Positions 1-58,039 of a stretch of DNA of 58,039 bases are shown piece by piece. The first letter of the stretch is position 1. Every line of letters starts with the position of its first letter. The notes beneath the pieces were generated by a model, which saw only the letters and a program-made list of their open reading frames with translations, had not been told where the DNA came from and made no database searches. The DNA lies in the IMG/VR virus record IMGVR_UViG_3300037246_001186, positions 1-58,039 of that record, one strand, 5' to 3'. The position numbers and the translations under genes are program-made. This stretch comes from a virus (lineage: Duplodnaviria > Caudoviricetes).

Positions 1-176
1 GTACCTCGCGCTCAGCAGTTGGAAGCGCATACCAGTCAGCCTCTCCCCGGACAACCTCCTTGATGCACCGACCTCCCCTATCGAATTGTCGCTTCCTTGC
101 CATGGTACCTCCGTGGAGGGGCACTGCCAGGTGCTCGGTGAGGGAGGAGAACGGCCCTCCCTGGCAGTGCCCGCTC
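1..176. repeat. Terminal direct repeat, copy 1 (circular contig overlap)
   Basis: 1-176 matches 57864-58039 except position 49 (G) vs 57912 (C); the join falls inside a gene. Confidence 0.95.
119..172 (-). terminator. Intergenic stem-loop (possible terminator or processing hairpin)
   Basis: GGGCACTGCCAGG (119-131) pairs with CCTGGCAGTGCCC (160-172), between the stop at 179 and the next SD/ATG at 103; no clear U-tract. Confidence 0.4.
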
Positions 177-178
177 GG

Positions 179-415
179 TTACGCCAGCGCTCGAAAGCCA
201 GCCGTAGTCAGGCGCACGAACCAGTGCTGTGCGCCGCCTCGGAAGCGATACGACACCGCCTTCAGGAAGCCCTTATCGAACAGGGAGCTGAGCGTGCCCG
301 CTCGAAAGGTCTTGTAGGCCGTGGTCGATCGCAGGCCCTTGGAGCCCCGCCCGGAGCTGACATCCGCAATCGCGGAGAGGGTGTTGAATTGGTAGGTGGA
401 CATTTGGTACCTCAC
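179..415 (-). CDS. Small basic protein, winged-helix-like
   Basis: 78 aa; 'SLFDKGFL...VRLTTAG' resembles a MarR-type wing. Confidence 0.5.
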   Translation of the reverse strand: MRYQMSTYQFNTLSAIADVSSGRGSKGLRSTTAYKTFRAGTLSSLFDKGFLKAVSYRFRGGAQHWFVRLTTAGFRALA

Positions 416-475
416 TAGTGGTTGGTTGATAGTTCAAGAACTAAAACCCAAGGATAGTTCAGGAGTAGTTCCGTG

Positions 476-1045
476 TCAACTGGTGTTGCGTGTTACAACC
501 AGGTTCCCTCCAGCGCCCTTTGCTGTGTAGAGAGCCGCATCCGCCCGCTTAATTAGATGTCCCGGACTGGGCGCAATCCTTCCTTCCAGATCAGTGGAAG
601 TAGCTCCGCAACTGATTGTCACTCGATCGGGATCCCAACACCAATTGGCAATGCGGCTACGCAACTTCTCGGCAATGACAGTTGCCTGCGATGTGTCCGT
701 ATCTGGTAGTACCAGTAGGAACTCATCTCCCCCATACCGCCCCACGCTGTCTACACCTCGCAGCGTGTTCTTCGCGACAGAGGCGATCATCTGTAACACC
801 TCGTCACCTGCCGCGTGGCCGCGACTGTCGTTGATGACCTTGAAGTTGTCCACGTCGATCATCACGACAGCAGTGGGGCGACTATATCGTCGCGTGAACT
901 CAAGCGCCTGCTCCAAATGCCTGAGGATGCCACGTCGGTTGTCGATCCCAGTCAGCGGGTCCGTCACTGAGAGCTTCTCGAACACCCTTAGGCGCTCTCT
1001 CAGCTCCACGTTCTCATCTCGGAGTACTTGGATGGTGTTGATCAT
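476..1045 (-). CDS. Diguanylate cyclase (GGDEF domain) with N-terminal coiled coil
   Basis: DPLTGIDNRR, DVDNFKVINDSRGHAAGD, RYGGDEF, ADAALYTAK; I-site RxxD (RGVD) five residues before GGDEF. Confidence 0.95.
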   Translation of the reverse strand: MINTIQVLRDENVELRERLRVFEKLSVTDPLTGIDNRRGILRHLEQALEFTRRYSRPTAVVMIDVDNFKVINDSRGHAAGDEVLQMIASVAKNTLRGVDSVGRYGGDEFLLVLPDTDTSQATVIAEKLRSRIANWCWDPDRVTISCGATSTDLEGRIAPSPGHLIKRADAALYTAKGAGGNLVVTRNTS

Positions 1046-1599
1046 CGCCCCTCCCTGGAACCACAGGGCTCCTGCCCGTGGCTCATCATGTGGTAGCGTA
1101 CAGTGGTGAAGTCAACAGGCTGGAAGTTCCAGCTGTCCACCCCGATGTCAAAGACCTTGCGATCCATCCGCGGTTCCAGTGTGCCATGGCTGTGCCCATG
1201 CAGGTGCCAGCTCCCACGGTGACTGCTCGGCCACACGTCCATGCGGTAGTGGCAGAGGAAGATGAGTTGGCCATCCACCATGATCTCCAGCTGCTCGTGG
1301 ACTTCATTGAAGTGCTGGATATCCTTGCGATGGTCGTGGTTGCCTTTGATGAGAACCACATCACCGTTCAGCCGGTCCAGATAAGTCGATGGTGTCTTCC
1401 GGCCCTTGGAGAGTGAGAAATCCCCGAGGTGGAATACAGTCTGATCGGGTTGTACCCGAGAGTTCCAGGCATCGATCATCGTGGCGTCCATCACTGCCAC
1501 ATTGGGAAACGGTCGGTTGCAATACTTGATGATGTTCGCGTGCCCAAAGTGCGTGTCAGCGATGAACATCACCTTGTTCTTGGAGTACTTGTGCGCCAT
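1042..1599 (-). CDS. Calcineurin-like metallophosphoesterase
   Basis: DTHFGH, HLGDF, GNHD, LHGHSH, DIGVD motifs; AAGGAG upstream of ATG 1599; stop overlaps the GGDEF start (ATGA). Confidence 0.9.
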   Translation of the reverse strand: MAHKYSKNKVMFIADTHFGHANIIKYCNRPFPNVAVMDATMIDAWNSRVQPDQTVFHLGDFSLSKGRKTPSTYLDRLNGDVVLIKGNHDHRKDIQHFNEVHEQLEIMVDGQLIFLCHYRMDVWPSSHRGSWHLHGHSHGTLEPRMDRKVFDIGVDSWNFQPVDFTTVRYHMMSHGQEPCGSREGR

Positions 1600-1618
1600 G
1601 ATCTTCTCCTTCGGCATC

Positions 1619-1648
1619 AGCGTAGCACAACTTGAGGGAAACTTGCAA
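1619..1648 (-). promoter_or_regulatory. Putative sigma70-type promoter of the phosphoesterase-DGC operon
   Basis: TTGCAA-N18-TACGCT with an extended -10 TG, just downstream of the terminator. Confidence 0.35.
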
Positions 1649-1650
1649 GA

Positions 1651-1678
1651 CAAAGCCCCCGGAGTCTCCCCCGGGGGC
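1651..1678 (-). terminator. Intrinsic terminator
   Basis: GCCCCCGG/CCGGGGGC stem followed by TTT on the minus strand. Confidence 0.6.
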
Positions 1679-1773
1679 CTGGGTCATCAACTGTTGATTG
1701 GTTCTAGAAACTATTCATACTTTTACCTCCAGTCGATCAAGCGAAAGGGCAAATGCAAGTAGGCATGCGTTCT

Positions 1774-1801
1774 ATATCGGTCAGGATAGATTATTTCTTT
1801 A
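1774..1801 (-). promoter_or_regulatory. Sigma28 (FliA/SigD)-like promoter
   Basis: TAAA-N16-ACCGATAT on the minus strand. Confidence 0.45.
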
Positions 1802-2063
1802 GCGGAGGCAAGGGGCCGAAGCAGGGGGGCTTATACTGGACGCCATGGATGGTCCGACCGTGGTGTCGGCGAACGCGGGCGCGGAATTGACTGCGCTGCT
1901 TGCGCCTCAGTTGCGCATTCTTCACGCGTAGGCCATGGGCGTAGGCCACCGCAGGCTTGTAGATGCGAGGCTCGCACAACTCCGCCATCTCCCGGGCCAG
2001 GCGGCGATGCGGGCAGGCGTGCTCCAGATCCAGTGGATTTCCTTGCTCGGATGTAGTGTTCAA
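1791..2063 (-). CDS. Hypothetical basic protein
   Basis: TTG start with GGAG SD next to the upstream stop. Confidence 0.5.
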   Translation of the reverse strand: MNTTSEQGNPLDLEHACPHRRLAREMAELCEPRIYKPAVAYAHGLRVKNAQLRRKQRSQFRARVRRHHGRTIHGVQYKPPCFGPLPPLKK

Positions 2064-2064
2064 T

Positions 2065-2394
2065 TCAGTCTCCAGACAATACGTAGTTAAGCAATTGATG
2101 TGCCACGGCCTTGGAATCTTCCAGGTGGTCCTTGAGTGCGGCGATCGTTTCACCTTGAGGCTTCGTTGCAGCGGGTCTGATCCCAGCGTTCCAGAGATCC
2201 TCCATGAGCTGTTCTGCTGACTCCTTTGTAATGGTGAACGCAGGCTGGATAAAGCGGCTATCGTCGAGGGGTTCACTCATCGTTATTGGTTCCGCGTAAC
2301 TGATTCTTCCCTCCCCGAGAGGCTCGCGGATATAAATCTCGATACCCATGGCGGGCATATTAAAGAAGGCTGACACTTGGATAGGTCGTCTCAA
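2065..2394 (-). CDS. Hypothetical phage protein
   Basis: TTG start with GAGGAG SD; 'AEQLMEDLWNAGIRP...HLED' pattern familiar from phage hypotheticals. Confidence 0.65.
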   Translation of the reverse strand: MRRPIQVSAFFNMPAMGIEIYIREPLGEGRISYAEPITMSEPLDDSRFIQPAFTITKESAEQLMEDLWNAGIRPAATKPQGETIAALKDHLEDSKAVAHQLLNYVLSGD

Positions 2395-2702
2395 TTCAGT
2401 CTCCTCAGATACTCCGGCTCCCAATAGGGCCGGGCCTTCGATCGATACTCAGTTATCTTCTCTACCATGATCCAGCCTGACTCCACGCAGGTGAAGTCAC
2501 CCATCAGCTTTGCGGCGGATCCCAGCAAGGAGGTGAGGCCACTCTGGAAGCAATGAACAGGGCGATCACCATAGTCTTGGGTGTCATCGTGCGCATGAAT
2601 CACTAGCACACCCTCAACCACCATCAGACGGATCATGAAGTTGTCCAGCTCGGGGACATCAAAGCTAAATGGATTCTTCTCCACGAACTCAATCAGTGTC
2701 AT
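2391..2702 (-). CDS. Hypothetical protein
   Basis: Coupled ORF in the minus-strand operon. Confidence 0.55.
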   Translation of the reverse strand: MTLIEFVEKNPFSFDVPELDNFMIRLMVVEGVLVIHAHDDTQDYGDRPVHCFQSGLTSLLGSAAKLMGDFTCVESGWIMVEKITEYRSKARPYWEPEYLRRLN

Positions 2703-2889
2703 CAGGATCCAGCTCCTTCGCTCGGCGTTCGTGGTAGTCGGCGAGTGACATTGAAGTCGTGGCCTTGTTAAGCTCTCCAGACTGCGCCCAGCCTGTAGCC
2801 TTCTGCGCATACTTGGTAGAGAGGCGGCGATGCTTTTCAGCCCGCCGCCTCAACCACACGTTCAAAAGTATTCGATGGCTCAGTCTCAT
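2689..2889 (-). CDS. Hypothetical protein
   Basis: ATGA overlap with the upstream gene. Confidence 0.5.
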   Translation of the reverse strand: MRLSHRILLNVWLRRRAEKHRRLSTKYAQKATGWAQSGELNKATTSMSLADYHERRAKELDPDDTD

Positions 2890-3236
2890 GGGCACAGCAG
2901 GAAGGGCACGCCAAGGGCATTGTACACCGTCAGGCATACCACATCACCGGCAGAGGCAACGGCTTTACGATGACGCTGCGCCTGGACCAGCGACCGGAAT
3001 GAATTCACAACAGGGGTGTCCGCTGAGGTGTACCGATCGTAATCCTCCAGGTGGTTCATGTCCCGAAGTTCAGACGTTCCTGCGATCTTGTCTGGGTTGT
3101 CAGAGCAACGAAGCTCCCCCATGGTACTACAATGGATGTCACCAGCCTTGGAGGGCGAGGCGACGATGAGATGAAGCCCAGCTGCGATAGCGAAGGCGAG
3201 TAGAATAAGCAGCCAGTTCTTTCTGAAATGTGTCAT
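2886..3236 (-). CDS. Putative exported or membrane-anchored protein
   Basis: Basic N-terminus, hydrophobic stretch and SKA-G cleavage-like site. Confidence 0.6.
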   Translation of the reverse strand: MTHFRKNWLLILLAFAIAAGLHLIVASPSKAGDIHCSTMGELRCSDNPDKIAGTSELRDMNHLEDYDRYTSADTPVVNSFRSLVQAQRHRKAVASAGDVVCLTVYNALGVPFLLCP

Positions 3237-3430
3237 AGGTAAACTCCATAGGTTTCATGATCTCCACTATAATTAGGGAAGTCACTGAACCCAACTACAG
3301 TATTTCGCATAACAGTGTCCATGTCAACCGGTTCCAAACAAATACCTCTCACCTTCTCATCAGGCTTATCAGGCTCGGGGTCTAGTTTGGCCGCAGCCAA
3401 GCGCAGGAGTGATGCTAGTAAACGTCGCAA
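3233..3430 (-). CDS. Hypothetical protein
   Basis: Coupled ORF, 65 aa. Confidence 0.45.
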   Translation of the reverse strand: MRRLLASLLRLAAAKLDPEPDKPDEKVRGICLEPVDMDTVMRNTVVGFSDFPNYSGDHETYGVYL

Positions 3431-4380
3431 GGCTTCGGATTCTCCACGTAACTCAGTTGATTCAGAATCTGTGTCGCATTCACTATTGAGGTCCTAGGTT
3501 GCAGTACAGCTGCGCGTCCAGCGGCGTTAGCGATCTTCAGCGAGTCATGCCAGTCACCACCAGCAAGGCGGCCAAGCAGCAAGGCGGCAGCGAACACATC
3601 ACCCGCGCCGCACACCATGGGGTCCTCAACGGGTGTCGTTGGAGAGGACTCACCATTCACGATGTCAGCCCCCAAGGGTCCACCCGTTACGACAATGGAG
3701 CAATCATCCCTCAGTCCAGAAGTGTCGAGCAACTCGAACTCCTCAGTGTTGGGGGTTACGCAGTCAAACACGTTGTTCAGTACGAAGGACGGAGTGCTGC
3801 GGTGAGGATCCAGGTGCATGGTCAAGTCCCCGCTCAAAACCTTCATGTCCATGAGGCGGCGCATCATCGGACACCCAATAGCGCCGTGCCCGTAATCAGA
3901 GAATAGGACACCATCAGCCCACCCATGAGTATTACCTAGCTCCCTGGCCATTATGGTGGCACACCCCAGACTGACTTTGCCTTCACTCACTCGATCAATT
4001 CTCACAGCTCCGAAGTCGCTATCAAACGACTCCACGCGAGTCTTCGTAGTTGTCACCACATCAGAGAGCCCAGGAGCTGAGATCACGCTGTTGCGGATGC
4101 GCCACCTATCCATGAGTCTGGTAACGATCTCGGACTCACGGTCGTTGCCCACGAGGCCCACCAGGCACACCTTAGCGCCCATGGCTGCAAGGTTCGCAGC
4201 TACGTTCGCCGCTCCACCGAGATAGGGCGTCTCCGACACCTCGTTATACACAGCCATCTTTCCTGCCGGATCGTCACGGTGGTTGTTGATTACTTCGAGG
4301 TAGGTGTCGAGGATGATATCGCCGACAACGACGACCTTCTTCCCCTTCCACGACTCAATGATGCTGGGTAATGTTGTCAC
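3415..4380 (-). CDS. PfkB/ribokinase-family sugar kinase, most like the HldE/RfaE domain I (heptose-7-phosphate kinase)
   Basis: VVVGDIILD, LGGAANVAANL, GLVGND, TTTKTRV, SDYG, TPNxxE, CGAGDVF; GTG start overlaps the upstream TGA; no adenylyltransferase domain. Confidence 0.85.
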   Translation of the reverse strand: MTTLPSIIESWKGKKVVVVGDIILDTYLEVINNHRDDPAGKMAVYNEVSETPYLGGAANVAANLAAMGAKVCLVGLVGNDRESEIVTRLMDRWRIRNSVISAPGLSDVVTTTKTRVESFDSDFGAVRIDRVSEGKVSLGCATIMARELGNTHGWADGVLFSDYGHGAIGCPMMRRLMDMKVLSGDLTMHLDPHRSTPSFVLNNVFDCVTPNTEEFELLDTSGLRDDCSIVVTGGPLGADIVNGESSPTTPVEDPMVCGAGDVFAAALLLGRLAGGDWHDSLKIANAAGRAAVLQPRTSIVNATQILNQLSYVENPKPCDVY

Positions 4381-4565
4381 TCTTGGTCCCTTCGTTTGAA
4401 TGGTAGCAGCACCAGCTGTACCGGTAGGAGCAGCAACCAAAGTGAAAAGTAGTAGATGACACTCAACAGAGCCATCCACGCTCTGTAGAGATGCCAGCTC
4501 ATAGTCCTGGGCCTGGGGCAGTCACTGATGTAATATTCTGTGACTTCTGTGCTGTCCTTGGCCAT
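4377..4565 (-). CDS. Small membrane protein
   Basis: 62 aa with a long hydrophobic segment. Confidence 0.5.
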   Translation of the reverse strand: MAKDSTEVTEYYISDCPRPRTMSWHLYRAWMALLSVIYYFSLWLLLLPVQLVLLPFKRRDQE

Positions 4566-6655
4566 TGGATCCCATACCTCTCTGTCAGATCCCGAAGGAT
4601 AGCATCGTTCTCGGCGATGGCAAAGCCTCCCCGCGGGGCTGTCTTGCCCGAGCTTCGACTGGGCACCCGCCGACGCGAGTGCTTCAATCCTAAGGATTGG
4701 AGGCGACGCGGCACTGTGTTCAGGGGCAGGCCCGTGCGCTCCAACGCTTTGTCATGAAGATGCTCAGTGGTGATGAATAGATCCTTTCCATCGTCGATGA
4801 TGTGAGCCTCGCCATCGTCGATGACTGAACATAGAGCATCAATCAGGTACGACTCCTCGGAAGTTTCCCTAGTCTTCTTAGCGTCGGCTCTCCGCTGCGA
4901 CGCCACAGCCATCAGGTTGTTCAGCTCCAGAGTCATCCCATCAGGTACCATAGACACCAGCGGAAAGAACACCTGGCCAACAAATGTCCCGGCCTCTCGC
5001 CGGAGCCGGATAGCCCTTGGTCCCTCGGGATCCGGAAGTCCTCTTGAGAGTGCTCTCCCTCGGAATGCCAACAGCTCGCCACGAAGCACGGCTGCGTCCT
5101 CGTAGAAGCGAGCGGGCAGGCACATGAGGTCCATGCTCTCAGGGACTGTGATATCGGACATCTTGATATTGACGGTCCTCCGAGCGAGTGACTCGTCCTC
5201 ATCGTGACCATAACCAGCGAAGATCTTGCAGCCGAAGAGGGGGAACTGCTGGATCACCTTGCGCCCACCGGGGGCATCGACGACTCTAATCACGCCCATG
5301 CCTCGGCGGTATCCTAGGCACAGGGTATCGACCATCTTCTGTTGTGATTCCCTTGACATCCCGCGGTCCAGGTGGAACTCGTCAAACACCATGGTGATGA
5401 AGCCGAAGTACTCGACGACTCTATGGATGTTCGACACGGTGGGCTGAGACACGAAGCTTCTGGAGCACAGAGAGGACATCACCTCCAACCCTCGGCCCTT
5501 GCCGGTGCCGGGCGGGCCGTAGAAGCGGAGGTAGGGGACGTGGTGGAAGCCCGCGTCCTCAAGCCGGTAGCTCATCAGGACGTAGGCCACCAGGCAGTCG
5601 TAGACACTCTCGTCCAGATGCACCCAAGTCTGGATGAAGTCCCGTACCGCAATCCACAGCTGCTTGGAGGACATCGGCTTATCGGGAGGGGACTGAGGCA
5701 GGATCAGCGTGCGCTCTTCAAGGTACTGGAGCGTGGCGCCCTCCACATCAGGCAGGAAGGTAGTGCCGTCGTAGCTCCACGAGTCCATAGTGCGCCAGCC
5801 CCGATGAGTGCGATCGATATCGGTGTCGCCGTACTTCGCCAGCTCGGGGGTCACGTCCTCCAGTGGGCCGTAGACGGACAATGCCGTTCTACGAGTCTTC
5901 TCATCGTACACCATCATGATGAGGGTGGGCTCATCGTCGCCCTGCTGCCAGATGCGCCGAGACTGGACGAAGGCCATCACGTCCTCTGCGGCATCCTTTT
6001 CGCGCTTGTCTAGCTCCTCTGCGCCCTCCCAGTCGCTGGTGCCCAGCAGCTGGAACAGCGCGGCCTGGGCAGCGTCTGGGGTGGCAAAGGTGGCGAGCCA
6101 GTCCTCAACGTCCTGCCCCTCGGTGGGGAGATCGACGATGGCAACTCTGAGCGCCCCGGAGTCCAGCGCCTGGCGGGCTGCCTTGATGACGGCAGCTCTC
6201 CCAGCAGGGTCGGGGTCGAGCAGGAAGCGGACGGACTTGCCCTCGTAGACAGCGGCGCGATCGACGGCAGCAGCTGTGCCCCTCGCCCAGAAGTTGTTGA
6301 CCCCGCCACCGCATAGCACGCCAGTAGCCCCGATAGAAAGCAGCGCCACAGCGTGGCCCTCTCCCTCGACTGCGATCAGCTCCTTCTTTGCCCTATCGTC
6401 CACCAGCAACGGGCGCAAGCCGTAGGGGGCCTTCGACTTAAACGGCGCTCCGGTCTTGGCGTTGTGGGGCCGCTCACTCTTCACCAGGAACCACTTGGTG
6501 TCGGAGGCCATCAGGATAGCAGGAAACTTACCCTGGTCGCCCACCGACAGGCACCCATCGTCAGGCTGGTCTGAATGAAAGAGTGAAGCAGAGCGCTCTG
6601 CGTCAAAGAACTTGAAGCGATCCAGAGCTTGTGCTTTCTGTCCGCTAGTCAGCAA
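4499..6655 (-). CDS. DNA primase (TOPRIM) fused to a P-loop ATPase/helicase-like domain
   Basis: AVEGEG and LLDPDPAG TOPRIM motifs; Walker A GPPGTGKG, Walker B MVFDE; winged-helix-like C-terminus. Confidence 0.8.
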   Translation of the reverse strand: MLTSGQKAQALDRFKFFDAERSASLFHSDQPDDGCLSVGDQGKFPAILMASDTKWFLVKSERPHNAKTGAPFKSKAPYGLRPLLVDDRAKKELIAVEGEGHAVALLSIGATGVLCGGGVNNFWARGTAAAVDRAAVYEGKSVRFLLDPDPAGRAAVIKAARQALDSGALRVAIVDLPTEGQDVEDWLATFATPDAAQAALFQLLGTSDWEGAEELDKREKDAAEDVMAFVQSRRIWQQGDDEPTLIMMVYDEKTRRTALSVYGPLEDVTPELAKYGDTDIDRTHRGWRTMDSWSYDGTTFLPDVEGATLQYLEERTLILPQSPPDKPMSSKQLWIAVRDFIQTWVHLDESVYDCLVAYVLMSYRLEDAGFHHVPYLRFYGPPGTGKGRGLEVMSSLCSRSFVSQPTVSNIHRVVEYFGFITMVFDEFHLDRGMSRESQQKMVDTLCLGYRRGMGVIRVVDAPGGRKVIQQFPLFGCKIFAGYGHDEDESLARRTVNIKMSDITVPESMDLMCLPARFYEDAAVLRGELLAFRGRALSRGLPDPEGPRAIRLRREAGTFVGQVFFPLVSMVPDGMTLELNNLMAVASQRRADAKKTRETSEESYLIDALCSVIDDGEAHIIDDGKDLFITTEHLHDKALERTGLPLNTVPRRLQSLGLKHSRRRVPSRSSGKTAPRGGFAIAENDAILRDLTERYGIQWPRTAQKSQNITSVTAPGPGL

Positions 6656-7181
6656 GATTCAGCACCTTTGTTCTAATGACCTGCTTGGCCTGCTCGACGA
6701 GTCGCTGAGCGCGACGGGGCTGGATGCCGAGGAGTTGTCCTGCTTTCGATGCGTCCATATCAGTGCTGATCATTCCAAGAAGCCCAACTTGCTCAAAGGT
6801 GATCACTCCGTGGTTGTACGCCTGAGTGATGAGGCTACGCAACTCCTCGGCTGAATTCTCGTCCTGAGGCAATGCGGCAATGCCCACAAGGTCATCGATG
6901 TCAGTCACGATCTCTCGGCCTTGGTCTCTACCCTTCTTCAGAAGGTGGTTGGATAGCCACCCCCTCAAGTTGAGGTTCACCCACTGCTGCAACGGCACAC
7001 CCCTGGAGGCGTCATACCGGGGGATGATCGATGTGAGCAAGTATGTGTATGCCTCGCTATACAGGTCTTCGCTATCGACGTTCAGCCCAGCGCGTCGGGC
7101 ATGGTTGCCCCACAGCCCTGCCATGCGCCGGCACGCGGGGAGGTGCTGTTCAACGAGCTGGTTTCGCTCCGCGTCATTCAT
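6645..7181 (-). CDS. Sigma70-family RNA polymerase sigma factor (regions 2 and 4, FliA/WhiG-like)
   Basis: RNQLVEQHLP, SEDLYSEA, RYDASRGVPL (region 2); C-terminal HTH AGQLLGIQPRRAQRL. Confidence 0.8.
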   Translation of the reverse strand: MNDAERNQLVEQHLPACRRMAGLWGNHARRAGLNVDSEDLYSEAYTYLLTSIIPRYDASRGVPLQQWVNLNLRGWLSNHLLKKGRDQGREIVTDIDDLVGIAALPQDENSAEELRSLITQAYNHGVITFEQVGLLGMISTDMDASKAGQLLGIQPRRAQRLVEQAKQVIRTKVLNLAD

Positions 7182-7428
7182 ACTCTTCTAGCGCCTCATC
7201 GGACATCGGGTGGCTCAGAGCTTCAGGCTGTAGCGCTAGGGGTATCCCCGCCTTCTTGTCCAGGCGCCCCTGTGGGCGTGTGCAACCGTCCTCATGTTCT
7301 GCGTTGTCCAGCTTCCTTGCACCCACGGCGAGGTTCACCACCCATGTGATGACACCACAGTCCCGACAGCGCGCAGCGGGCATGTCTTGCTTCTTCTCTC
7401 TCTCACCTACAAGGCCATCATCAATCAC
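7174..7428 (-). CDS. Hypothetical protein, possible Zn-binding
   Basis: CRDC and HEDGC motifs; coupled ORF. Confidence 0.55.
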   Translation of the reverse strand: MIDDGLVGEREKKQDMPAARCRDCGVITWVVNLAVGARKLDNAEHEDGCTRPQGRLDKKAGIPLALQPEALSHPMSDEALEEYE

Positions 7429-8032
7429 CGCTCAATAGCTCCTTGTGTGCCTTCCCTCCGGCGAATATCAACTCATCGACTGCCTGGTAGAGGAAGGTAA
7501 GACGCCCAGGGGGAGCCACAACCAGCGCATCCTTCGGCAGCTTGCGCCACTCCTCGTCGGAGGTGTGCCCAGTTCTTGTGCTCTCAGCACCCAGCTTGAT
7601 AGTCTGCCACACCACACCGTCGCGGCTGTGGATAGCCTCGAACTCATTAGTAAATCGGACATCAGAGACGACCCACTTGCAATCTCGGAAGGCATCTACT
7701 TGAGTAGCGATACCGTGCTTCACCCAAGTAGCCCTATCGAGGAAGCGGAAGCCATCAGTACCGATATGCTCCATGATCTTGCGTCCGGTCTGCGGTGTCC
7801 CACTCGGATCGGTGATACCAGGCAGCTCCTCGTTCTTGTCTGCTTGAGATCCAAAGAAGTGTCGCGGCTCGGCACCTAGTGGTCCGTACACACGGAGGCA
7901 AACTACTTTCAGTGGCTCGGCCCATGACAGACGCCGGTAACCATAATGCTCCACAAGATAGTCCGCTACAGCGTCCTTGCCGGATCCAATGTCACCGCAC
8001 AGTCCGATTATCTGTGGAAAGTTCTCACTCAT
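7421..8032 (-). CDS. Deoxynucleoside monophosphate kinase (T4 gp1-like)
   Basis: IIGLCGDIGSGKD P-loop, RKIMEHIGTD, VVSDVRFTNE. Confidence 0.88.
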   Translation of the reverse strand: MSENFPQIIGLCGDIGSGKDAVADYLVEHYGYRRLSWAEPLKVVCLRVYGPLGAEPRHFFGSQADKNEELPGITDPSGTPQTGRKIMEHIGTDGFRFLDRATWVKHGIATQVDAFRDCKWVVSDVRFTNEFEAIHSRDGVVWQTIKLGAESTRTGHTSDEEWRKLPKDALVVAPPGRLTFLYQAVDELIFAGGKAHKELLSGD

Positions 8033-8640
8033 TCGTCATCTCCCTTTAGCATGCCTCTTGGGATCGGTCGCATCTGCGCCGTCTCCACAACGTAGGCACC
8101 ATGGCCCTTCGCCCAACCACCACGAGGGAGGGGCTCGCCCCCTCGATAGAACACGGACCTCCGATCGAACTCTGATCTTCCTCGGATGTATCCCAACACC
8201 CAGAGGCGCCGGGGAGCACTCATGCTGTACCAACAGAGGATCACCAGGTCTACGTCCTTGATAGGCTCGCGATCCTGGTGCATGGGAATGGTCACGAAGT
8301 TGAACTTCGATGGGTGTGTCCAGCCTTTCGTGACAGTCCGCGTCTTGACTTCAACGCGAGACACACCAACCTCACCACCTGCGCTTAAAGTTTCCCGCGC
8401 ACTCTGGCCAGTACCCAGTGCCAGGTCGTAGGCGAGGATAGGTGAGGGCTCGCACCACATATCACCCACGGCTGCGTTGACTGCTCGACAGATCGCACGC
8501 TCGGCGGCGAAGCCAGCCCAGGAAGCCCGACCTCGCTTCCGCCACCAGCTCTTGCCCAGCATCTCGCGCATCTGCTTGCGCCCATACTTCTCGTCAGCGC
8601 AGGTGAGGCGGATCGGAACGTAGTCAATCGGTTCTGCCAT
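8029..8640 (-). CDS. PD-(D/E)xK nuclease-like protein
   Basis: AAERA...YDL...VEVKT arrangement; TGATG coupling. Confidence 0.55.
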   Translation of the reverse strand: MAEPIDYVPIRLTCADEKYGRKQMREMLGKSWWRKRGRASWAGFAAERAICRAVNAAVGDMWCEPSPILAYDLALGTGQSARETLSAGGEVGVSRVEVKTRTVTKGWTHPSKFNFVTIPMHQDREPIKDVDLVILCWYSMSAPRRLWVLGYIRGRSEFDRRSVFYRGGEPLPRGGWAKGHGAYVVETAQMRPIPRGMLKGDDE

Positions 8641-8966
8641 CAGTGAAGTCCCTGTTTCAATATCAGTGCTCCGATAGCCATGCAACCAGAGCCAGCAAGA
8701 ACGAGAGACCAGCTCCCTATCTCCCCTGAAGCGAGGAAGTACACTGCCCCGGTGCGGCACACCGTGTTACCGAGTGAGAACACCGCCCACGCCCACAGCC
8801 AGTGGGGTGCCCCATTCCACGCAAGATACAGACAAGTCTGTGTGATGAGGATGAGGGGGATGGTGAAGGGTGCCGCATCCAACCAACGATCGTTGGTCCT
8901 GTTGAAATACTCAAGACCAACGATCGCGATATTGGACACGAAGGATGCTGCCCACCAAGGGATCAT
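8640..8966 (-). CDS. Four-helix membrane protein, SMR/DMT-like
   Basis: 108 aa, four hydrophobic segments, Glu in TM1, 'GE...LAG...G' end typical of SMR/EamA halves. Confidence 0.6.
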   Translation of the reverse strand: MIPWWAASFVSNIAIVGLEYFNRTNDRWLDAAPFTIPLILITQTCLYLAWNGAPHWLWAWAVFSLGNTVCRTGAVYFLASGEIGSWSLVLAGSGCMAIGALILKQGLH

Positions 8967-9901
8967 TAGAGTCCTGCGTCCTGGTCGGAGCCCTCTGCTT
9001 CCTTGGCCGCAGCCTTGGCACTTGCCTGCGCACTCCGCGCCTCATCAGAGGCCTCGTCACGCTCCTCTGCCTCAGCAGCTCGCTGCAACAGAGCGGTGTA
9101 ACCGGCACGCTGGAGGGCGAAGTTCTCACGCATGACCTTGGTGAGTGCCCCCTCGAACTCGAACACGGCGGTGCTGTACTCGCCATTGGCACCCTCGTTG
9201 TTCTTCAGCTTGATCGTGGTCAGTGCCTCATGCGGGAACAGGCGACCTTCAACCGTTCCGATCTTCTGGCAGTACGCCGCCCACGGCTTGAACGAGCGGT
9301 TGGTGAACCGGATCCGCACGGGGAGATCCTCCCCCGGAACCATGACAGCCAAACTGATGTAGTTGGTACACGTCTGGGGGCTATCTTCCTTCTGATTCTT
9401 CATAGCCTCGAACGCTGCCTCACGCGCATCGCGTTGCTTCGCGTCGCGGTTACGGGGACAGGAAGCACAACCCTTCTCGGACTGTGGAGTCTCCGCGTTG
9501 CCTGCGATGAGCAGACCATCATTGCTGAAGCAGGGCGGTAGTTCACCGGCCTCGGTGGAACCGAACTTGCTATCCCAGTAGCTGTTGTGCCGGGTGAAGG
9601 CCACGACAACTCCGGTGATTCCGACTTCGCCCGGGATCTGCTTACCGTCAGCTCTTTGATACAAATTGGCGCCGTGGCCCTTGATCTTGACGACTTCCAA
9701 CATGGGGCGAACGTTGCCCATGGCCTCACGGACATCAGCACCGGTAGCGGTTCCCTTCTCGATTGCTTCACCAGTCTGAACAGTTTTGCGGAGGGAATCC
9801 ACGGTGAAATCACCGAGACCTTCCATCTCCAGGCCTACGGGGGCGATGACTGTTTCTTCTGACTGCTCTGCTGTCTCTGTCTTCTTTGCTTTCTTCGCCA
9901 T
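8966..9901 (-). CDS. Phage replication-module protein, putative Zn-binding ssDNA-binding/annealing protein
   Basis: PPCFSNDG, CASCPRN and a further Cys; acidic C-terminal tail; located beside the helicase. Confidence 0.5.
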   Translation of the reverse strand: MAKKAKKTETAEQSEETVIAPVGLEMEGLGDFTVDSLRKTVQTGEAIEKGTATGADVREAMGNVRPMLEVVKIKGHGANLYQRADGKQIPGEVGITGVVVAFTRHNSYWDSKFGSTEAGELPPCFSNDGLLIAGNAETPQSEKGCASCPRNRDAKQRDAREAAFEAMKNQKEDSPQTCTNYISLAVMVPGEDLPVRIRFTNRSFKPWAAYCQKIGTVEGRLFPHEALTTIKLKNNEGANGEYSTAVFEFEGALTKVMRENFALQRAGYTALLQRAAEAEERDEASDEARSAQASAKAAAKEAEGSDQDAGL

Positions 9902-9907
9902 TTCGAT

Positions 9908-10504
9908 CTAGCTCCTTGTTTTGGCGGTATCCTTCTTGATACCGCGGACAATTAGAATCTTCTTTGGGATCACACTGATGCCGGGAGGGAAGGACTCGTC
10001 TGTCTCATCCACACCCTTGTTGGTGTACTCCCTGCGTATGAAACCGTTGCGGGCCTGGGCGTTCACGGTCAGCATGTCGGGGTGGTGCTCCTGGACCCAA
10101 TCGATGAAGGCCGCGGGGTCATCCACCGCAGTATCGTAGCGCTCGGACACGGTACAGTTCTCACCGCCTCCACCCATGCCCTTGAACTGCTTGGTACCCT
10201 GCGTCTCCATCGCCTCGATCATCCGCCACTGCTGTGCATCCAGCTCGGCATTCACGATCTTCAGCGACTCCTTTAGAGCTGCTTGTCGATGGCGCAGGAC
10301 CACCACGTCGGCGAACTCGTTCTCAAGGGAGCCAAGCTCCTCAGTACCCAGCTCATTGCTGTCGGTACCGTCGGAGCCTCCTGCATCAGTGAGGAGCTGA
10401 TCGAGGACACCGGGTGTGTCGCTCTCTGGGAAGTGCTTCTGCATCGCTCCATCGAACTGAGCGAGAATACTGGGGTCTGCTTCTTTCGTCTTCTTACCGG
10501 CCAC
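9908..10504 (-). CDS. Conserved phage protein (coiled coil plus PPGI motif; Gam-like)
   Basis: Coiled coil, 'DPAAFIDWV', 'PPGISV'; GTG start with AAGGAG. Confidence 0.55.
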   Translation of the reverse strand: MAGKKTKEADPSILAQFDGAMQKHFPESDTPGVLDQLLTDAGGSDGTDSNELGTEELGSLENEFADVVVLRHRQAALKESLKIVNAELDAQQWRMIEAMETQGTKQFKGMGGGGENCTVSERYDTAVDDPAAFIDWVQEHHPDMLTVNAQARNGFIRREYTNKGVDETDESFPPGISVIPKKILIVRGIKKDTAKTRS

Positions 10505-10841
10505 GTATACTCCTTGTCAGCCTAACGCTGTCATCTTCGAAATGTTCAGTTGATACCTCTAGGATCATCGCGCCCTCTGTTGTTAGACACTGAAAACAGT
10601 GGGAGATCCCGGGGAGGATGTCCACGATGTCTCCTTTGCGGAGGTGCATCGGCACACCTCCGAGAGTGAGAAGCACTTCTCCTCCTAGCATAGTGAAGGT
10701 TTCGGTCTTCTTCTCATGGTAATGGATGCTACAACAAGCGCCGAAGTCTACGTACAGAATCTTGCCGCAGTATAGAGGGCTGTTAGCGAGCCACTCCTCC
10801 TGGCCCCACACCTTCTTATGGACCTCGGGTCGTCGGATCAT
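10494..10841 (-). CDS. Cupin, sugar-phosphate isomerase-like
   Basis: KVWGQE, YCGKIL, SIHYHEKKTETF, HCF, LEVST. Confidence 0.8.
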   Translation of the reverse strand: MIRRPEVHKKVWGQEEWLANSPLYCGKILYVDFGACCSIHYHEKKTETFTMLGGEVLLTLGGVPMHLRKGDIVDILPGISHCFQCLTTEGAMILEVSTEHFEDDSVRLTRSIRGR

Positions 10842-12682
10842 AGCGCTGCCAGCATTGATTTCATGGAGTCTCCTGTTACCACGTCGGCTAGGTTCTGCTT
10901 GTTCCGCAGAGCCTCAAGCTGAACGTGTGAGAGTGTCTTTTTCATCCGGTTCCCTCGGGCAGGGGGAGCGAGGCCTAGAAGATAAACTTCAGTCACTGGC
11001 CTAGTCTGCCCCTTGCGGTCAACGCGCTTCCTCGCCTGCGCCCACGTCCCATACTTGAACGTCAACCCATAGAAGAGGATAGTATCTGCGACCGTAAGAT
11101 TCAACCCCTTGGAGCCACATTCCCACTGAACGATGAGAACTCTGCATTCTGGATCATCCTTAAAGCGCTGCCGTCGGAGATCTCGCTCATCCTCCTTGAC
11201 ACCACCATGAAAACTAACTGGATTCCAGCCATTCCTCTCACACATCTCGGACAGAGCCTCAATCTCAGTCGCAGGGTGCTCCGCAAAGATCACGACCTTG
11301 CGCTGCGGGTCGAGCATCGCAGTCTTCATGTAGCCTTCAATGGCATCCAGGAATGGATTAGACTTCAGGGCCTTCCACCCTGCGTCCACGCCATCGCTGT
11401 CCATACACTTCACGAAGCCACCCAGAACCTGAGCCATCTTCTGATACCTGGTGAGGATGTTGCGGCCATCGATCAGGAAGTCACCATGCTCAGCCATCAT
11501 ATCCGACTTCAGCTCGCGCAGAATGCGCCCCTGCTCCGCACTCAGCTCAACAGGGAGCGTGCGGGCAGTCACAGGCGGTAGATCCAGGCAGTCCTTGGCT
11601 AGTGCCCTGAAAGACACCCGGGAGAGGCGCCGGTTGAGGTCGTCAAGGTTGCTATAGCCGGTGATGGTAGATACGAAGCGCGTGCCACCTCCCCTAGTTC
11701 TAACGGAGATGCGCTGCCGACGGGCGTAGGCACGATCGAATGAGAGTGCGGTGTTGAAGCCAAGACACCCGGGCTCCAGGATCTCGAACTGCGAGAACAC
11801 ATCCAGCGGGCTGCACTCCACAGGCGTACCGTTCAGAATCATACGGTAGTCGAACTTCTTCGACAACGTGGTTATCGCGTTGGTCGTGAGAGCATTCGGG
11901 TTCTTAACCTCGCCAGATTCATCAGCCACGAACATACCAGGCGGTGCAGCAGAAATAATGTCCAGTGTGCCCTGAAAGCGAGTAGCGGCGGGTGTCCGCT
12001 TGTTGATGTCGTATGCGAACTCCTCGTAGTTGGTAACGATCCATAGCAGCGAATCAGTCTCCTTGGCGAGTAGGCGCCGGAGGTACGCTTGTCGCTTGTC
12101 GCGGGAGCCTCGCAATATACGGACCTTCGGCTCACCCTCGGTGTGTATAATGACTTCGCCATCGTCGGCTCCCCATGTACCCTTCAAGTGATTCGGCGCC
12201 ACAACCATCACCCACTTGATGAGGCCCTGCGCGTGCAAGTGATTGGCAAGGCCCACAGTGACGAGGGACTTCCCTGTACCCTGCTCCATCAGCAGGGCGG
12301 CGTAGTTGGCTCCAGCCGCGATGCGCGATATGCAGAAGTTCATCCCCCGCACCTGCTGCTCCATAGGCTCGGTACACAAAAGAGGGTCGAAGATCAGCTC
12401 CTGCTCTTTCTCCTTCAGGGACTCCGCCTGATTCAGAGCCTCCCTCATCGATTGAAGATCGTTGACAGCTCCGAGGGCTTCCTTCGCTACCTCAGGGTCA
12501 AACGCAAGCATGATGTCACTGCACACGTCAGCGTCGTAGGGGAAGCTGAACACCGCTGAGCCCTCAACGGTGCCCTCGTGGTGGCACCCGCGGATCTGAC
12601 GCGCAGCAGCGCGCAAGGGGAGGATGCTCGGGAGCACCAGCACCAGGCGCGTGCCGTCTCTGCTTAGTCGGAGCTGCTTCAC
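10838..12682 (-). CDS. SNF2-family (SF2) helicase
   Basis: MEQGTGKS, VADES, LNGTP, GLNLT, QARKRVDRKGQ. Confidence 0.9.
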   Translation of the reverse strand: MKQLRLSRDGTRLVLVLPSILPLRAAARQIRGCHHEGTVEGSAVFSFPYDADVCSDIMLAFDPEVAKEALGAVNDLQSMREALNQAESLKEKEQELIFDPLLCTEPMEQQVRGMNFCISRIAAGANYAALLMEQGTGKSLVTVGLANHLHAQGLIKWVMVVAPNHLKGTWGADDGEVIIHTEGEPKVRILRGSRDKRQAYLRRLLAKETDSLLWIVTNYEEFAYDINKRTPAATRFQGTLDIISAAPPGMFVADESGEVKNPNALTTNAITTLSKKFDYRMILNGTPVECSPLDVFSQFEILEPGCLGFNTALSFDRAYARRQRISVRTRGGGTRFVSTITGYSNLDDLNRRLSRVSFRALAKDCLDLPPVTARTLPVELSAEQGRILRELKSDMMAEHGDFLIDGRNILTRYQKMAQVLGGFVKCMDSDGVDAGWKALKSNPFLDAIEGYMKTAMLDPQRKVVIFAEHPATEIEALSEMCERNGWNPVSFHGGVKEDERDLRRQRFKDDPECRVLIVQWECGSKGLNLTVADTILFYGLTFKYGTWAQARKRVDRKGQTRPVTEVYLLGLAPPARGNRMKKTLSHVQLEALRNKQNLADVVTGDSMKSMLAAL

Positions 12683-13272
12683 TTAGGCCTGGCCACCAGA
12701 TAGCCCTCATGGCGCTGCTGGATCTCGCACAAGTGCGTTTTGCCCAGCGCATCGATGAATGCGTCGGGTGTACCTATCGGACCAAGCGTCACCCTCCCAT
12801 CGGGCTGTGTGTACTTGAATGGTCCGTTGGCGAACTCCTCAGTAGAGTACAGGCGCCAGTCGTCGATGATGAAGACATCGCCGCTGTGATCGTAGTTGCT
12901 ATTGACGATGCTAAGGATTTCATCCTCTAGCGGCAGCTTCGGTGCATCACCAGGGTCACCATAGCGCTCGGGGAGGTGAGCATCCAGCCACCACAGGGTT
13001 GGTCCCTTCAAACAACCAACAATTACCTCAATGTATGTGCGTGAATCCCCCCGAAGAATCGACCACCTCTCATCGCAGGGTCGTTCCAAAACCATTCGGT
13101 CGCGAGCCTTTCGACACAAATCAGGCTGCAACTCAACACTCCACAATCTCTTGAACGGAAACCGCATCGCATGGAGGAGGCCATCACCTTTCCACGTCCC
13201 TGTCTCAACGAAGTTGTTGAGCTTGTAACTACTCTGTATCTGGTAGATAGGCCATGTGCTTAGTAATCCCAT
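12679..13272 (-). CDS. Class I SAM-dependent methyltransferase-like protein
   Basis: FVETGTWKGDG, SVEL, GDS, WLDAH, IIDD. Confidence 0.75.
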   Translation of the reverse strand: MGLLSTWPIYQIQSSYKLNNFVETGTWKGDGLLHAMRFPFKRLWSVELQPDLCRKARDRMVLERPCDERWSILRGDSRTYIEVIVGCLKGPTLWWLDAHLPERYGDPGDAPKLPLEDEILSIVNSNYDHSGDVFIIDDWRLYSTEEFANGPFKYTQPDGRVTLGPIGTPDAFIDALGKTHLCEIQQRHEGYLVARPK

Positions 13273-13913
13273 TAGCTTCTCACCAGTGCGACCAGGCGCT
13301 GCTTCTGCTCCATCCCAGCAGGTTGATCCTCAGTATACAGGACCTTCCAGTTGTTAGGGATGTGTAGGCCACGGGGAAACCAGCTGTAGCCATTTCCGCC
13401 AGGACCCGTCGCGCCATCGAAAGTCTGGGCAGGATCCGTGGCGAACGATAGGAGCACATACCGATGGAATCCCGTGCGACTGAGGAGGTAGTCAACCAGG
13501 TCGTCATGAACAGAATTCTCGGGGATGTGGTAGAGGACATCCACCGCTGCAACAAGATCAACTCGAAGTGGGTCTTGGAGATCACTAGAGAGGAAGTCAC
13601 CGAAGGTAGAGAGGACGAACTCCAGCTCTGGGTAACGCTCAATAGCGGTCGCTACGATAGGAGCGCAACCATCTACACCCATGTACATGATGCGGTTGAA
13701 ATCCTCCCATCGATCGAGGTACATCATGTCACCGATACCGAAGTCGAGCATTCGAAGGGCAACACCGCGGTGTCCAACAAAGTCCTGATAGATGGCACGC
13801 ATCGCCTTGGTCTTGGTCTCTGTCCACGCCGCGTTGTTACCGGAGAGCTTGCCGTTCCGGGCAAAGGACACCTCCATATGCTTCATCGACTCAATCTCGG
13901 TTGTCGCCTTCAT
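13272..13913 (-). CDS. Class I SAM-dependent methyltransferase
   Basis: LDFGIGD motif I, GVD, DVLYHI. Confidence 0.8.
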   Translation of the reverse strand: MKATTEIESMKHMEVSFARNGKLSGNNAAWTETKTKAMRAIYQDFVGHRGVALRMLDFGIGDMMYLDRWEDFNRIMYMGVDGCAPIVATAIERYPELEFVLSTFGDFLSSDLQDPLRVDLVAAVDVLYHIPENSVHDDLVDYLLSRTGFHRYVLLSFATDPAQTFDGATGPGGNGYSWFPRGLHIPNNWKVLYTEDQPAGMEQKQRLVALVRS

Positions 13914-14698
13914 ACTTTCTCCCATCCGTAACCAAGAGCGGCATAGGCGTCACCAGCCAGCTCGAATAAAAGTTCAAACTCATCGACGTTGAACTCTTGC
14001 TCCCATCGACCGATGCGCTGGGTGCGATTTACTGCGTCATGGAGAGCGGAACTAGCGTGAGCTACATGCTTGTGCGGATTGTTAGTCATAAGGCAAGCTG
14101 CGCTGCGACCTAGTTCCTCAGGATCAATCCCACCTACGAAGCGAGCTATACCCCTCCCTACTATCATAGGGTGCATCACCAAGTCCTCATAGCGAACGAT
14201 GGTGATACTGGAGTCATGGCGACTCCGAGCGAAGGCTTCAAGCCTCGCCCAGAAAGTAGCGATGATGACACGCGCTGGGTACTTCGATAGCTCTTTCGAC
14301 TCGGCGGGTGACAGCGCCCAATCCCACTGGTCGTTGGTGCGCTTGCGTAACCACTCCTCTGTACTCTGGCCATTCTTCCTGTTCGCCCTCACAACACTGC
14401 ACGCCACATCTCGACCGTCCCGAACGATGTGGAGACCACGGCCTCCCGTGATGTCACACACCTCAGCCAAGCGGACGATGTGACGAGGCTCCTTATCCAC
14501 GATGCGCATCTCCCCACGTCGAGTCCACTGACGTAGCGCCGCTGGATCAGATACTCCTTGACCAGGATGACCGAGGCGGAGGATCGCTGCACTCTGCTCA
14601 TAGGCTACACAGCAGTTAGCTACTCCCTCGAAGAGTTGACCGAGGATGGTGGTGCCGCTGCGCCCATGTCCTGCGATATGAATCGGTGTGTAGATCAC
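13910..14698 (-). CDS. PAPS-dependent sulfotransferase
   Basis: 5'-PSB loop GHGRSGTT, 3'-PB motif RDGRDVACS, VRYEDLV, IGRW. Confidence 0.9.
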   Translation of the reverse strand: MIYTPIHIAGHGRSGTTILGQLFEGVANCCVAYEQSAAILRLGHPGQGVSDPAALRQWTRRGEMRIVDKEPRHIVRLAEVCDITGGRGLHIVRDGRDVACSVVRANRKNGQSTEEWLRKRTNDQWDWALSPAESKELSKYPARVIIATFWARLEAFARSRHDSSITIVRYEDLVMHPMIVGRGIARFVGGIDPEELGRSAACLMTNNPHKHVAHASSALHDAVNRTQRIGRWEQEFNVDEFELLFELAGDAYAALGYGWEKV

Positions 14699-15702
14699 TT
14701 TGTACTGTTCCCGGGGAGTAGACGCACAGTGCGCGCACGACGAGTTCGCGCCACCTTGTGGTCCATTTCGGTATTTCCATCGTGTGGTTCGGTCCTGAGA
14801 ACGTTACCTCCAGGAGCGTAGTATCTCGCAGCGTACTGGTTCCGCATGTCATCTCTGATTGCTATGTCCTGCTCGTAGCGAACAGCCGCCATCCCTGGTT
14901 CGGCGATCAGCTCAGTACCATCAGACAGCTCCAACCAGTTCTCATCCACGATGCGGTTGTAGTCTACACTGAACATACCATTAGACCGAACTCGCGCGAA
15001 GGCCAGCCCATGCACCCATGTGTCGATCATCTGACCACGGGCGTAAGGAGGCGGCGGGTCGATGCTCGCCAAGCAACCAATGGACATCGCCATGTACTCA
15101 CCGGTAAGATTGCGAAGAGAGGCAATCTGATACTGATGGTTGTGGCCGTAAATGGTTGATACGCCAGTCTTCTTAATCATGTCAGCGGGAGTGCGCACCC
15201 CCTTGATGTGTCCATGCGTGAAGTGCAAGTCTCCGATCGCCCAGAAGCTGTTTTCAGGTACCCACTCCCACACGCGCTCATCCATACGGAGGCGCCTCTT
15301 GAGATTCACCATGTCACGCATGGTTGGGTACTTGGCCTCGAACTGCGTTGCCCACGCCTCGTGATTACCCTCGATGAAGATCACTTTGATGCCATGTGCC
15401 GCGGTGATGGCTTGAATGTCATCGAGTCGGTTGTTCACCAAGGCGATGTCCTCTTCAACAAAGACTTGATCCGCCCTAAGGGCAGACCAGCGACTCATCG
15501 ACTCCCAGTTTCCGAAGTCTCCGATGATGACGAAGTGGGTTATTCTATCACCGTAATGGACGAGAGCCTGAATCATCAGATCCCAGCACGGGAGTGAATA
15601 CGTCGGAGTATCAATCATATACCCAATGTGAACATCGGGTATGACCATGACGAAGTGTTCCTTCTGAGAGGGTGCCCGCCGCTTCGGAGGTCTGTACGTC
15701 AA
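14695..15702 (-). CDS. Calcineurin-like metallophosphoesterase
   Basis: PDVH, IGDF, EGNHE, THGH, YGHNH, SIGCL. Confidence 0.88.
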   Translation of the reverse strand: MTYRPPKRRAPSQKEHFVMVIPDVHIGYMIDTPTYSLPCWDLMIQALVHYGDRITHFVIIGDFGNWESMSRWSALRADQVFVEEDIALVNNRLDDIQAITAAHGIKVIFIEGNHEAWATQFEAKYPTMRDMVNLKRRLRMDERVWEWVPENSFWAIGDLHFTHGHIKGVRTPADMIKKTGVSTIYGHNHQYQIASLRNLTGEYMAMSIGCLASIDPPPPYARGQMIDTWVHGLAFARVRSNGMFSVDYNRIVDENWLELSDGTELIAEPGMAAVRYEQDIAIRDDMRNQYAARYYAPGGNVLRTEPHDGNTEMDHKVARTRRARTVRLLPGNSTK

Positions 15703-16229
15703 TTAACTTCCTTTGGATCTTCGGGTGCAACAGGACTCTCGGGTACCCCCGCGGCGTTCTCCGCTTCAGTCCACTTCGTGAGGCTATCTACCAGCTCCTT
15801 AGCTTTCTTTCCAAGAGGTCTCTCATCATCCTTCTTGAGGCGACTCTCAGTGACGGTGCTGGGCTTGCCCCGGTCCACGCGCTCCAACTCTATGACTGTC
15901 TTGAGTGCTCGGGAAAGCGTCTCCAATCCGGGAGCCTCGGCTCGCTCAACAGGATTCGGACTCTTGAGTGCCCTGACCGCGTTGTCAAGAGCAGTCTCGA
16001 CAGCCTCAGCTGCCGCCATGGCAACCGGAATCAAGCGCTGCGTGCGTGCCGACTCAATCTCATCCGCCAGTGCCTCGTAGTACGCGAGGAACAGTGGCTC
16101 GCGCAGCCACCGATACAAGGTAGTGCGATTCACTCCCTCGTCAGTGGCGATCTTTGTACGGTGGATGCCTCGTAGCAGTGCCTCTGCTACGCGCTTGTGT
16201 TGCTCGGTTAAGACTGTTAGTCCTGCCAT
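15699..16229 (-). CDS. HTH DNA-binding protein, terminase-small-subunit-like
   Basis: LTEQHKRVAEALL...IATDEGVNRTTLYRWLREPLF. Confidence 0.65.
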   Translation of the reverse strand: MAGLTVLTEQHKRVAEALLRGIHRTKIATDEGVNRTTLYRWLREPLFLAYYEALADEIESARTQRLIPVAMAAAEAVETALDNAVRALKSPNPVERAEAPGLETLSRALKTVIELERVDRGKPSTVTESRLKKDDERPLGKKAKELVDSLTKWTEAENAAGVPESPVAPEDPKEVN

Positions 16230-17008
16230 TATGCCCCTTCCACTCTTATATCAACTCCATTCATCTTTCTGCGATACTCCCTGAGTAAGTCAGGCAACTT
16301 CTTCTCCCACCTCTGGATGAAGTACTCACCATTGTGGTGATCCTGCTTTCCACAGAGAGAGCGGGTACCCCCCTCTCCGTGTATAGCCACAGCGTCACGA
16401 GCGCATCCGACGCTGCCACCCCTCTCCAAGATCTTCAAACACAAGTCAGTGTCCTCAAACCCGTAGTTGTAACCCTCGTCGAATCCGCCCACTTCGTTGA
16501 ATACATCTGCACGCACCATCGCAGCAGCAAACGTCACCGACGGGGTGTAAACAAAACCCTGCCCGCGATAGCGGTCTCGGGGCTCATTCCTTCCAATGTG
16601 GTCGCACCTGTATGGTAGCACGATTCGGGTACCGGCATGATTCACCGTACCGTCCTCATGGAGAAGAAGCGCTCCGATCACATCAGCCTGATTCCGGTAC
16701 CACCACAACCTGTCAAGGAACAGAGGCTCCGGGATGGCGTCGTCATTCAGGAACAGGATCCACTCGGTGTCGGGAGCGGCCTTCACCGCGGTGTTGTTTC
16801 CGACGGAGAAGCTCGTATTGAAGCGCGGATCGAGGGTGGCCCAATCGGCCTTCAAGGCAAGCGATACCTTTTCGGGGTCGCGGTCATTGTTCACCAGGAC
16901 TCCGAGGTACTGCGGAACCTCCCCCTCCTGCTGAGCCAGGGCCTTCAGCAGTCGCTGGAAGTACTTGATGTTTCGGCTCAGCGTCACGATAGTGAGTTCA
17001 CACGCCAT
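16229..17008 (-). CDS. Glycosyltransferase family 2
   Basis: SFSVGNN, LFLNDDA, GGFDEGYNYGFEDTDLC. Confidence 0.9.
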   Translation of the reverse strand: MACELTIVTLSRNIKYFQRLLKALAQQEGEVPQYLGVLVNNDRDPEKVSLALKADWATLDPRFNTSFSVGNNTAVKAAPDTEWILFLNDDAIPEPLFLDRLWWYRNQADVIGALLLHEDGTVNHAGTRIVLPYRCDHIGRNEPRDRYRGQGFVYTPSVTFAAAMVRADVFNEVGGFDEGYNYGFEDTDLCLKILERGGSVGCARDAVAIHGEGGTRSLCGKQDHHNGEYFIQRWEKKLPDLLREYRRKMNGVDIRVEGA

Positions 17009-17669
17009 GATGAACTAGCCCCCCATCTACAAACATATCCACACTCTGCCACGCCTGATGACAATTATCGCGCGGCAGTGCCAACTTGTCACCGAGTGTA
17101 GCTACAGGCTCAATGAGGAAGTCTGCGAACTCAGCCTCAACAGCGCCAGGCATCTGAGACCACTTGAAGATCTCCTGGTTGTACACGGCAATCAGCATCT
17201 CAGCTCGCTCCGCGTCCCAGCCCTCACGCGCCATCAGTGACGAAACGATGGCCTCTGGCTTGCGCCTAACGATCACCGGGAGCAGCTCCAAACCCATGCG
17301 GTCAGCGAAACGCCTCCATAGTGGGAGCATCACGCACATCCTCGGATCCTTGACACCGGGCAGATCCACCTCACCCATGCGGTTTAGCTCATACCAACGG
17401 CAGAGACTATCCAAGGCCAAGGTTCCCTCTCGGCTCCAAAAGGCACTGCCTCTTAAGATAGGCCGACGGCACCACGCCCTACCATTCAACGCAAGGAGTC
17501 GATCGTGTGCTCGAACGACAGGCATCGCCTCGTAGTAGCCCTTCGGGTTATCACTGCTCGCGGGCATCAGCTGGTTACCAAAGTCCACCCCCAAGCGAGC
17601 GAGAGTGCCCGCAACAGCAGAAGTCCCACTGCGGTGCATCCCTATGACACACAGAAGCTTACTCGGCAT
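16998..17669 (-). CDS. Sulfotransferase-family protein
   Basis: VIGMHRSGTS, DNPKGYYE, KDPR, RKPEAIVSSL. Confidence 0.88.
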   Translation of the reverse strand: MPSKLLCVIGMHRSGTSAVAGTLARLGVDFGNQLMPASSDNPKGYYEAMPVVRAHDRLLALNGRAWCRRPILRGSAFWSREGTLALDSLCRWYELNRMGEVDLPGVKDPRMCVMLPLWRRFADRMGLELLPVIVRRKPEAIVSSLMAREGWDAERAEMLIAVYNQEIFKWSQMPGAVEAEFADFLIEPVATLGDKLALPRDNCHQAWQSVDMFVDGGLVHHGV

Positions 17670-19896
17670 CAGGCATCACCAGCTCGGGGGCTTCTGGCTC
17701 CTCGATATCGATGAACTCGCGCAGCGCCTTGGCGATACGCCCCGGTGTCAGCGAGGCAACCCACGCACCTGGATCAGCCTTCGGGAACGGGCCAGCGGGG
17801 AACGTATCCCCAGCGATCTCAGTATCCGTCGGAATCACAGATGCAGTAGGCGCCTCGTAGTGACTCAGCCGAGTCTCCGGAGAGAAGAGTGAGAAGCAAC
17901 CCAGCGTCGGGGTACCCACCGCTGCCGCCAAGTGCATGACTCCAGAGTCCGCAGCGACGACTGCCCCCACACACGATAGGATGCACACCAGCGTTTCCAT
18001 ATCAGACTGACCAGACATATCGAGCACCCCATTGAGGCGGATGCCGAGGTTCGTCTCGCCAACGACGAGAGGCGTAAGCCCCATGCCCTTGATGAGCGGG
18101 AACATCTGGGTCAGGTAGTTCCGGGGCAACTGCCGGTGAGGGCTGCCAGACTCGAACGCCAGTGCGACGCATGAAGTTGGATCCACTCCAAACTGCTCCA
18201 GGAACTGCGCCCGGATCATCTGGACCTTCTCCTCATCCAGTGTCACACCGAAGGGGAGGAGTTCATCGTCCTCTAGCCCCATCCAACGAGAAATCGTCAG
18301 AGAACGGTTGACGCTCGGATCTCCCCACGTCGATCTATGCTTCGGAAAGTACAGACCTTCAAGTCGAATCGTCGTGTTGACAGACGTGTTCGGAGTCTTG
18401 TGGGTCTCGTAGGCATCGGCCAATCCCAGTAACCGCGCAAGGTGCAAGCGCTGGCGCTGGACACGAAGCTTGACAGAGCCGTGCTTCCGCAGCGCCTCCA
18501 GGGCCGGACCAGCCATGACGAGATCTCCGTGCCCTGGGTTGTTTACCATGGTCACGAGGAACTCGTGCTCATCGCCGGGTACCGCCATCTTCATCCCACT
18601 TCTCTCCTTCATCAGCTCCTTCTCCTGCTCAGCCACGATGCCAACCCACTGCTGCTGGACACTCTCTAGGCTGGACACTCGCTCGACGAAAGCCCTCCCC
18701 TTATCGCTGTGGCGCTTGAACTTGGGACGCTTCCCATCGATGATGTTCATGATCGTCTTGGCCGCGTTGGCCGCGTTCGGGAAACCCATGCGGCGAGCGT
18801 ACCCTCCACGCATGACGTGTGAGCGCTTCGCTGTCTCATAGAGGTGGACGTTGGGGGTGTCCTTGTGCCAGGCAGCTCGGGCACTATCGTTCGGAACGAC
18901 GCACGGAACGCCACAGGCAAGAGCCTCCCACAGAGGATACTGGAAACCCTCGCCAGTGCTCGTGGAGAGGAACACGTCGGCAGAGGCGTAGATAGTGCGG
19001 GACATCTCCTCTTCGGGGACTCCGCCACCAGCGGGCCAGATGATATCTCTTCCGCGCTGAAGACCATAGCGCTCCGCCATCAGCGGGAGGTTGTAACCGA
19101 GTCCGGCACCCTGCGACTCCTCATCCTCCATCATGTGCTGGTTCAGGAGGAGCTTGCCACGCAGGCTGGGCCGCTGCTTCAGGATGCGCTCCATAACCTC
19201 CTGCGCCATCCAATTGATCTTGCGCTGCTGATTCCGCTCCAACTGGAGGATCACGAACGTATCCGGATCAACACCAAGGCGCTGCTTCGCATCCCGGCGC
19301 TCCTCGTCCGTGGGTATGGCGTACTTCTCCAGATCCACACCGTGAGGGATGACTTTCAGGCGCTGTTCGAGTGCCTCGCGATTCGACTTGCCACCAGCCA
19401 GCTGAATCGTCCACTCCATCAGATCGTGAACATGACTGGCCATAGTAACAGGGACATCGAAGTACGCATCCGCGCCCAGAACGGACATCTCGAAATGTGA
19501 GAGCGGCCCACCATCGACAGGGAACCAACCCATCATGCGAAAGCCAGGATTAGCCTGCCGCAAGGAGTGGAAGACAGCAAGCGCCGACGTTGGCGGTTCG
19601 GTGCCGGGCACCGGATACTTCCACGGAACCTCGGGATCAAACGTCGTCCACATCATATCGAACTCTTCGCCCTGAACGATGCGCGGGATCTCATGGAGTC
19701 CGTAGGGATCCGACTCTCTCAGCGTGGGGGCGTACACCTTCCACGGAATGTCTTGGATCGTCACTGGATCCAGATTCACAGCCAGTTGAGTGATGGTATG
19801 CCCTGCGTCGTGTAATGCGTGGAGGATGTGCTGGGCGGATCGGCCAAAGCCGGTGTGGGCTGTTGGTGCGTCGCACCATGCAAAGATTCTAGCCAC
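17659..19896 (-). CDS. Fused glycosyltransferase: GT4 (N-terminal) plus GT9 heptosyltransferase-like (C-terminal)
   Basis: GT4: TGFGR, IPHGVD, GEGFQYPLWEALACGVP. GT9: GHGDLVMAGPAL, DSGVMHLAAAVGTPTLG. Confidence 0.88.
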   Translation of the reverse strand: MARIFAWCDAPTAHTGFGRSAQHILHALHDAGHTITQLAVNLDPVTIQDIPWKVYAPTLRESDPYGLHEIPRIVQGEEFDMMWTTFDPEVPWKYPVPGTEPPTSALAVFHSLRQANPGFRMMGWFPVDGGPLSHFEMSVLGADAYFDVPVTMASHVHDLMEWTIQLAGGKSNREALEQRLKVIPHGVDLEKYAIPTDEERRDAKQRLGVDPDTFVILQLERNQQRKINWMAQEVMERILKQRPSLRGKLLLNQHMMEDEESQGAGLGYNLPLMAERYGLQRGRDIIWPAGGGVPEEEMSRTIYASADVFLSTSTGEGFQYPLWEALACGVPCVVPNDSARAAWHKDTPNVHLYETAKRSHVMRGGYARRMGFPNAANAAKTIMNIIDGKRPKFKRHSDKGRAFVERVSSLESVQQQWVGIVAEQEKELMKERSGMKMAVPGDEHEFLVTMVNNPGHGDLVMAGPALEALRKHGSVKLRVQRQRLHLARLLGLADAYETHKTPNTSVNTTIRLEGLYFPKHRSTWGDPSVNRSLTISRWMGLEDDELLPFGVTLDEEKVQMIRAQFLEQFGVDPTSCVALAFESGSPHRQLPRNYLTQMFPLIKGMGLTPLVVGETNLGIRLNGVLDMSGQSDMETLVCILSCVGAVVAADSGVMHLAAAVGTPTLGCFSLFSPETRLSHYEAPTASVIPTDTEIAGDTFPAGPFPKADPGAWVASLTPGRIAKALREFIDIEEPEAPELVMPDAE

Positions 19897-19898
19897 GT

Positions 19899-20300
19899 TC
19901 AGGACTCCAGTGTCTTAGTGAGCTGATCCACATACGCCTGAATTGCCATGCGTGCTCTGGACTTGCTCTGTTTATGCGGCATGATCCCTCTGTCTCTTCG
20001 GTGCTTGGCAATAGTCGCGGAGGCAATACCACTCCGCCTAGCCAGTTCCCGATCAGAGATCTTGCCTAGAAGGTGAACCACCCTGGCCACCCGATCGTAC
20101 TTTGGAATGCGCAACTCTCTTCGTAACCGCCCTACAAGACTACGGTGTACGCCTAGCTCCGCAGCGAGGGACAGATCCGTACACTTTCCCAGACGCATGA
20201 TAATCGAACTGTAGTCATTCCGTTGTCCGGGCTCATGTTCTATGCTAGACTGGTCGATAAGCTCAGCATCGGAGGTAGCACTCAATGAACCAGCCCTCAT
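19899..20300 (-). CDS. Tandem-HTH DNA-binding protein (possible regulator); true start may be ATG 20198
   Basis: Two repeats of LGKxxDxxLAxxxG...RxxxxI; divergent from the recombinase. Confidence 0.7.
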   Translation of the reverse strand: MRAGSLSATSDAELIDQSSIEHEPGQRNDYSSIIMRLGKCTDLSLAAELGVHRSLVGRLRRELRIPKYDRVARVVHLLGKISDRELARRSGIASATIAKHRRDRGIMPHKQSKSRARMAIQAYVDQLTKTLES

Positions 20301-21172
20301 CCCTTACTTTCAGCGCCTTCGCCTCCATCAGTATTGATCGACGCATTCTCACTGAAGGTACAACTCAAGGATACCTGCGCTTGCTCGATCACGCAACCCC
20401 CACGCTGGGGTGCCACCAGATCGGAGCTATCTCACGCGGACACGTTCAGGAGTGCCTGGCTGATTGTCGCGACAAGCTCTCCCCATCGACAGCCCAGAAC
20501 GTGCTGAAGCTCATCCGAAGCATCCTGAGAGACGCAGGCAGCACCGCTGCCGACAACATCACTGTTCCTGTCCATGAGCCCAGCATCAGAGTGCTGGACG
20601 CAAGTGAGGTTAGCACACTCCGCACGTACCTGGCCGCACTTGAAACACCGACAGCCTACGCCCTCCTCGTACTGATGGGAACAGGCTTGAGGCGGAGTGA
20701 GCTTCTGAATCTGACTGTGGATGATTGGAGAAGTGGGAGCCGACAGCTGCATGTGGCGCGCTCCAAGTCTCGACGAGTGCGAGACGTGGATGTTCCTGAC
20801 TCGCTGTGTGAGGTGCTTGAGAAAGCTGTCTCTGACAGGATGAAACAAGATAGTGTCACTCCTCATTTCGAAAGTCTGAAAAAAGCCCGAGTAAATTTTC
20901 AGAGTAGAGCTGAGACCAGTGGGCCGCTGTTCGCCATCAGTAAAGACACTCTGCGACGCGCGCTGAATAGTGCCTGTGAAGCTGTTGGTCTTCCTCACAT
21001 ACGCATCCACGCCCTGAGGCATACCCGCATCACCTACCTTCTCATCCGAGGTGTCACTCCCCTATACGTTAGCCAGCAAGCAGGACATAGCTCTCCTGCT
21101 TTCACCCTATCGAGGTATGGCCACCTTGTCGCCGCCTCAACAGAGCAGCGAAGATCCTGGTGTAACGCCTAG
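20285..21172 (+). CDS. Tyrosine recombinase/integrase (core-binding and catalytic domains)
   Basis: TGLRRSE (R), KS (K), HALRH (HxxR), GHSS, RYGH (Y). Confidence 0.93.
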   Translation: MNQPSSLTFSAFASISIDRRILTEGTTQGYLRLLDHATPTLGCHQIGAISRGHVQECLADCRDKLSPSTAQNVLKLIRSILRDAGSTAADNITVPVHEPSIRVLDASEVSTLRTYLAALETPTAYALLVLMGTGLRRSELLNLTVDDWRSGSRQLHVARSKSRRVRDVDVPDSLCEVLEKAVSDRMKQDSVTPHFESLKKARVNFQSRAETSGPLFAISKDTLRRALNSACEAVGLPHIRIHALRHTRITYLLIRGVTPLYVSQQAGHSSPAFTLSRYGHLVAASTEQRRSWCNA

Positions 21173-22113
21173 CTTCTAACGGTCTTCAGGCTGAATGACA
21201 GATTGGCCGGATCAGTCCCAGACACCGACCCTAACACCGCGGTCACCCGGTCACCTGAGGTGACACTATTGGCACTCGTAGCCGTGTGGATACCCTGCGA
21301 TCCTGATGCTGTCACGTCACTCATACCCGATACCGGAGTACCATTGATAGCGACGGTAGCCTGAACTTGGCCAGGTCCAGCAAACGGAGTAACCTCAACA
21401 TCAGCCATGATTCTGATAACCGTACCAGAAAATACCCCGTTCGTAACATTCACTCTCATTAGATGGCTCAAATCAATATCATACAGATGTACGCCTGGAT
21501 CGAAACGAACAGTCTTTCGATACTCATCAATACCTGATGTAGTGATATCAACGGTACCATCCTGAAGAGCTAGGCCGCCTGCACCATTATCAGTAACCCG
21601 AAAGAGCTGAATCAACCCAGGGCTTCCCTCTTCTGTAACCTGAAACGAGAATGACATAGCCGTCACCCAACCGGTCTGAACTGCTTGAGGCCCTGACTCA
21701 GGTTTTCCTACCTGATTCCCCTGGAATGAATAGTTCAAGTTTCTAACTCGGGTACCAGATAAAGTGGCACCAACCTCGTGCCCCCATGTGTACTTATGTA
21801 CATGACCAATGGTGCCTGACGCTGTTCTAACAGCTAGGTCTTGAATCTCATAGTCGTAGAAGGCTCTCTCATCCAGCACAAGAGTGTCACCACTGAGCAC
21901 CGTTTGGGTGTGATGTCTGATCGACTCAATAAGGCCCGCTATACTCTGCGCACCAGCTAGCTCCAGACTCCCTGATAGTGCCAGACTACCATCCAACGCG
22001 AAGGATGTGGCCGCAGGCTCCAGGTCAACAAAGTTGCTACGCATCTTACCAATGTCACCACCAGCCCCTCGGACAACATTGACATCAGCCGGTATCGTTT
22101 TATCATACGCCAC
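21169..22113 (-). CDS. Tail fibre or receptor-binding-type structural protein
   Basis: Last gene of the tail operon; beta-rich; S/G/T-rich. Confidence 0.6.
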   Translation of the reverse strand: MAYDKTIPADVNVVRGAGGDIGKMRSNFVDLEPAATSFALDGSLALSGSLELAGAQSIAGLIESIRHHTQTVLSGDTLVLDERAFYDYEIQDLAVRTASGTIGHVHKYTWGHEVGATLSGTRVRNLNYSFQGNQVGKPESGPQAVQTGWVTAMSFSFQVTEEGSPGLIQLFRVTDNGAGGLALQDGTVDITTSGIDEYRKTVRFDPGVHLYDIDLSHLMRVNVTNGVFSGTVIRIMADVEVTPFAGPGQVQATVAINGTPVSGMSDVTASGSQGIHTATSANSVTSGDRVTAVLGSVSGTDPANLSFSLKTVRS

Positions 22114-22125
22114 AGCACAACTCCT

Positions 22126-24825
22126 CTAAACTTGTGAAAACCGATCCAACCACCGCTGACCAGTGTTGAACTCATCCGCCCATGTGTCAAGCTGATCGAA
22201 TCTATCAGCCCAAGTAAGCGCCTCAGATATATCCTGAACAGGCGCAACTGCCCTGCATGTGAGATTGAACTTGTCACCATTCTGTGGTTCAGTCATAATC
22301 GACTCGACCACGCAACGAGCGCGCTTCGGTGCGTTTCTAGCTGCCAAGAAATCAACCGTAACAACACTCCCACGATCAAGTCCATGCGCTATCCACGCAG
22401 TGCTGAAAAAGAAACGCAGCTTGGAGAAAGCATAACGCGACGCCATCGCAGCAGCCATTCCAGCCACACTCGTGGCAGCATCATACTTCGAATTGCCTAC
22501 GTCCTGTGAATGAGCCCAGAACTTAAACCGCCCTCTTGGGTCTAGCTGCTCGCCAAAGATAGCCACGCTATCAGCGTCTTCTTGATCCTCTGAACGCTGC
22601 CACGTCGGCTGCGATTCTGAATAGTCTGGAGCGTAATCGATCAAGACTTTGTTAATGATATCAGAAACAGGTGTACGCTCCAGCGTTGTCCCGTTGTTTA
22701 GCATGGTGTTTGTGCCAGAGATACCGGGGAGGACAAACGACTGTACAACCTGAAAAGACTCTACGACAGAGAGTGGCTCATGAAACACCATCTCATGTCC
22801 ACTCGGTCCATAGTGGAAGTCAGCACGCGCCTGTATAGCTAACTGCCTCTCCAGCTCTGACCAGCTATTGATCGGGTCAAGCAAAACAAAGTTCCACCTA
22901 ATGTTCTCATCCTGGTGTCTTGCGTCCGCGGCATCATATGCTGATTCATTGATCGTATTAAGCCTACCATCCACTCCAAGAAGATGCGCCTGTAAACCCG
23001 CCATCGCAGCAGCCGGACGACTGATAGGCTGCTGCGTGAAACCACGGACAGTCTCAGTATCTCTCCAAGGACTAAGGACATCACTCCCATCGGCAGCCAC
23101 CGCATACTCTGTAATCTGCGAACCCCTGAGATCCGGAGGCATGCGAAACACAACATCGGCATACTGCATGACCGGCCCTACAGCACCAGAGACCCCTGTA
23201 CCAACACTGACATCCGTATCTCTAGTCAGCTCTATATCAACTTCTAGGTCATGCTCCCACCAAACCTCCTGGACATTTCCAGCTGTCGCCGAGGACATCC
23301 GCACTGTCTCATTGAAGTTTCTAGTCGTAGGCTGCGTGAATCTGTATGTACCAGCGGAGCCCACAGAGCCAAAGGTGATTGTACCTGTGGAGTCCTTGAA
23401 GTCGACTGAGCCAGTCGAGATAACATGCAGCGTGCTGGCTGTGGTGTCATCATCCGAGAAGGGTGCAGGTGGACTGTTGAATGTGATAGTGATGACATTC
23501 AGTGGATCTACTAGAACCGCAGTTGAAGCGTTTCCATCACGAGCCTCCACATTATCCGCACCTGTTCCACCAGTGCCATAGTTCAACTTACTGGTCATGC
23601 GCTCTTTATTGTTGGTACCAAATACAGGTTGCGCAGTGACCTCTACATCATTCGGATCATTTTGCTCAAAGAATACTGGCACGTTGGGGTCAGCTGTACT
23701 CCCCCTAGGTAGCCTAAGGTATGTTTCGTTATTTCCCAAGTTACTAACATGGGCAGAGCCTCCGCCTGTAACAGAGATCTCAAACGGCCATCGCTCAGGG
23801 TCAGCCGTAACAATGCGCCCACTAGCAAACCTGAAACCCACTGAGCCAGCCAAGTCAGGCGAGTAGAGTAAACGATATTCTGCAAGAGCCCACCGAAAAC
23901 CATCGACACTAGGTACCTCTTGAACATAGGCCCCTCGTGGGACAGCGGCGGCCAAACCGCTTGCCAACTCAAACGTTAGAAGATTGTTGATTGCATCAAA
24001 CACGACAGCACCAAAGTCAGGTACTACCGAATGCACGGGGGTTTGGTAATGCAGCACCACCTTAGTCACATTGACACCACCCGCTGACTTCATCATGTTA
24101 ATACCTGAAGTCAGTGGATGAATCTGAATAACAGTGTCACCAGCGTTATAACCCGACACAGTAAAGCCACGAGTCACAGCAGCTGTCGTGGGTGGCCGAA
24201 ACCATGTATCCGGTCTACCCACCACGATGGGATATGCCTTACCAATATCACGCTTGTCTAAACCAGTGCTATTCGTGGAGGTTGGCTCAGGTGGAATCAC
24301 TAGGCGCTGGCGCACTACCTGATTTCTCTTAGCACCGCGGTTGTACAAAACGATATTAAACCCATCCAGGTTCATATCTTGAGGAGCACCAAAGAAGCCA
24401 TCTAGAACTAGCGTCGTCCAATCTGCGTCAGCTAGATCACTCATGCTTGTACCAGGCTTTAGATAGCCTACACGCAGCGTGGCCTTTGTATTCTCCCATC
24501 CGTAGACATCATCTACAACCGACTCCATCACGGACACAGAGGCATTCAACGGTAGATTCATGACAGGTATGATAATCGCTGGAGAGCTTGGACTGCCACC
24601 AGGAGTGAATGCCGCAGCACGCATCACATTCTGTGGGTATAGAATCATGTTGTCAAACGTCTGACCGAGCGCCTGCCCACTCCGAGTAGACCAATAAAAG
24701 TCCACATCAGAATGAGAACCACGCCCCTTCAACTGACCGCTCAGTAGATAGACCGCTCCCTCAAGATTGGAACGCTGAGTGGCGACACTCTGATTTACTG
24801 AAATGTCAAGCTGATTGCTACTCAT
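22126..24825 (-). CDS. Large tail tip/baseplate hub protein
   Basis: 899 aa after the distal tail gene; 'YPIVVG', 'DSVAIFG', 'LDRGSVVTV' tail-hub-like segments. Confidence 0.7.
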   Translation of the reverse strand: MSSNQLDISVNQSVATQRSNLEGAVYLLSGQLKGRGSHSDVDFYWSTRSGQALGQTFDNMILYPQNVMRAAAFTPGGSPSSPAIIIPVMNLPLNASVSVMESVVDDVYGWENTKATLRVGYLKPGTSMSDLADADWTTLVLDGFFGAPQDMNLDGFNIVLYNRGAKRNQVVRQRLVIPPEPTSTNSTGLDKRDIGKAYPIVVGRPDTWFRPPTTAAVTRGFTVSGYNAGDTVIQIHPLTSGINMMKSAGGVNVTKVVLHYQTPVHSVVPDFGAVVFDAINNLLTFELASGLAAAVPRGAYVQEVPSVDGFRWALAEYRLLYSPDLAGSVGFRFASGRIVTADPERWPFEISVTGGGSAHVSNLGNNETYLRLPRGSTADPNVPVFFEQNDPNDVEVTAQPVFGTNNKERMTSKLNYGTGGTGADNVEARDGNASTAVLVDPLNVITITFNSPPAPFSDDDTTASTLHVISTGSVDFKDSTGTITFGSVGSAGTYRFTQPTTRNFNETVRMSSATAGNVQEVWWEHDLEVDIELTRDTDVSVGTGVSGAVGPVMQYADVVFRMPPDLRGSQITEYAVAADGSDVLSPWRDTETVRGFTQQPISRPAAAMAGLQAHLLGVDGRLNTINESAYDAADARHQDENIRWNFVLLDPINSWSELERQLAIQARADFHYGPSGHEMVFHEPLSVVESFQVVQSFVLPGISGTNTMLNNGTTLERTPVSDIINKVLIDYAPDYSESQPTWQRSEDQEDADSVAIFGEQLDPRGRFKFWAHSQDVGNSKYDAATSVAGMAAAMASRYAFSKLRFFFSTAWIAHGLDRGSVVTVDFLAARNAPKRARCVVESIMTEPQNGDKFNLTCRAVAPVQDISEALTWADRFDQLDTWADEFNTGQRWLDRFSQV

Positions 24826-25574
24826 AGAACAACCGCGACCTCTTGAACAGTAACACTAAGTCTATCAACTCCAGCCTCATCCTGGAATGGAAATGGTGGC
24901 TCAGGTACCTCTGCCCAGTACTCGCTAGCGAGGTCATCCTTGAAATAAAACGACTCACCACCTGCCACACCATCAATCCATGTGTTAATCGAATCTACCT
25001 CAGCTCCACTAATAGCCACAAGCTGATATCCAGTTCTCTTAAGGACAGGGCCATCCTTCTTAACAAAAGGCTGACCACCGGGGATGTGGATGCGACTAAA
25101 CTGGCGCACCTTGACTCGATTGACACCAACCTCTGGAGAGCGCGGAAACTGAAACTTATTAGATAGAGACATCTCTTGAGCAGTGTACTGGCTCCCAGAA
25201 ACGCTACCACTCACTGTGAGCCTCCAGACTCTCCGCGCTGTTGCTCCAGAGAACTCCCTCACAAAAGTCTCAGTATCACCTGATAGTGTGAAGTCAAGTA
25301 ACGTTGCATTGTTTCCACCACCAACGTCTTCTGACTCAAGAATGAACCTGTGACCACTGACAGCTAATCCTCTTGGAATTGCCAGCGCATCAGCAGTCTG
25401 ATCACTCGTAAGAGTAACCTGAACAAAGCCGGAAGGTGTCACACCACTCGTAACACGATACCCAAGGCTGATGGAACCATCAGCAATCCTACCAACCACA
25501 TTACTGCTCGTGGCGTTACTCCCTGATAGCGCTCCCCCACTAAACAGATTTCCATAATACGAAATGGGCTTCAT
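24822..25574 (-). CDS. Distal/minor tail protein
   Basis: Directly after the tape measure gene; beta-rich. Confidence 0.65.
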   Translation of the reverse strand: MKPISYYGNLFSGGALSGSNATSSNVVGRIADGSISLGYRVTSGVTPSGFVQVTLTSDQTADALAIPRGLAVSGHRFILESEDVGGGNNATLLDFTLSGDTETFVREFSGATARRVWRLTVSGSVSGSQYTAQEMSLSNKFQFPRSPEVGVNRVKVRQFSRIHIPGGQPFVKKDGPVLKRTGYQLVAISGAEVDSINTWIDGVAGGESFYFKDDLASEYWAEVPEPPFPFQDEAGVDRLSVTVQEVAVVL

Positions 25575-25587
25575 AACTCATCAAACC

Positions 25588-27540
25588 TCAAAATCTATTT
25601 CCACCAAACCCAGCAGTTCTAACTGCGTTTGCGGTCGGGATAGTACCAAGCCTCTCAGCCTCTCTTGTTCTAGCTTGGATGAACTGATTGCGCTCCGTAG
25701 GATCGAATATCCCGAGCCTACTCAGCTCGGATACTAGATCGCTATTGAACTGAGCTAGCGCTTGGTTCACCTGCGCCCGCGCCACGGCGGCCATCTGATC
25801 AGCAACTGCTCTGGCACTGCGAGCCTGGATACCCCCGAAGATCCCACCAGTTCTATTGATACTTCGGCGTGCCTGACCAAGTGACTGCAATGTTGAGAAG
25901 ACATCAGACGTGTCAAGACCCAAGCTCCCACCGGCTCTGCGCCCGCTGTCATCACCACCAGCTCCGCCGACGCCACCTCCTCCAATGCCACTCGCTGCGG
26001 CGGAAGCATCGTCAAATGCACCTGCCGCACCCTCCGCCTCTTGCCGCATGCGCGAGGTCTGATCGGCGGCTAGTGCGATCACATCGGCGAGAGTCTTAGT
26101 AGCAGGCAACAAGTTCTCACGAGTCATCCCAGTCATCTCTCGTAGCATCTCAAGCCTCTTTGCCAACCCTCTGTTTATATTTATGGTCACTCCCTCTTGT
26201 TCCCGCGCATGAGTAACCATCTCATCCATATTCTGTCTAGCGGAAGAAGTAAAGGTGTGAACTCCTCTCCAAAGCTTGGCCAAGGTGCTCGTCTTATCAA
26301 CGTTGTCCCTGATGGCAGCAGAAGCAGCCTCTGTCTCCGTCACCACGTCCTCAGCTGCCCGAGCTACCTGCTCGATCGCAAACTTCGTCGCATCAGACTC
26401 GGACTTCATCTTCGCGATCTCGCCAGCTATTTGACCGAGATCCTTCTTCATCTCGCTAGATGTCTTTCTCAACTCCCCCATGAACGGAAGGCGAGAGAAC
26501 GCCTCAATCAGATTAGCGATAGTCTTCTGAATATCGAAAGCTAGATCCTTAGCGATGATACTCAGCTCCAAAGAACCGATCTTTACCACTCCAATCACTT
26601 GGGCGATGAACAACTTAACATTCGCAATCCAAATGGGTACATTCAAGGACGTGTCTGCAATCTTATCAATCGTCGCAAGGAGGCTAGTAGCCATACCCTT
26701 AAACATATCAGTCATCGCCGCCTTGTTCTGGCGCGCCATACCCACTATCACCTTGACAGCACCAATCCCAGCCTTGGTCAGGGCGTCGAGAACTGGATTG
26801 ATCGCATCACCCACAGCGATCTTGAGATCCAAGAAGGCATTGATGAGCCGCTTGCGCAGACCCTGGGTAGTGTCGGCAACCTTACGGGAGAAATCCCCCA
26901 AGATCTCAGTAGTGAACTTGAATGCCTCTCCGGCCTTCAGTTGCTCCTCAGTGAGAACAGACAAAACAGGAAACGTCTCGCGCAACTCACCAAGCATACC
27001 AGCCATCGTCTTACCAAACTGGAACGCAGACTGGAGAGCATCGCGACCGGTGGCGGAGGAATAGTCCAACACCGCCTTGGTGCTCATAACCAGGGTGTCC
27101 GACTGAACACCAAGAATCGAAAGGGTCTTGGCAATTGAAAGTGTCATCGTTCTACTGTGCTGAGTGGAATCCTGCATCGCCTGCGCGAATTCCTCAAGTT
27201 CCTTAGTGACCGTCCCTACGTTGCTGACACCCTGTAGCGACAGCGATACAGCCAAGTTCCGGACAGACTGCTGCATATCAGCAGCAGCCTGGGAGCTTTC
27301 CTTTAAGAAACCAATCAAGCTCTTCAGTGGTGCAGTAACCCCACGGATGATCCCGGGGAGCACCAACATCAGGTCTCTGAGGACCGCAAGGTTCTTAGCG
27401 AATGATCCGAAGCCCGCACCGGACTTCTTCACGTTCTTGCCCATCTTGTCTAAAGCCTTCGTAGCCCGCGAAAGAGCTTGGATGAAACCCTTGGCGTCTA
27501 GGTCTAATTGGCCTGTAACCTTGCCAGCATTAAACGACAC
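25588..27540 (-). CDS. Tail tape measure protein
   Basis: 650 aa, Ala-rich and helical; 'GKVTGQLDLDAKGF' start; follows the chaperone genes. Confidence 0.88.
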   Translation of the reverse strand: MSFNAGKVTGQLDLDAKGFIQALSRATKALDKMGKNVKKSGAGFGSFAKNLAVLRDLMLVLPGIIRGVTAPLKSLIGFLKESSQAAADMQQSVRNLAVSLSLQGVSNVGTVTKELEEFAQAMQDSTQHSRTMTLSIAKTLSILGVQSDTLVMSTKAVLDYSSATGRDALQSAFQFGKTMAGMLGELRETFPVLSVLTEEQLKAGEAFKFTTEILGDFSRKVADTTQGLRKRLINAFLDLKIAVGDAINPVLDALTKAGIGAVKVIVGMARQNKAAMTDMFKGMATSLLATIDKIADTSLNVPIWIANVKLFIAQVIGVVKIGSLELSIIAKDLAFDIQKTIANLIEAFSRLPFMGELRKTSSEMKKDLGQIAGEIAKMKSESDATKFAIEQVARAAEDVVTETEAASAAIRDNVDKTSTLAKLWRGVHTFTSSARQNMDEMVTHAREQEGVTININRGLAKRLEMLREMTGMTRENLLPATKTLADVIALAADQTSRMRQEAEGAAGAFDDASAAASGIGGGGVGGAGGDDSGRRAGGSLGLDTSDVFSTLQSLGQARRSINRTGGIFGGIQARSARAVADQMAAVARAQVNQALAQFNSDLVSELSRLGIFDPTERNQFIQARTREAERLGTIPTANAVRTAGFGGNRF

Positions 27541-27792
27541 TTACAATCCTTTTCTCGCTTTGAGATGCGATGCCTTCACAGCACTCTCTACCTTATCCTC
27601 GAACGGTTCTGTTGATTCAGGTGCGAGTACATCCAACATCCCACCACCAAGATAAACGAACTCACCTAGTGTCAACGTTCCGTCACTCAGATTCCTCAGC
27701 GTGTACTGCGGGTAGAAGTTCAGGAACTTCGCTATCAGCCCCCTCGTCGGGCTCCCCCCCTTCTTCCTCCGTGCGAAAGGACAACCTCCCAA
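27541..27792 (-). CDS. Tail assembly chaperone C-terminal (GT-like) segment, probably reached by frameshift
   Basis: Overlaps the chaperone ORF in the +1 frame and ends immediately before the tape measure start. Confidence 0.65.
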   Translation of the reverse strand: MGGCPFARRKKGGSPTRGLIAKFLNFYPQYTLRNLSDGTLTLGEFVYLGGGMLDVLAPESTEPFEDKVESAVKASHLKARKGL

Positions 27793-28123
27793 GCGTGTTG
27801 AGCGCTTCGGTTGCGGGCTTCAAGAGCGCCGCCTCCTCCGGGGGTGTCAGATCCTTCCTATCCATCGCCTTCCCCACGGTGGGGGACAGAGCGCGCAGGA
27901 TAGGGCGTAGGAACTCGAACACTTTCTTGGTGAACGCGTGAGAATCCTTCGCGTTCTCATCGTCATCTGGCAGCAGGGGGATCACATCGTCATTGAAGAT
28001 GCTCGACGCATTGAGGAGTGAGAAGACAGTCCCTCCCAGGATGTGCTCCTCACCTCGGAATCGGATGATGATTGGCTTGAAGTCCTCTGCTGCTGCGTCG
28101 ATGTCGAAGATATCTGTAGACAC
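27683..28123 (-). CDS. Tail assembly chaperone (G-like)
   Basis: Between tail tube and tape measure; GTG start with AAGGAG. Confidence 0.7.
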   Translation of the reverse strand: MSTDIFDIDAAAEDFKPIIIRFRGEEHILGGTVFSLLNASSIFNDDVIPLLPDDDENAKDSHAFTKKVFEFLRPILRALSPTVGKAMDRKDLTPPEEAALLKPATEALNTLGRLSFRTEEEGGEPDEGADSEVPELLPAVHAEESE

Positions 28124-28241
28124 GGTTATATACACTCCTTGAGTAGAAGTGCCTGGGGGCAACATACCCCCAGGCGCTGTTCATGTTTCCTCGATACTCT
28201 CAAAAAAGCCCGAGTAGACTTTTGGTACCGAGGAAGAGTTA

Positions 28242-28766
28242 CTAGCCGCCACTGACAACCGATCCGGAGTAGATCCGGTACGGAGTCTCAACCCCACTGA
28301 TGGTCGTCCGGTACAGCTGGAACGTCACCGGAGTAACCATCTGGTTCTCCTCCGACAACACAACGTCACCAAGCTCAACCGGCGCGGCCTTTTCGGCGAT
28401 CAGAGTCATGCTCCCATCGCGAGCGACGATCCGCAGCTCCTTGGCATTGGCGCGGAACGAATCCCCGGGCACTGCCTTCGGCAAGAGAACCACAGTCCCA
28501 CTCACCCCATCTTGGCTGGTAGCGAATGGATAGATGACCCCCGAAAGGGTAGGCAACCCAGTCGAGTCTGACACGGGGATGGTGAACATCGTCGTGTCAC
28601 CTCGGCGGAGAGTATCCACCGGATTGACGTTGCCCTCATCATTCGCCGTCAAATCCAAGTTCTCAAGAGTCGTGGACCATACCACGTCACCAAACACCCG
28701 AACCTGGGTGCCCCCAAAGTACACATCCGCGGACAGCCCGTGGACGGTATCTGTTGCAAACGCCAT
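28242..28766 (-). CDS. Major tail (tube) protein
   Basis: 174 aa, beta-rich, canonical position. Confidence 0.7.
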   Translation of the reverse strand: MAFATDTVHGLSADVYFGGTQVRVFGDVVWSTTLENLDLTANDEGNVNPVDTLRRGDTTMFTIPVSDSTGLPTLSGVIYPFATSQDGVSGTVVLLPKAVPGDSFRANAKELRIVARDGSMTLIAEKAAPVELGDVVLSEENQMVTPVTFQLYRTTISGVETPYRIYSGSVVSGG

Positions 28767-28767
28767 T

Positions 28768-29187
28768 CTATGTACCTCCGTCCTTTCTGATTAGTGCGTC
28801 AAAGTTCACGCTGAACATGAACCGCTCTGGTGGCTGTCCAGCTGACGGCCCCAGCGGGACCGATTGTGGCAGCGCAATCGCGCGAATCCACAGTACATCG
28901 TGACCCGCAAGAGTCACGCTGATTCGTTCATTCAATCTATCGTAGACAGCACGACACGCCGTCTGCCCACTCACCATATCGTTCGAGTCCACCAGCGCCT
29001 GGAAAGCATACTGCTCCTTGGCAGCGTGGGGGAACGGCAACCCTCCGGTCTGATTGATCACCACGTAGGTGTCGGCACCAGTCTCCCGGCGCAGGTTCTC
29101 TTGGATACAGACGCCAGACTGTGCATTGATCGTACCCACACTACCGGACACCAGATCGTCCACAACCGCTTTAAGGAAGTCAGCCAT
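28768..29187 (-). CDS. Tail terminator
   Basis: Size and position; 'TGG', 'FQALV', 'FSVNF' pattern. Confidence 0.7.
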   Translation of the reverse strand: MADFLKAVVDDLVSGSVGTINAQSGVCIQENLRRETGADTYVVINQTGGLPFPHAAKEQYAFQALVDSNDMVSGQTACRAVYDRLNERISVTLAGHDVLWIRAIALPQSVPLGPSAGQPPERFMFSVNFDALIRKDGGT

Positions 29188-29654
29188 TACCTTCGGCGCC
29201 TCCCACTCCGTCGTCTCCCAGCACCCCGGCGCCCGCCCTCAGCCCCTCGCCAAAACGCGATGAGTGCCTTGCCCAGATTCTTCGACATCGCATCCTGCAT
29301 GAACCGAAGAGGTCGCTCCATGTACTTAGGACCAGCGGGTCCAAGGTTGTTGCCAGGCTTGCGCCGCGTGCGTGGCCCTCTTGCATCTTCTGGATTCTCA
29401 TGCGCAGCGGCAGCATGCGAAACGTTGAACGTCACGCTAGCTATGATACGCTTCCCCTTATCCTCAACCCGAACAGTAGTACTTGCCTCCAGATCGCCAA
29501 TATCATGAGGTGCCAGCTCCACGGACAGTGCCTCAAGCGTATTCCCAAGGCGCAGCATCCCCTGCTCTGCAACGGTAGCGTACACCCCCGCGCCGAACTC
29601 GTCAATCATCTCAACGAGACCATCAATGGGTATGCTGAGACCTGACTCTGCCAC
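29187..29654 (-). CDS. HK97 gp10-like neck/tail completion protein
   Basis: APHDIGDLEAS, HAAAAHE, GPKYMERPL. Confidence 0.7.
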   Translation of the reverse strand: MAESGLSIPIDGLVEMIDEFGAGVYATVAEQGMLRLGNTLEALSVELAPHDIGDLEASTTVRVEDKGKRIIASVTFNVSHAAAAHENPEDARGPRTRRKPGNNLGPAGPKYMERPLRFMQDAMSKNLGKALIAFWRGAEGGRRGAGRRRSGRRRR

Positions 29655-29974
29655 TACACCCTCTCCTGAAGCTGCAATCCAATATGATCCACGACCCCAC
29701 GATCACTCCGACCGGGGATGACCTTCAATACGATGTAGGTTACGGCACTCACCACCATCTGATCGCGTCTCTCTACGTCAGTGCCCGCAGGCACGAAGGC
29801 CAGCGCGTCGGTGGAGTTGACCTCGCCTGTGGTACTGATGAGGGCCTGCATCTTACGATCAAAGAACGCACACTTGATCGAAGTAGTAGTCTCTCCAGCT
29901 ATGAGCTGGTTACGCTCATTCAGCGTAGGTCGCGACAACAAGGCGGGCGTCCGCATCCGAATTGCTGTGCCCAT
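29654..29974 (-). CDS. Head closure protein
   Basis: 106 aa beta protein; 'DVERRDQMVV...YIV'. Confidence 0.65.
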   Translation of the reverse strand: MGTAIRMRTPALLSRPTLNERNQLIAGETTTSIKCAFFDRKMQALISTTGEVNSTDALAFVPAGTDVERRDQMVVSAVTYIVLKVIPGRSDRGVVDHIGLQLQERV

Positions 29975-31317
29975 CAGCTACACTCCTGATCACTGAACCA
30001 GTTGCTGGTTCCTGCTACTAACCACGCCGCACCAACGGCATCGTCTTTCCAATCGGGGATACCCTCTGTATCCATCCAATCCGGTCCAATGGCACTGTCA
30101 AGCCAATCTGGTGGGAACTCGGGGTCATACCAGTCACACGGCCCTCTCGCTACTTTCGCTACAGTGATGCGAAGCGTCGCCACAAGAGTCTCCAGTGGCC
30201 GACTCGTCTGCAACTGGATGAACTGCGCAGTCGGAGGAGCCACCCGCCACACCTGTACATCAATGATATCCCCATCATCAAGTTCATCGGCATACAGCTG
30301 ATTACAGAACTCAAGCTCAGTCTCTACCTGACCAGTAGGCCAGTCGGCGAAGGCTGTCTCTGACTCGGGGGTCTGACCACCCACTCCATTGAGCCATGTA
30401 CCTGTTCCAATCCGACCAACGAACTCTGTAGTGTCAACTCCTTGCGTCAAGCCTGTACTCTCTCGCGTCTTGATCCCAGTGCTAGTGCTGGTCACATCCT
30501 GATACGCACCACTATTCAAGCTGTACATCTGAATGAACTGAGCCTCATCCTCCCACGGAAGATCCGACTGAATCAACCACCGCGGTCGAAAGCCATTCTG
30601 GCCTCCAATGAATCCATCCCCTGAAGCAAACAGTGTCACGTCAGTGTTAACCGGTGCTAGCCACGTCGCCCCACCACTTCCTGGTGCTAGGTTCTCTGGA
30701 CCATTGTTCGCTCTAACTCTGAAGGCAGCCTGTGTCCAGTCGTCACCGATGCGTTGCCTCCTAATAATGACATTAGGAGTGTTATCATATCCAGCCTGAA
30801 ACACATCACCATTGCTCTCGCGAAGCCTGAAGTTGATCGAATCGTCTTGATCATTGCTTACCTTAAAGCGTAAAGAGACCTCAACCTCTGCTTGTCTCTT
30901 GACTCCCTCGAAAGGTATATTGCCTGTAAATTGACCTGACCGCATGGCCGCATTATTGTCATCTACATAGAAGGCTGCACCAACTGTTGCGATACTCCTT
31001 GGAACATCATCATTATGATCATAAAAGTCATTCGATGGATCAAAGTCAACTTCAACAAAAGCTGAGCTAGTGCTGACAACAACAAATCCAGTGCTATTTC
31101 TATTTCTATGCCATCTGAGTGCAACACCATCAGGACTGCTACTCTCTACCGTTGCCCGGAGGCGCATGATTCCGCCAGTGAAGTTATTAGCCGCCACCTC
31201 CCAAGGTATTGACTCATTGATCTCGCCTGCATGAGTAGCCTCACCATCTGCCAAGCCACCATCATTAAACTTAACCACAAAGTTCACTTGAGACAGGTCA
31301 TTATCAGGAACTCTCAT
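29974..31317 (-). CDS. Probable virion structural protein with an internal duplication
   Basis: Beta-rich; two similar halves (EVEVSL...DSINFRL / ELEFC...DIIDVQV); C-terminal P-D-W repeats. Confidence 0.55.
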   Translation of the reverse strand: MRVPDNDLSQVNFVVKFNDGGLADGEATHAGEINESIPWEVAANNFTGGIMRLRATVESSSPDGVALRWHRNRNSTGFVVVSTSSAFVEVDFDPSNDFYDHNDDVPRSIATVGAAFYVDDNNAAMRSGQFTGNIPFEGVKRQAEVEVSLRFKVSNDQDDSINFRLRESNGDVFQAGYDNTPNVIIRRQRIGDDWTQAAFRVRANNGPENLAPGSGGATWLAPVNTDVTLFASGDGFIGGQNGFRPRWLIQSDLPWEDEAQFIQMYSLNSGAYQDVTSTSTGIKTRESTGLTQGVDTTEFVGRIGTGTWLNGVGGQTPESETAFADWPTGQVETELEFCNQLYADELDDGDIIDVQVWRVAPPTAQFIQLQTSRPLETLVATLRITVAKVARGPCDWYDPEFPPDWLDSAIGPDWMDTEGIPDWKDDAVGAAWLVAGTSNWFSDQECS

Positions 31318-31336
31318 AGCTAGTTACTCAGATCCT

Positions 31337-31948
31337 CTAAACACGACCAGCACGTCGATTCAACTCGATACGCAATGGTTCCTCTACTACATCACTGATG
31401 AATGGGTGAAAGGGATAGCCCATGTTGCGCGCATCAAAGATGGCCTGCTGAATGATCTCCAGTTTATTCATACCTGTATCAGCCACTGCTCCATTCAGCA
31501 TCTCAAGAATCTCATCACGATTCATGATTGCGTTTGGGAAACGCTTGTCTTTTCTAACTATCTCCTGAGTTCTATAGAACTCACCATCAGGCACCCACTT
31601 ACCATGAATCTGAACAAAGGACTCACCATCACCAGTCCGATCATTCACACCCTTCTGATCACCACCAACAAAGGCACCCTCAGTACGCGCACCTCCCTCG
31701 GGAGCTGCTCTCAGATAGAGGATATAATCATCATCGGCTACCTCTCGCCTATCACCCCACTCATCTGTGTAGGTACAGAACGTGCCCAACCGTCGAGGTG
31801 CGTCCCAAGGCTCACCATCAAGATGACTGAACTCATCCGCATTGGTGAACTCACCATTGATGAACGTACCCTCACGATATCGAATAACCCATGCTCTGGG
31901 CCTGGGTGCGTCGTTATCTCTCGGTGCTGAGTCCTCATAAAGCGGCAC
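31337..31948 (-). CDS. Hypothetical protein in the neck region
   Basis: Clean ORF with GGAGG SD. Confidence 0.6.
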   Translation of the reverse strand: MPLYEDSAPRDNDAPRPRAWVIRYREGTFINGEFTNADEFSHLDGEPWDAPRRLGTFCTYTDEWGDRREVADDDYILYLRAAPEGGARTEGAFVGGDQKGVNDRTGDGESFVQIHGKWVPDGEFYRTQEIVRKDKRFPNAIMNRDEILEMLNGAVADTGMNKLEIIQQAIFDARNMGYPFHPFISDVVEEPLRIELNRRAGRV

Positions 31949-31950
31949 TC

Positions 31951-32649
31951 TTACAACCTCCCGGTCACCTTCAGGAGATCGCGAAGGATCGCCTTTGTCT
32001 TGGGTGCGATGAACCGCGCCATCCCATGATTCAACGTAGGAATCCGAGTCTCACTGTACCCACTGCCATACGTTCTCGACTGGACATCGGCCTCCTCGTT
32101 GGTGCTGACGGCGGTGTCGCCCAAACCGTACTCCTCGCTCCCGAAGTGGATTCCATACTCCACCTGGAAAGCCACAGCCTGCTCCAGCACGTCAGGTAGC
32201 CTCGGAGAACCAAAGGGATCCTGGTCCACGAAGCGAGGGAACTTGCTCTCCTGATGAACCATGAACTCAGTCGTTTCCGACAGCGCCACAGTGAACCCAG
32301 TGAGTAGCGTGACTGAATCGGTAGTACTGGCAATGATCTGACGCTTCTGACCAGCGCCGGATTCATTCAAGAGGTGGACGTACACACCGCCCTTCGCCCA
32401 GTAGTTGGGGCGACGATCACCAAACGTGGTTGAAGGGAGAGTCGTGGAGCCGGAGGCTACCACGGCAGAGGGCTTACCGGTGAGGTCATGTGCGATGAAC
32501 CGCACATGCTTCCCCACATAGGCGTCGATCAAGACCTCAGCGTCGTTGATAAACTTCACCGACAACGCCTCGTCTGTGACGCCAGACATCGTATGGATGT
32601 AACCAGCGAGGGCGGAGGGTGCGATATAATTGAACTTCGATGTCGCCAA
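31951..32649 (-). CDS. Head-tail adaptor with an inserted beta domain
   Basis: 'INDAEVLIDAYVG', 'FPR', 'LPDVLEQAVAFQVEY', 'APKTKAIL'; follows the capsid gene. Confidence 0.75.
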   Translation of the reverse strand: MATSKFNYIAPSALAGYIHTMSGVTDEALSVKFINDAEVLIDAYVGKHVRFIAHDLTGKPSAVVASGSTTLPSTTFGDRRPNYWAKGGVYVHLLNESGAGQKRQIIASTTDSVTLLTGFTVALSETTEFMVHQESKFPRFVDQDPFGSPRLPDVLEQAVAFQVEYGIHFGSEEYGLGDTAVSTNEEADVQSRTYGSGYSETRIPTLNHGMARFIAPKTKAILRDLLKVTGRL

Positions 32650-32670
32650 CTGTTACCCTCCGTGCTGCAC

Positions 32671-32704
32671 AAAAGCCCCGCCCGCCACACAGGCAGACGG
32701 GGCT
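32671..32704 (-). terminator. Intrinsic terminator after the major capsid gene
   Basis: AGCCCCGTCTGCC-loop-GGCGGGCGGGGCT followed by TTT. Confidence 0.75.
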
Positions 32705-32738
32705 ATGATTCTTTCAATGCGACTCAGCAACCAACCTG

Positions 32739-33545
32739 CTACGGTCGATCAATGACCACCATCAGATTGGAGTCGATGGTCTTCTGACCCCAGATCGCTC
32801 GACCGGAGTAACCGACCGAGAAGTGGCGCGGCTGGTCGAACACCCGAACGTCGATCGTCCGGAGCATGGCCATGGCCAGCGCAACCCGGTGCATGCAGAT
32901 GGCGTCGCCGCCAGTGGCAACCGGGATGTTGTTCGACATGAAGACTTCAAGGCCGAGGACCGTACCAATGAAGCCAGTCTTGTTGATCGTTGAACCAGCA
33001 ACTGCGTCTGCTCGCACGAAGTCATTGGTATTCAAGAGGTCCGAGTAGGCGTTGGGATTCACGACGAGAACGCGATCCGTCTGCGGGGCGTTGTTCTCAT
33101 TGAGGATCTCAATGGCCGAGACCAGCGTGGCCTTGTTGACGGCGCCAGACAGCGTGGTCCCTGCGTTGGCCGCTTCCGCGAAAACGAACTGGTCGATGAC
33201 CGATGCGAGTGCAGCGGAGCGCTGCTTCAGGATCGACTCGCCGAGGGCGACGTTGGCCTGATCCTGCTCTGCATAGCGAACCTGGAAATGGAAGCCCTTC
33301 TCCTTGTCCAGATTCAGCAAGAGAGTGGACTCCGTTGCGTCATCCGGACTGTCGATCAGATTCGACACGTCGTCGATCTGCGCCGTGCTGTACTGGAACT
33401 TCGGAATCCGCACGGCCTCCGCAGCTCCACCTGGATCGACCCAAGTAAGGTTCACGACTTGAGGCGCAATCGCAGCAGCCGCAAACTCTAGGTATGCGAC
33501 ATCACTGAAGCGTGTCGGATAGAAGTTGTTGAAAACGTTGGCCAT
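32739..33545 (-). CDS. Major capsid protein (HK97 fold, P22-coat-like)
   Basis: VRIPK, LNLDKEKGFHF, LNENNAP..DRVLVVNP..YSDLL, GFIGTVLGLEVFMSNNIP. Confidence 0.88.
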   Translation of the reverse strand: MANVFNNFYPTRFSDVAYLEFAAAAIAPQVVNLTWVDPGGAAEAVRIPKFQYSTAQIDDVSNLIDSPDDATESTLLLNLDKEKGFHFQVRYAEQDQANVALGESILKQRSAALASVIDQFVFAEAANAGTTLSGAVNKATLVSAIEILNENNAPQTDRVLVVNPNAYSDLLNTNDFVRADAVAGSTINKTGFIGTVLGLEVFMSNNIPVATGGDAICMHRVALAMAMLRTIDVRVFDQPRHFSVGYSGRAIWGQKTIDSNLMVVIDRP

Positions 33546-33608
33546 CTGCTATTCATCTCCTGCAAAGGCCCATAGGTGGGCCGGGTTTACCAACCCAGCC
33601 ACCGAGAG

Positions 33609-34277
33609 CTAGTTGCTCTGTGCGAAGGAGTTGGCGTTGACCGCCTTGGGCCATGTGTGTTCTGAGCGCTTTGCTCGCGCTTGAAAATCCTCAGTCAGTC
33701 GTACTTCCACTGGAGTCGCGAGGTACTCCTCCATCGTAATCAAGTCGTCACCACCACCCTGATTCGCGGGGTTGGAGGGAGTCACTGGCCGACGCGGAGG
33801 CGCCGGAGTCTCATCTCCCGATGGGGCTGGCTTTTCCTTCTTGAAGAGTGCGGGATACTTGGTGACGACTGCTGAAACCGCGGCATCCACGGCGCCCGCT
33901 TCGGGGGTGCCAGCGTCATCCGTCGGAATCGCATCCAGATCAACCAAACCACGCAGTGCCGACGCCTGCTCTCCCGCGAAGCCACTGGCTCCAATCGCAT
34001 CGGAGAGCTGATTGCCAATGGAAAGCTTGGTTACTCGGGCTTCTGCCACGGCTACACGATCATTGGCGATCTGAAGAGCCGCGTCCATGTTCCCAGCGCT
34101 CTGCTCAGCTGCCTGGCGTCGGGCTGATTCAGCCTCGACTTCCGCGTCAGCTTGCTTCTTCGCGGCTGCCTTGAGCCGTCGATTCTCGCCTTGCATCGCG
34201 TCATGCTCTGCCTGGCTGATGGCAACATGGCCTTCGGGGAGTTCGTTGGTGCCTTGCCCTTCTTCTTCCTTGGCCAT
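33609..34277 (-). CDS. Capsid scaffolding protein
   Basis: Ala/Glu coiled coil, 'KYPALF', Pro-rich tail; upstream of the capsid gene. Confidence 0.8.
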   Translation of the reverse strand: MAKEEEGQGTNELPEGHVAISQAEHDAMQGENRRLKAAAKKQADAEVEAESARRQAAEQSAGNMDAALQIANDRVAVAEARVTKLSIGNQLSDAIGASGFAGEQASALRGLVDLDAIPTDDAGTPEAGAVDAAVSAVVTKYPALFKKEKPAPSGDETPAPPRRPVTPSNPANQGGGDDLITMEEYLATPVEVRLTEDFQARAKRSEHTWPKAVNANSFAQSN

Positions 34278-34370
34278 GGATATCGCTCCATCGGGTCTAC
34301 AGCTATACAGGCCTGATACATCCGGCTGTGTGCGGATGGGCCTCTCCCGATCAAGTCGGGGAATCTCTTA

Positions 34371-34388
34371 CACTCATTACATTAACGA
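34371..34388 (-). promoter_or_regulatory. Putative late promoter element, copy 1
   Basis: TCGTTAATGTAATGAGTG upstream of the scaffold/capsid genes; near-identical copy at 41546-41563. Confidence 0.5.
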
Positions 34389-35245
34389 CCAGTCCTCGCT
34401 GAACGCGGCGTTCTTGGTATTAAATCAGAGTTTCTGCCCAGGATCGGCAGGGGGATCGAGGGCGCCGGGATCGTCGGGAAGCCTACGGGCAGCGGAGGCT
34501 GCTCGACATCCACGCCGATGGCAACCACGTAGCGGTGCTGGCAGTTGGGATGGAACAGGCCAGCGGCTCTAGCGTCGTCCACAGTCGGGAGATTGGGTGT
34601 AGCTCCGGTCAGCGACAGCAGCTCTCCCTCCCAAGCTCGGCAAACATCGTGTAGGGTGCCATTGGCAATCACCCTCACCACATCGACTCCGTTGGAGAGG
34701 TACCGCGTCCGGAACGACTCGCGGCGAGCCTCAGCCACAGCAGTCCGGCCCAGCATCTCGGCGTAGCGCCCAACACGCCAGAAGCGCCCAGAGGGCGTCT
34801 GAACCATCGGCCCATCGCGCCCCATGCGGACCACACCATCGGCATCCAGGGCAGCGATTACGGCATCGAAGCCCTCAAAGCGATTGCCCAACACCAAGGA
34901 TCTGGAGATGGCATCTCGAACGAAAGACAGATCTGAGCTGATTCGCCCTTCGAGTGCAGCCAGCGATTGCGTCTCAAGCTGCGTCAGTGGCAGATTCGAG
35001 CCGCGCCCCGCGGCGCCCAGAGTGCGCTCCGCCGCCTCGGATCCAACACGAAACTCGCCTCCTACATTGTCACCAGCCCACCTCTCAGTGCGAGCACCCA
35101 TCGTCGCCAAGTCGCGCCGAAGGCGTCGAAGAACCCTTTCGATATCCACTCTATTCTGTGTACCTCGGGCAAGGCGAAATAGGTCTTCTAGTTGCCTCTC
35201 TACGCGCTCATACATCGCGACCAATCGGTCAGCTGATCTCGGCAT
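34382..35245 (-). CDS. Minor capsid/head morphogenesis protein (MuF-like)
   Basis: YAEMLGRT, CRAWEG, GLFHPNCQH. Confidence 0.85.
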   Translation of the reverse strand: MPRSADRLVAMYERVERQLEDLFRLARGTQNRVDIERVLRRLRRDLATMGARTERWAGDNVGGEFRVGSEAAERTLGAAGRGSNLPLTQLETQSLAALEGRISSDLSFVRDAISRSLVLGNRFEGFDAVIAALDADGVVRMGRDGPMVQTPSGRFWRVGRYAEMLGRTAVAEARRESFRTRYLSNGVDVVRVIANGTLHDVCRAWEGELLSLTGATPNLPTVDDARAAGLFHPNCQHRYVVAIGVDVEQPPLPVGFPTIPAPSIPLPILGRNSDLIPRTPRSARTGR

Positions 35246-35275
35246 CTAAAAAGCCCTTAAAAAGCCCGAGTAGAC

Positions 35276-37204
35276 TTAATTTTCTTCGCCAGTTTCCTCA
35301 TCAGTCTTGTCATCGCCACCACCCCCACCAAACGGTGTTGGCTTGGTTGCCTCGAACTCGGGTGTGCCTGCTTGAGACAGAACGCTGTTGGCCTCAGCTG
35401 AACTCATCCCATACGCGATCTCCAGCAGCGCAACTCCAGAGTCCCTTGGGATCCGGCCGCTAGCGACTGCCACGATCGTGTCAATCAGCGCCTTCATCTG
35501 ACCACCATTCGGCAGATTCTTCTGGATCTCGGACTGAACGCCCAGTCCCGGATCGCCAGTGAGGTCCGCACCCTCTTCCTCGCCACCTGTCTCAAGCTCA
35601 TCCTTGACGGCAACAGCGGCACCCGCTGTGGTAGCGGGTGACCCATGGAACGTCGCGGCGCCAGCCGCGGCCTCATCCACGCGATCTTGAAGGATCTCGT
35701 CCAACTCAGCATCTGCCTCGTTCGGGGTGAGATTGTCCAAGTCACGAACAGCCCTCTTCGTGCTCACCAGTCCAGCGTGCTTGCGGGCCACGTAGTCCTC
35801 AACTTCCTGCGTCTGGTCCTCCAGAATCGGATCTCCGAAGTGTGGCGTAACACCAGACTTCTTATAACCGTTCTTGCCATCATCCTTGAGCGCAGCCAGC
35901 TCCATCTTCTGACCAATCCGGAAGATCGACTCGATGGTGTGCGCCAACACCACGCGCACGTCCTGGACCTTGTTGACTGTTCTATGAGCCTTGAACCGCA
36001 GCGCACGGGCCGACTCAACCTGCGACCCATCACGCTCCAAACCGAAGGAAGCAGGGCTGGTCTCAGAGATCATGAACAGGTACTCTTCTAGCTTCTCAAT
36101 CTCCTTCTCAGCACCAGTCAGTTGGGTGTTCCACGTCAGATACTCAGGCTTGACAGCCTTCTCAAAGATGTCGGGGGACACCTCGATCACGTCGAAGTCG
36201 CGCAGATTCGCACGCCCCTGCGAGTCCAAGATTCCGGGGCCAACGATCAGCTTCGGTCGGGCATGCTTCTCCAACACCTCGTCCACCTGCGCCAGCCTGT
36301 TCTCCAGGCTGAGTACCAGCGGGGTGATGCGGTTGACCTCGGACTCGCCGAAGTGCTCACCTGCCTTGACTTGAAAACCAAGGTGCAAGAGCGGAATCTC
36401 GTCGATACCAGTGGAGTAGTCCTCCAACTCTGGGAACGCAACCTTCACGTTCAGCTTCGCGCCTACCTTCGCACCATCCCATCGGTGGAGGTGGAACGCC
36501 ACCTCGCCAGGAGTGTGAATCTCGCGCAACACCATCATGTCGCCTGTCCGTGTCTGCACACCCTTGCGCGGATGTGCCTTAGCGTCAAACGGAAACACCC
36601 ACGCGAGGGTAATCCCATCGATGCGAGTCTTGTCAAGTGGATTCACCTCTGGAAAGTAGTGCGTTGGCTTAACGTAGCGAACCATCGCCTGCGGGATCGT
36701 TACACCAGTCTCTTCATCAACCTTATCCTCGATGTCCAGGCGAAGCACTGCATCGCCGTACACAGGGAGCGCCTCGGTGGTCTGCTTCAGCAGCTCACCC
36801 AGGTGTGACGCCTTCGTGATCCGATTGACGGTGGCCTGCGCATCTTCCAAGTTGTCGCCAGACGCATTGCCAAGAGCCCTAGCTCTAATATGGAACTCCT
36901 GACTCACAGTGTAGTCGCGCATGAGGCGCCCGAACATCCCGGGGAAGTCAAGCGGAATCCAGAACTTCTCAGTGTCGGAGTCAACCCCTCCAGTCCCAGT
37001 GCGCAGCGACTTGAAGGCCGCAAGGTGATTCTTCGGATCCATCATCACCTCTGCGTTGATATACCCCGCAATGCGCTTCTTCGCTGGAGCATCCGGGACG
37101 TAATAGATCTGCCCCGGGGTGTGTGCCCCTGCAATCTCACGCTCCCCACCTCCGGGCAACCGCCCAGTGAACACATCACCTACACCGAATCCAGACTGCA
37201 TCAT
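35276..37204 (-). CDS. Portal protein (SPP1-like) with a C-terminal extension
   Basis: Follows TerL with ATGA overlap; YGDAVL, PEYLTWN, ESARAL, GLVSTKRAV. Confidence 0.88.
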   Translation of the reverse strand: MMQSGFGVGDVFTGRLPGGGEREIAGAHTPGQIYYVPDAPAKKRIAGYINAEVMMDPKNHLAAFKSLRTGTGGVDSDTEKFWIPLDFPGMFGRLMRDYTVSQEFHIRARALGNASGDNLEDAQATVNRITKASHLGELLKQTTEALPVYGDAVLRLDIEDKVDEETGVTIPQAMVRYVKPTHYFPEVNPLDKTRIDGITLAWVFPFDAKAHPRKGVQTRTGDMMVLREIHTPGEVAFHLHRWDGAKVGAKLNVKVAFPELEDYSTGIDEIPLLHLGFQVKAGEHFGESEVNRITPLVLSLENRLAQVDEVLEKHARPKLIVGPGILDSQGRANLRDFDVIEVSPDIFEKAVKPEYLTWNTQLTGAEKEIEKLEEYLFMISETSPASFGLERDGSQVESARALRFKAHRTVNKVQDVRVVLAHTIESIFRIGQKMELAALKDDGKNGYKKSGVTPHFGDPILEDQTQEVEDYVARKHAGLVSTKRAVRDLDNLTPNEADAELDEILQDRVDEAAAGAATFHGSPATTAGAAVAVKDELETGGEEEGADLTGDPGLGVQSEIQKNLPNGGQMKALIDTIVAVASGRIPRDSGVALLEIAYGMSSAEANSVLSQAGTPEFEATKPTPFGGGGGDDKTDEETGEEN

Positions 37205-38712
37205 CGAAGCTGCCTCCCTACTCTCGCAACGCGCGTGCGTTGTCGTGAAATCAAAATCAGCGCCCATACGAGGGCGTCCACGCAGTCATCCATTCCGGGA
37301 ACGTTATGCGCAGTCGGAAACGCCATCATCTCTTCGATGAGGCGCTGTACTCCATTGTGCTCGGTGGGCTCTTCAAGATAGACTCTTAGGTTCTCAAAGA
37401 ACTTCCGGACTCCGGAAGCCCTCCCCACCTTGTCCTTGCCTTGCGTCTGCATCGGTCGCAGACTCGTAATCATGCCATAGAGACCGGGCGCCTGCTTCAT
37501 CGCTTGGATCAAGAACTCCATGCCTCCTACGTTCTCGACTCCAATCTGCTCTGGCGCATACGCCTTCTTCAGGTACTGAGCCCTAGCGATGATCTCCTTC
37601 TCAGTCCACTGCCCCCGCACCACGTTGCGCACGTAGAAGTACGGTGCCACATACGACAACACCACGAAGGCACAATAGTCATTCTTGAGACCGGCCTTGA
37701 TGGCGGGATCGAGAGCGATAACCGTGCGCGCTCTCCGGCGCGACTCCAGTGGCAGCTCGTTCCACTTCGCGAAGCGCTCCACCCACTCATTCTCAAAGAA
37801 CTCACCCAGAAGTAGATCGACCTGGTTCTGATACTGAGTAGCGAAGGCGATAGCACCAATCTCATGCTTGATCTCCCCCAGGACCTTGGTGCTGAACAAC
37901 TGAGGCCAGTAACTGATCTCCTTGCCAGTCTTCCCGGTCAGCGCCGGAGTCAGGCGCAGGTTCCAGGCGCCATCGTCAGCCCACCCCTTGACGGTCTGGT
38001 ACCAGTCTCCAGGGTGATACCGGGTGCCACATCCAATAGTTCGAGCCCATGGCTCATGCGTTGGCTTGACAGTGAACTTCCAGAAGTCGTCGATGCGCTT
38101 GCGCTGAAGCTCAGTCCGAGCGTTGTCGAGAGTCACATAGTCATCGGCGAGCACTATGTCATAGTGACCACCTGTCACCTTGCTGCCTAGCCCCATCGCG
38201 GTAAAGGTGCCTTCTCGTAGGTTGGCGGTGCGAAGGGAAGTGTCGGACTTTGTATTAGTCCAGCGCTTGCCCACTAGGTGACCAAACAGGTCGGTAATGC
38301 GCTGGCTCTCCAAGATCTGCTTGGCCTGCCAGTGCAGCTCCTCAGCCTTGTCAGCTGAGTTACCAGTCAGCGCAATGCGGATGTTCCATGGTCCAATCGG
38401 ATGGGGTGACTCAGGGAACAGATCGCCAATAGCTGGATCCATGTTCTTAGGATCGGCTATCGCCAACCATGTCACAAACAGCAAAGCGGTAGTGGATTTA
38501 CCACTACCGCGGGGTGCTAACCAGAAGGACCGGGGGTTGTGCAGGAAGTCTTCAAGAGCATCACCGTGGAATGGCTCCACGAACAGCCCCTGGTGTACCA
38601 TGAGGTTACGGGGGTGACGCTCGATGAATGCTCGGACAACCTCGGGATGGACAGCCGCCAGCTCGTCGAGGAGCTTAACCCTTTCGGCTGGATCTGTCGG
38701 TAGATCGATCAT
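37201..38712 (-). CDS. terL: Terminase large subunit
   Basis: APRGSGKST Walker A, VLADD Walker B, GTRYH, ALDPA, DDCVDAL nuclease motifs. Confidence 0.93.
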   Translation of the reverse strand: MIDLPTDPAERVKLLDELAAVHPEVVRAFIERHPRNLMVHQGLFVEPFHGDALEDFLHNPRSFWLAPRGSGKSTTALLFVTWLAIADPKNMDPAIGDLFPESPHPIGPWNIRIALTGNSADKAEELHWQAKQILESQRITDLFGHLVGKRWTNTKSDTSLRTANLREGTFTAMGLGSKVTGGHYDIVLADDYVTLDNARTELQRKRIDDFWKFTVKPTHEPWARTIGCGTRYHPGDWYQTVKGWADDGAWNLRLTPALTGKTGKEISYWPQLFSTKVLGEIKHEIGAIAFATQYQNQVDLLLGEFFENEWVERFAKWNELPLESRRRARTVIALDPAIKAGLKNDYCAFVVLSYVAPYFYVRNVVRGQWTEKEIIARAQYLKKAYAPEQIGVENVGGMEFLIQAMKQAPGLYGMITSLRPMQTQGKDKVGRASGVRKFFENLRVYLEEPTEHNGVQRLIEEMMAFPTAHNVPGMDDCVDALVWALILISRQRTRVARVGRQLR

Positions 38713-38821
38713 TCAACAGTCTCTTCAGATTGTCTCGGATGTCCAGCAGCACCTCCAGCAGGAGCGCCCACTTCGGGCCGAACTGTAAGGCTGTACTGAG
38801 TACTTCCTTCCGAGGCCTCAT
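38675..38821 (-). CDS. Small hypothetical protein (48 aa, below the ORF-track cut-off)
   Basis: MRPRKEVL...LLEVLLDIRDNLKRLL; ATGA coupling. Confidence 0.45.
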   Translation of the reverse strand: MRPRKEVLSTALQFGPKWALLLEVLLDIRDNLKRLLNDRSTDRSSRKG

Positions 38822-39267
38822 CTCTTGGCTCGGAACAATCCATAAACCTCTCGGAAGCGTCTCCAGCGGCTCAGAGGCTTCTCGCCCTCATCCCACTCGC
38901 GGTAGGAACTAGCACCCCAGATACGAACTCGGCCCCAGTACATCCAGGCCAGTTGATTCTGTCGTATCCTTCCGGCGCCCTGCAACCGCAGCTGCGTCAT
39001 CATATTCTCTCGGAAGTTATTATCGGCCAGCCACCGCGCCTGCCAGGTGCCACCCAAACAACCAGTACGATACGCCCAGTCGTGAATCACGCACGCGGGC
39101 CAGAGCTTGTACACCTTCCAAGGTGCGACGATGTACGCGTCTGGGCTGTTGCTGCAACCATCACACTCCCACATCCTCGGGGGCTTCGGTCCAACCAGCG
39201 CCTCCCAGTAGGTAGAGCTAACAGCGAGCCGCTCGCCCCCTACAACAAACTCATACGATCTACTCAC
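38818..39267 (-). CDS. Phospholipase A2-like protein (CxxHDxxY)
   Basis: CDGCS, PACVIHDWAY, ADNNF. Confidence 0.65.
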   Translation of the reverse strand: MSRSYEFVVGGERLAVSSTYWEALVGPKPPRMWECDGCSNSPDAYIVAPWKVYKLWPACVIHDWAYRTGCLGGTWQARWLADNNFRENMMTQLRLQGAGRIRQNQLAWMYWGRVRIWGASSYREWDEGEKPLSRWRRFREVYGLFRAKR

Positions 39268-39946
39268 TGACAGTCACCACGGCCTTCAACCTTGACTGAG
39301 CTGTACCACCCTTCACGGTTACCGCCCTTGCTCTGAACGCATGAAACACAGCAAGCGTAGCACTCTGACCAGGCCCTGTACCGATCGTAACGGTGTTGTG
39401 TCCAACAGTCACATCGGTTGCAGCTGCCTCAGCGGGAAAGCCTCCCAGCGTGTGCGTGCCTACGCCAGCATCAGTGAGTTCGATGCGACCAGCAGCCTCC
39501 TCTCCAGCTAACGCCTTCTCAGCACTCAGGCGTGAGGAGTGTAAGCTCACGGTGTTCTCGTCCACAACACAGATCCAATACAATGTAGCCACTGCCAAGG
39601 GGCTCGGCAGCGTATCAGTCGTCGTCAGAGTGACCGGACCATTCACATGGTCGTCGTCATACCCATGACTAGCTGAACTCAGGTTGACACCAGCCCTTGT
39701 AACTACTCTAGGTAGCTGGTCTCCAGTTCTAACCTGAAATGACCCATTCTCAACGAGGAGACCAACAAACTGAGTCGCATCGTCCTTATGAAGCACCGTA
39801 GCGGTTACTCCCACAACAGCAAGCACCTTATCAGGGAGGAAAGCTGGAATACTTCCCTCTCGGATATCAAGGGACAACTCACCCATTGCGTTGGGTGTAC
39901 CTATCAACTTCAGATAATCGTGTCGTGTTCTAAGGGTGTCACTCAT
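39260..39946 (-). CDS. Probable virion decoration/structural protein
   Basis: 'TLPSPL...LYWI...NTVSL...IELTDAGVGTHTL' module seen in phage structural proteins. Confidence 0.55.
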   Translation of the reverse strand: MSDTLRTRHDYLKLIGTPNAMGELSLDIREGSIPAFLPDKVLAVVGVTATVLHKDDATQFVGLLVENGSFQVRTGDQLPRVVTRAGVNLSSASHGYDDDHVNGPVTLTTTDTLPSPLAVATLYWICVVDENTVSLHSSRLSAEKALAGEEAAGRIELTDAGVGTHTLGGFPAEAAATDVTVGHNTVTIGTGPGQSATLAVFHAFRARAVTVKGGTAQSRLKAVVTVSE

Positions 39947-40305
39947 GGCAGCTTGTTTACTTCACCCTGCCCAAGCTCCTCGAAAGTTAGTCGCCTGGTC
40001 TCAGTAGTTTGGCCCTCACCACCTTCGAGCACACCTAATGCTTCAGTAGCGCTCGCATGGTTCTCGGGCCAGTCTTGGGCGCTATTCCTCACCCGCCACG
40101 CAAGATCGGGATCGGCATCCAGAACCTCGTTCGGGATCTCCCTCGCCTCCGCAGCAGTGATGTAGCTCTTGTCGTACTTCTGGCGAGCCAGCTCTACATC
40201 GCGCAACCGCGCCATCTTCGCAGACGACGCGGGGGTGTAGTCCTGCCCCATCTCGGCAGTACTCAGATTCTTCGAGGGCGGCCCCTGATCGATCTTAGGT
40301 GCCAA
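39943..40305 (-). CDS. Hypothetical protein
   Basis: Coupled ORF in the late operon. Confidence 0.55.
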   Translation of the reverse strand: MAPKIDQGPPSKNLSTAEMGQDYTPASSAKMARLRDVELARQKYDKSYITAAEAREIPNEVLDADPDLAWRVRNSAQDWPENHASATEALGVLEGGEGQTTETRRLTFEELGQGEVNKLP

Positions 40306-40669
40306 ACTGGATCTCACCACTGACAGCGAGGGATGCTCGTGCCGCGGTCAGTCGGGCCGGATTCTCGGCGCCAGTAAGGCTGATGTCCGCATAGCGGAAT
40401 GCCATCTCACGCTGAAGCTGCATGACGCCAGAGAGCACGGCGCCAGAGACACACTGCATCCCTGAGGCGACACCACTCACAGCGAGCACGCCACTCATCG
40501 ACAGGATGTTCACCGCGCGCTGAAGGAACGCGGGATACGTCTCATTCGAGAATGCACTGGTCGCCTGGCCATCGGCTTCGAGGCCGGTGACGGTCGCCAA
40601 AACCAGAGTCTCCGATGAGAGTCGGTTGGTGGAAAAGTCGTATACGGGAACTGTTCCTGAAAGTGCCAT
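40295..40669 (-). CDS. Ser-Gly-rich protein, probably virion-associated
   Basis: AGGAG SD; 7 SG dipeptides in 124 aa. Confidence 0.65.
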   Translation of the reverse strand: MALSGTVPVYDFSTNRLSSETLVLATVTGLEADGQATSAFSNETYPAFLQRAVNILSMSGVLAVSGVASGMQCVSGAVLSGVMQLQREMAFRYADISLTGAENPARLTAARASLAVSGEIQFGT

Positions 40670-40677
40670 TGGTACTC

Positions 40678-40872
40678 CTACTTGAAAAATGCTGCTATTG
40701 CAATCAAGACAGCTGCCACGCCAGGCACCGCGCCCCACGCCCTTGCTCGTCCTTGAATCCTTGCTATGTCCACCTGCAACCCAGCGACTCGCGCATCCAA
40801 AGCGTCGAAGCGCTTTAGAACGTATGTCTGATAGTCGTTGAGGTTGCCTGGTCGGTTGTCACTCGCACTCAC
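40678..40872 (-). CDS. Coiled-coil plus C-terminal TM protein (holin or lysis-accessory-like)
   Basis: Heptad repeats followed by GAVPGVAAVLIAIAAFF. Confidence 0.55.
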   Translation of the reverse strand: MSASDNRPGNLNDYQTYVLKRFDALDARVAGLQVDIARIQGRARAWGAVPGVAAVLIAIAAFFK

Positions 40873-41062
40873 ACTCTATTTCCTCTACGTCGGATGGCTC
40901 TGGTTCAGCGTCATCAGCTAGCGCAGCGGCAATGCGGCCACGAGTCCTTGAGAGTCGAGCCGCGGCTGGATCCTCATACTGCTGTACACCAGCGCGATCT
41001 ACGCGCTCTGATAGCGGTTCCTGATGCGCTGCTTGCGCTTGCGCTTGGCCGCGTCGCCTCAT
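40859..41062 (-). CDS. Hypothetical protein
   Basis: ATG coupled to the upstream TGA. Confidence 0.45.
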   Translation of the reverse strand: MRRRGQAQAQAAHQEPLSERVDRAGVQQYEDPAAARLSRTRGRIAAALADDAEPEPSDVEEIECECE

Positions 41063-41148
41063 TGCAAGAATGCTACAAGGCAGAGAGCATAGGCACAAAG
41101 AGCAAGCGCACAGGCCACGAACTCGCACACTGCGGGGTGAATGCGCAT
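41059..41148 (-). CDS. 29-aa hydrophobic peptide (not in the ORF track)
   Basis: MRIHPAVCEFVACALALCAYALCLVAFLQ fills the gap and is coupled to the next ATG. Confidence 0.35.
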   Translation of the reverse strand: MRIHPAVCEFVACALALCAYALCLVAFLQ

Positions 41149-41152
41149 TGGC

Positions 41153-41419
41153 TTAGCGCGCGTTGCCGTGCGTGCCGGAAACGTGGGTGTCCATGGGGAC
41201 ACTCTCTTCGCCACCACCATCGCCAGGTGTGCCCTTGCCGGAGCCGGTCACGGGGCTTGGCCCGCCAACGTGGGTGTCCATGGGGATAGACTCCATGCCG
41301 CCGACGGCGCCAGTGGTCTCACCCTTACCGGAGCCGGTCGAGATGACAGCGCTGTTGTGGGTGTCGCTAGGGATGCTCTGAGGGCCTCCGCCCGGAGCTG
41401 CTACTTCAAACTGGCCCAT
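41153..41419 (-). CDS. Gly/Ser/Thr-rich protein with three internal repeats
   Basis: GAGGAG SD; S[IV]P[SM]DTH x3 and TGSGKG x2. Confidence 0.7.
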   Translation of the reverse strand: MGQFEVAAPGGGPQSIPSDTHNSAVISTGSGKGETTGAVGGMESIPMDTHVGGPSPVTGSGKGTPGDGGGEESVPMDTHVSGTHGNAR

Positions 41420-41545
41420 GTAAAGGTCTCCTCAATAGATGAAATAAGAAGCCACTGCCAGCCTCGCCAAAGGCCAAGATAAACAAAAGCTCAAGGATGC
41501 ACGCATCCAAGAGGAGTCAAATGGGCGATAGGCAGTGCTCCTATG

Positions 41546-41563
41546 CACCCATTACATTAACGA
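41546..41563 (-). promoter_or_regulatory. Putative late promoter element, copy 2
   Basis: TCGTTAATGTAATGGGTG upstream of the first late gene. Confidence 0.5.
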
Positions 41564-41626
41564 TCACGAAGGAGGAAACGCAGGCTCGGTGAGGGAAAGT
41601 GATGCGCATATATGGGATTCGAGGGG

Positions 41627-41720
41627 TGCAGCCTCATGTTGCAGGGGATGCAGCCTCATGTTGCAGGGGATGCAGCCTCATGTTGCAGGGGGTGCAACAT
41701 TATGTTGCAGGGTGCAACAT
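41627..41720. repeat. 22-bp tandem repeat of TGCA-N9-TGCA palindromes
   Basis: TGCAGCCTCATGTTGCAGGGG(A/G) x3, then TGCAACATTATGTTGCAGGG and a partial copy. Confidence 0.9.
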
Positions 41721-42211
41721 TCTTGGTCACCATTCGTGAGCCGTTGTTGCATCTATCTGCGGTGCATGGGACGGCACCCCCGCGGGGTGACGTTTTTAGG
41801 GGATGGCCCCCCGCGGGGACTGCGCATGAGTTGCACATTGCCTGCCGGTCTATGAGAGAGTCTACGATGATAGTTGCGCACTCCCTGCCTCCCCCTGAGG
41901 GGCAAGCCTGCTGCTGGGGCGGCAGGCTCTAAGTGCACGAGCGCACGCTATAGCCCTCGATGGCTGTGCGCCAATACTCTCAGTATTGGCGCATGGGTAG
42001 GGATAACGCGGGGTTACACTGGGGGTCTGCCTACGTTGCCCAGCAGCGGTCTCGAATCGACCCCGCACGCACAGCCCCCTACCCTGGGGGAGGGTACCGA
42101 AAACCGGGGGATATCCCAATTTGCCTATAAGCTGCGCACGAATGATACGGTACGGGAACGCGCAGATCATGCGCAGCTAGTGTGCATAGCGTGAGAGAGT
42201 ATGCGAACCCC

Positions 42212-42313
42212 ACTGGTGGGCCTGCTACTGGTGGGCCTGCTACTGGTGGGCCTGCTACTGGTGGGCCTGCTACTGGTGGGCCTGCTACTGGTGGGCCTGC
42301 TACTGGTGGGCCT
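42212..42313. repeat. 15-bp perfect tandem repeat (ACTGGTGGGCCTGCT) x6.8
   Basis: Units start at 42212, 42227, 42242, 42257, 42272, 42287, with a partial unit at 42302. Confidence 0.95.
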
Positions 42314-42359
42314 ATAAAGAAAGAAGGGCAGGACACCCTACCGTAGGGGGTCCTGCCCT
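42314..42359 (-). terminator. Intrinsic terminator after the Cys-rich gene
   Basis: AGGGCAGGAC...GTCCTGCCCT long stem followed by TCTTTCTTTAT on the minus strand. Confidence 0.75.
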
Positions 42360-42402
42360 AGATCGGCGCACAGGGGCTAATTATGCGCCTATCAATGCCA
42401 CT

Positions 42403-43770
42403 CTACCACCAGTGTGCCGCCGATAGCCTCTTGAGGCGAGTCTTTCTCAGAAGAAATCGGGGGACAGCCTGCCATATCGGCCTATATATCCCTGCCACTT
42501 TGAAAACGAAAAAAGCCTGCTGCTTGCTCTCTTCTTCAGCGATCTCTTCTCTTTTTTCATCGGCACAATAAGTGCAGTAATCCAACCCTTCCACCTGCTC
42601 CGCTTGCTTTTTATCATGCCGCTCTATGCAAGTATCGCACTCAATACTATCACCCTCTGTGCAATCCTCACACCAGTACACGTCGCCAAATTGCGTTTTT
42701 ACTTCGGTGAAAGAATCCTTACCCCAGTCGCCGCAAGCTTCGCAGCAGCTGTATTCTTCGAGGCAGGATTCACATACTGAATGATTGTCACCTATGTCGG
42801 TTACTTCTCTGTCGGAAGAATACTCGCCGCACTCATGACAGCAAGTATAGTGCACCCTAAGACAATCATCACAAACGTAGTGACAGTCATCTATAACCGT
42901 CATAACATCATTAGGGCAAGTCTCTTCACAGTCCTCACAGCAGAATGTATAATCATCCAGACAGTCCTGACACCAGCTAGCACAGCCGAAGCAACCACCC
43001 TCGTTCTCAGGGTCATAACCCTCCCCGCACTTCTCGCAGCAGCAGCAGCCTCCTATGCTTCCCGTTTCGGTTTTCATGCTCATATCGCCACATCGACGGA
43101 GAACTAGATACTCGTTATCAAGTACGCAAGCGCCCTCGCACCCATCCCAATAGGGGGAAACAAAGCCCCCACCGTCCGCCGCTATGTTAAGTATCCTCGC
43201 CCCGTCAAAGGCTCCAGTATCCCCACAGCTATATCCCTCCCGCTCAAGGGCACCCTCTAGCCTGCCCGCATCTCCGAATATTCTAACCCAAATCTTCTTC
43301 TCGGGCCAAACTACTGAGCGGGCTGTGACTTCGCCAAAGTCTTTCTCAAGATAGGCGATAGCGAGATCACCAGCGCCATACACGCTAACTTGCTCGGCGC
43401 CTTTCATGCAGCTACTAGGCCCATCGGCATAGACCCTAACGATATCTTCAGGGGTGGTCGCAAGCTTGAAGCCCAGGTTTTCACAGTATTTAGCGAAAAC
43501 CGCAGCGTAGCGTTGAACCTCGGTATCTGGTAAAGCCGGAAAATTACTCTTGAGATACTTACCGGGACGCATACGCGTCTGTCTATCCTGCTCGCCCATC
43601 GAGTCATCCGACGTGAAGGCTATCTTCGAATCATCCGCCGTTGAAACGTGCGCGTAATGATTAAGAAAAGCCTCACTGAAAATCCACCAGTCTTCATCGC
43701 GCCAAGGTAGGTGGGTGTATTCCCCCGTATCAAAAAGAGCCTGCTCGCGTTTTCGCCACTCACTCCGCAT
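42403..43770 (-). CDS. Large protein with tandem zinc-ribbon (CxxC) repeats
   Basis: N-terminal domain with YADGPSSCM; ten CxxC motifs in the C-terminal half. Confidence 0.8.
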   Translation of the reverse strand: MRSEWRKREQALFDTGEYTHLPWRDEDWWIFSEAFLNHYAHVSTADDSKIAFTSDDSMGEQDRQTRMRPGKYLKSNFPALPDTEVQRYAAVFAKYCENLGFKLATTPEDIVRVYADGPSSCMKGAEQVSVYGAGDLAIAYLEKDFGEVTARSVVWPEKKIWVRIFGDAGRLEGALEREGYSCGDTGAFDGARILNIAADGGGFVSPYWDGCEGACVLDNEYLVLRRCGDMSMKTETGSIGGCCCCEKCGEGYDPENEGGCFGCASWCQDCLDDYTFCCEDCEETCPNDVMTVIDDCHYVCDDCLRVHYTCCHECGEYSSDREVTDIGDNHSVCESCLEEYSCCEACGDWGKDSFTEVKTQFGDVYWCEDCTEGDSIECDTCIERHDKKQAEQVEGLDYCTYCADEKREEIAEEESKQQAFFVFKVAGIYRPIWQAVPRFLLRKTRLKRLSAAHWW

Positions 43771-43806
43771 CGGATAGCCCCCGAGTTACTTGACGTTATG
43801 CCAGCC

Positions 43807-43833
43807 TATCGGCCAAACAGCCGCCAAGCTTTA
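43807..43833 (-). promoter_or_regulatory. Sigma28-like promoter
   Basis: TAAA-N16-GCCGATA, ~37 nt upstream of ATG 43770. Confidence 0.5.
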
Positions 43834-43991
43834 GCTTGCACATTAGTTGCGCATTGGTGTGTAAGCGAATAGCGCGCCGCTATGGCACGCTACCCTTGAT
43901 ACCTAGGCTTAGAACCAGTCTACTATAAAGATCAACCCCCACATACCTAGAAGAAGAAGAAAGTACTGATGAAAAGCGGGAAAACACTCCC

Positions 43992-44034
43992 GCTGCTGCT
44001 GCTGCTGCTGCTGCTGCTTTTGAGCAAAAGCAGC
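43992..44034. repeat. (GCT)9 microsatellite ending in a hairpin
   Basis: GCT x9 at 43992-44018; GCTGCTTTTG-AG-CAAAAGCAGC stem. Confidence 0.85.
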
Positions 44035-44242
44035 GTCATCATATGCCAACTCACCGGTTTTTCGAGTCATATCGTACTATCCCCATATCACAATAGCAAC
44101 ATAAAGAATAACATATACAAGAACAACCTTCACCGCTAGAGAATCGCTCCATAGCTTGCGATCCCGCCGTGCGCCATAATATCTCACAGTAGCCCCCTAT
44201 CCCTGTTATCCTCCCATGCGGCTGAAGTTAAATAGATATAGT

Positions 44243-44338
44243 CTATATCTTTTCAATCAGCAGTGTCCAGACCCACAATGGCGCCAAGGCGCAAATTGCG
44301 AACGCCGTGACTGCGACCACGAAGTTTTTTGCCGTCAT
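44243..44338 (-). CDS. 31-aa hydrophobic peptide
   Basis: MTAKNFVVAVTAFAICALAPLWVWTLLIEKI; GGGGAG SD; directly downstream of a sigma28-like promoter. Confidence 0.5.
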   Translation of the reverse strand: MTAKNFVVAVTAFAICALAPLWVWTLLIEKI

Positions 44339-44365
44339 CTCGTTCTCCCCTTTGTTATAGTAGGC

Positions 44366-44392
44366 TTATCGGTCGAACAAACTAAGACTTTA
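44366..44392 (-). promoter_or_regulatory. Sigma28-like promoter
   Basis: TAAA-N15-ACCGATAA. Confidence 0.55.
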
Positions 44393-44415
44393 GATAAAAC
44401 AGTCCTCCTATTAAA

Positions 44416-44577
44416 TCACTTCGCTTCATTCTTGGGGGAGCACTCAAAGCAGTTTCTAAATGCCCCTATCCTTAGGTCACCCCCCATCCCTGAATGCCGA
44501 TGGCCACAGCTGAGAATAATAGTTACCCAGTAACCATCATTTCGCAGGGCTACAATAGTCCGCCTAACAAAGGTCAT
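44416..44577 (-). CDS. Small zinc-finger protein
   Basis: GGAGG SD; LSCGH...CFEC. Confidence 0.6.
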   Translation of the reverse strand: MTFVRRTIVALRNDGYWVTIILSCGHRHSGMGGDLRIGAFRNCFECSPKNEAK

Positions 44578-44603
44578 CAAAAAAACCTCCAGTCTATAGG
44601 GGC

Positions 44604-44629
44604 TTATCGGCCAAACAAACGGGGCTTGA
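44604..44629 (-). promoter_or_regulatory. Sigma28-like promoter
   Basis: TCAA-N14-GCCGATAA upstream of ATG 44577. Confidence 0.5.
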
Positions 44630-44682
44630 GAGATATCGGTGAAAAAAGCGAAAATAGCTTGAGTACGCAACTAATGCGCAAC

Positions 44683-44710
44683 TCAAGCTGTGCGATTGTT
44701 TGGCCGATAT
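44683..44710 (+). promoter_or_regulatory. Sigma28-like promoter (divergent)
   Basis: TCAA-N16-GCCGATAT. Confidence 0.4.
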
Positions 44711-45199
44711 AGCGAGAGCGATAGGAGTCTATCGAGGGGGCTAATAGAAGGTTCCAGTATTACTGAAAAATAACATACAATTCTTTCCCCGGGGGAACAT
44801 GCCCTGGGGTTACGCTTGACATTTTTTCAAGGGGGTGATCTCGGTCGCTCCCCATGGGGAAGGAAACGAAAAACGAGGGTACTTCCGGAACGCGCAAGTA
44901 ACCGGCAGTCTCAGTAACGCGCAGCGGATGTGCAACTCTGGCTGCAAGTACTGTGCAACTTCAGCGACACAAGGTAGGGTCACTCTCCAGTCTGAAAGTC
45001 TGAAAAAAGCCCGAGCGTTTTCTAAAACGACCAAAAAGTGGCTTTTTTTCATGAAAAGCTGATTCAAGAAAATCGGAAAATTTCGGCGAGATCAACATAC
45101 TTACGCATGTTAGCGGAAAAATGAATCGAAAACAACTCTCCAGTGTAGTACTGGATAGCATGCTAGAATAATCCTAGCCGATATAGTCAATGCAATCTG

Positions 45200-45592
45200 T
45201 TAAATGATAGCATAGCTCGTCAACTGATCTTCTGGCCACCAGTCCACCAAGGTATCAATAGTCGCCCACTCATGCTCTATCCAACGATCCTCACCTACAA
45301 TAAGCAGACGTGATTGACCACCATGTTTGATGACTTGATCCAGAAAGAACTGCTGCGCCCTGGTACAGGATGACCGGGGGGTACCCTTTTTTGAATGCTT
45401 TATCGCAGAATACGTCTTAGCCTCGATGAATAAGAGTCCCTCACCCCAGCGCCCCACCAGCCAATCGGGCACACCACTGAGTGTTGAAGCAGGCAGCTTC
45501 TGGTACCATTGCCTCTTGGCGATACCAATGGCTGCCCACTTGTCTCCACGCTCTCGCTCGGGGCCGCTAGCCACTCCTGTGCGGCGTCCCAA
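45200..45592 (-). CDS. VRR-NUC / Holliday-junction resolvase-like nuclease
   Basis: GVPDWL...LFIEAK...TRAQQFFL. Confidence 0.8.
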   Translation of the reverse strand: MGRRTGVASGPERERGDKWAAIGIAKRQWYQKLPASTLSGVPDWLVGRWGEGLLFIEAKTYSAIKHSKKGTPRSSCTRAQQFFLDQVIKHGGQSRLLIVGEDRWIEHEWATIDTLVDWWPEDQLTSYAII

Positions 45593-45998
45593 CTACGCGC
45601 AGAATGGCACTCTGATCATCGTCCATCCAGAGCATGAATGACTCATAGGCTGCTCGACTCGAACCGACACCAAGATGCTTTCCGATCAACCCAGCATACA
45701 TACCAATACCAATACATCCTATGACATTGTGCGACCAGTTGGCACGGTGTAGCAGAATATAGGTACGATCCGGTACGTCGATAACCTGGTAGGCATCGTA
45801 GCCCCCTCGATTATACTCTCTAAGACTGAGATAGTACACGCCGACAGGGATACAAGATACGCCTACAGCGTTGTTCAACCAAGGTCGCTCTACTGTATAA
45901 AGCGTCGGCCCAGCGCAGCCACGCGAATCCTCAGTGCTCATCCTCCCTAGTGTGGTCACACCATCGTCAATGAAACGGTCTAGCGTTAAAAACCTCAT
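45567..45998 (-). CDS. DUF5675-like protein (candidate endolysin)
   Basis: TLGRM, YTVERPW, SCIPVGVY, VPDRTYILLHRAN, GCIGIG, SRAA. Confidence 0.75.
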   Translation of the reverse strand: MRFLTLDRFIDDGVTTLGRMSTEDSRGCAGPTLYTVERPWLNNAVGVSCIPVGVYYLSLREYNRGGYDAYQVIDVPDRTYILLHRANWSHNVIGCIGIGMYAGLIGKHLGVGSSRAAYESFMLWMDDDQSAILRVVGTPHRSG

Positions 45999-48337
45999 GC
46001 GCTACTCCACGGATCTCTCCTGCCATATAGAGCCACACCATCACAGCCCCAGTCCTTTGGCAGCTCCTCTTTCACTGCCCATGACTCATATGCCACCTTC
46101 GGCTCCACCACCATGGGAACCAGCGACTTCTTACCCGCCTTGACCATCAGCTTGGAGATAGCCTGGCACACCTCTTTGGTCACTGCCTCCTTCTTGACTC
46201 GAAACATCAGCTCATCATGAATCGGTACCACCATCTTCCAATCATCGTCGAGACCATTCTGCTGGAGATAAGTATCGATGGAAACGATCGACCGCAACAG
46301 CAGCTCACGCTCACTGCGCTGGACGATGTAATTCATCCCCTTGAAGCCACCATCCAGATAGACACGAGCACCTCCTATGGTGCGAATGAAATCCTGATGG
46401 CTATACTTGCTCGGCTTACCGGTGCGCCGCAGCCTCTCCTCGACAAAGATCTTGACACGCCCCAGCTCGGTGTATGCCTTGTTCCAGAAGATATCCATGA
46501 GCTTGTAGGCTGTCTTCCAATCGCTGTTGATCATGTCGGAGACCTTCGCTCCGCCAGCACCAAACGGGATCGCAAAGTCTACGTTCTTGGCCTTGTCTCT
46601 ATCCAGCTCAACGCCGAGACGCTCACACGTCTCCAGCATGATGGTGTGTGGATCAAACTCCACACCCTCGTTGAGGAAGCCCTCGACGAGATTCATTCGC
46701 TGCGGTCGGCTGTTGTAAGTCTCCCACCCACCAGTGTGAATGAACTTGCGGCACGCAGCCTTGTCACCTTCCGGTCCATGGGGTGCTTTACCCTTGCAGC
46801 TCCCACGCTTGCCCATGGTACAACCCCATGTGAACCGGTACCCGAACGACGGAGGAATGGCAATAGCGTAGTGACCCATCAGGCGCATCTGGCACCCGCT
46901 ATAGTCGAACATCACGAAGGCATGCTCCTCACCAGGCTGGAAGCAATGCCTCACGCTCTTCACCTGATTCTGATAGGCCACCTCGGGGCTCTTGTCCTTC
47001 TTCGGCTTCGCTGTGTTCATGACAGCGGGCTTCTCGGAAGCAAACCGCGTGGTCACGGCAGCAAGAGGTGATAACGTAGTGTGTACGTTTCCTGTCTCAC
47101 CAAACGCAGTCAGTGGGCGGTAGAAGGAAGTCAACTCCTTGTTCGCCTTGCGATAGTCTCCGATAAGGTCGAGCAGCCGCGCAGCGTCCTCCGAGGTGAG
47201 ACCACTCTCCAGCTGAACAGCCCCCTCTGACACCAGCTTGGTCCGGACGTGTTTTAGCGTTGCCTTCTTCGTGTCTCGATTGCCACGATACGTCGGCAGC
47301 TTCAGCTCATCGTACAGCTGACCAGCTAGCGTGGGGCCATGTCCGAGGTTCAGTATGATACCAGCGAGGGCGTGGATCTCAATCACGAGATCCTCTACCT
47401 CCTTCTCCTTCTGGCCAGCTCGCTCGATACACATCGCCTGATCCACGGGCATGCCGCGCTTCTCCATCCCAGCTACGATGCGCCGCTCCTGCTTATGCAG
47501 AGCAAGCAGCTCACGAATGGGTGCCTCCTGATACGCCTCTCTCGCTCGACACACCGCAGCCACCTTCAGCAGCAAGCGCGTGTCCATGCAAGCGTAGGGC
47601 GACACCGCGGTGCGCAGCGGGAGCATGCTCCAGTCGTTCAGCATGGCGGAGCCCTTACCCAGTGCCCGCCTGGCCTGGTTCAACAGCCCCTGCTCGTCCG
47701 GATCCACACCACACCACGTCTCGCCCAGATGCTTCAACGAGTGCCCTCCGTGGACGAAGCCACCCTTCCCCTCATTCAGCTTGTCGTCCCAGAGATCCAC
47801 GGGCCTCGGGTCGGTGAACACCGATAGCGCCTGGGTGTCCTCCATCCGATCCCAAGGCAGCTGGATCCCATCCACCAGCATCATCCGCGTGTCAAAGGGC
47901 CAGTTCTGTGCCAGCCACTCCACGTCGGGGGCATCGAACATGGCCTGGATGAGCCTCAACACACCAGCGAGCGGGAGGTTGGGGTCAGCCTCGCCATCTA
48001 GCTCCCACGTACCATACTCAGTCACACCCTCCGCGTTATGGAGGCGCTCCACCCACTCCCGCCCCTGATTCTTCTCGTCTGCGACGATCTGCTCCTCAGA
48101 CCGGCGCCAGTCGTAAGGCACATGCCGAACAGGAGCGTAGAAGTCAACCTCCGTCCCCTCAAGGTCATAGCTGACGCTGAAGCCGCAGAAGCGGGTGTCG
48201 GTAGCCCAGCTCGTGAAGCGCTTGTCCTTCACCTCGGTGGTCTCGGTGTCGAAACCAGCCTGCGCGACCCTGCGCTCCAAAATCGGGGTAAGTACCTCTT
48301 CTAGCTGGGAAATTGTCTCGATCAGTCCAGTCTGCAC
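45995..48337 (-). CDS. DNA polymerase family A with 3'-5' exonuclease
   Basis: Exo motifs DTET, NWPFD, YACMD; polymerase motif A DYSGCQMR, motif B RDKAKNVDFAIPFG, motif C IHDE. Confidence 0.92.
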   Translation of the reverse strand: MQTGLIETISQLEEVLTPILERRVAQAGFDTETTEVKDKRFTSWATDTRFCGFSVSYDLEGTEVDFYAPVRHVPYDWRRSEEQIVADEKNQGREWVERLHNAEGVTEYGTWELDGEADPNLPLAGVLRLIQAMFDAPDVEWLAQNWPFDTRMMLVDGIQLPWDRMEDTQALSVFTDPRPVDLWDDKLNEGKGGFVHGGHSLKHLGETWCGVDPDEQGLLNQARRALGKGSAMLNDWSMLPLRTAVSPYACMDTRLLLKVAAVCRAREAYQEAPIRELLALHKQERRIVAGMEKRGMPVDQAMCIERAGQKEKEVEDLVIEIHALAGIILNLGHGPTLAGQLYDELKLPTYRGNRDTKKATLKHVRTKLVSEGAVQLESGLTSEDAARLLDLIGDYRKANKELTSFYRPLTAFGETGNVHTTLSPLAAVTTRFASEKPAVMNTAKPKKDKSPEVAYQNQVKSVRHCFQPGEEHAFVMFDYSGCQMRLMGHYAIAIPPSFGYRFTWGCTMGKRGSCKGKAPHGPEGDKAACRKFIHTGGWETYNSRPQRMNLVEGFLNEGVEFDPHTIMLETCERLGVELDRDKAKNVDFAIPFGAGGAKVSDMINSDWKTAYKLMDIFWNKAYTELGRVKIFVEERLRRTGKPSKYSHQDFIRTIGGARVYLDGGFKGMNYIVQRSERELLLRSIVSIDTYLQQNGLDDDWKMVVPIHDELMFRVKKEAVTKEVCQAISKLMVKAGKKSLVPMVVEPKVAYESWAVKEELPKDWGCDGVALYGRRDPWSSA

Positions 48338-48432
48338 GCTCTCTCCTCTTTGAATACCTCGTGAGGGTAGCCCATTGATTCAAAAGGGCAACTTCATAGC
48401 TTGATTACGTCAACATGATAAAAACAGGGGGT

Positions 48433-48917
48433 GTGCGGGCAGCTTTCGTGTGCCCGCACGGGCACTTTTCTCCTTCGATCTCAGTAACTTACAGCGACTT
48501 GAATCGCTTGGGTGTGCGGGCACACGAAAACTGCCCGCACAGGCTAACCACCTGTTTTCTCTCAAGAAAGTACACTGCTGTGCGGGCGTGCGGGCAGTTT
48601 CCGCCCTTATATATAATAATATATATATATATATAAATGGACGAGTTGTTGGTTTTGGGCTCTCACATTCAGGTTGTACCTTGAGGGGGTACCATTTCCG
48701 GAAACTGCCCGCACGCCCGCACACCTCACCGCTTTCCTCAATGATATCAAGGACTTAACCCCGTGCGGGCTAAAATCGGTGCCCGCACACCCCCTGTGCA
48801 ACTCACCGGCCTAACCCCGCTAACCCATTCGTCTTTTTGCCCGTGCGGGCTACTACCCTCTGTGCCCGCACACCCCCGACTCAAAAGCCCTCTCCTCGCG
48901 TTTCAGCCCGTGCGGGC
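48433..48917. other. Putative replication origin: 13 GCCCGCAC iterons around an AT/TA tract
   Basis: Octamer in both orientations; 25-bp inverted repeat at 48579-48603/48699-48723 flanks a pure A/T tract at ~48607-48638; intergenic, upstream of the polymerase. Confidence 0.7.
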
Positions 48918-48953
48918 AATGCGGCAATGCGCACCAAGCCACCTGCCTAATTA

Positions 48954-49250
48954 TTAGGCAGCGTCGTATTCTTCCAGCACTATTTTCAGCTCCCCCATTT
49001 CATAGTCTGATCCAGCATCTGCCGTGAGGACAGCCCGCGCCGCATCGATAACGCTGGATGTGAGCTGGCGCCGATGACATCCACGTTCAAACTCAGTAGG
49101 CCCGCGCCCCCTGGCGCGCTTTTCCCGCTTCTCCGGTGAGTGAATACCGCAGAAGTCACCATACTTGGCCGGGTTCGAGCACTCAAACATCTGAGTGTAG
49201 TGCGGTGGCCTTGAGAACGTGGCCACACACCCCTTCTTGTCTTTGCTCAT
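48954..49250 (-). CDS. Hypothetical protein (Cys/His finger)
   Basis: C...CSNPA...FCGIH; ATGA coupling. Confidence 0.6.
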   Translation of the reverse strand: MSKDKKGCVATFSRPPHYTQMFECSNPAKYGDFCGIHSPEKREKRARGRGPTEFERGCHRRQLTSSVIDAARAVLTADAGSDYEMGELKIVLEEYDAA

Positions 49251-49531
49251 ACTCTCTCCAATGCGGCAAGGAACTCCATGAGCTGGACGCAACCAGCCTT
49301 TGCTTCATCCATCGAGTCGAAATACTTGCTCAGCTTGACATCGCCGATCCACTCACATCCGAGCCAGCTTGGCCCCGGCCATTCTTCCGCATTTCGGTTC
49401 GCCTTGAATTCGACCCTTGCCTCGACGTATGGTCCATTCCGCTCCACTTCAAACCGCGCGCTCTCCTTGGTCGTCACCTTCTGATGATCTTGGTAGTGAG
49501 GGTAGACACCCTCCCATACTAATTTAGACAT
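49247..49531 (-). CDS. Hypothetical protein
   Basis: GGAGG SD. Confidence 0.6.
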   Translation of the reverse strand: MSKLVWEGVYPHYQDHQKVTTKESARFEVERNGPYVEARVEFKANRNAEEWPGPSWLGCEWIGDVKLSKYFDSMDEAKAGCVQLMEFLAALERV

Positions 49532-49784
49532 TTTTCGCCTCCCTTTCAGCCCCATGTGCCCTCTCGCAGTCGCAGTGCTCCATGCAGCAATTATCGTTGC
49601 AGTTACAATCAGTCTTCTTCGCCACCTCCCTCTTGAAGTAGAACGTGACGATAACGCTCATGACTCTCTCAACGCTGACGACAGACATCAATTTCCACCC
49701 CTCCTGCGCTTGCGCATTGAGGTATCTCTCTTGACTCCTATTCGACGGTCCAACTAGGGACCACACCTTGTACTCCCACATCAC
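49524..49784 (-). CDS. DUF4177-like protein with a Cys-rich tail
   Basis: WEYKV...LNAQAQEGWKLMSV...FYFKR. Confidence 0.7.
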   Translation of the reverse strand: MMWEYKVWSLVGPSNRSQERYLNAQAQEGWKLMSVVSVERVMSVIVTFYFKREVAKKTDCNCNDNCCMEHCDCERAHGAEREAKNV

Positions 49785-50116
49785 TCATCCGCCTCATAGC
49801 TCACAGACAAGAATGCCATACGTCCAGGGAATTTCATTAGCAAGTTCCTCAGCGGCTGGTACACATACGAGTGTCTCTCAAGAATCGGACTGCTGCTGGT
49901 TTTGCCCTTGTACACCAAAGCACCCACGACACCATCGTACTTGACCAAGTAGGCGTCAATGTCCTCCTCAGTGCTCAGGTGGAGGGTGATTTTATCTGCT
50001 GTGATGCCGAAGGCTTCCTCAATCCATTCATAGCAAATGATGCCACTCCATATGTTTGAGGGTCTTGCATAACTCTTACCCGTAGAACGCCTCGTTAGTT
50101 CAACATCAATCTTCAT
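49781..50116 (-). CDS. Hypothetical protein
   Basis: AAGGAG SD; coupled. Confidence 0.6.
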   Translation of the reverse strand: MKIDVELTRRSTGKSYARPSNIWSGIICYEWIEEAFGITADKITLHLSTEEDIDAYLVKYDGVVGALVYKGKTSSSPILERHSYVYQPLRNLLMKFPGRMAFLSVSYEADE

Positions 50117-50414
50117 TGCTCTCTCCTTTCATCTTGGATAGCATTCTACCACAGCTCGCCACTACCTTCCGGTCAGCCTTCCTCGACAGCTCTGCCCACC
50201 GGGTCAGCAAAGAGGCAATGCACTCGTCGATGACACTATTTCGAGTGACACTGCTCTTGAGGCGCTTGAAGTACCACCACGCCCATCTAGGTTCAGATGG
50301 GTGCTGCACAATCACATGCACCAGCTGCCAGCCGAGGTCGCCACGAGTCTCAAGGATCACCTGCTCATCCTTGCCGTCGATCAGCATCTCAAGCCTCTCG
50401 TATTCATACTTCAA
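50106..50414 (-). CDS. DUF4177-like protein (second copy)
   Basis: KYEY...LETRGDLGWQLVHV...WYFKR; TTGA coupling. Confidence 0.6.
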   Translation of the reverse strand: MKYEYERLEMLIDGKDEQVILETRGDLGWQLVHVIVQHPSEPRWAWWYFKRLKSSVTRNSVIDECIASLLTRWAELSRKADRKVVASCGRMLSKMKGESNED

Positions 50415-50599
50415 TCCTTCACCTCCTCGGCGATGATCTCGGTAATTATCGGATCTTCGCACTCATTGGTACAAGAGTGGCAGAGGTATACATCAGCATC
50501 CGAGGCCTCATTGCTGCGAAGTGCTTCCTTCTTGCTCTTGGCTTCTACTACACCGAGGTCCTTCGAGCTACTCACTATCGCTGTCAGTCGAAATTTCAT
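50411..50599 (-). CDS. Hypothetical protein
   Basis: 'VEAKSKKEA' small-protein pattern and CHSC. Confidence 0.6.
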   Translation of the reverse strand: MKFRLTAIVSSSKDLGVVEAKSKKEALRSNEASDADVYLCHSCTNECEDPIITEIIAEEVKD

Positions 50600-50602
50600 T
50601 GA

Positions 50603-51139
50603 TCAGTCCTCATCAAAGGGGAGTTCTAGGGCCAGCTGCGCTCCCATCTTGGCCACATCCAGCTGACGCTCCGCAGAGATATCTTCAGGACAGGTGATCA
50701 CTACTGCGGCATTCTCCTCAAATCTCACATGCCTCCTCTCCAGCAGAGAGAGCATCGCAGCAGCCTCATCAAGCTGATCAGCAGCCTCACCCGCAGAACA
50801 CTGGTCCGCCCTTAGGCGCTCGGCGGCGTCCTTGAACTCAGCTAGCATAGTGTCAATGCGGCTCCGCCTGATCCTCTCGGGCCGGAGCACTTCCAGCCCC
50901 GCCACTATCCCTAGCGGAGCAGAAACCATCCCATCGACAATAGGATACTCCCCCTGAGGTGCCTCCTCGGTGGGGGTGCAGCCCTGGTTCAGCTCAGCTT
51001 TCCTTCTTGCAATGATGACTTCCTTCTCCTCTTGAGGTATGTCGCTCTCCCTGATGCCTCTCTCGATCATCTCGGTGACTGATTCAACATCACCCTCAAC
51101 ATCATGGTCAATTTGCTCGGGCATGATCTTCTCCTTCAT
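50603..51139 (-). CDS. Hypothetical acidic protein
   Basis: Clean ORF; alternative start at 51124. Confidence 0.6.
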   Translation of the reverse strand: MKEKIMPEQIDHDVEGDVESVTEMIERGIRESDIPQEEKEVIIARRKAELNQGCTPTEEAPQGEYPIVDGMVSAPLGIVAGLEVLRPERIRRSRIDTMLAEFKDAAERLRADQCSAGEAADQLDEAAAMLSLLERRHVRFEENAAVVITCPEDISAERQLDVAKMGAQLALELPFDED

Positions 51140-51353
51140 CTGTTATAAGATAATCGCACACATGACAGCCTTCCACAGGACAATTGGCCGCCAAGTCTCT
51201 GAGTGTCGCCGAGCAACGATCGTATCCGTAGTTCCATGAGTCGATTGCATCCTGTGCGGCGTCGGCTTTGGGTCTTCCAACCTTGATGATCAGTGCGATG
51301 GCGATGACGCACAGGGGCCATGAGACCTGTACCAAGAATTCCATCCAGTTCAT
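51108..51353 (-). CDS. Membrane-anchored hypothetical protein
   Basis: AAGGAG SD; N-terminal TM segment; CPVEGCHVC. Confidence 0.55.
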   Translation of the reverse strand: MNWMEFLVQVSWPLCVIAIALIIKVGRPKADAAQDAIDSWNYGYDRCSATLRDLAANCPVEGCHVCDYLITDEGEDHARAN

Positions 51354-51362
51354 CTTTTCTCC

Positions 51363-51620
51363 TTATCGGTTGGGTGTTGCCGCAGCTTGAGTTTTCTCAG
51401 CTTCCTTAGCAAAGGTGATCACTTGCACTCGGTGGCCGCACACATTACAGTATTTGAAGCTGGCCATCCATGCAGGCTCAGCGAAGAAGCTGTGGGGCTG
51501 TATCTTTACACACTGGCTACAGTGGCGCAGGCAGTCATCGAGGAAGGTGGGGAGTGGCCCCACGACGTTCAGCTCTTCCAGCAAATACTCAACTAGTAGG
51601 CTACTCCCTCTGCGGTTCAT
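51363..51620 (-). CDS. Zinc-ribbon protein
   Basis: CSQC...YCNVCG; TGATG coupling. Confidence 0.6.
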   Translation of the reverse strand: MNRRGSSLLVEYLLEELNVVGPLPTFLDDCLRHCSQCVKIQPHSFFAEPAWMASFKYCNVCGHRVQVITFAKEAEKTQAAATPNR

Positions 51621-52003
51621 CAGACACCGCCCAGCTTTCTGGCTGCGAGTGTCGAGTAGCCGGACACCGTAGTCAGGAAGGATTTCTGCCAAATCCAATT
51701 ATCCAGCATGAAGCAGCGGTGCTGATCCTGGTCGAAGGTGATTGTTTGATCGTCAGAATCCTCCAGCATACTGATCATTGACTTGTAGTCTTCGGAGTGA
51801 TCCTCAGGGGTGACGAGGTTGATGTTGATGGGGACGGCGCCCTCCCTCGCAAACAGCTCCTCCAGGCCCTGATTGAGCATGTTCTGCGCGTGGTCACGGT
51901 AGCCTTGAACCGCTTCCGCGTGGATCTCTTGGTGCTCGACCAAGTTCACCTTCATCCGGTCGATCACTGCTTGGGTGTCAAATGTCATTTGAATTGTGTT
52001 CAT
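51620..52003 (-). CDS. Conserved phage hypothetical protein
   Basis: AAGGAG SD; 'H...H.EA..GY', 'PEDHSEDY..MISMLE', 'DNWIW'. Confidence 0.65.
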   Translation of the reverse strand: MNTIQMTFDTQAVIDRMKVNLVEHQEIHAEAVQGYRDHAQNMLNQGLEELFAREGAVPININLVTPEDHSEDYKSMISMLEDSDDQTITFDQDQHRCFMLDNWIWQKSFLTTVSGYSTLAARKLGGV

Positions 52004-52069
52004 GTTGGCTCCTTGTTTTGCAGGCACTCGAACAGCACACTGCCGTCCTCATACACCGTCATGTGAGGG

Positions 52070-52456
52070 TTACACTCCACCAATGGGTCCGAGTTGTGAG
52101 TCTTGAAACTCCACAACGCCAGTCCACGTCGTGACCCCCACGAGGTGGCCATCCATGATGTACCCGCAGGCGATGGAGGCAACGCGGGCATGACGCAGTG
52201 AGAGCAACGGGATCATCACATCCTGCTCGGGTGAGAGGTCCGTCCCAGCGTAGACGTGGGAGCCATCCACTTCTACAGCACAGTCGATGGTGCTGGTAGG
52301 GAAGGGGGTGCCTGACTTGTAGGTGTTCGGCGTGCAGAAGGTGAGGTTACCAGACTTGGCGTCGATCACTGGCCCAAGGGGGTAGGTACACTCCGCCAGC
52401 GCCGGGGAGGCGAGGAAGAGGAAGAGCATGAATAGCATAAGAACAAGGGTTTTCAT
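52070..52456 (-). CDS. Secreted protein
   Basis: Signal peptide ending SPALA-E; four Cys in the mature part. Confidence 0.65.
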   Translation of the reverse strand: MKTLVLMLFMLFLFLASPALAECTYPLGPVIDAKSGNLTFCTPNTYKSGTPFPTSTIDCAVEVDGSHVYAGTDLSPEQDVMIPLLSLRHARVASIACGYIMDGHLVGVTTWTGVVEFQDSQLGPIGGV

Positions 52457-52487
52457 GTTGGTTCCTTTCGTTTGGGTTTACACTACA

Positions 52488-52563
52488 TGGTCAGGAGTGG
52501 AGGGATCGAACCTCCGTACCCGGGGTCACAACCCGGTAGATTGGCCTGCTATCCTAACTCCTG
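52488..52563 (-). tRNA. tRNA with His anticodon (GTG) and an atypical acceptor end
   Basis: Cloverleaf CAGGAGT/ACTCCTG, CCGGG-TTGTGAC-CCCGG, GGAGG-TTCGATC-CCTCC, encoded A-CCA. Confidence 0.85.
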
Positions 52564-52818
52564 ATCTTCTGGCGGTTCAGGGGTCTCATCCTCGTCGAGC
52601 CAGTAGGTTACTTTCGCTTGCTCTCGCATGTGATCTCCGATCAGTATAGCTTCGCGCCAGCGTCCTAGCCAGAAGCCAGCGTAGGGAAAGTTGAGCTGGT
52701 AGTTCTCCGATGCTGCGTGTGCGAACACGGGGCGGTCGGGGCGCGCATCGGTTACGACTTGATACGGTCCTGTGTCCGATACTGGTAAGCGCTCATCTAC
52801 ACTGATCCATTTCGGCAT
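52549..52818 (-). CDS. DUF551-like protein
   Basis: KWISVDERLP...VTYW; AAGGAG SD. Confidence 0.7.
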   Translation of the reverse strand: MPKWISVDERLPVSDTGPYQVVTDARPDRPVFAHAASENYQLNFPYAGFWLGRWREAILIGDHMREQAKVTYWLDEDETPEPPEDQELG

Positions 52819-52834
52819 GGGAACTCCTTCTGAG

Positions 52835-52912
52835 TGGTCGGGATGGCAGGATTCGAACCTGCGGCCTTCCGGCTCCAAACCGGAAGCTCTGGCCAGACTG
52901 AGCTACACCCCG
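52835..52912 (-). tRNA. tRNA-Pro (TGG)
   Basis: CGGGGTG/CATCCCG, GCTC/GAGC, TCCGG-TTTGGAG-CCGGA, TTCGAAT, A-CCA. Confidence 0.92.
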
Positions 52913-53151
52913 GGGAGGTCATCAATTATTTTGCAGATGGAACAGTCTTCTCCACCCTCGCATGGAATCTTGTATACGTCAATCGTGGGATGGATCGGGA
53001 CGTGGCCGCAGGTATCACTCTGCATGTCCCCCCAGCAGATAGGGAGGCCCAGTCTCTCAGCACCCGCTCTCTCGTCGGGGGTGAACTTACGGTGGCAGGT
53101 TTCACTTGCGCACACGGCACTGCAAAAGGTCTTGTCTTTGTAGCAGATCAC
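52903..53151 (-). CDS. Cys-rich hypothetical protein
   Basis: CYKDKTFC...C...CHRK; GTGA coupling. Confidence 0.6.
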   Translation of the reverse strand: MICYKDKTFCSAVCASETCHRKFTPDERAGAERLGLPICWGDMQSDTCGHVPIHPTIDVYKIPCEGGEDCSICKIIDDLPGV

Positions 53152-53567
53152 TTTTGCCTCCGATCGTCCATAGCTTTTCTGAGCCCGGGCCAGTCCTTAC
53201 GCCGATCTCCTCGCCTCGGCCAGTCAGCTACGCTGCGCTTGCTGATGCGCCGGTTGACTCTGGCAATGCTCCTGCGATTGAAGGAGGTGCTCTCTTCATT
53301 GCGCCGCTGCTCCACGCGCCGATCCTTCACCACCCCCTGCTTTCTCAAGGCGTTCAGCAGCTCCTTGGCCTCGTCGGACAGTTTGATCTCTACCACCAGC
53401 GTGGCCACCTGCTTGCATGTCTTGGTGTGAGTCCGCGAGTGCTCCAGGGTCTCGCTGTTCCATGAGTCTCTGTAGCGCTCACCCGCGTCGATGCCGACAC
53501 CACAATCGGCACACACCCACGGCTTGGATGCGGTTCTGATCTTGGATATTGTTCTACCTCTTCTCAT
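53148..53567 (-). CDS. Zn-finger plus basic-tail protein
   Basis: RTASKPWVCADCG...IDAGERY...H..TC. Confidence 0.6.
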   Translation of the reverse strand: MRRGRTISKIRTASKPWVCADCGVGIDAGERYRDSWNSETLEHSRTHTKTCKQVATLVVEIKLSDEAKELLNALRKQGVVKDRRVEQRRNEESTSFNRRSIARVNRRISKRSVADWPRRGDRRKDWPGLRKAMDDRRQK

Positions 53568-53785
53568 CTCTTCTCCTTCAGTGCGTCGAGGAGGCGACGC
53601 TGGCAACGCCCACAGTATCGAGCATCGACACATGGGTTCAGGTTGTTTCTGATCTCAATCGCTCGGCGACCTGCCTGACGTAGCTGGAGGCAGCCATCAC
53701 AATAGTAGGCGTGCTTCATCCTTACCAGCATGATGGGCTTGATGCTGGGATTTCGATTGAGGGGTGTGACTCTCTTGTCAGGCAT
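53564..53785 (-). CDS. Zinc-finger protein
   Basis: CDGC...YCGRC. Confidence 0.55.
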   Translation of the reverse strand: MPDKRVTPLNRNPSIKPIMLVRMKHAYYCDGCLQLRQAGRRAIEIRNNLNPCVDARYCGRCQRRLLDALKEKR

Positions 53786-53889
53786 CAGCGCCTCCGAAAG
53801 AGTGTGGCGTGTACTACCACAAACATGAGACCGGCCAATGCCAGGCCTAGCCCAATGTGGTCAACGAGAGTAAGCGATTCATACCACAT
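53785..53889 (-). CDS. 34-aa single-TM peptide (not in the ORF track)
   Basis: MWYESLTLVDHIGLGLALAGLMFVVVHATLFRRR; TGATG coupling at both ends. Confidence 0.55.
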   Translation of the reverse strand: MWYESLTLVDHIGLGLALAGLMFVVVHATLFRRR

Positions 53890-54839
53890 CAGAACAACTC
53901 CGGCGCATTCTTCTTGGTTTCAGTGATGCAGCAGGCTCTTAGTCTCCGGAAGTTGACCGTCGGGAACTTGAGTTTCTTGACGGCACTCCACAGCTCCTCA
54001 GTGACCACGCAGTGGAATATGGTCTCCAGGAGCCGGGGGATGATTGTTTTTCTGTTGTTTTCGAGGATGGTTAGGTACTCGGATCTAACATGCCTTCCGA
54101 TCAATTTTGAGTAAGACCAAACGATCTTCGCCAGCTCCTTATCGACTAAAGCCCGAGTTATACAGCTCTGAGCAATGACGATCTCCGGTTGGACGGCACC
54201 CTCCTTGACGGTAGTTCCAAATTCTCTCTGATTGCTTTCCTTGAACTCGTTGTTCACGATCTTAGCCCAGGGCTGGCGCCCGTACTTGTTCGTCCAGCTG
54301 TAGTTCTTGAGAACGATGCCCTCGCCGATACCCCTGCCATCCGCGATGAGGTAGGTGTTGGCTTGCACTTGGGCTCTGAGCTGATCCTCGGTTGGGTTGT
54401 TTATGATGCAAAGAGGCTCGATCACTGGGATGTTCTTTGATAGGCACCAAGGGGCGTACTCAGTGTAATGGAGATACCCCCTGGTTTGCATGTCCCAGAT
54501 GTCAAAGATGTAGAAACGCCTCCAGGCGTCGTATCTATACGTTCTGAGGGTATGTGGGACTAACCACTCCCCATAGATGTTGTGGTGCATGAACTTGTGT
54601 AGCAGAGAGTCGAAAGTTGGAGAAGATTGTGCCATCTTGAAAAAGTTGTGGTTGTCCTTCTCTGCTGAGAGCACCCTGTTTCGTGATCCAGCACAGCCAA
54701 CGCCTAGCTCACTCAGCCAGACACTGGCGTTGGTGCCATCCAGCTTGGGAAAGACGTACACCTCGCCGATGTCGATGCCCTCGACTTCGCTGTTGCCATA
54801 CCTCTCCACATGGTCGAACTTTCTAAACAGGCTGGTCAT
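53889..54839 (-). CDS. ATP-dependent RNA ligase (Rnl2-like nucleotidyltransferase)
   Basis: Motif I KLDGTN, SRNR, YGEW, FYIFDI, EGIVLK, WAKIV. Confidence 0.85.
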   Translation of the reverse strand: MTSLFRKFDHVERYGNSEVEGIDIGEVYVFPKLDGTNASVWLSELGVGCAGSRNRVLSAEKDNHNFFKMAQSSPTFDSLLHKFMHHNIYGEWLVPHTLRTYRYDAWRRFYIFDIWDMQTRGYLHYTEYAPWCLSKNIPVIEPLCIINNPTEDQLRAQVQANTYLIADGRGIGEGIVLKNYSWTNKYGRQPWAKIVNNEFKESNQREFGTTVKEGAVQPEIVIAQSCITRALVDKELAKIVWSYSKLIGRHVRSEYLTILENNRKTIIPRLLETIFHCVVTEELWSAVKKLKFPTVNFRRLRACCITETKKNAPELF

Positions 54840-55338
54840 TGGCTTCCTCTGTGCTAGTCTTATTCAAGTTAATCACCTGAAATTTCGGCGATTTTTCCGG
54901 ATCCATATATTTCGTTACGCACACCACGTAGCCAGGCGGCAATGCGGCAACGTATTCAATGTTGCACCCGCAGAAGGGATCATCTAGATTTATATCGTGA
55001 TCGTTGAGGAGCCTGCGGAATCGCATTCCTGTCCAGAGTTCTGACGACACCAGGAAGTTCACCAAACCACAGTCACTATCCTGAAGCAGCTTGATCGCCT
55101 CCTTGATCTTCTCCATAGTGAGTTCTCCCGCCCCTGCTGTGTTGGTTGAGGAGTTGAACACTGGTCCATGACCGTCAGAACCCAACCAGCCCACCGGATC
55201 ATACTCAGCCTGATATAGGCGGTCGCTCTCCTCCATGTGGGCGAGGCAACAGAGTGCCAGGCCCGACACCTTCGACACGTAGAGGCCATCGTCGGTAATC
55301 GAGATTGGTCGAGTGCAATATCCGCAGCTAATCGGCAT
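54823..55338 (-). CDS. Hypothetical protein
   Basis: Coupled ORF; N-terminal CGYC. Confidence 0.55.
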   Translation of the reverse strand: MPISCGYCTRPISITDDGLYVSKVSGLALCCLAHMEESDRLYQAEYDPVGWLGSDGHGPVFNSSTNTAGAGELTMEKIKEAIKLLQDSDCGLVNFLVSSELWTGMRFRRLLNDHDINLDDPFCGCNIEYVAALPPGYVVCVTKYMDPEKSPKFQVINLNKTSTEEANDQPV

Positions 55339-55826
55339 CAGTCTGTGGGCTCAATTTCAAACTGCTCCTCAGTCTGCTCAGCCGCGGGGCAGGCTTCGAT
55401 TATGTATCCCTCGGCAGCGGTAGCGGCAGCATATTTCTCAATCAATCTCGACTGCTGCGCCACCGTGGCGATCAGATCCTGGCAGCGCTTGGTGAGCACA
55501 CCATTCTCCTTGACAACCCTGGCGTGAGACTCGTCGATCTCGTTCAGCTGATGGGTGAGGAAGCTGATAGTCATCTCCTTACCGGCCACGTTCTCACGGG
55601 CTTCACCGCGCATCTTGCCCAGCATCCGGATGCGCGTTCTAATGTTGGGGGTCTTGCAGTGAAGATCCGTCATCCCAAACTCATCCAGCTCCAGCGAGGC
55701 CAGATTCATCTCGCGGTTGGCGCACTTGGTCACCTCGATCTCAGCTTCAAGCAGTCTGGTGAGGTAATCAAGGCAGATGTCGGTGCGGGTGTGGCCGCAG
55801 ACTTTCAGTTGGCAATGCTTAATCAT
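55338..55826 (-). CDS. Coiled-coil hypothetical protein
   Basis: AGGAG SD; ATGA coupling. Confidence 0.6.
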   Translation of the reverse strand: MIKHCQLKVCGHTRTDICLDYLTRLLEAEIEVTKCANREMNLASLELDEFGMTDLHCKTPNIRTRIRMLGKMRGEARENVAGKEMTISFLTHQLNEIDESHARVVKENGVLTKRCQDLIATVAQQSRLIEKYAAATAAEGYIIEACPAAEQTEEQFEIEPTD

Positions 55827-56116
55827 CTTGTTTTCTCCTGTGGTGCAACCGAACACGACTGGTGAACGGTACAGGTTGGGTGCTCGCTTGGTTTGATGGG
55901 GCTTCGGATACGGCAAACATCCCCGTCAATGAAGATCACCTGGCAGATACCACAACGCTCCTCTTTATAACCTTTCCAGCTCCATGTGAATGGTCTGCCG
56001 TAGAAGAAGTGTGGGTCTATCGGGTCGGGGGTCTCGCCCAGCTTGCGCTTCAGCTCACGGATCTCCTCAGCCTGCTCGACGACCTTCATCCTGAGGCGCC
56101 CGATGTAAGTGTCCAT
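55823..56116 (-). CDS. Hypothetical protein (Zn-binding)
   Basis: CGIC...HQSC. Confidence 0.55.
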   Translation of the reverse strand: MDTYIGRLRMKVVEQAEEIRELKRKLGETPDPIDPHFFYGRPFTWSWKGYKEERCGICQVIFIDGDVCRIRSPIKPSEHPTCTVHQSCSVAPQEKTR

Positions 56117-56337
56117 CAGCTCTCCTTCCTTATTTCAACGTCGTCATATTCGTAAGTGGCGCGGATGAATAGCTCACCATTTTCGGCCAGCCACTGCTCA
56201 GCGGCGTGCTGGGTAGCGAACTTCTTGAACTGGAACTCACGCCCAGGATTCGTGATGCACCATCTCTCCGCAGGATCGCGGGCGCTCTTGTCCTCAATGA
56301 TGAGGGCCGTTGTGGTTGCGATGATGGCGAACTTCAT
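56116..56337 (-). CDS. Hypothetical protein
   Basis: Coupled ORF. Confidence 0.55.
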   Translation of the reverse strand: MKFAIIATTTALIIEDKSARDPAERWCITNPGREFQFKKFATQHAAEQWLAENGELFIRATYEYDDVEIRKES

Positions 56338-56888
56338 TGCTTCTTCCCCTTCTTGTAGCCTCGATTGCTCGGCGGGATACCACTGATCTTGGTGACATCG
56401 CGTCTTGACGCATCAGTCGGCTTCACCAACTTGATGCGCGAGGCACTGATCGTCCCAGTACTATACTTTCCCAGCACTCGGTAGTCAATGACACCCCCTG
56501 GATGTCTCTCAGTGAACCCAGTACAGAGGATCGTGACCTTGCCATTCGCTCCCTTCACTGCGCTCCCATCAGTCCGGAACAGACGCGCCTCGGCGCGCTC
56601 GATCAAGGGGGCGCCGTCAATCCCCACAGGGTGCTTGGTCTGGTCGTGCTCACTGATCTCGTGAGTGTGAATCATGTTGGAGTGCAAGGCCTGGCGCACT
56701 GGTCCCTCACGCATTGTGAGTGGGGCTTCGATTCCATTCCAGTAGGGTGGCGCATCACCCGCGCCTAGAGTGTATAGCTCATACCTAGCGCGGCCCAGCT
56801 CAGCACTTCCAAAGTCAAACACTTTGAATACTGACTGGTGGAACTTGATGGCCTCTCTCACGACCTTCAGCTTCTCAACTCTGTTCAT
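56334..56888 (-). CDS. Hypothetical protein
   Basis: Coupled ORF with GAGG SD. Confidence 0.6.
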   Translation of the reverse strand: MNRVEKLKVVREAIKFHQSVFKVFDFGSAELGRARYELYTLGAGDAPPYWNGIEAPLTMREGPVRQALHSNMIHTHEISEHDQTKHPVGIDGAPLIERAEARLFRTDGSAVKGANGKVTILCTGFTERHPGGVIDYRVLGKYSTGTISASRIKLVKPTDASRRDVTKISGIPPSNRGYKKGKKQ

Positions 56889-57217
56889 ACTATCCTCGGT
56901 TCTCCGGAGTAGACGCTACTCGGGATGGTGACACACTCTTTTCCGAACAGCGTGCCGGGGTGAGTTGGTTGCTCCCCCCGGATGGCGCGATCGTTCGCTC
57001 CTTCCCACTGACTCTGCGGGAAGAGCATAGGGCTACACTCCTTGAAATGATCGATCAGGATCTCAAAGTCATCAGAACCAATGATGATCGTACTATCGGG
57101 GATCATCTCGCGCAGGTTGTGCTGGAGCTGATCCATTAGACCACAGAGGATCTCCTCAGGCTTCTTCCTGCGGGGAGTCAGAGCGCTCATCCCATCATGA
57201 TTCTCAACTATGTTCAT
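56885..57217 (-). CDS. Hypothetical protein
   Basis: ATGA coupling. Confidence 0.55.
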   Translation of the reverse strand: MNIVENHDGMSALTPRRKKPEEILCGLMDQLQHNLREMIPDSTIIIGSDDFEILIDHFKECSPMLFPQSQWEGANDRAIRGEQPTHPGTLFGKECVTIPSSVYSGEPRIV

Positions 57218-57474
57218 TGGCTTTCCTCTCTTGCCAGGCAACAAAGCCTCATTTGTTCCACATTATCAGCATAGGCATGGTTATCAACAGTCTCCAGCGT
57301 GCACGTAACCACATGAGCATGAGAGGGTTTAATCCCAATGGAGGATAGAGGACTGAATTGCCCGCGATGCTGATCATCACTAGTCAGCATATTAGGGCTG
57401 CCAAGCTTCAGCTCAAACATCCCGCAACCGAGGTTGTCCACGCACATCCCTACGACATTGACCCGGTTACTCAC
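57214..57474 (-). CDS. Hypothetical protein
   Basis: GTGA coupling; AAGGAG SD. Confidence 0.5.
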   Translation of the reverse strand: MSNRVNVVGMCVDNLGCGMFELKLGSPNMLTSDDQHRGQFSPLSSIGIKPSHAHVVTCTLETVDNHAYADNVEQMRLCCLAREESQ

Positions 57475-57713
57475 TGATTCTCCTTCTGTCCTTGGGCAAG
57501 GAGGGCAACGCGCGTCAGGTGGTCGATGACTCTTTGACCCTTCGCGCTAACCTCGGTGCCTTTGTTCTTCGTCCATCCCAGCCTAATCGCTGCGTCTATG
57601 GATTGGTCTTGCATATGTCCTGGGAGCTGGTCCCAGGTGTTGTACATTTCTTCGCCTTTCGACGCCATCATGAAGAGTACCAGCGGCGTGCCAAGGATGA
57701 CTAGCTTACTCAT
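57471..57713 (-). CDS. Hypothetical protein
   Basis: Coupled ORF; 'LGW...VSAKG' winged-helix-like end. Confidence 0.55.
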   Translation of the reverse strand: MSKLVILGTPLVLFMMASKGEEMYNTWDQLPGHMQDQSIDAAIRLGWTKNKGTEVSAKGQRVIDHLTRVALLAQGQKENQ

Positions 57714-57966
57714 CGCGGATCCTAGCCTTCGCGCGGTAGTGGCCGTTGTTCTCCCCCATCAGTGAGCAGCCCGTCACCTCCATGTCTGCTAGCTCGCCTC
57801 CCAGCATCTGCGGCAATGGCTCGCCGACAGTCGGGCAGAGGGTCACCAGCATGGTCTTTCCATGTACCTCGCGCTCAGCAGTTGGAAGCGCATACCAGTC
57901 AGCCTCTCCCCCGACAACCTCCTTGATGCACCGACCTCCCCTATCGAATTGTCGCTTCCTTGCCAT
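57706..57966 (-). CDS. Hypothetical protein spanning the terminal repeat
   Basis: GGAGGT SD before MARKRQF. Confidence 0.6.
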   Translation of the reverse strand: MARKRQFDRGGRCIKEVVGGEADWYALPTAEREVHGKTMLVTLCPTVGEPLPQMLGGELADMEVTGCSLMGENNGHYRAKARIRDE

Positions 57967-58039
57967 GGTACCTCCGTGGAGGGGCACTGCCAGGTGCTCG
58001 GTGAGGGAGGAGAACGGCCCTCCCTGGCAGTGCCCGCTC
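57864..58039. repeat. Terminal direct repeat, copy 2
   Basis: Same 176 bp as the window start, one mismatch. Confidence 0.95.

What the first reader, a model, noticed from the sequence alone, without database searches (positions are those of the whole stretch)
12679..40669. Candidate virion-glycosylation system: Ser-Gly-rich virion proteins plus heptose, glycosyl, sulfo and methyl transfer enzymes
Seen in sequence: putative outward-facing structural proteins carry many Ser-Gly dipeptides, mostly after V/L/I/F/T/A. Hand counts are 7 in 124 aa (40295-40669), 10 in 250 (distal tail), 11 in 314 (tail fibre), 5 in 174 (tail tube), 3 in 139 (terminator), 4 in 232 (adaptor) and 9 in 899 (hub). Internal or non-virion proteins have few: about 2 in 650 (tape measure), 2 in 503 (TerL), 2 in 780 (polymerase), 1 in 614 (helicase). 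The same genome encodes a GT4-GT9 fusion, a GT2, two sulfotransferases, two methyltransferases, a cupin and an HldE-like kinase. Established: Ser-Gly is the glycosaminoglycan attachment site of animal proteoglycans; AIDA-I/TibA autotransporters are O-heptosylated on Ser in SGG-containing repeats; some mycobacteriophages glycosylate capsid and tail proteins. Inference: this phage writes sulfated/methylated, possibly heptose-containing O-glycans onto SG sites, giving a proteoglycan-like coat.
Basis: partly seen in the sequence, partly recalled or inferred. Interest (0 to 1): 0.9.

Follow-up and report, generated by a model that had tools for sequence, protein, structure and literature searches.

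The report
Ser-Gly tags on phage tail proteins
The tail proteins of this uncultured phage and its relatives carry about three times too many serine-glycine pairs, and the phage group always encodes an unusual double sugar-transferase, so the pairs may be sugar-attachment sites, but no chemistry shows this yet.

Summary
After composition correction, Ser-Gly (SG) is 3- to 4-fold enriched in the fibre, the post-tape-measure baseplate protein, the tail tube and a 147-aa protein, and weakly in the terminator. GS is not enriched.

In a pooled tail set, SG is the only outlier among 400 dipeptides (121 vs 38.4, z 14). TG, NG and DG are flat. The motif is hydrophobic-S-G and lies at strand ends and turns in AF2 models.

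The SG sites are conserved across 40 baseplate-protein and 68 tube sequences. Sequence-divergent fibres of relatives are also SG-rich.

Five control phages and 40 loci of remote tube relatives lack the enrichment. The relatives also lack the GT fusion.

The GT4-GT9 fusion is a lineage-core gene, syntenic in 3 of 3 relatives where the region is visible.

The best reading is tail O-glycosylation at SG turns, analogous to TibC/Aah heptosylation of SGG loops (confidence 0.4). A purely structural motif, with the GTs acting on another acceptor, is nearly as likely (0.35). Heptose, sulfate and methyl groups on protein are unsupported.

Other notes of this scan report similar SG/GT patterns on other phage DNA.

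The parts
21169..22113 (-). Tail fibre / receptor-binding protein, 314 aa, SG-rich (11 vs 3.5)
   Evidence: Only the N-terminal 33-83 aa are shared with relatives' fibres, which are also SG-rich. No Pfam or PHROG hit; the label is positional.
22126..24825 (-). Tail hub / tip protein, 899 aa. SG 9 vs 5.8 (not significant here; significant in relatives)
   Evidence: Homologues in L004, L005, L006 and L008 have 11-18 SG vs 6.0-8.3 expected, p 0.03 to <0.001.
24822..25574 (-). Baseplate protein in the Dit position, 250 aa, with a CBM32-like jelly roll. SG 10 vs 3.1
   Evidence: Eight conserved SG columns in 40 sequences. AF2 pLDDT 93. Foldseek best hit 4zxe, E 6.5e-6.
28242..28766 (-). Tail tube protein, 174 aa. 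SG 5 vs 1.4; SG157 and SG167 invariant in 68 of 68 sequences
   Evidence: Foldseek hits to tail tube proteins (8zdj_S, 9jgh_C, 8gtb_A).
28768..29187 (-). Protein in the terminator position, 139 aa. SG 3 vs 0.78
   Evidence: phrog_10344 at E 2.5e-5. Homologues in L003 and L004 have 3 and 4 SG.
31951..32649 (-). Protein in the adaptor position, 232 aa. SG 4 vs 1.6 (p 0.07), GS also 4
   Evidence: No family hit.
40295..40738 (-). 147-aa ORF (124 aa from the ATG at 40669). 7 SG, five of them in one hydrophobic stretch. Role unknown
   Evidence: Maximum Kyte-Doolittle 19-residue score 1.65. No Pfam or PHROG hit. ESM Atlas gave only sub-0.9 leads.
19899..20300 (-). HTH protein preceding the GT fusion; conserved in that place in relatives
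   Evidence: Pfam HTH_3. Homologues lie before the GT in L005, L006 and L008.
17659..19896 (-). Two-headed glycosyltransferase: GT4 half (about residues 1-390) fused to a GT9-like half (about 390-745)
   Evidence: PF13692 32.7 bits and PF01075 35.1 bits. 55 full-length homologues at 40-71% identity. Profile vs PDB: WaaF 1psw E 6.5e-8, GT4 3c4q E 1e-4. Syntenic in L005, L006 and L008.
16998..17669 (-). 223-aa protein; possible second sulfotransferase, by N-terminal motif only
   Evidence: No family hit. Has an R-S-G-T-S motif like that of 13910-14698. A homologue follows the GT in L006.
16229..17008 (-). GT2-like (GT-A) glycosyltransferase, 259 aa, no membrane segment
   Evidence: Four GT2-type Pfam families, all below their cut-offs. 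NCBIfam EpsD at E 5e-9, below cut-off. Homologue in L008 at 39%.
15699..16229 (-). HTH protein
   Evidence: PF13022 at 30.6 bits. Homologue in L008.
14695..15702 (-). Metallophosphoesterase
   Evidence: PF00149 at 24.8 bits vs cut-off 21.5.
13910..14698 (-). Sulfotransferase
   Evidence: PF00685 at 42.9 bits vs 22; PF13469 at 42.2 vs 27.
13272..13925 (-). Methyltransferase-like protein
   Evidence: phrog_3382 at E 2.4e-10. Pfam Methyltransf_11 only at E 0.019.
12679..13272 (-).
   Evidence: Only NCBIfam ApyS at E 0.0023 over 66 aa. No Pfam hit at E<=1.
10494..10841 (-). Cupin
   Evidence: PF07883 at 38.1 bits.
3415..4479 (-). PfkB-family sugar kinase; nearest family is the HldE kinase domain
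   Evidence: PF00294 at 65.9 bits. TIGR02198 at 130.6 bits vs cut-off 345.

Best explanation
The hydrophobic-Ser-Gly motif is a conserved strand-end/turn element on tail proteins (tube, terminator, baseplate protein, hub, fibre). I read it as the acceptor site for O-glycosylation in the host cytoplasm by the lineage's own soluble enzymes. The core writer would be the two-headed GT4-GT9 transferase. The GT2-like enzyme would probably extend the glycan. This would give a sugar-decorated tail, not a decorated capsid.

Shown:
- the S-G-specific enrichment and its restriction to tail proteins;
- its conservation in relatives;
- its absence from remote relatives that lack the enzyme;
- the core, syntenic status of the GT fusion.

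Inferred:
- that the serines are modified at all;
- that these GTs do it.

Speculative:
- the sugar (heptose is possible because of the GT9-like half and the HldE-like kinase);
- any sulfate or methyl tailoring.
For: 1. SG is the single outlier of 400 dipeptides in 12 tail proteins (121 vs 38.4, z 14.0). TG, NG, DG, AG and GS are flat. The other 56 proteins of the window have 56 vs 64.
2. The enrichment is in tail proteins. It is absent from TMP, chaperone, portal, TerL, scaffold, MCP and the enzymes, both here and in relatives.
3. It is family-wide.
   - 38 of 40 baseplate-protein sequences have p<=0.02; the sum is 296 SG vs 84 expected, with 107 GS.
   - 66 of 68 tube sequences have p<=0.05; the sum is 344 vs 93.
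4. Fibres of relatives share only their first 33-83 aa with this one, yet have 14-22 SG vs 3.5-5.1 expected.
5. Controls lack it.
   - 1 of 94 structural proteins of lambda, SPP1, Che8, D3 and T1 reaches p<=0.01, and it is not a tail protein.
   - 8 of 491 ORFs around remote tube homologues reach p<=0.01, none strongly.
   - Those remote tubes lack SG75, SG89 and SG167.
   - 0 of 40 of those loci and 0 of 5 whole proviruses hold the GT fusion (positive control).
6. The GT fusion has 55 full-length homologues at 40-71% identity, then drops to 26%. It follows the fibre in 3 of 3 relatives where that region is visible.
7. The sites lie at strand ends, hairpin turns and loops in confident models.
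8. There is precedent.
   - Heptosylated TibA peptides are full of hydrophobic-S-G-G (PMC3835316, passages).
   - BAHT enzymes modify serines in loops between beta-strands of folded substrates (PMC8151025, passages).
   - Mycobacteriophages glycosylate capsid and tail tube with their own GTs (PMC12363180, passages).
Against: - No chemistry: nothing shows any modification.
- The excess sits in 8 (baseplate protein) and 5 (tube) fixed columns. After masking them, SG is 76 vs 51 and 49 vs 50. There is no turnover of sites.
- Gly is as conserved as Ser at these sites.
- S189 of the baseplate protein is the N-cap of a helix in an S-G-A-E box, an ordinary structural role.
- The GT9-like half matches LPS heptosyltransferase WaaF (E 6.5e-8). 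No TibC chain appears at E<=1.
- Che8, cited as a virion-glycosylating phage, has no SG excess. Two of five phages with a related GT4 (TJE1 0 of 29, phiPsal1 0 of 16) have none either.
- The capsid protein is not SG-rich.
- One 54,852-base contig carries close tube and baseplate homologues (P0055; P0002 with 8 SG), but no GT hit of that contig length is listed. I could not fetch it, so a GT-less SG-rich relative is not excluded.
Confidence: 0.4

Rival explanations
1. The hydrophobic-S-G motif is purely structural: a lineage-typical tight turn or strand cap in beta-rich tail folds. The GT4-GT9/GT2/sulfotransferase cluster acts on another acceptor. The most plausible one is a host envelope glycan (LPS core or exopolysaccharide), altered during infection or lysogeny to block superinfection or aid release.
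For: - The enrichment is confined to conserved columns, with Gly as conserved as Ser and no site turnover.
- One site is a helix N-cap.
- A relative carries a V-S-G-x-V-x hexapeptide repeat that looks like a beta-solenoid.
- The GT9-like half is nearest to WaaF, and the kinase is nearest to the HldE kinase domain, both LPS-core families.
- JGI names the homologues 'ADP-heptose:LPS heptosyltransferase'.
- Moderately SG-rich tail-module proteins also occur in three cyanophages.
Against: - A generic turn preference should also raise NG, DG and TG. They are flat.
- Remote homologues of the same tube fold do without the SG sites.
- Control phages show no comparable excess.
- The excess recurs in sequence-divergent fibres.
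- The GT fusion is a lineage-core gene with no close bacterial homologue, unlike typical conversion morons.
- No flippase, polymerase or membrane GT is present, and no enzyme of the cluster has a membrane segment.
- The supposed integrase has no family hit, so a temperate lifestyle is unverified.
Confidence: 0.35
2. The SG serines are functional sites of another kind. They could carry a different modification (for example direct O-sulfation or phosphorylation), or be recognised by an assembly factor or a host protein. The GT cluster would be unrelated.
For: - The preference for Ser is strict: S 68 of 68 at two tube sites, and TG is not enriched.
- One verified sulfotransferase, and a possible second, lie in the cluster.
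Against: No enzyme in the genome is identified as a protein kinase or a protein sulfotransferase. The sulfotransferase matches carbohydrate or small-molecule families only in general terms. No partner is known.
Confidence: 0.1
3. The GT cluster glycosylates phage DNA (base hypermodification) to evade restriction. SG is structural.
For: - The cluster lies beside the SNF2 helicase, primase, dNMP kinase and a sugar kinase.
- Its core-gene status fits an anti-restriction role.
- DNA glucosyltransferases of T-even phages are GT-B enzymes (recalled).
Against: No thymidylate-synthase-like hydroxymethylase, or other base-modifying family, was found in the proteins scanned. About 45 of my 63 ORFs were scanned. 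The small early ORFs were not scanned. This reading leaves the SG pattern unexplained.
Confidence: 0.05

Closest known systems
Bacterial autotransporter heptosyltransferases (BAHT: TibC, Aah) acting on TibA/AIDA-I
   Same: - A cytoplasmic GT-B enzyme O-glycosylates many serines.
- Those serines lie in loops between beta-strands of folded beta-rich proteins.
- The heptosylated TibA peptides are rich in hydrophobic-S-G-G (PMC3835316 and PMC8151025, passages).
- Here the candidate sites are hydrophobic-S-G at strand ends and turns, and a GT9-like, heptosyltransferase-family domain is present.
   Different: - There is no sequence relation to TibC.
- TibC is described as having no sequence homology to known GTs, and as an iron-containing dodecamer (PMC4358343, passages).
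- Here the enzyme is a GT4-GT9 fusion.
- The targets are phage tail proteins, not secreted adhesins.
- The modification is unproven.
Virion glycosylation of mycobacteriophages Che8, Corndog and Myrna (Freeman et al. 2023; paper not held, known here from passages in PMC12363180)
   Same: Phage-encoded glycosyltransferases decorate virion proteins, including the tail tube.
   Different: - Che8 gp108-110 have no significant similarity to any protein of this window; the best is E 0.021 over 22 aa.
- Che8 structural proteins show no SG excess: 0 of 20 at p<=0.01.
- There the capsid is a target; here the capsid protein is not SG-rich.
LPS inner-core heptosyltransferases WaaC/WaaF (GT9) with HldE
   Same: - PF01075 match above its cut-off.
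- The family profile hits WaaF 1psw at E 6.5e-8.
- The kinase's best family is the HldE kinase domain.
   Different: - All NCBIfam equivalog cut-offs are missed by far: 27.7 vs 134.6 bits and 130.6 vs 345 bits.
- The domain is fused to a GT4.
- It is restricted to one phage lineage.
- No adenylyltransferase, GmhA or GmhB was found among the proteins scanned.
GT4 (+GT2 +methyltransferase) cassettes inside the structural modules of siphophages S-CBS4, Mae-JY09 and phiPsal1
   Same: - Their GT4 is 22-25% identical to the GT4 half here.
- The cassettes lie between head and neck genes.
- S-CBS4 and Mae-JY09 have a few strongly SG-rich tail-module proteins with the same hydrophobic-S-G context.
   Different: - They have no GT9 half.
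- Their function is unknown.
- phiPsal1 and TJE1 show no SG excess.
- Their SG-rich proteins are not sequence-related to those here.

Membership tests
BAHT (TibC/Aah protein O-heptosyltransferases) | Sequence or profile similarity to TibC/Aah | tested here: not met
   phmmer and a 40-sequence family profile against all PDB chains list no TibC chain at E<=1. That TibC structures are in the PDB is taken from PMC4358343.
BAHT (TibC/Aah protein O-heptosyltransferases) | Acceptor serines in short loops between beta-strands on the surface of a folded beta-rich substrate | tested here: inconclusive
   Candidate SG sites lie at strand ends, hairpin turns and loops in AF2 models (pLDDT 93 and 85.5). 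Whether they are modified, or exposed in the assembled tail, was not determinable: no coordinates were available.
BAHT (TibC/Aah protein O-heptosyltransferases) | ADP-heptose donor, iron-finger motif, dodecameric ring | not testable with these tools
   Needs biochemistry or a structure of the enzyme.
GT9 LPS heptosyltransferases (WaaC/WaaF) | Match to PF01075 above the gathering score, and to solved GT9 enzymes | tested here: met
   PF01075 at 35.1 bits vs 22, but over residues 627-673 only. The profile hits 1psw at E 6.5e-8 and 3tov at 4.7e-7.
GT9 LPS heptosyltransferases (WaaC/WaaF) | Reaches the NCBIfam equivalog cut-off (same function as WaaC/WaaF/WaaQ) | tested here: not met
   TIGR02195 27.7 vs 134.6 bits; TIGR02193 22 vs 185.3; PRK10916 24.8 vs 569.
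GT4 retaining glycosyltransferases | Pfam GT4 match and conserved E-x7-E region | tested here: met
   PF13692 at 32.7 bits vs 27. E316 is invariant and E324 nearly invariant in 40 sequences. The identity of the motif is recalled.
Mycobacteriophage virion-glycosylation GTs (Che8 gp108-110) | Homology of the glycosyltransferases | tested here: not met
   blastp of Che8 gp108, gp109 and gp110 against 63 window proteins: best E 0.021 over 22 aa.
Mycobacteriophage virion-glycosylation GTs (Che8 gp108-110) | Glycans demonstrated on virion proteins | not testable with these tools
   Needs MS or glycostaining.
HldE heptose-7-phosphate kinase | Reaches the curated cut-off of TIGR02198 / PRK11316 | tested here: not met
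   130.6 vs 345 bits and 84 vs 521 bits. It is a PfkB-family member (65.9 vs 25.8 bits).
PAPS-dependent sulfotransferases | Pfam sulfotransferase match above the cut-off | tested here: met
   13910-14698: PF00685 42.9 vs 22 bits and PF13469 42.2 vs 27. 16998-17669 has no match and shares only an R-S-G-T-S-type N-terminal motif.
Animal proteoglycan GAG-attachment sites (xylosyltransferase) | Ser-Gly flanked by acidic residues (consensus recalled) | tested here: not met
   Position -1 is V/I/L/F/M/A in 75% of 121 sites. The neighbouring positions are hydrophobic or small, not acidic.

The most novel reading that the evidence does not exclude
Hydrophobic-Ser-Gly is a true sequon. It would be the first short address tag for sugar attachment on a bacteriophage particle. 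A phage-specific two-headed GT4-GT9 enzyme would write it onto beta-turns of every outward tail protein, with a heptose-containing glycan that the phage's own sulfotransferase(s) and methyltransferase(s) then tailor. This would give a sulfated glycoprotein tail. The same Ser-Gly code may be shared by many uncultured aquatic phage lineages, as other unchecked notes of this scan hint.
Probability: 0.1. Interest if true: 0.9.

Novelty: new variant of a known kind. Interest (0 to 1): 0.62.

Why it matters
Virion glycosylation by phage-encoded enzymes is so far documented mainly for mycobacteriophages. No acceptor motif is known for it. My full-text searches turned up no paper describing a Ser-Gly sequon, heptosylation or sulfation of phage particles.

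If the reading is right, glycosylated phage tails could be predicted from sequence alone. It would extend the TibC/Aah logic (glycosylation of beta-turn serines) from bacterial adhesins to viruses. It would also give a simple handle, S-to-A mutants, for testing what a tail glycan does: host recognition, protection from proteases or defence lectins, or stickiness to polysaccharide matrices.

The hypothesis is directly testable by co-expressing two genes and measuring mass.

Tried and rejected
Explanations rejected:
- Chance or composition artefact: rejected by shuffles and the GS control.
- A DNA-level motif: rejected because AGY-GGN and TCN-GGN codon pairs are both used, with 19 hexamers in all.
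- A generic 'turn with glycine' effect: rejected because NG, DG, TG and AG are flat.
- Ongoing gain of new SG sites (glycan-shield-like turnover): not seen. The residual O/E is 1.48 and 0.98, against a background of about 1.1-1.4.
- Avoidance of SG in non-tail proteins: not convincing. SG is 35 vs 44.4, but GS is equally low at 33. Control non-structural proteins give 144 vs 129.6.
- Co-occurrence of SG-rich proteins with related GT4 genes in other phages: weak. 7 of 138 against 1 of 94 gives Fisher p 0.15. Against 9 of 585 it gives p 0.02. All 7 are in three cyanophages, so host group is confounded.

Searches that gave nothing useful:
- Promoter/terminator scan between the fibre and the GT cluster: counts equal to shuffles.
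- PDB sequence searches of 16998-17669, 8966-9901 and 8029-8760: nothing.
- ESM Atlas for the 124-aa protein: only scores below 0.9.
- Megablast and tblastn of the tube in INPHARED: no match.
- TerL: 25% identity or less to named phages.
- More relatives through genome contigs and viral contigs with P0002 and with the GT alignment: none found.
- Records of L001, L003 and L004: fragments (16-43% complete) without the GT region, so uninformative.

Limits:
- No model coordinates are given out. Surface exposure was judged from DSSP strings only.
- Freeman et al. 2023 is not held. What I say about it comes from passages of citing papers.
- Supplementary files were not consulted.

Rows dropped:
- The tube alignment A4 holds 67 of the 89 hits plus the window. 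P0040, the window's own protein, and 21 others were left out, only to thin the set.
- A7 holds 39 of the 55 full-length GT homologues plus the window.
- In one search, identical ORFs were counted once (491 of 578).
- The tail set was chosen knowing the per-protein SG counts. The hub and adaptor were included although not individually significant.

Full report
WHAT THE WINDOW IS. The window is the whole held record, one 58,039-base virus contig. CheckV rates it 76% complete. Nearly all genes are on the minus strand.

Family searches give the following map.
- A siphovirus-type late operon: TerL 37201-38712, portal 35276-37267, scaffold, MCP 32739-33545, neck genes, tube 28242-28766, TMP 25588-27540, a 250-aa baseplate protein, an 899-aa hub and a 314-aa fibre.
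- The enzyme cluster 12679-19896, which follows.
- An SNF2 helicase, a cupin, a dNMP kinase, a primase-like protein, a PfkB kinase and a GGDEF protein, which come next.

The phage is far from anything named. There is no megablast match in INPHARED. TerL is at most 25% identical to named phages, and there is no tblastn match for the tube. The tube is confirmed by fold (AF2 pLDDT 85.5; Foldseek hits to tail tube proteins 8zdj_S, 9jgh_C and 8gtb_A). The 250-aa 'distal tail' protein has a CBM32-like jelly roll (pLDDT 93; 4zxe at E 6.5e-6).

The excess survives composition correction.

| Protein | SG observed | SG expected | p |
|---|---|---|---|
| Fibre | 11 | 3.5 | <0.0005 |
| 250-aa protein | 10 | 3.1 | <0.0005 |
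| Tube | 5 | 1.4 | 0.005 |
| 147-aa ORF | 7 | 1.8 | 0.001 |
| Terminator position | 3 | 0.78 | 0.03 |
| Adaptor position | 4 | 1.6 | 0.07 |
| Hub | 9 | 5.8 | 0.11 |

- GS is not enriched.
- TMP (3 vs 4.4), TerL (2), portal (5 vs 2.8), MCP (2 vs 0.9), polymerase (2) and helicase (1) are ordinary.
- The SGs use 19 different codon pairs, 23 AGY-GGN and 39 TCN-GGN. The signal is therefore in the protein, not the DNA.
- In a pooled set of 12 tail proteins (7 from the window and 5 fibre-region proteins of relatives; 3789 aa), SG is the only outlier among 400 dipeptides: 121 vs 38.4, z 14.0.
- In that set TG (z 0.1), NG (-0.9), DG (1.5), AG (-0.4) and GS (1.5) are flat.
- The other 56 window proteins have 56 SG vs 64 expected.
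- The residue before Ser is V/I/L/F/M/A in 75% of sites, against a 38% background.

IT IS A PROPERTY OF THE LINEAGE. The 250-aa protein has 39 homologues at 34-74% identity.
- 38 of the 40 sequences have p<=0.02. The sum is 296 SG vs 84 expected, with 107 GS.
- SG17, SG73, SG189, SG122 and SG48 are kept in 27-37 of 40 sequences.

The tube has 89 homologues. I aligned 68 sequences.
- SG157 and SG167 are invariant, SG75 is kept in 62 and SG89 in 52.
- The sum is 344 vs 93 expected.

The excess lies in 8 and 5 conserved columns. Outside them SG is 76 vs 51 and 49 vs 50. The sites are therefore fixed and do not turn over, and Gly is as conserved as Ser.

In metagenomic relatives (L003-L008) the fibres share only their first 33-83 residues with this one. 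They still carry 17, 22, 14 and 14 SG against 3.5-5.1 expected. The hubs carry 11-18 vs 6.0-8.3. TMP, portal, TerL, MCP and the GT itself are not enriched. One relative has, in a variable slot, a 501-aa protein with about ten V-S-G-x-V-x hexapeptide repeats.

CONTROLS.
- Of 94 structural proteins of lambda, SPP1, Che8, D3 and T1, one reaches p<=0.01: the lambda C protease. No tube, Dit or fibre exceeds O/E 1.8. Genome-wide SG O/E is 0.98-1.59.
- A profile search with the tube family found only 15 proteins in 1.8 billion. The remote tubes (22-28% identity) lack SG75, SG89 and SG167.
- I fetched 40 loci around such remote tubes. They have SG O/E 1.35 over 491 distinct ORFs, and 8 reach p<=0.01, none strongly.
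- None of those loci has the GT fusion within 10 kb, and neither do 5 of 5 whole proviruses. The same search finds the fusion in the window.
It could not be applied to close relatives, because none was shown to lack the GT.

STRUCTURE. In the baseplate model the SG sites fall as follows.
- At the end of strands: 17-18 and 122-123.
- At the start of a strand: 48-49.
- In a hairpin turn: 73-74.
- In loops: 98, 109 and 126.
- As a helix N-cap: 189, in S-G-A-E.

In the tube:
- S89-G90 close a hairpin;
- S157-G158 join two short strands;
- S167-G168 start the C-terminal coil.

This fits 'exposed turn', but also plain structural use. Exposure in the assembled tail could not be computed, because no coordinates are given out.

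THE ENZYMES.
- The 745-aa protein is a GT4 fused to a GT9-like domain. The GT4 half is the better conserved.
- Its family has 55 full-length members at 40-71% identity, then a drop to 26%.
- The longest-contig lengths of 9 GT hits coincide with those of tube hits, and 7 with those of baseplate hits.
- The fusion follows the fibre and an HTH gene in L005, L006 and L008, which is 3 of 3 relatives where that region is visible. It is a core gene of this phage group, not a recent host acquisition.
- The family profile hits WaaF (1psw, 6.5e-8) and a GT9 (3tov). The GT4 half hits 3c4q. No TibC chain appears at E<=1.
- No enzyme of the cluster has a membrane segment.
- Che8's GTs are unrelated.
- Weak GT4 relatives (22-25% identity) sit in five named phages. 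In S-CBS4, Mae-JY09 and phiPsal1 they lie, together with a GT2 and a methyltransferase, inside the head-neck module.
- Three of the five, all cyanophages, have a few SG-rich late proteins. TJE1 and phiPsal1 have none. The association is weak and confounded by host group.

PRECEDENT.
- Passages of PMC8151025 say the heptoses sit on loops connecting beta-strands of a folded beta-helix.
- Passages of PMC4358343 say TibC is a GT-B-like enzyme without sequence homology to known GTs.
- Passages of PMC12363180 summarise virion glycosylation in mycobacteriophages. The primary paper is not held.

WEIGHING. These points argue for a lineage-specific function of the motif:
- the S-G specificity;
- the restriction to tail proteins;
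- recurrence in divergent fibres;
- absence from remote homologues;
- a conserved GT placed right after the tail genes.

O-glycosylation in the TibC manner is the best candidate (0.4). These points keep a purely structural reading, with another GT acceptor, almost as likely (0.35):
- fixed columns;
- equally conserved Gly;
- a helix-cap site;
- the WaaF-like nature of the GT9 half;
- SG-poor phages that do glycosylate, or that carry related GT4s.

Heptose, sulfate and methyl groups on protein are guesses.

NOVELTY AND LIMITS. No paper found in four searches describes such a motif on phage particles. Other notes of this scan report similar Ser-Gly/GT patterns in other uncultured phages. The long contigs of relatives could therefore not be read, including one possible GT-less relative of 54,852 bases.

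Noticed in passing
window 24822-25574: The protein in the 'distal tail' position is not an obvious classical Dit. Its first ~140 residues model as a CBM32 / galactose-binding-like jelly roll (4zxe E 6.5e-6). It also resembles a phiCD508 baseplate chain (9gb2_S, 5e-4). It may therefore bind carbohydrate itself.
   Followed up: partly
L007 1079-2584: A relative carries a 501-aa protein with about ten V-S-G-x-V-x hexapeptide repeats, followed by three ~50-aa repeats. It lies in the variable slot between the adaptor and head-closure genes, and looks like a beta-solenoid fibre or decoration. The window has an unrelated, low-GC 447-aa ORF in that slot (29974-31317; GC 0.50).
   Followed up: partly
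window 38818-39267: A prokaryotic phospholipase A2-like protein (PF09056, 31.3 bits) sits just upstream of TerL. It is conserved there in relative L001 at 46% identity.
   Followed up: no
window 42403-43770: The 455-aa ORF that other notes call an integrase has no Pfam hit even at E<=1, and no NCBIfam hit. A temperate lifestyle is therefore not verified.
   Followed up: partly
window 476-1653: A GGDEF diguanylate cyclase (PF00990, 134 bits) lies next to a metallophosphoesterase at the end of the minus-strand gene array.
   Followed up: no
L010 9055-11421; L018 9787-13059; L019 6979-9351: GT4 + GT2 (+ methyltransferase) cassettes sit inside the head-neck modules of S-CBS4, Mae-JY09 and phiPsal1. 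This recurrent arrangement hints at a virion-related role.
   Followed up: partly
L060 8075-9343 and 17153-18619: Synechococcus phage S-EIVl encodes a related GT4 next to its primase, and also a sulfate adenylyltransferase. Four of 31 of its late-region proteins are SG-rich at p<=0.01.
   Followed up: partly
window 52488-52912: Two tRNA genes, His(GTG) and Pro(TGG), lie among the small early ORFs.
   Followed up: no
window 13910-14698 and 16998-17669: Both proteins begin with a G-x-x-R-S-G-T-[ST] stretch. From recall, this resembles the PAPS 5'-phosphosulfate-binding loop of bacterial sulfotransferases. Only the first protein has a Pfam match.
   Followed up: partly
window 6645-7181: A 178-aa protein has faint sigma-70 region 2 similarity (E 0.021, below the cut-off). 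It could be a phage sigma factor.
   Followed up: no

What the first reader, a model, noticed from the sequence alone, without database searches (positions are those of the whole stretch)
46200..47065. Family A polymerase with several substituted substrate-selection residues
Aligned by eye to Klenow: motif A DYSQIELR reads DYSGCQMR, so the steric-gate Glu710 is Gln (codon 46889-46891). Motif B RRSAKAINFGLIYG reads RDKAKNVDFAIPFG (Asn to Asp, Tyr766 to Phe). The TGRLSSxxPNLQNIP motif reads TTRFASEKPAVMNTA. A Cys/His-containing insertion (CTMGKRGSCKGKAPH...C...H) follows motif A. Catalytic Asp residues and exonuclease motifs are intact. The changes cluster at sugar, base and primer contacts. Inference: altered nucleotide selectivity, such as modified dNTPs or relaxed ribonucleotide exclusion. 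The phage also has its own dNMP kinase.
Basis: partly seen in the sequence, partly recalled or inferred. Interest (0 to 1): 0.7.

Follow-up and report, generated by a model that had tools for sequence, protein, structure and literature searches.

The report
Phage DNA polymerase, swapped sugar-gate pair
This uncultured marine-sediment phage copies its DNA with a Pol I-type polymerase in which a normally fixed, hydrogen-bonded glutamate-tyrosine pair beside the incoming nucleotide has become glutamine-phenylalanine, a rare paired swap also seen in other uncultured phage polymerases and whose effect on the enzyme has never been measured.

Summary
Window 45995-48337 (-) encodes a 780-aa exonuclease-plus-polymerase family A enzyme. 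HMMER alignment to Klenow puts Gln483 at steric-gate Glu710 and Phe592 at Tyr766.

Three listed features are not special to this gene. The Cys/His insertion, the TTR motif and the Asn/Asp change in motif B are clade-wide or polymorphic among 47 metagenome-only relatives. Gln483 is private (1 of 47). Phe592 is nearly private (2 of 47).

New here: Gln at the gate always comes with Phe. That holds in 7 of 7 Gln rows among 146 distant PolA representatives and in 16 of 16 among 80 IMG/VR loci. No Gln/Tyr row was seen.

Published Klenow data make E710Q a slow mutator that does not close better on rNTPs, and Y766F close to wild type. Six-frame searches found no thymidylate-synthase-type, ThyX, PurZ-type, TGT or dUTPase gene in the 76%-complete record. 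The dNMP kinase is real but does not travel with Gln/Phe polymerases elsewhere.

My reading: a working replicative polymerase with a coupled, shape-preserving pair swap. Use of modified dNTPs or rNTPs is unsupported. The scan noted the same Gln/Phe pairing on other DNA (e1-5912289, unchecked).

The parts
45995..48337 (-). Family A DNA polymerase gene, 780 aa (P0001), GTG start
   Evidence: AlphaFold2 model with pLDDT 94.1 and pTM 0.92. Best solved match is Klenow 8oo6_A, Foldseek E 1.4e-23.
47543..48337 (-). 3'-5' exonuclease domain (residues about 1-265) with D30, E32, D149, Y248 and D252
   Evidence: These residues are invariant in A1 (47 of 47) and in A2, which includes canonical Pol I. Pfam PF01612 scores 20.9 bits, just under its 23.6 cut-off.
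47009..47059 (-). TGR-type motif AVTTRFASEKPAVMNTA. R431 is kept. Ala438 and Asn441 are unusual.
   Evidence: At 438: N in 44 of 47, A in 3 of 47. At 441: Q in 45 of 47, N in 2 of 47. T430 (TTR rather than TGR) is clade-wide, 44 of 47.
46880..46912 (-). Motif A MFDYSGCQMRL. Catalytic D478. Cys482 is private. Gln483 (codon CAG, 46889-46891) sits at the steric-gate position.
   Evidence: Position 483 is E in 46 of 47 and Q in 1 of 47. Position 482 is C in 1 of 47.
46694..46858 (-). Clade-wide Cys/His insertion (residues 494-548) between motif A and the fingers helices. Candidate metal ligands are C506, C514, H520 and H534.
   Evidence: W504, C506, C514, G516 and H534 are 47 of 47; H520 is 44 of 47. 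The module is absent from the 23%-identical IMG/VR sister protein (L003), from phage M6 PolA and from canonical Pol I. Modelled alone it reaches pLDDT 90.7 as a long beta hairpin plus loop. It has no structural match in the PDB.
46559..46600 (-). Motif B RDKAKNVDFAIPFG. R580, K584 and F588 are kept. Phe592 (TTT, 46562-46564) sits at the Tyr766 position.
   Evidence: Position 592 is Y in 45 of 47 and F in 2 of 47. Position 587 is N in 26 and D in 16 of 47. Position 591 is P in 2 of 47 (this protein and P0003).
46208..46225 (-). Motif C PIHDEL (H707, D708, E709)
It belongs to the same phage, but no link to the polymerase changes was found.
   Evidence: PF21448 at 1e-9 and phrog_139 at 9e-32. There was no DNMK match in any of the 16 other Gln/Phe phage records.
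4499..6655 (-). Probable primase-helicase partner (weak Toprim match plus a GPPGTGKG P-loop)
   Evidence: Toprim_2 at 0.0036 and phrog_6088 DNA primase at 5e-6. P-loop found. The assignment is weak.

Best explanation
This is the phage's working replicative DNA polymerase, with a proofreading exonuclease and a polymerase domain. It belongs to a small family A clade known only from metagenomes. Every member of that clade carries a conserved Cys-Cys-His-His module, probably zinc-binding, inserted between motif A and the fingers helices.

In this one lineage the hydrogen-bonded pair that forms the floor of the nucleotide pocket (Klenow Glu710 and Tyr766) has been replaced as a pair by Gln483 and Phe592. 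Each change is one base away from a Glu or Tyr codon.

Proposed mechanism, inferred and not shown: losing the Tyr hydroxyl leaves the buried carboxylate without its partner, so the neutral Gln of the same shape becomes acceptable. Both side chains keep their bulk, so the steric block against a 2'-OH should largely remain. The expected consequences are shifts in dNTP affinity, rate or fidelity, backed up by the intact proofreader. A new substrate class is not expected.
For: Shown here:
- Identity, fold and intact catalytic and exonuclease residues.
- The clade is separate. 48 relatives lie at 39-69% identity, then the E-value jumps to 2e-10. Only 12 of 1.84 billion cluster representatives reach E <= 1e-30, followed by a gap from 7e-45 to 8e-19.
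- The protein deviates at 10 of 171 conserved columns, within the clade's range of 1-17, so the gene is not decaying.
- Pair coupling. In 146 representatives there are 121 Glu/Tyr, 13 Glu/Phe, 7 Gln/Phe, 0 Gln/Tyr, 1 His/Tyr and 4 rows with gaps. Fisher p is 4e-7, not corrected for kinship. In 80 IMG/VR loci there are 62 Glu/Tyr, 16 Gln/Phe, 2 Glu/Phe and 0 Gln/Tyr.
- On a FastTree built without the trait columns, Gln needs at least 5 changes. In 5 independent pairs Phe goes the same way in 3-4 and never the opposite way.
- The 16 Gln/Phe loci are only 32-42% identical to the query, so the state has been kept over long divergence.

From the literature (PMC3715850, passages): Y766 and E710 are hydrogen-bonded and the pair is described as invariant in A-family polymerases. 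Y766F is close to wild type. E710Q does not improve closing on rUTP.
Against: - No enzyme with this pair has been assayed.
- In Klenow, E710Q alone is a mutator with a low incorporation rate. A real cost or a real change in selectivity is therefore possible, and the double mutant was not covered in the passages I read.
- The kinship-corrected test has too few pairs: 5 pairs, sign test p 0.125. Deep FastTree branches are unreliable, and the representatives and the IMG/VR loci may overlap.
- This genome has further private changes (Cys482, Ala438, Asn441) that the pair-swap idea does not explain.
- I could not measure the Gln483-Phe592 distance or the Cys/His geometry, because model coordinates are not exposed.
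- Zinc binding rests on conservation alone. The module has no structural match.
Confidence: 0.6

Rival explanations
1. Low-fidelity or slow polymerase. As in Klenow E710Q, Gln483 weakens closing on the correct dNTP and makes the enzyme a mutator. This could be tolerated because proofreading is intact, useful for diversification, or a mildly harmful allele caught in one sample.
For: Klenow E710Q is listed among the mutators, has an overall Kd2 of 230 uM for dTTP against 0.83 uM for wild type, and has a low incorporation rate (PMC3715850). Gln483 is seen in only 1 of 47 clade members and in one run. Neighbouring Cys482 aligns with Klenow Ile709; that this is a fidelity position is recalled, not checked.
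Against: The Gln/Phe state is conserved across 16 IMG/VR loci that are 32-42% identical to the query, which argues for a fit enzyme rather than a defect. Here Gln sits on a Phe background, which the Klenow single mutant does not reproduce.
Confidence: 0.17
2. Relaxed sugar selection. The Gln/Phe pocket admits rNTPs or 2'-modified nucleotides.
For: Positions 710 and 766 are the sugar-selection positions of family A enzymes; Czernecki 2023 calls them A2 and B4 (PMC10201439). Three adjacent motif A residues (481-483) differ from the clade majority.
Against: Gln keeps the bulk of Glu. Klenow E710Q closes no better on rUTP than wild type, whereas E710A does. Phe588, at the Klenow F762 position, is kept. 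No gene in the record points to RNA-containing or sugar-modified DNA.
Confidence: 0.1
3. Adaptation to a base-modified genome, such as hypermodified pyrimidines or 2-aminoadenine, with the dNMP kinase supplying the modified dNTP.
For: A dNMP kinase is present. Phe at motif B position B4 is described as the unique shared substitution of both DpoZ clusters of 2-aminoadenine phages (PMC10201439). The record is only 76% complete, so such genes could be missing from it.
Against: There is no Thymidylat_synt, Thy1, Adenylsucc_synt, TGT or dUTPase match in six frames. None of the 16 other Gln/Phe records has DNMK, Thymidylat_synt or Adenylsucc_synt, 4 of them at least 90% complete, whereas 7 of 34 Glu-gate records have Thymidylat_synt and 1 of 34 has a PurZ-like gene. 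Czernecki 2023 itself judges the Phe unlikely to affect A versus Z choice. That residues 710 and 766 face the sugar and minor-groove side, away from major-groove base modifications, is recalled structural knowledge.
Confidence: 0.07
4. Artefact: a sequencing or assembly error, or a chimera of strains.
For: Only one run holds the sequence, at modest depth (11.4). It is kept as contigs, which hide minor variants.
Against: Two assemblies agree with 0 differing letters across 2343 bases. The private changes sit in three separate motifs, up to about 460 bases apart. The frame is open, and the Gln/Phe pairing matches a pattern seen in unrelated sequences.
Confidence: 0.03

Closest known systems
[quoted passage not shown]
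   Same: Best solved structural match (Foldseek E 1.4e-23, TM 0.75 on the target) and best sequence match in the PDB (5.6e-10). It has the same exonuclease-plus-polymerase layout and the same catalytic Asp, His-Asp-Glu, Arg, Lys and Phe residues.
   Different: Only 17-18% identical. Here Glu710 is Gln and Tyr766 is Phe, the motif reads TTR rather than TGR, and there is a roughly 55-residue Cys/His insertion after motif A. There is no 5'-3' exonuclease domain.
Klenow point mutants E710Q and Y766F (Hohlbein et al. 2013, PMC3715850; passages read)
   Same: They are the same two substitutions at the same two positions.
   Different: Those are single laboratory mutants on the E. coli background: E710Q is a slow mutator and Y766F is close to wild type. 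Here both changes occur together in a natural enzyme, with other changes alongside. The double mutant was not covered in what I read.
DpoZ polymerases of 2-aminoadenine phages (clusters #18 and #19 of Czernecki et al. 2023, PMC10201439; phiVC8 DpoZ, PDB 7pbk)
   Same: Phage family A polymerases with an active exonuclease and Phe at the motif B Tyr position.
   Different: 7pbk_B ranks only 43rd among solved structures, at 15% identity. No PurZ-type gene is in the record. A Gln gate was not mentioned for DpoZ in the passages I read.
Unnamed IMG/VR PolA group with DYSQLQLR and NFGxIFG motifs
   Same: It has the same Gln/Phe pair, kept in 16 of 16 members, in exonuclease-plus-polymerase enzymes of uncultured phages.
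   Different: Its representatives match this protein only at E around 1e-11 to 1e-18. It lacks the Cys/His insertion by motif context, though I did not align the whole region. So the Gln/Phe state arose separately.
Yuavirus polymerases (Pseudomonas phage M6 gp062 and relatives)
   Same: They are the best matches among 50,697 deposited phage records. As here, a small gene follows the polymerase: in M6 it is annotated 'DNA helicase', and the window's counterpart matches phrog_2165 'DNA helicase'.
   Different: About 23% identity over 77% of the query. They have canonical Glu and Tyr and no Cys/His module.

Membership tests
Family A DNA polymerase (Pfam PF00476) | Profile score over the curated cut-off | tested here: met
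   108.8 bits against a cut-off of 34.3; phrog_17 at 1e-66.
Family A DNA polymerase (Pfam PF00476) | Klenow-like fold | tested here: met
   Model pLDDT 94.1. 214 PDB chains match at E <= 0.001, and every chain in the listing shown is a family A DNA polymerase; the best is Klenow at 1.4e-23.
Family A DNA polymerase (Pfam PF00476) | Catalytic carboxylates of motifs A and C, and Arg, Lys and Phe of motif B | tested here: met
   D478, D708, E709, R580, K584 and F588 align to Klenow. In the clade D478, D708, R580 and K584 are 47 of 47; E709 is 46 of 47 and F588 is 43 of 47.
Family A DNA polymerase (Pfam PF00476) | Steric-gate Glu (A2) and motif B Tyr (B4), described as an invariant hydrogen-bonded pair | tested here: not met
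   Gln483 and Phe592. These are conserved positions rather than criteria for family membership, so the family assignment stands.
Family A DNA polymerase (Pfam PF00476) | 3'-5' exonuclease motifs ExoI, ExoII and ExoIII | tested here: met
   D30, E32, D149, Y248 and D252 are invariant, also against canonical Pol I. The Pfam PF01612 score is just below its cut-off, 20.9 against 23.6.
DpoZ (2-aminoadenine phage PolA) | Phe at motif B position B4 | tested here: met
   Phe592. The feature is described in PMC10201439.
DpoZ (2-aminoadenine phage PolA) | Co-occurring PurZ (adenylosuccinate-synthetase homologue) | tested here: not met
   No PF00709 match in six frames of the record; the control found the family in 14 of 14 genomes. 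The record is 76% complete.
DpoZ (2-aminoadenine phage PolA) | Sequence or structure closer to DpoZ than to other PolA | tested here: not met
   7pbk_B is rank 43 at 15% identity, behind Klenow, Pol theta, Pol nu and Bst.
Zinc-binding Cys2His2-type module | Four conserved metal-ligand residues | tested here: met
   C506 and C514 are 47 of 47, H520 is 44 of 47 (Cys in 2), and H534 is 47 of 47.
Zinc-binding Cys2His2-type module | Fold like a known zinc finger or zinc ribbon | tested here: inconclusive
   Modelled alone at pLDDT 90.7. The best Foldseek hit in the PDB has E 2.2, and no VIA-align match reaches Z >= 2 among 48,161 chains. A missing match does not show that the fold is new.
Zinc-binding Cys2His2-type module | Bound metal with ligand geometry | not testable with these tools
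   Model coordinates are not exposed. This needs metal analysis or a solved structure.
The 19 PolA clusters of Czernecki et al. 2023 | Sequence similarity to a cluster representative | tested here: inconclusive
   No deposited phage matches above about 23% identity, and no BFVD viral model above 17%. I did not have the paper's cluster sequences or supplements, so the claim 'outside all 19' is not shown.

The most novel reading that the evidence does not exclude
Gln/Phe is a second, working design of the family A sugar pocket. It has arisen at least five times in uncultured phages and always needs Phe first. It would give a polymerase with a measurably different sugar or fidelity profile, for example tolerance of ribonucleotides or 2'-modified nucleotides, or a tuned mutation rate. 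This genome, with its Glu/Tyr sister at 69% identity, would then be the cleanest natural before-and-after pair for testing it. Separately, its clade would be the first family A polymerase group with a zinc module in the fingers.
Probability: 0.15. Interest if true: 0.7.

Novelty: new variant of a known kind. Interest (0 to 1): 0.45.

Why it matters
Glu710 and Tyr766 are textbook residues, and the paper I read describes their hydrogen bond as invariant in A-family polymerases. Natural enzymes that replace both, always together, give a ready test of what the pair is for: sugar exclusion, fidelity or fingers closing. They may also be useful starting points for engineering polymerases.

This gene is a good test case. 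Its nearest relative, at 69% identity, still has Glu and Tyr, so only a few substitutions need to be swapped.

The clade-wide Cys/His insertion has no structural match and was not found in my literature searches. It points to an undescribed accessory element in a replicative polymerase.

If the enzyme turns out to behave normally, the result still matters. It would mean this pair should not be used as a marker of unusual DNA chemistry when annotating phages.

Tried and rejected
The IMG/VR scan gave one true clade member, L002 at 44% identity, in a record 43% complete. The metagenome scan gave 13 mostly short contigs. The scan of bacterial and archaeal genomes gave none. So I could not compare gene content across the clade. 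The dNMP kinase was not found in L002's record, which shows nothing given how incomplete that record is.

Identifying the other Gln/Phe proteins. tblastn of P0200, P0065 and P0138 against deposited phages gave nothing above 38% identity. Two of the best hits for P0138 turned out to be bacterial Pol I in records filed among the phages. All seven Gln/Phe representatives come from metagenomes and none has a usable name. Single-protein IMG/VR scans with P0065 and P0200 found nothing. The scan with an alignment of the group did work.

Fold of the insertion. No match by Foldseek or VIA-align.

Viral structure library. No viral model is closer than 17% identity.

Literature. I searched for 'E710Q'; for 'steric gate' with family A, phage, DNA polymerase and ribonucleotide; for 'family A DNA polymerase' with zinc, fingers, insertion and phage; and for E710, Y766, hydrogen bond and Klenow. 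None turned up a natural Gln steric gate or a zinc module in PolA fingers. These are four word searches of an open-access library, not proof that nothing is in print. Supplements were closed and I did not ask for them. Supplementary Table S3 and the supplementary figures of Czernecki 2023 (insertions and motif logos) could bear on both points.

Pseudogene reading rejected. The frame is open, the model is confident, and the count of deviations at conserved columns is mid-range.

The plus-strand ORF at 46217..47071 (284 aa) nearly matches the finding's coordinates. I read it as a shadow frame of the GC-rich polymerase gene and did not test it further.

Sequencing runs. Only one run held the stretch and it is kept as contigs. 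Population variants at codon 483 could not be examined.
Full report
WHAT IS THERE. The window is a whole IMG/VR virus record of 58,039 bases. It is linear and CheckV puts it at 76% complete. Nearly all its genes lie on the minus strand. The finding lies inside the ORF at 45995..48337 (-), which encodes 780 aa and is kept as P0001. It is a family A DNA polymerase: Pfam DNA_pol_A scores 108.8 bits against a cut-off of 34.3, and phrog_17 scores 1e-66. An AlphaFold2 model built on 47 sequences has pLDDT 94.1 and pTM 0.92. Its best solved match is the Klenow fragment, 8oo6_A, at Foldseek E 1.4e-23.

- DYSQIELR pairs with DYSGCQMR.
- RRSAKAINFGLIYG pairs with RDKAKNVDFAIPFG.
- TGRLSSTDPNLQNI pairs with TTRFASEKPAVMNT.

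Codon 46889-46891 is CAG, Gln483, at the Glu710 position. Codon 46562-46564 is TTT, Phe592, at the Tyr766 position. The catalytic residues D478, H707-D708-E709, R580, K584 and F588 are in place. So are the exonuclease residues D30, E32, D149, Y248 and D252. All are invariant in an alignment that includes three canonical Pol I proteins. An independent Logan assembly of the only run that holds the sequence is identical over all 2343 bases at depth 11.4. That run is a marine sediment metagenome and is probably the source sample.

WHICH FEATURES ARE SPECIAL TO THIS GENE. A word-indexed search of 5.8 billion proteins returned 48 relatives at 39-69% identity, all from metagenomes. After them the E-value jumps to 2e-10, where ordinary Pol I begins. 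A full HMMER pass over 1.84 billion cluster representatives found only 12 with E <= 1e-30, followed by a gap from 7e-45 to 8e-19. No deposited phage is closer than about 23% identity; the best are the Yuavirus (M6-like) polymerases. No BFVD viral model exceeds 17% identity.

I aligned the query with 46 full-length relatives as A1 and counted residues.
- Clade-wide: the Cys/His insertion. W504, C506, C514, G516 and H534 are 47 of 47, and H520 is 44 of 47.
- Clade-wide: TTR in place of TGR. T430 is 44 of 47.
- A common polymorphism: the motif B Asn/Asp position, with N in 26 and D in 16 of 47.
- Private or nearly private to this gene: Gln483 (E in 46 of 47), Cys482 (1 of 47), Phe592 (Y in 45 of 47; F also in P0046), Ala438 (N in 44 of 47) and Asn441 (Q in 45 of 47).

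The nearest relative, P0003 at 69% identity, reads DYSGQEMR and AIPYG, so it keeps Glu and Tyr. The protein as a whole is not degenerate. It departs from 10 of 171 conserved columns, and the clade's range is 1-17. Of the 5 departures that are private to it, 4 fall in the 28 conserved columns of the polymerase motifs. The hypergeometric p is 0.0026, computed post hoc.

THE GLN/PHE PAIR RECURS AND IS COUPLED. I aligned the query with 146 of the 150 best cluster representatives; the other four were already in A1. At the gate there were 135 Glu, 7 Gln, 1 His and 3 gaps. At the Tyr position there were 122 Tyr, 21 Phe and 3 gaps. All 7 Gln rows have Phe, and 13 Glu rows also have Phe. No row has Gln with Tyr. 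Fisher p is 4e-7, not corrected for kinship.

On a FastTree of the 143 rows that have both positions, built without the trait columns, Gln needs at least 5 changes and Phe needs 15. In 5 independent pairs Phe goes the same way in 3-4 and never the opposite way. That is too few pairs for significance: the sign test gives p 0.125.

A scan of IMG/VR with an alignment of one Gln/Phe group returned 80 polymerase loci. Of these, 62 are Glu/Tyr, 16 are Gln/Phe, 2 are Glu/Phe and 0 are Gln/Tyr. The 16 Gln/Phe loci are only 32-42% identical to the query of that scan. The state is therefore stably kept in a sizeable group of uncultured phages. The representatives and the loci may overlap, so the counts should not be added together.

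The pattern fits the structure. In the passages I read of Hohlbein et al. 2013 (PMC3715850), Y766 hydrogen-bonds E710 in the closed complex, and the pair is called invariant in A-family polymerases. Glu/Phe rows exist and Gln/Tyr rows do not. This suggests that Tyr is lost first and that Gln then replaces the unpartnered carboxylate. That ordering is my inference, because the trees are unrooted.

WHAT THE CHANGES PROBABLY DO. The same paper reports the following:
- Klenow Y766F has properties and fidelity like wild type.
- E710Q is a mutator with weak overall dTTP binding (Kd2 230 uM against 0.83 uM) and a low incorporation rate.
- The closing constant on rUTP is 0.056 for E710Q, 0.083 for wild type and 0.16 for E710A.

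So Gln, which has nearly the shape of Glu, does not behave like an opened gate. This argues against relaxed ribonucleotide exclusion. It leaves rate and fidelity as the properties most likely to shift, with an intact proofreader behind them.

Czernecki et al. 2023 (PMC10201439; outline, section 11 parts 1-2, section 31 and passages) note that Phe at this motif B position is the shared mark of both DpoZ clusters. They also judge it unlikely to decide between A and 2-aminoadenine.

NO SIGN OF UNUSUAL DNA CHEMISTRY. Six-frame searches of the record found no Thymidylat_synt, Thy1, Adenylsucc_synt, TGT or dUTPase gene. For each family the control search hit known genomes. The record is incomplete, so this evidence is weak.

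But none of the 16 other Gln/Phe records has a DNMK match, a Thymidylat_synt match or an Adenylsucc_synt match, and 4 of them are at least 90% complete. Among the 34 Glu-gate records searched alongside them, 7 have Thymidylat_synt and 1 (L069) has a PurZ-like gene. The pair therefore does not track known base-modification genes.

THE INSERTION. Residues 494-548 lie between the motif A helix and the fingers helices (secondary structure). Modelled alone, the segment gives a confident long beta hairpin (497-505 and 533-543) with a loop that carries C506, C514 and H520; H534 sits on the returning strand (pLDDT 90.7). The module is absent from the 23%-identical IMG/VR sister protein (L003), from phage M6 PolA and from Pol I. 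It has no match in the PDB by Foldseek (best E 2.2) or by VIA-align (no Z >= 2 among 48,161 chains). Four near-invariant Cys and His residues make a zinc site the most likely reading. Neither the geometry nor the metal could be tested here.

VERDICT. The sequence observation is confirmed. The private changes do cluster at the nucleotide pocket, but the proposed use of modified dNTPs or ribonucleotides has no support from context, from relatives or from published mutant data.

The most likely reading (0.6) is a functional replicative polymerase from an undescribed, metagenome-only PolA clade. It carries a recently acquired, coupled Glu/Tyr to Gln/Phe swap that other uncultured phage polymerases reached independently.

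It is a new variant of a known kind, of moderate interest. The same scan has already noted this pairing on other DNA (e1-5912289, unchecked), and it has noted many His-gate variants.

Noticed in passing
window 46217-47071 (+): A 284-aa open frame runs antisense to the polymerase gene and nearly matches the finding's coordinates. I read it as a shadow frame of a GC-rich gene.
   Followed up: no
window 42403-43770 (-): A 455-aa protein whose C-terminal half is packed with Cys pairs (many CxxC). It has no Pfam or PHROG match.
   Followed up: partly
window 42212-42313 and 41622-41712: A perfect 15-base tandem repeat of 6.8 copies, which reads as GPPVA repeats in a minus-strand frame. There is also a 22-base repeat of 4.2 copies. 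Both lie in the gene-poor stretch 40738-42403.
   Followed up: partly
window 52488-52563, 52835-52912 and 53889-54839 (-): tRNA-His(GTG) and tRNA-Pro(TGG) genes lie about 1 kb from an RNA-ligase-family gene (PF09414, 1e-16). This may be a tRNA supply or repair module.
   Followed up: no
window 38818-39267 (-): A 149-aa protein next to the terminase gene matches prokaryotic phospholipase A2 (PF09056, 3e-7, 31.3 bits against a cut-off of 29.4).
   Followed up: no
window 476-1653 (-): A GGDEF diguanylate cyclase (PF00990, 5e-39) sits next to a metallophosphoesterase (phrog_547, 3e-50). Another note of the scan also flags this.
   Followed up: no
window 3415-4479 (-) and 10494-10841 (-): A PfkB-family sugar kinase (PF00294, 5e-18) lies among the replication genes, and a small cupin-like ORF lies nearby. 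Another note of the scan reads them as heptose metabolism. I did not test that.
   Followed up: no
window 45200-45998 (-): Directly downstream of the polymerase are a DUF5675 protein (PF18925, 4e-22) and a 130-aa protein that weakly matches phrog_2165, which is annotated 'DNA helicase'. Phage M6 has a similarly small 'DNA helicase' gene after its polymerase.
   Followed up: partly
L069 (IMG/VR record G034), 22647-23705 of the record: An unrelated IMG/VR phage with a Glu/Tyr family A polymerase carries an adenylosuccinate-synthetase (PurZ-like) gene (5e-21). It is a candidate 2-aminoadenine phage.
   Followed up: no
L038, L039, L065: Three Gln/Phe polymerases also replace the motif A Arg (DYSSLQLIIF, Ile at the position of R485) and have Tyr at the Phe762 position (VNYALIFG). 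Their pocket is remodelled further.
   Followed up: no
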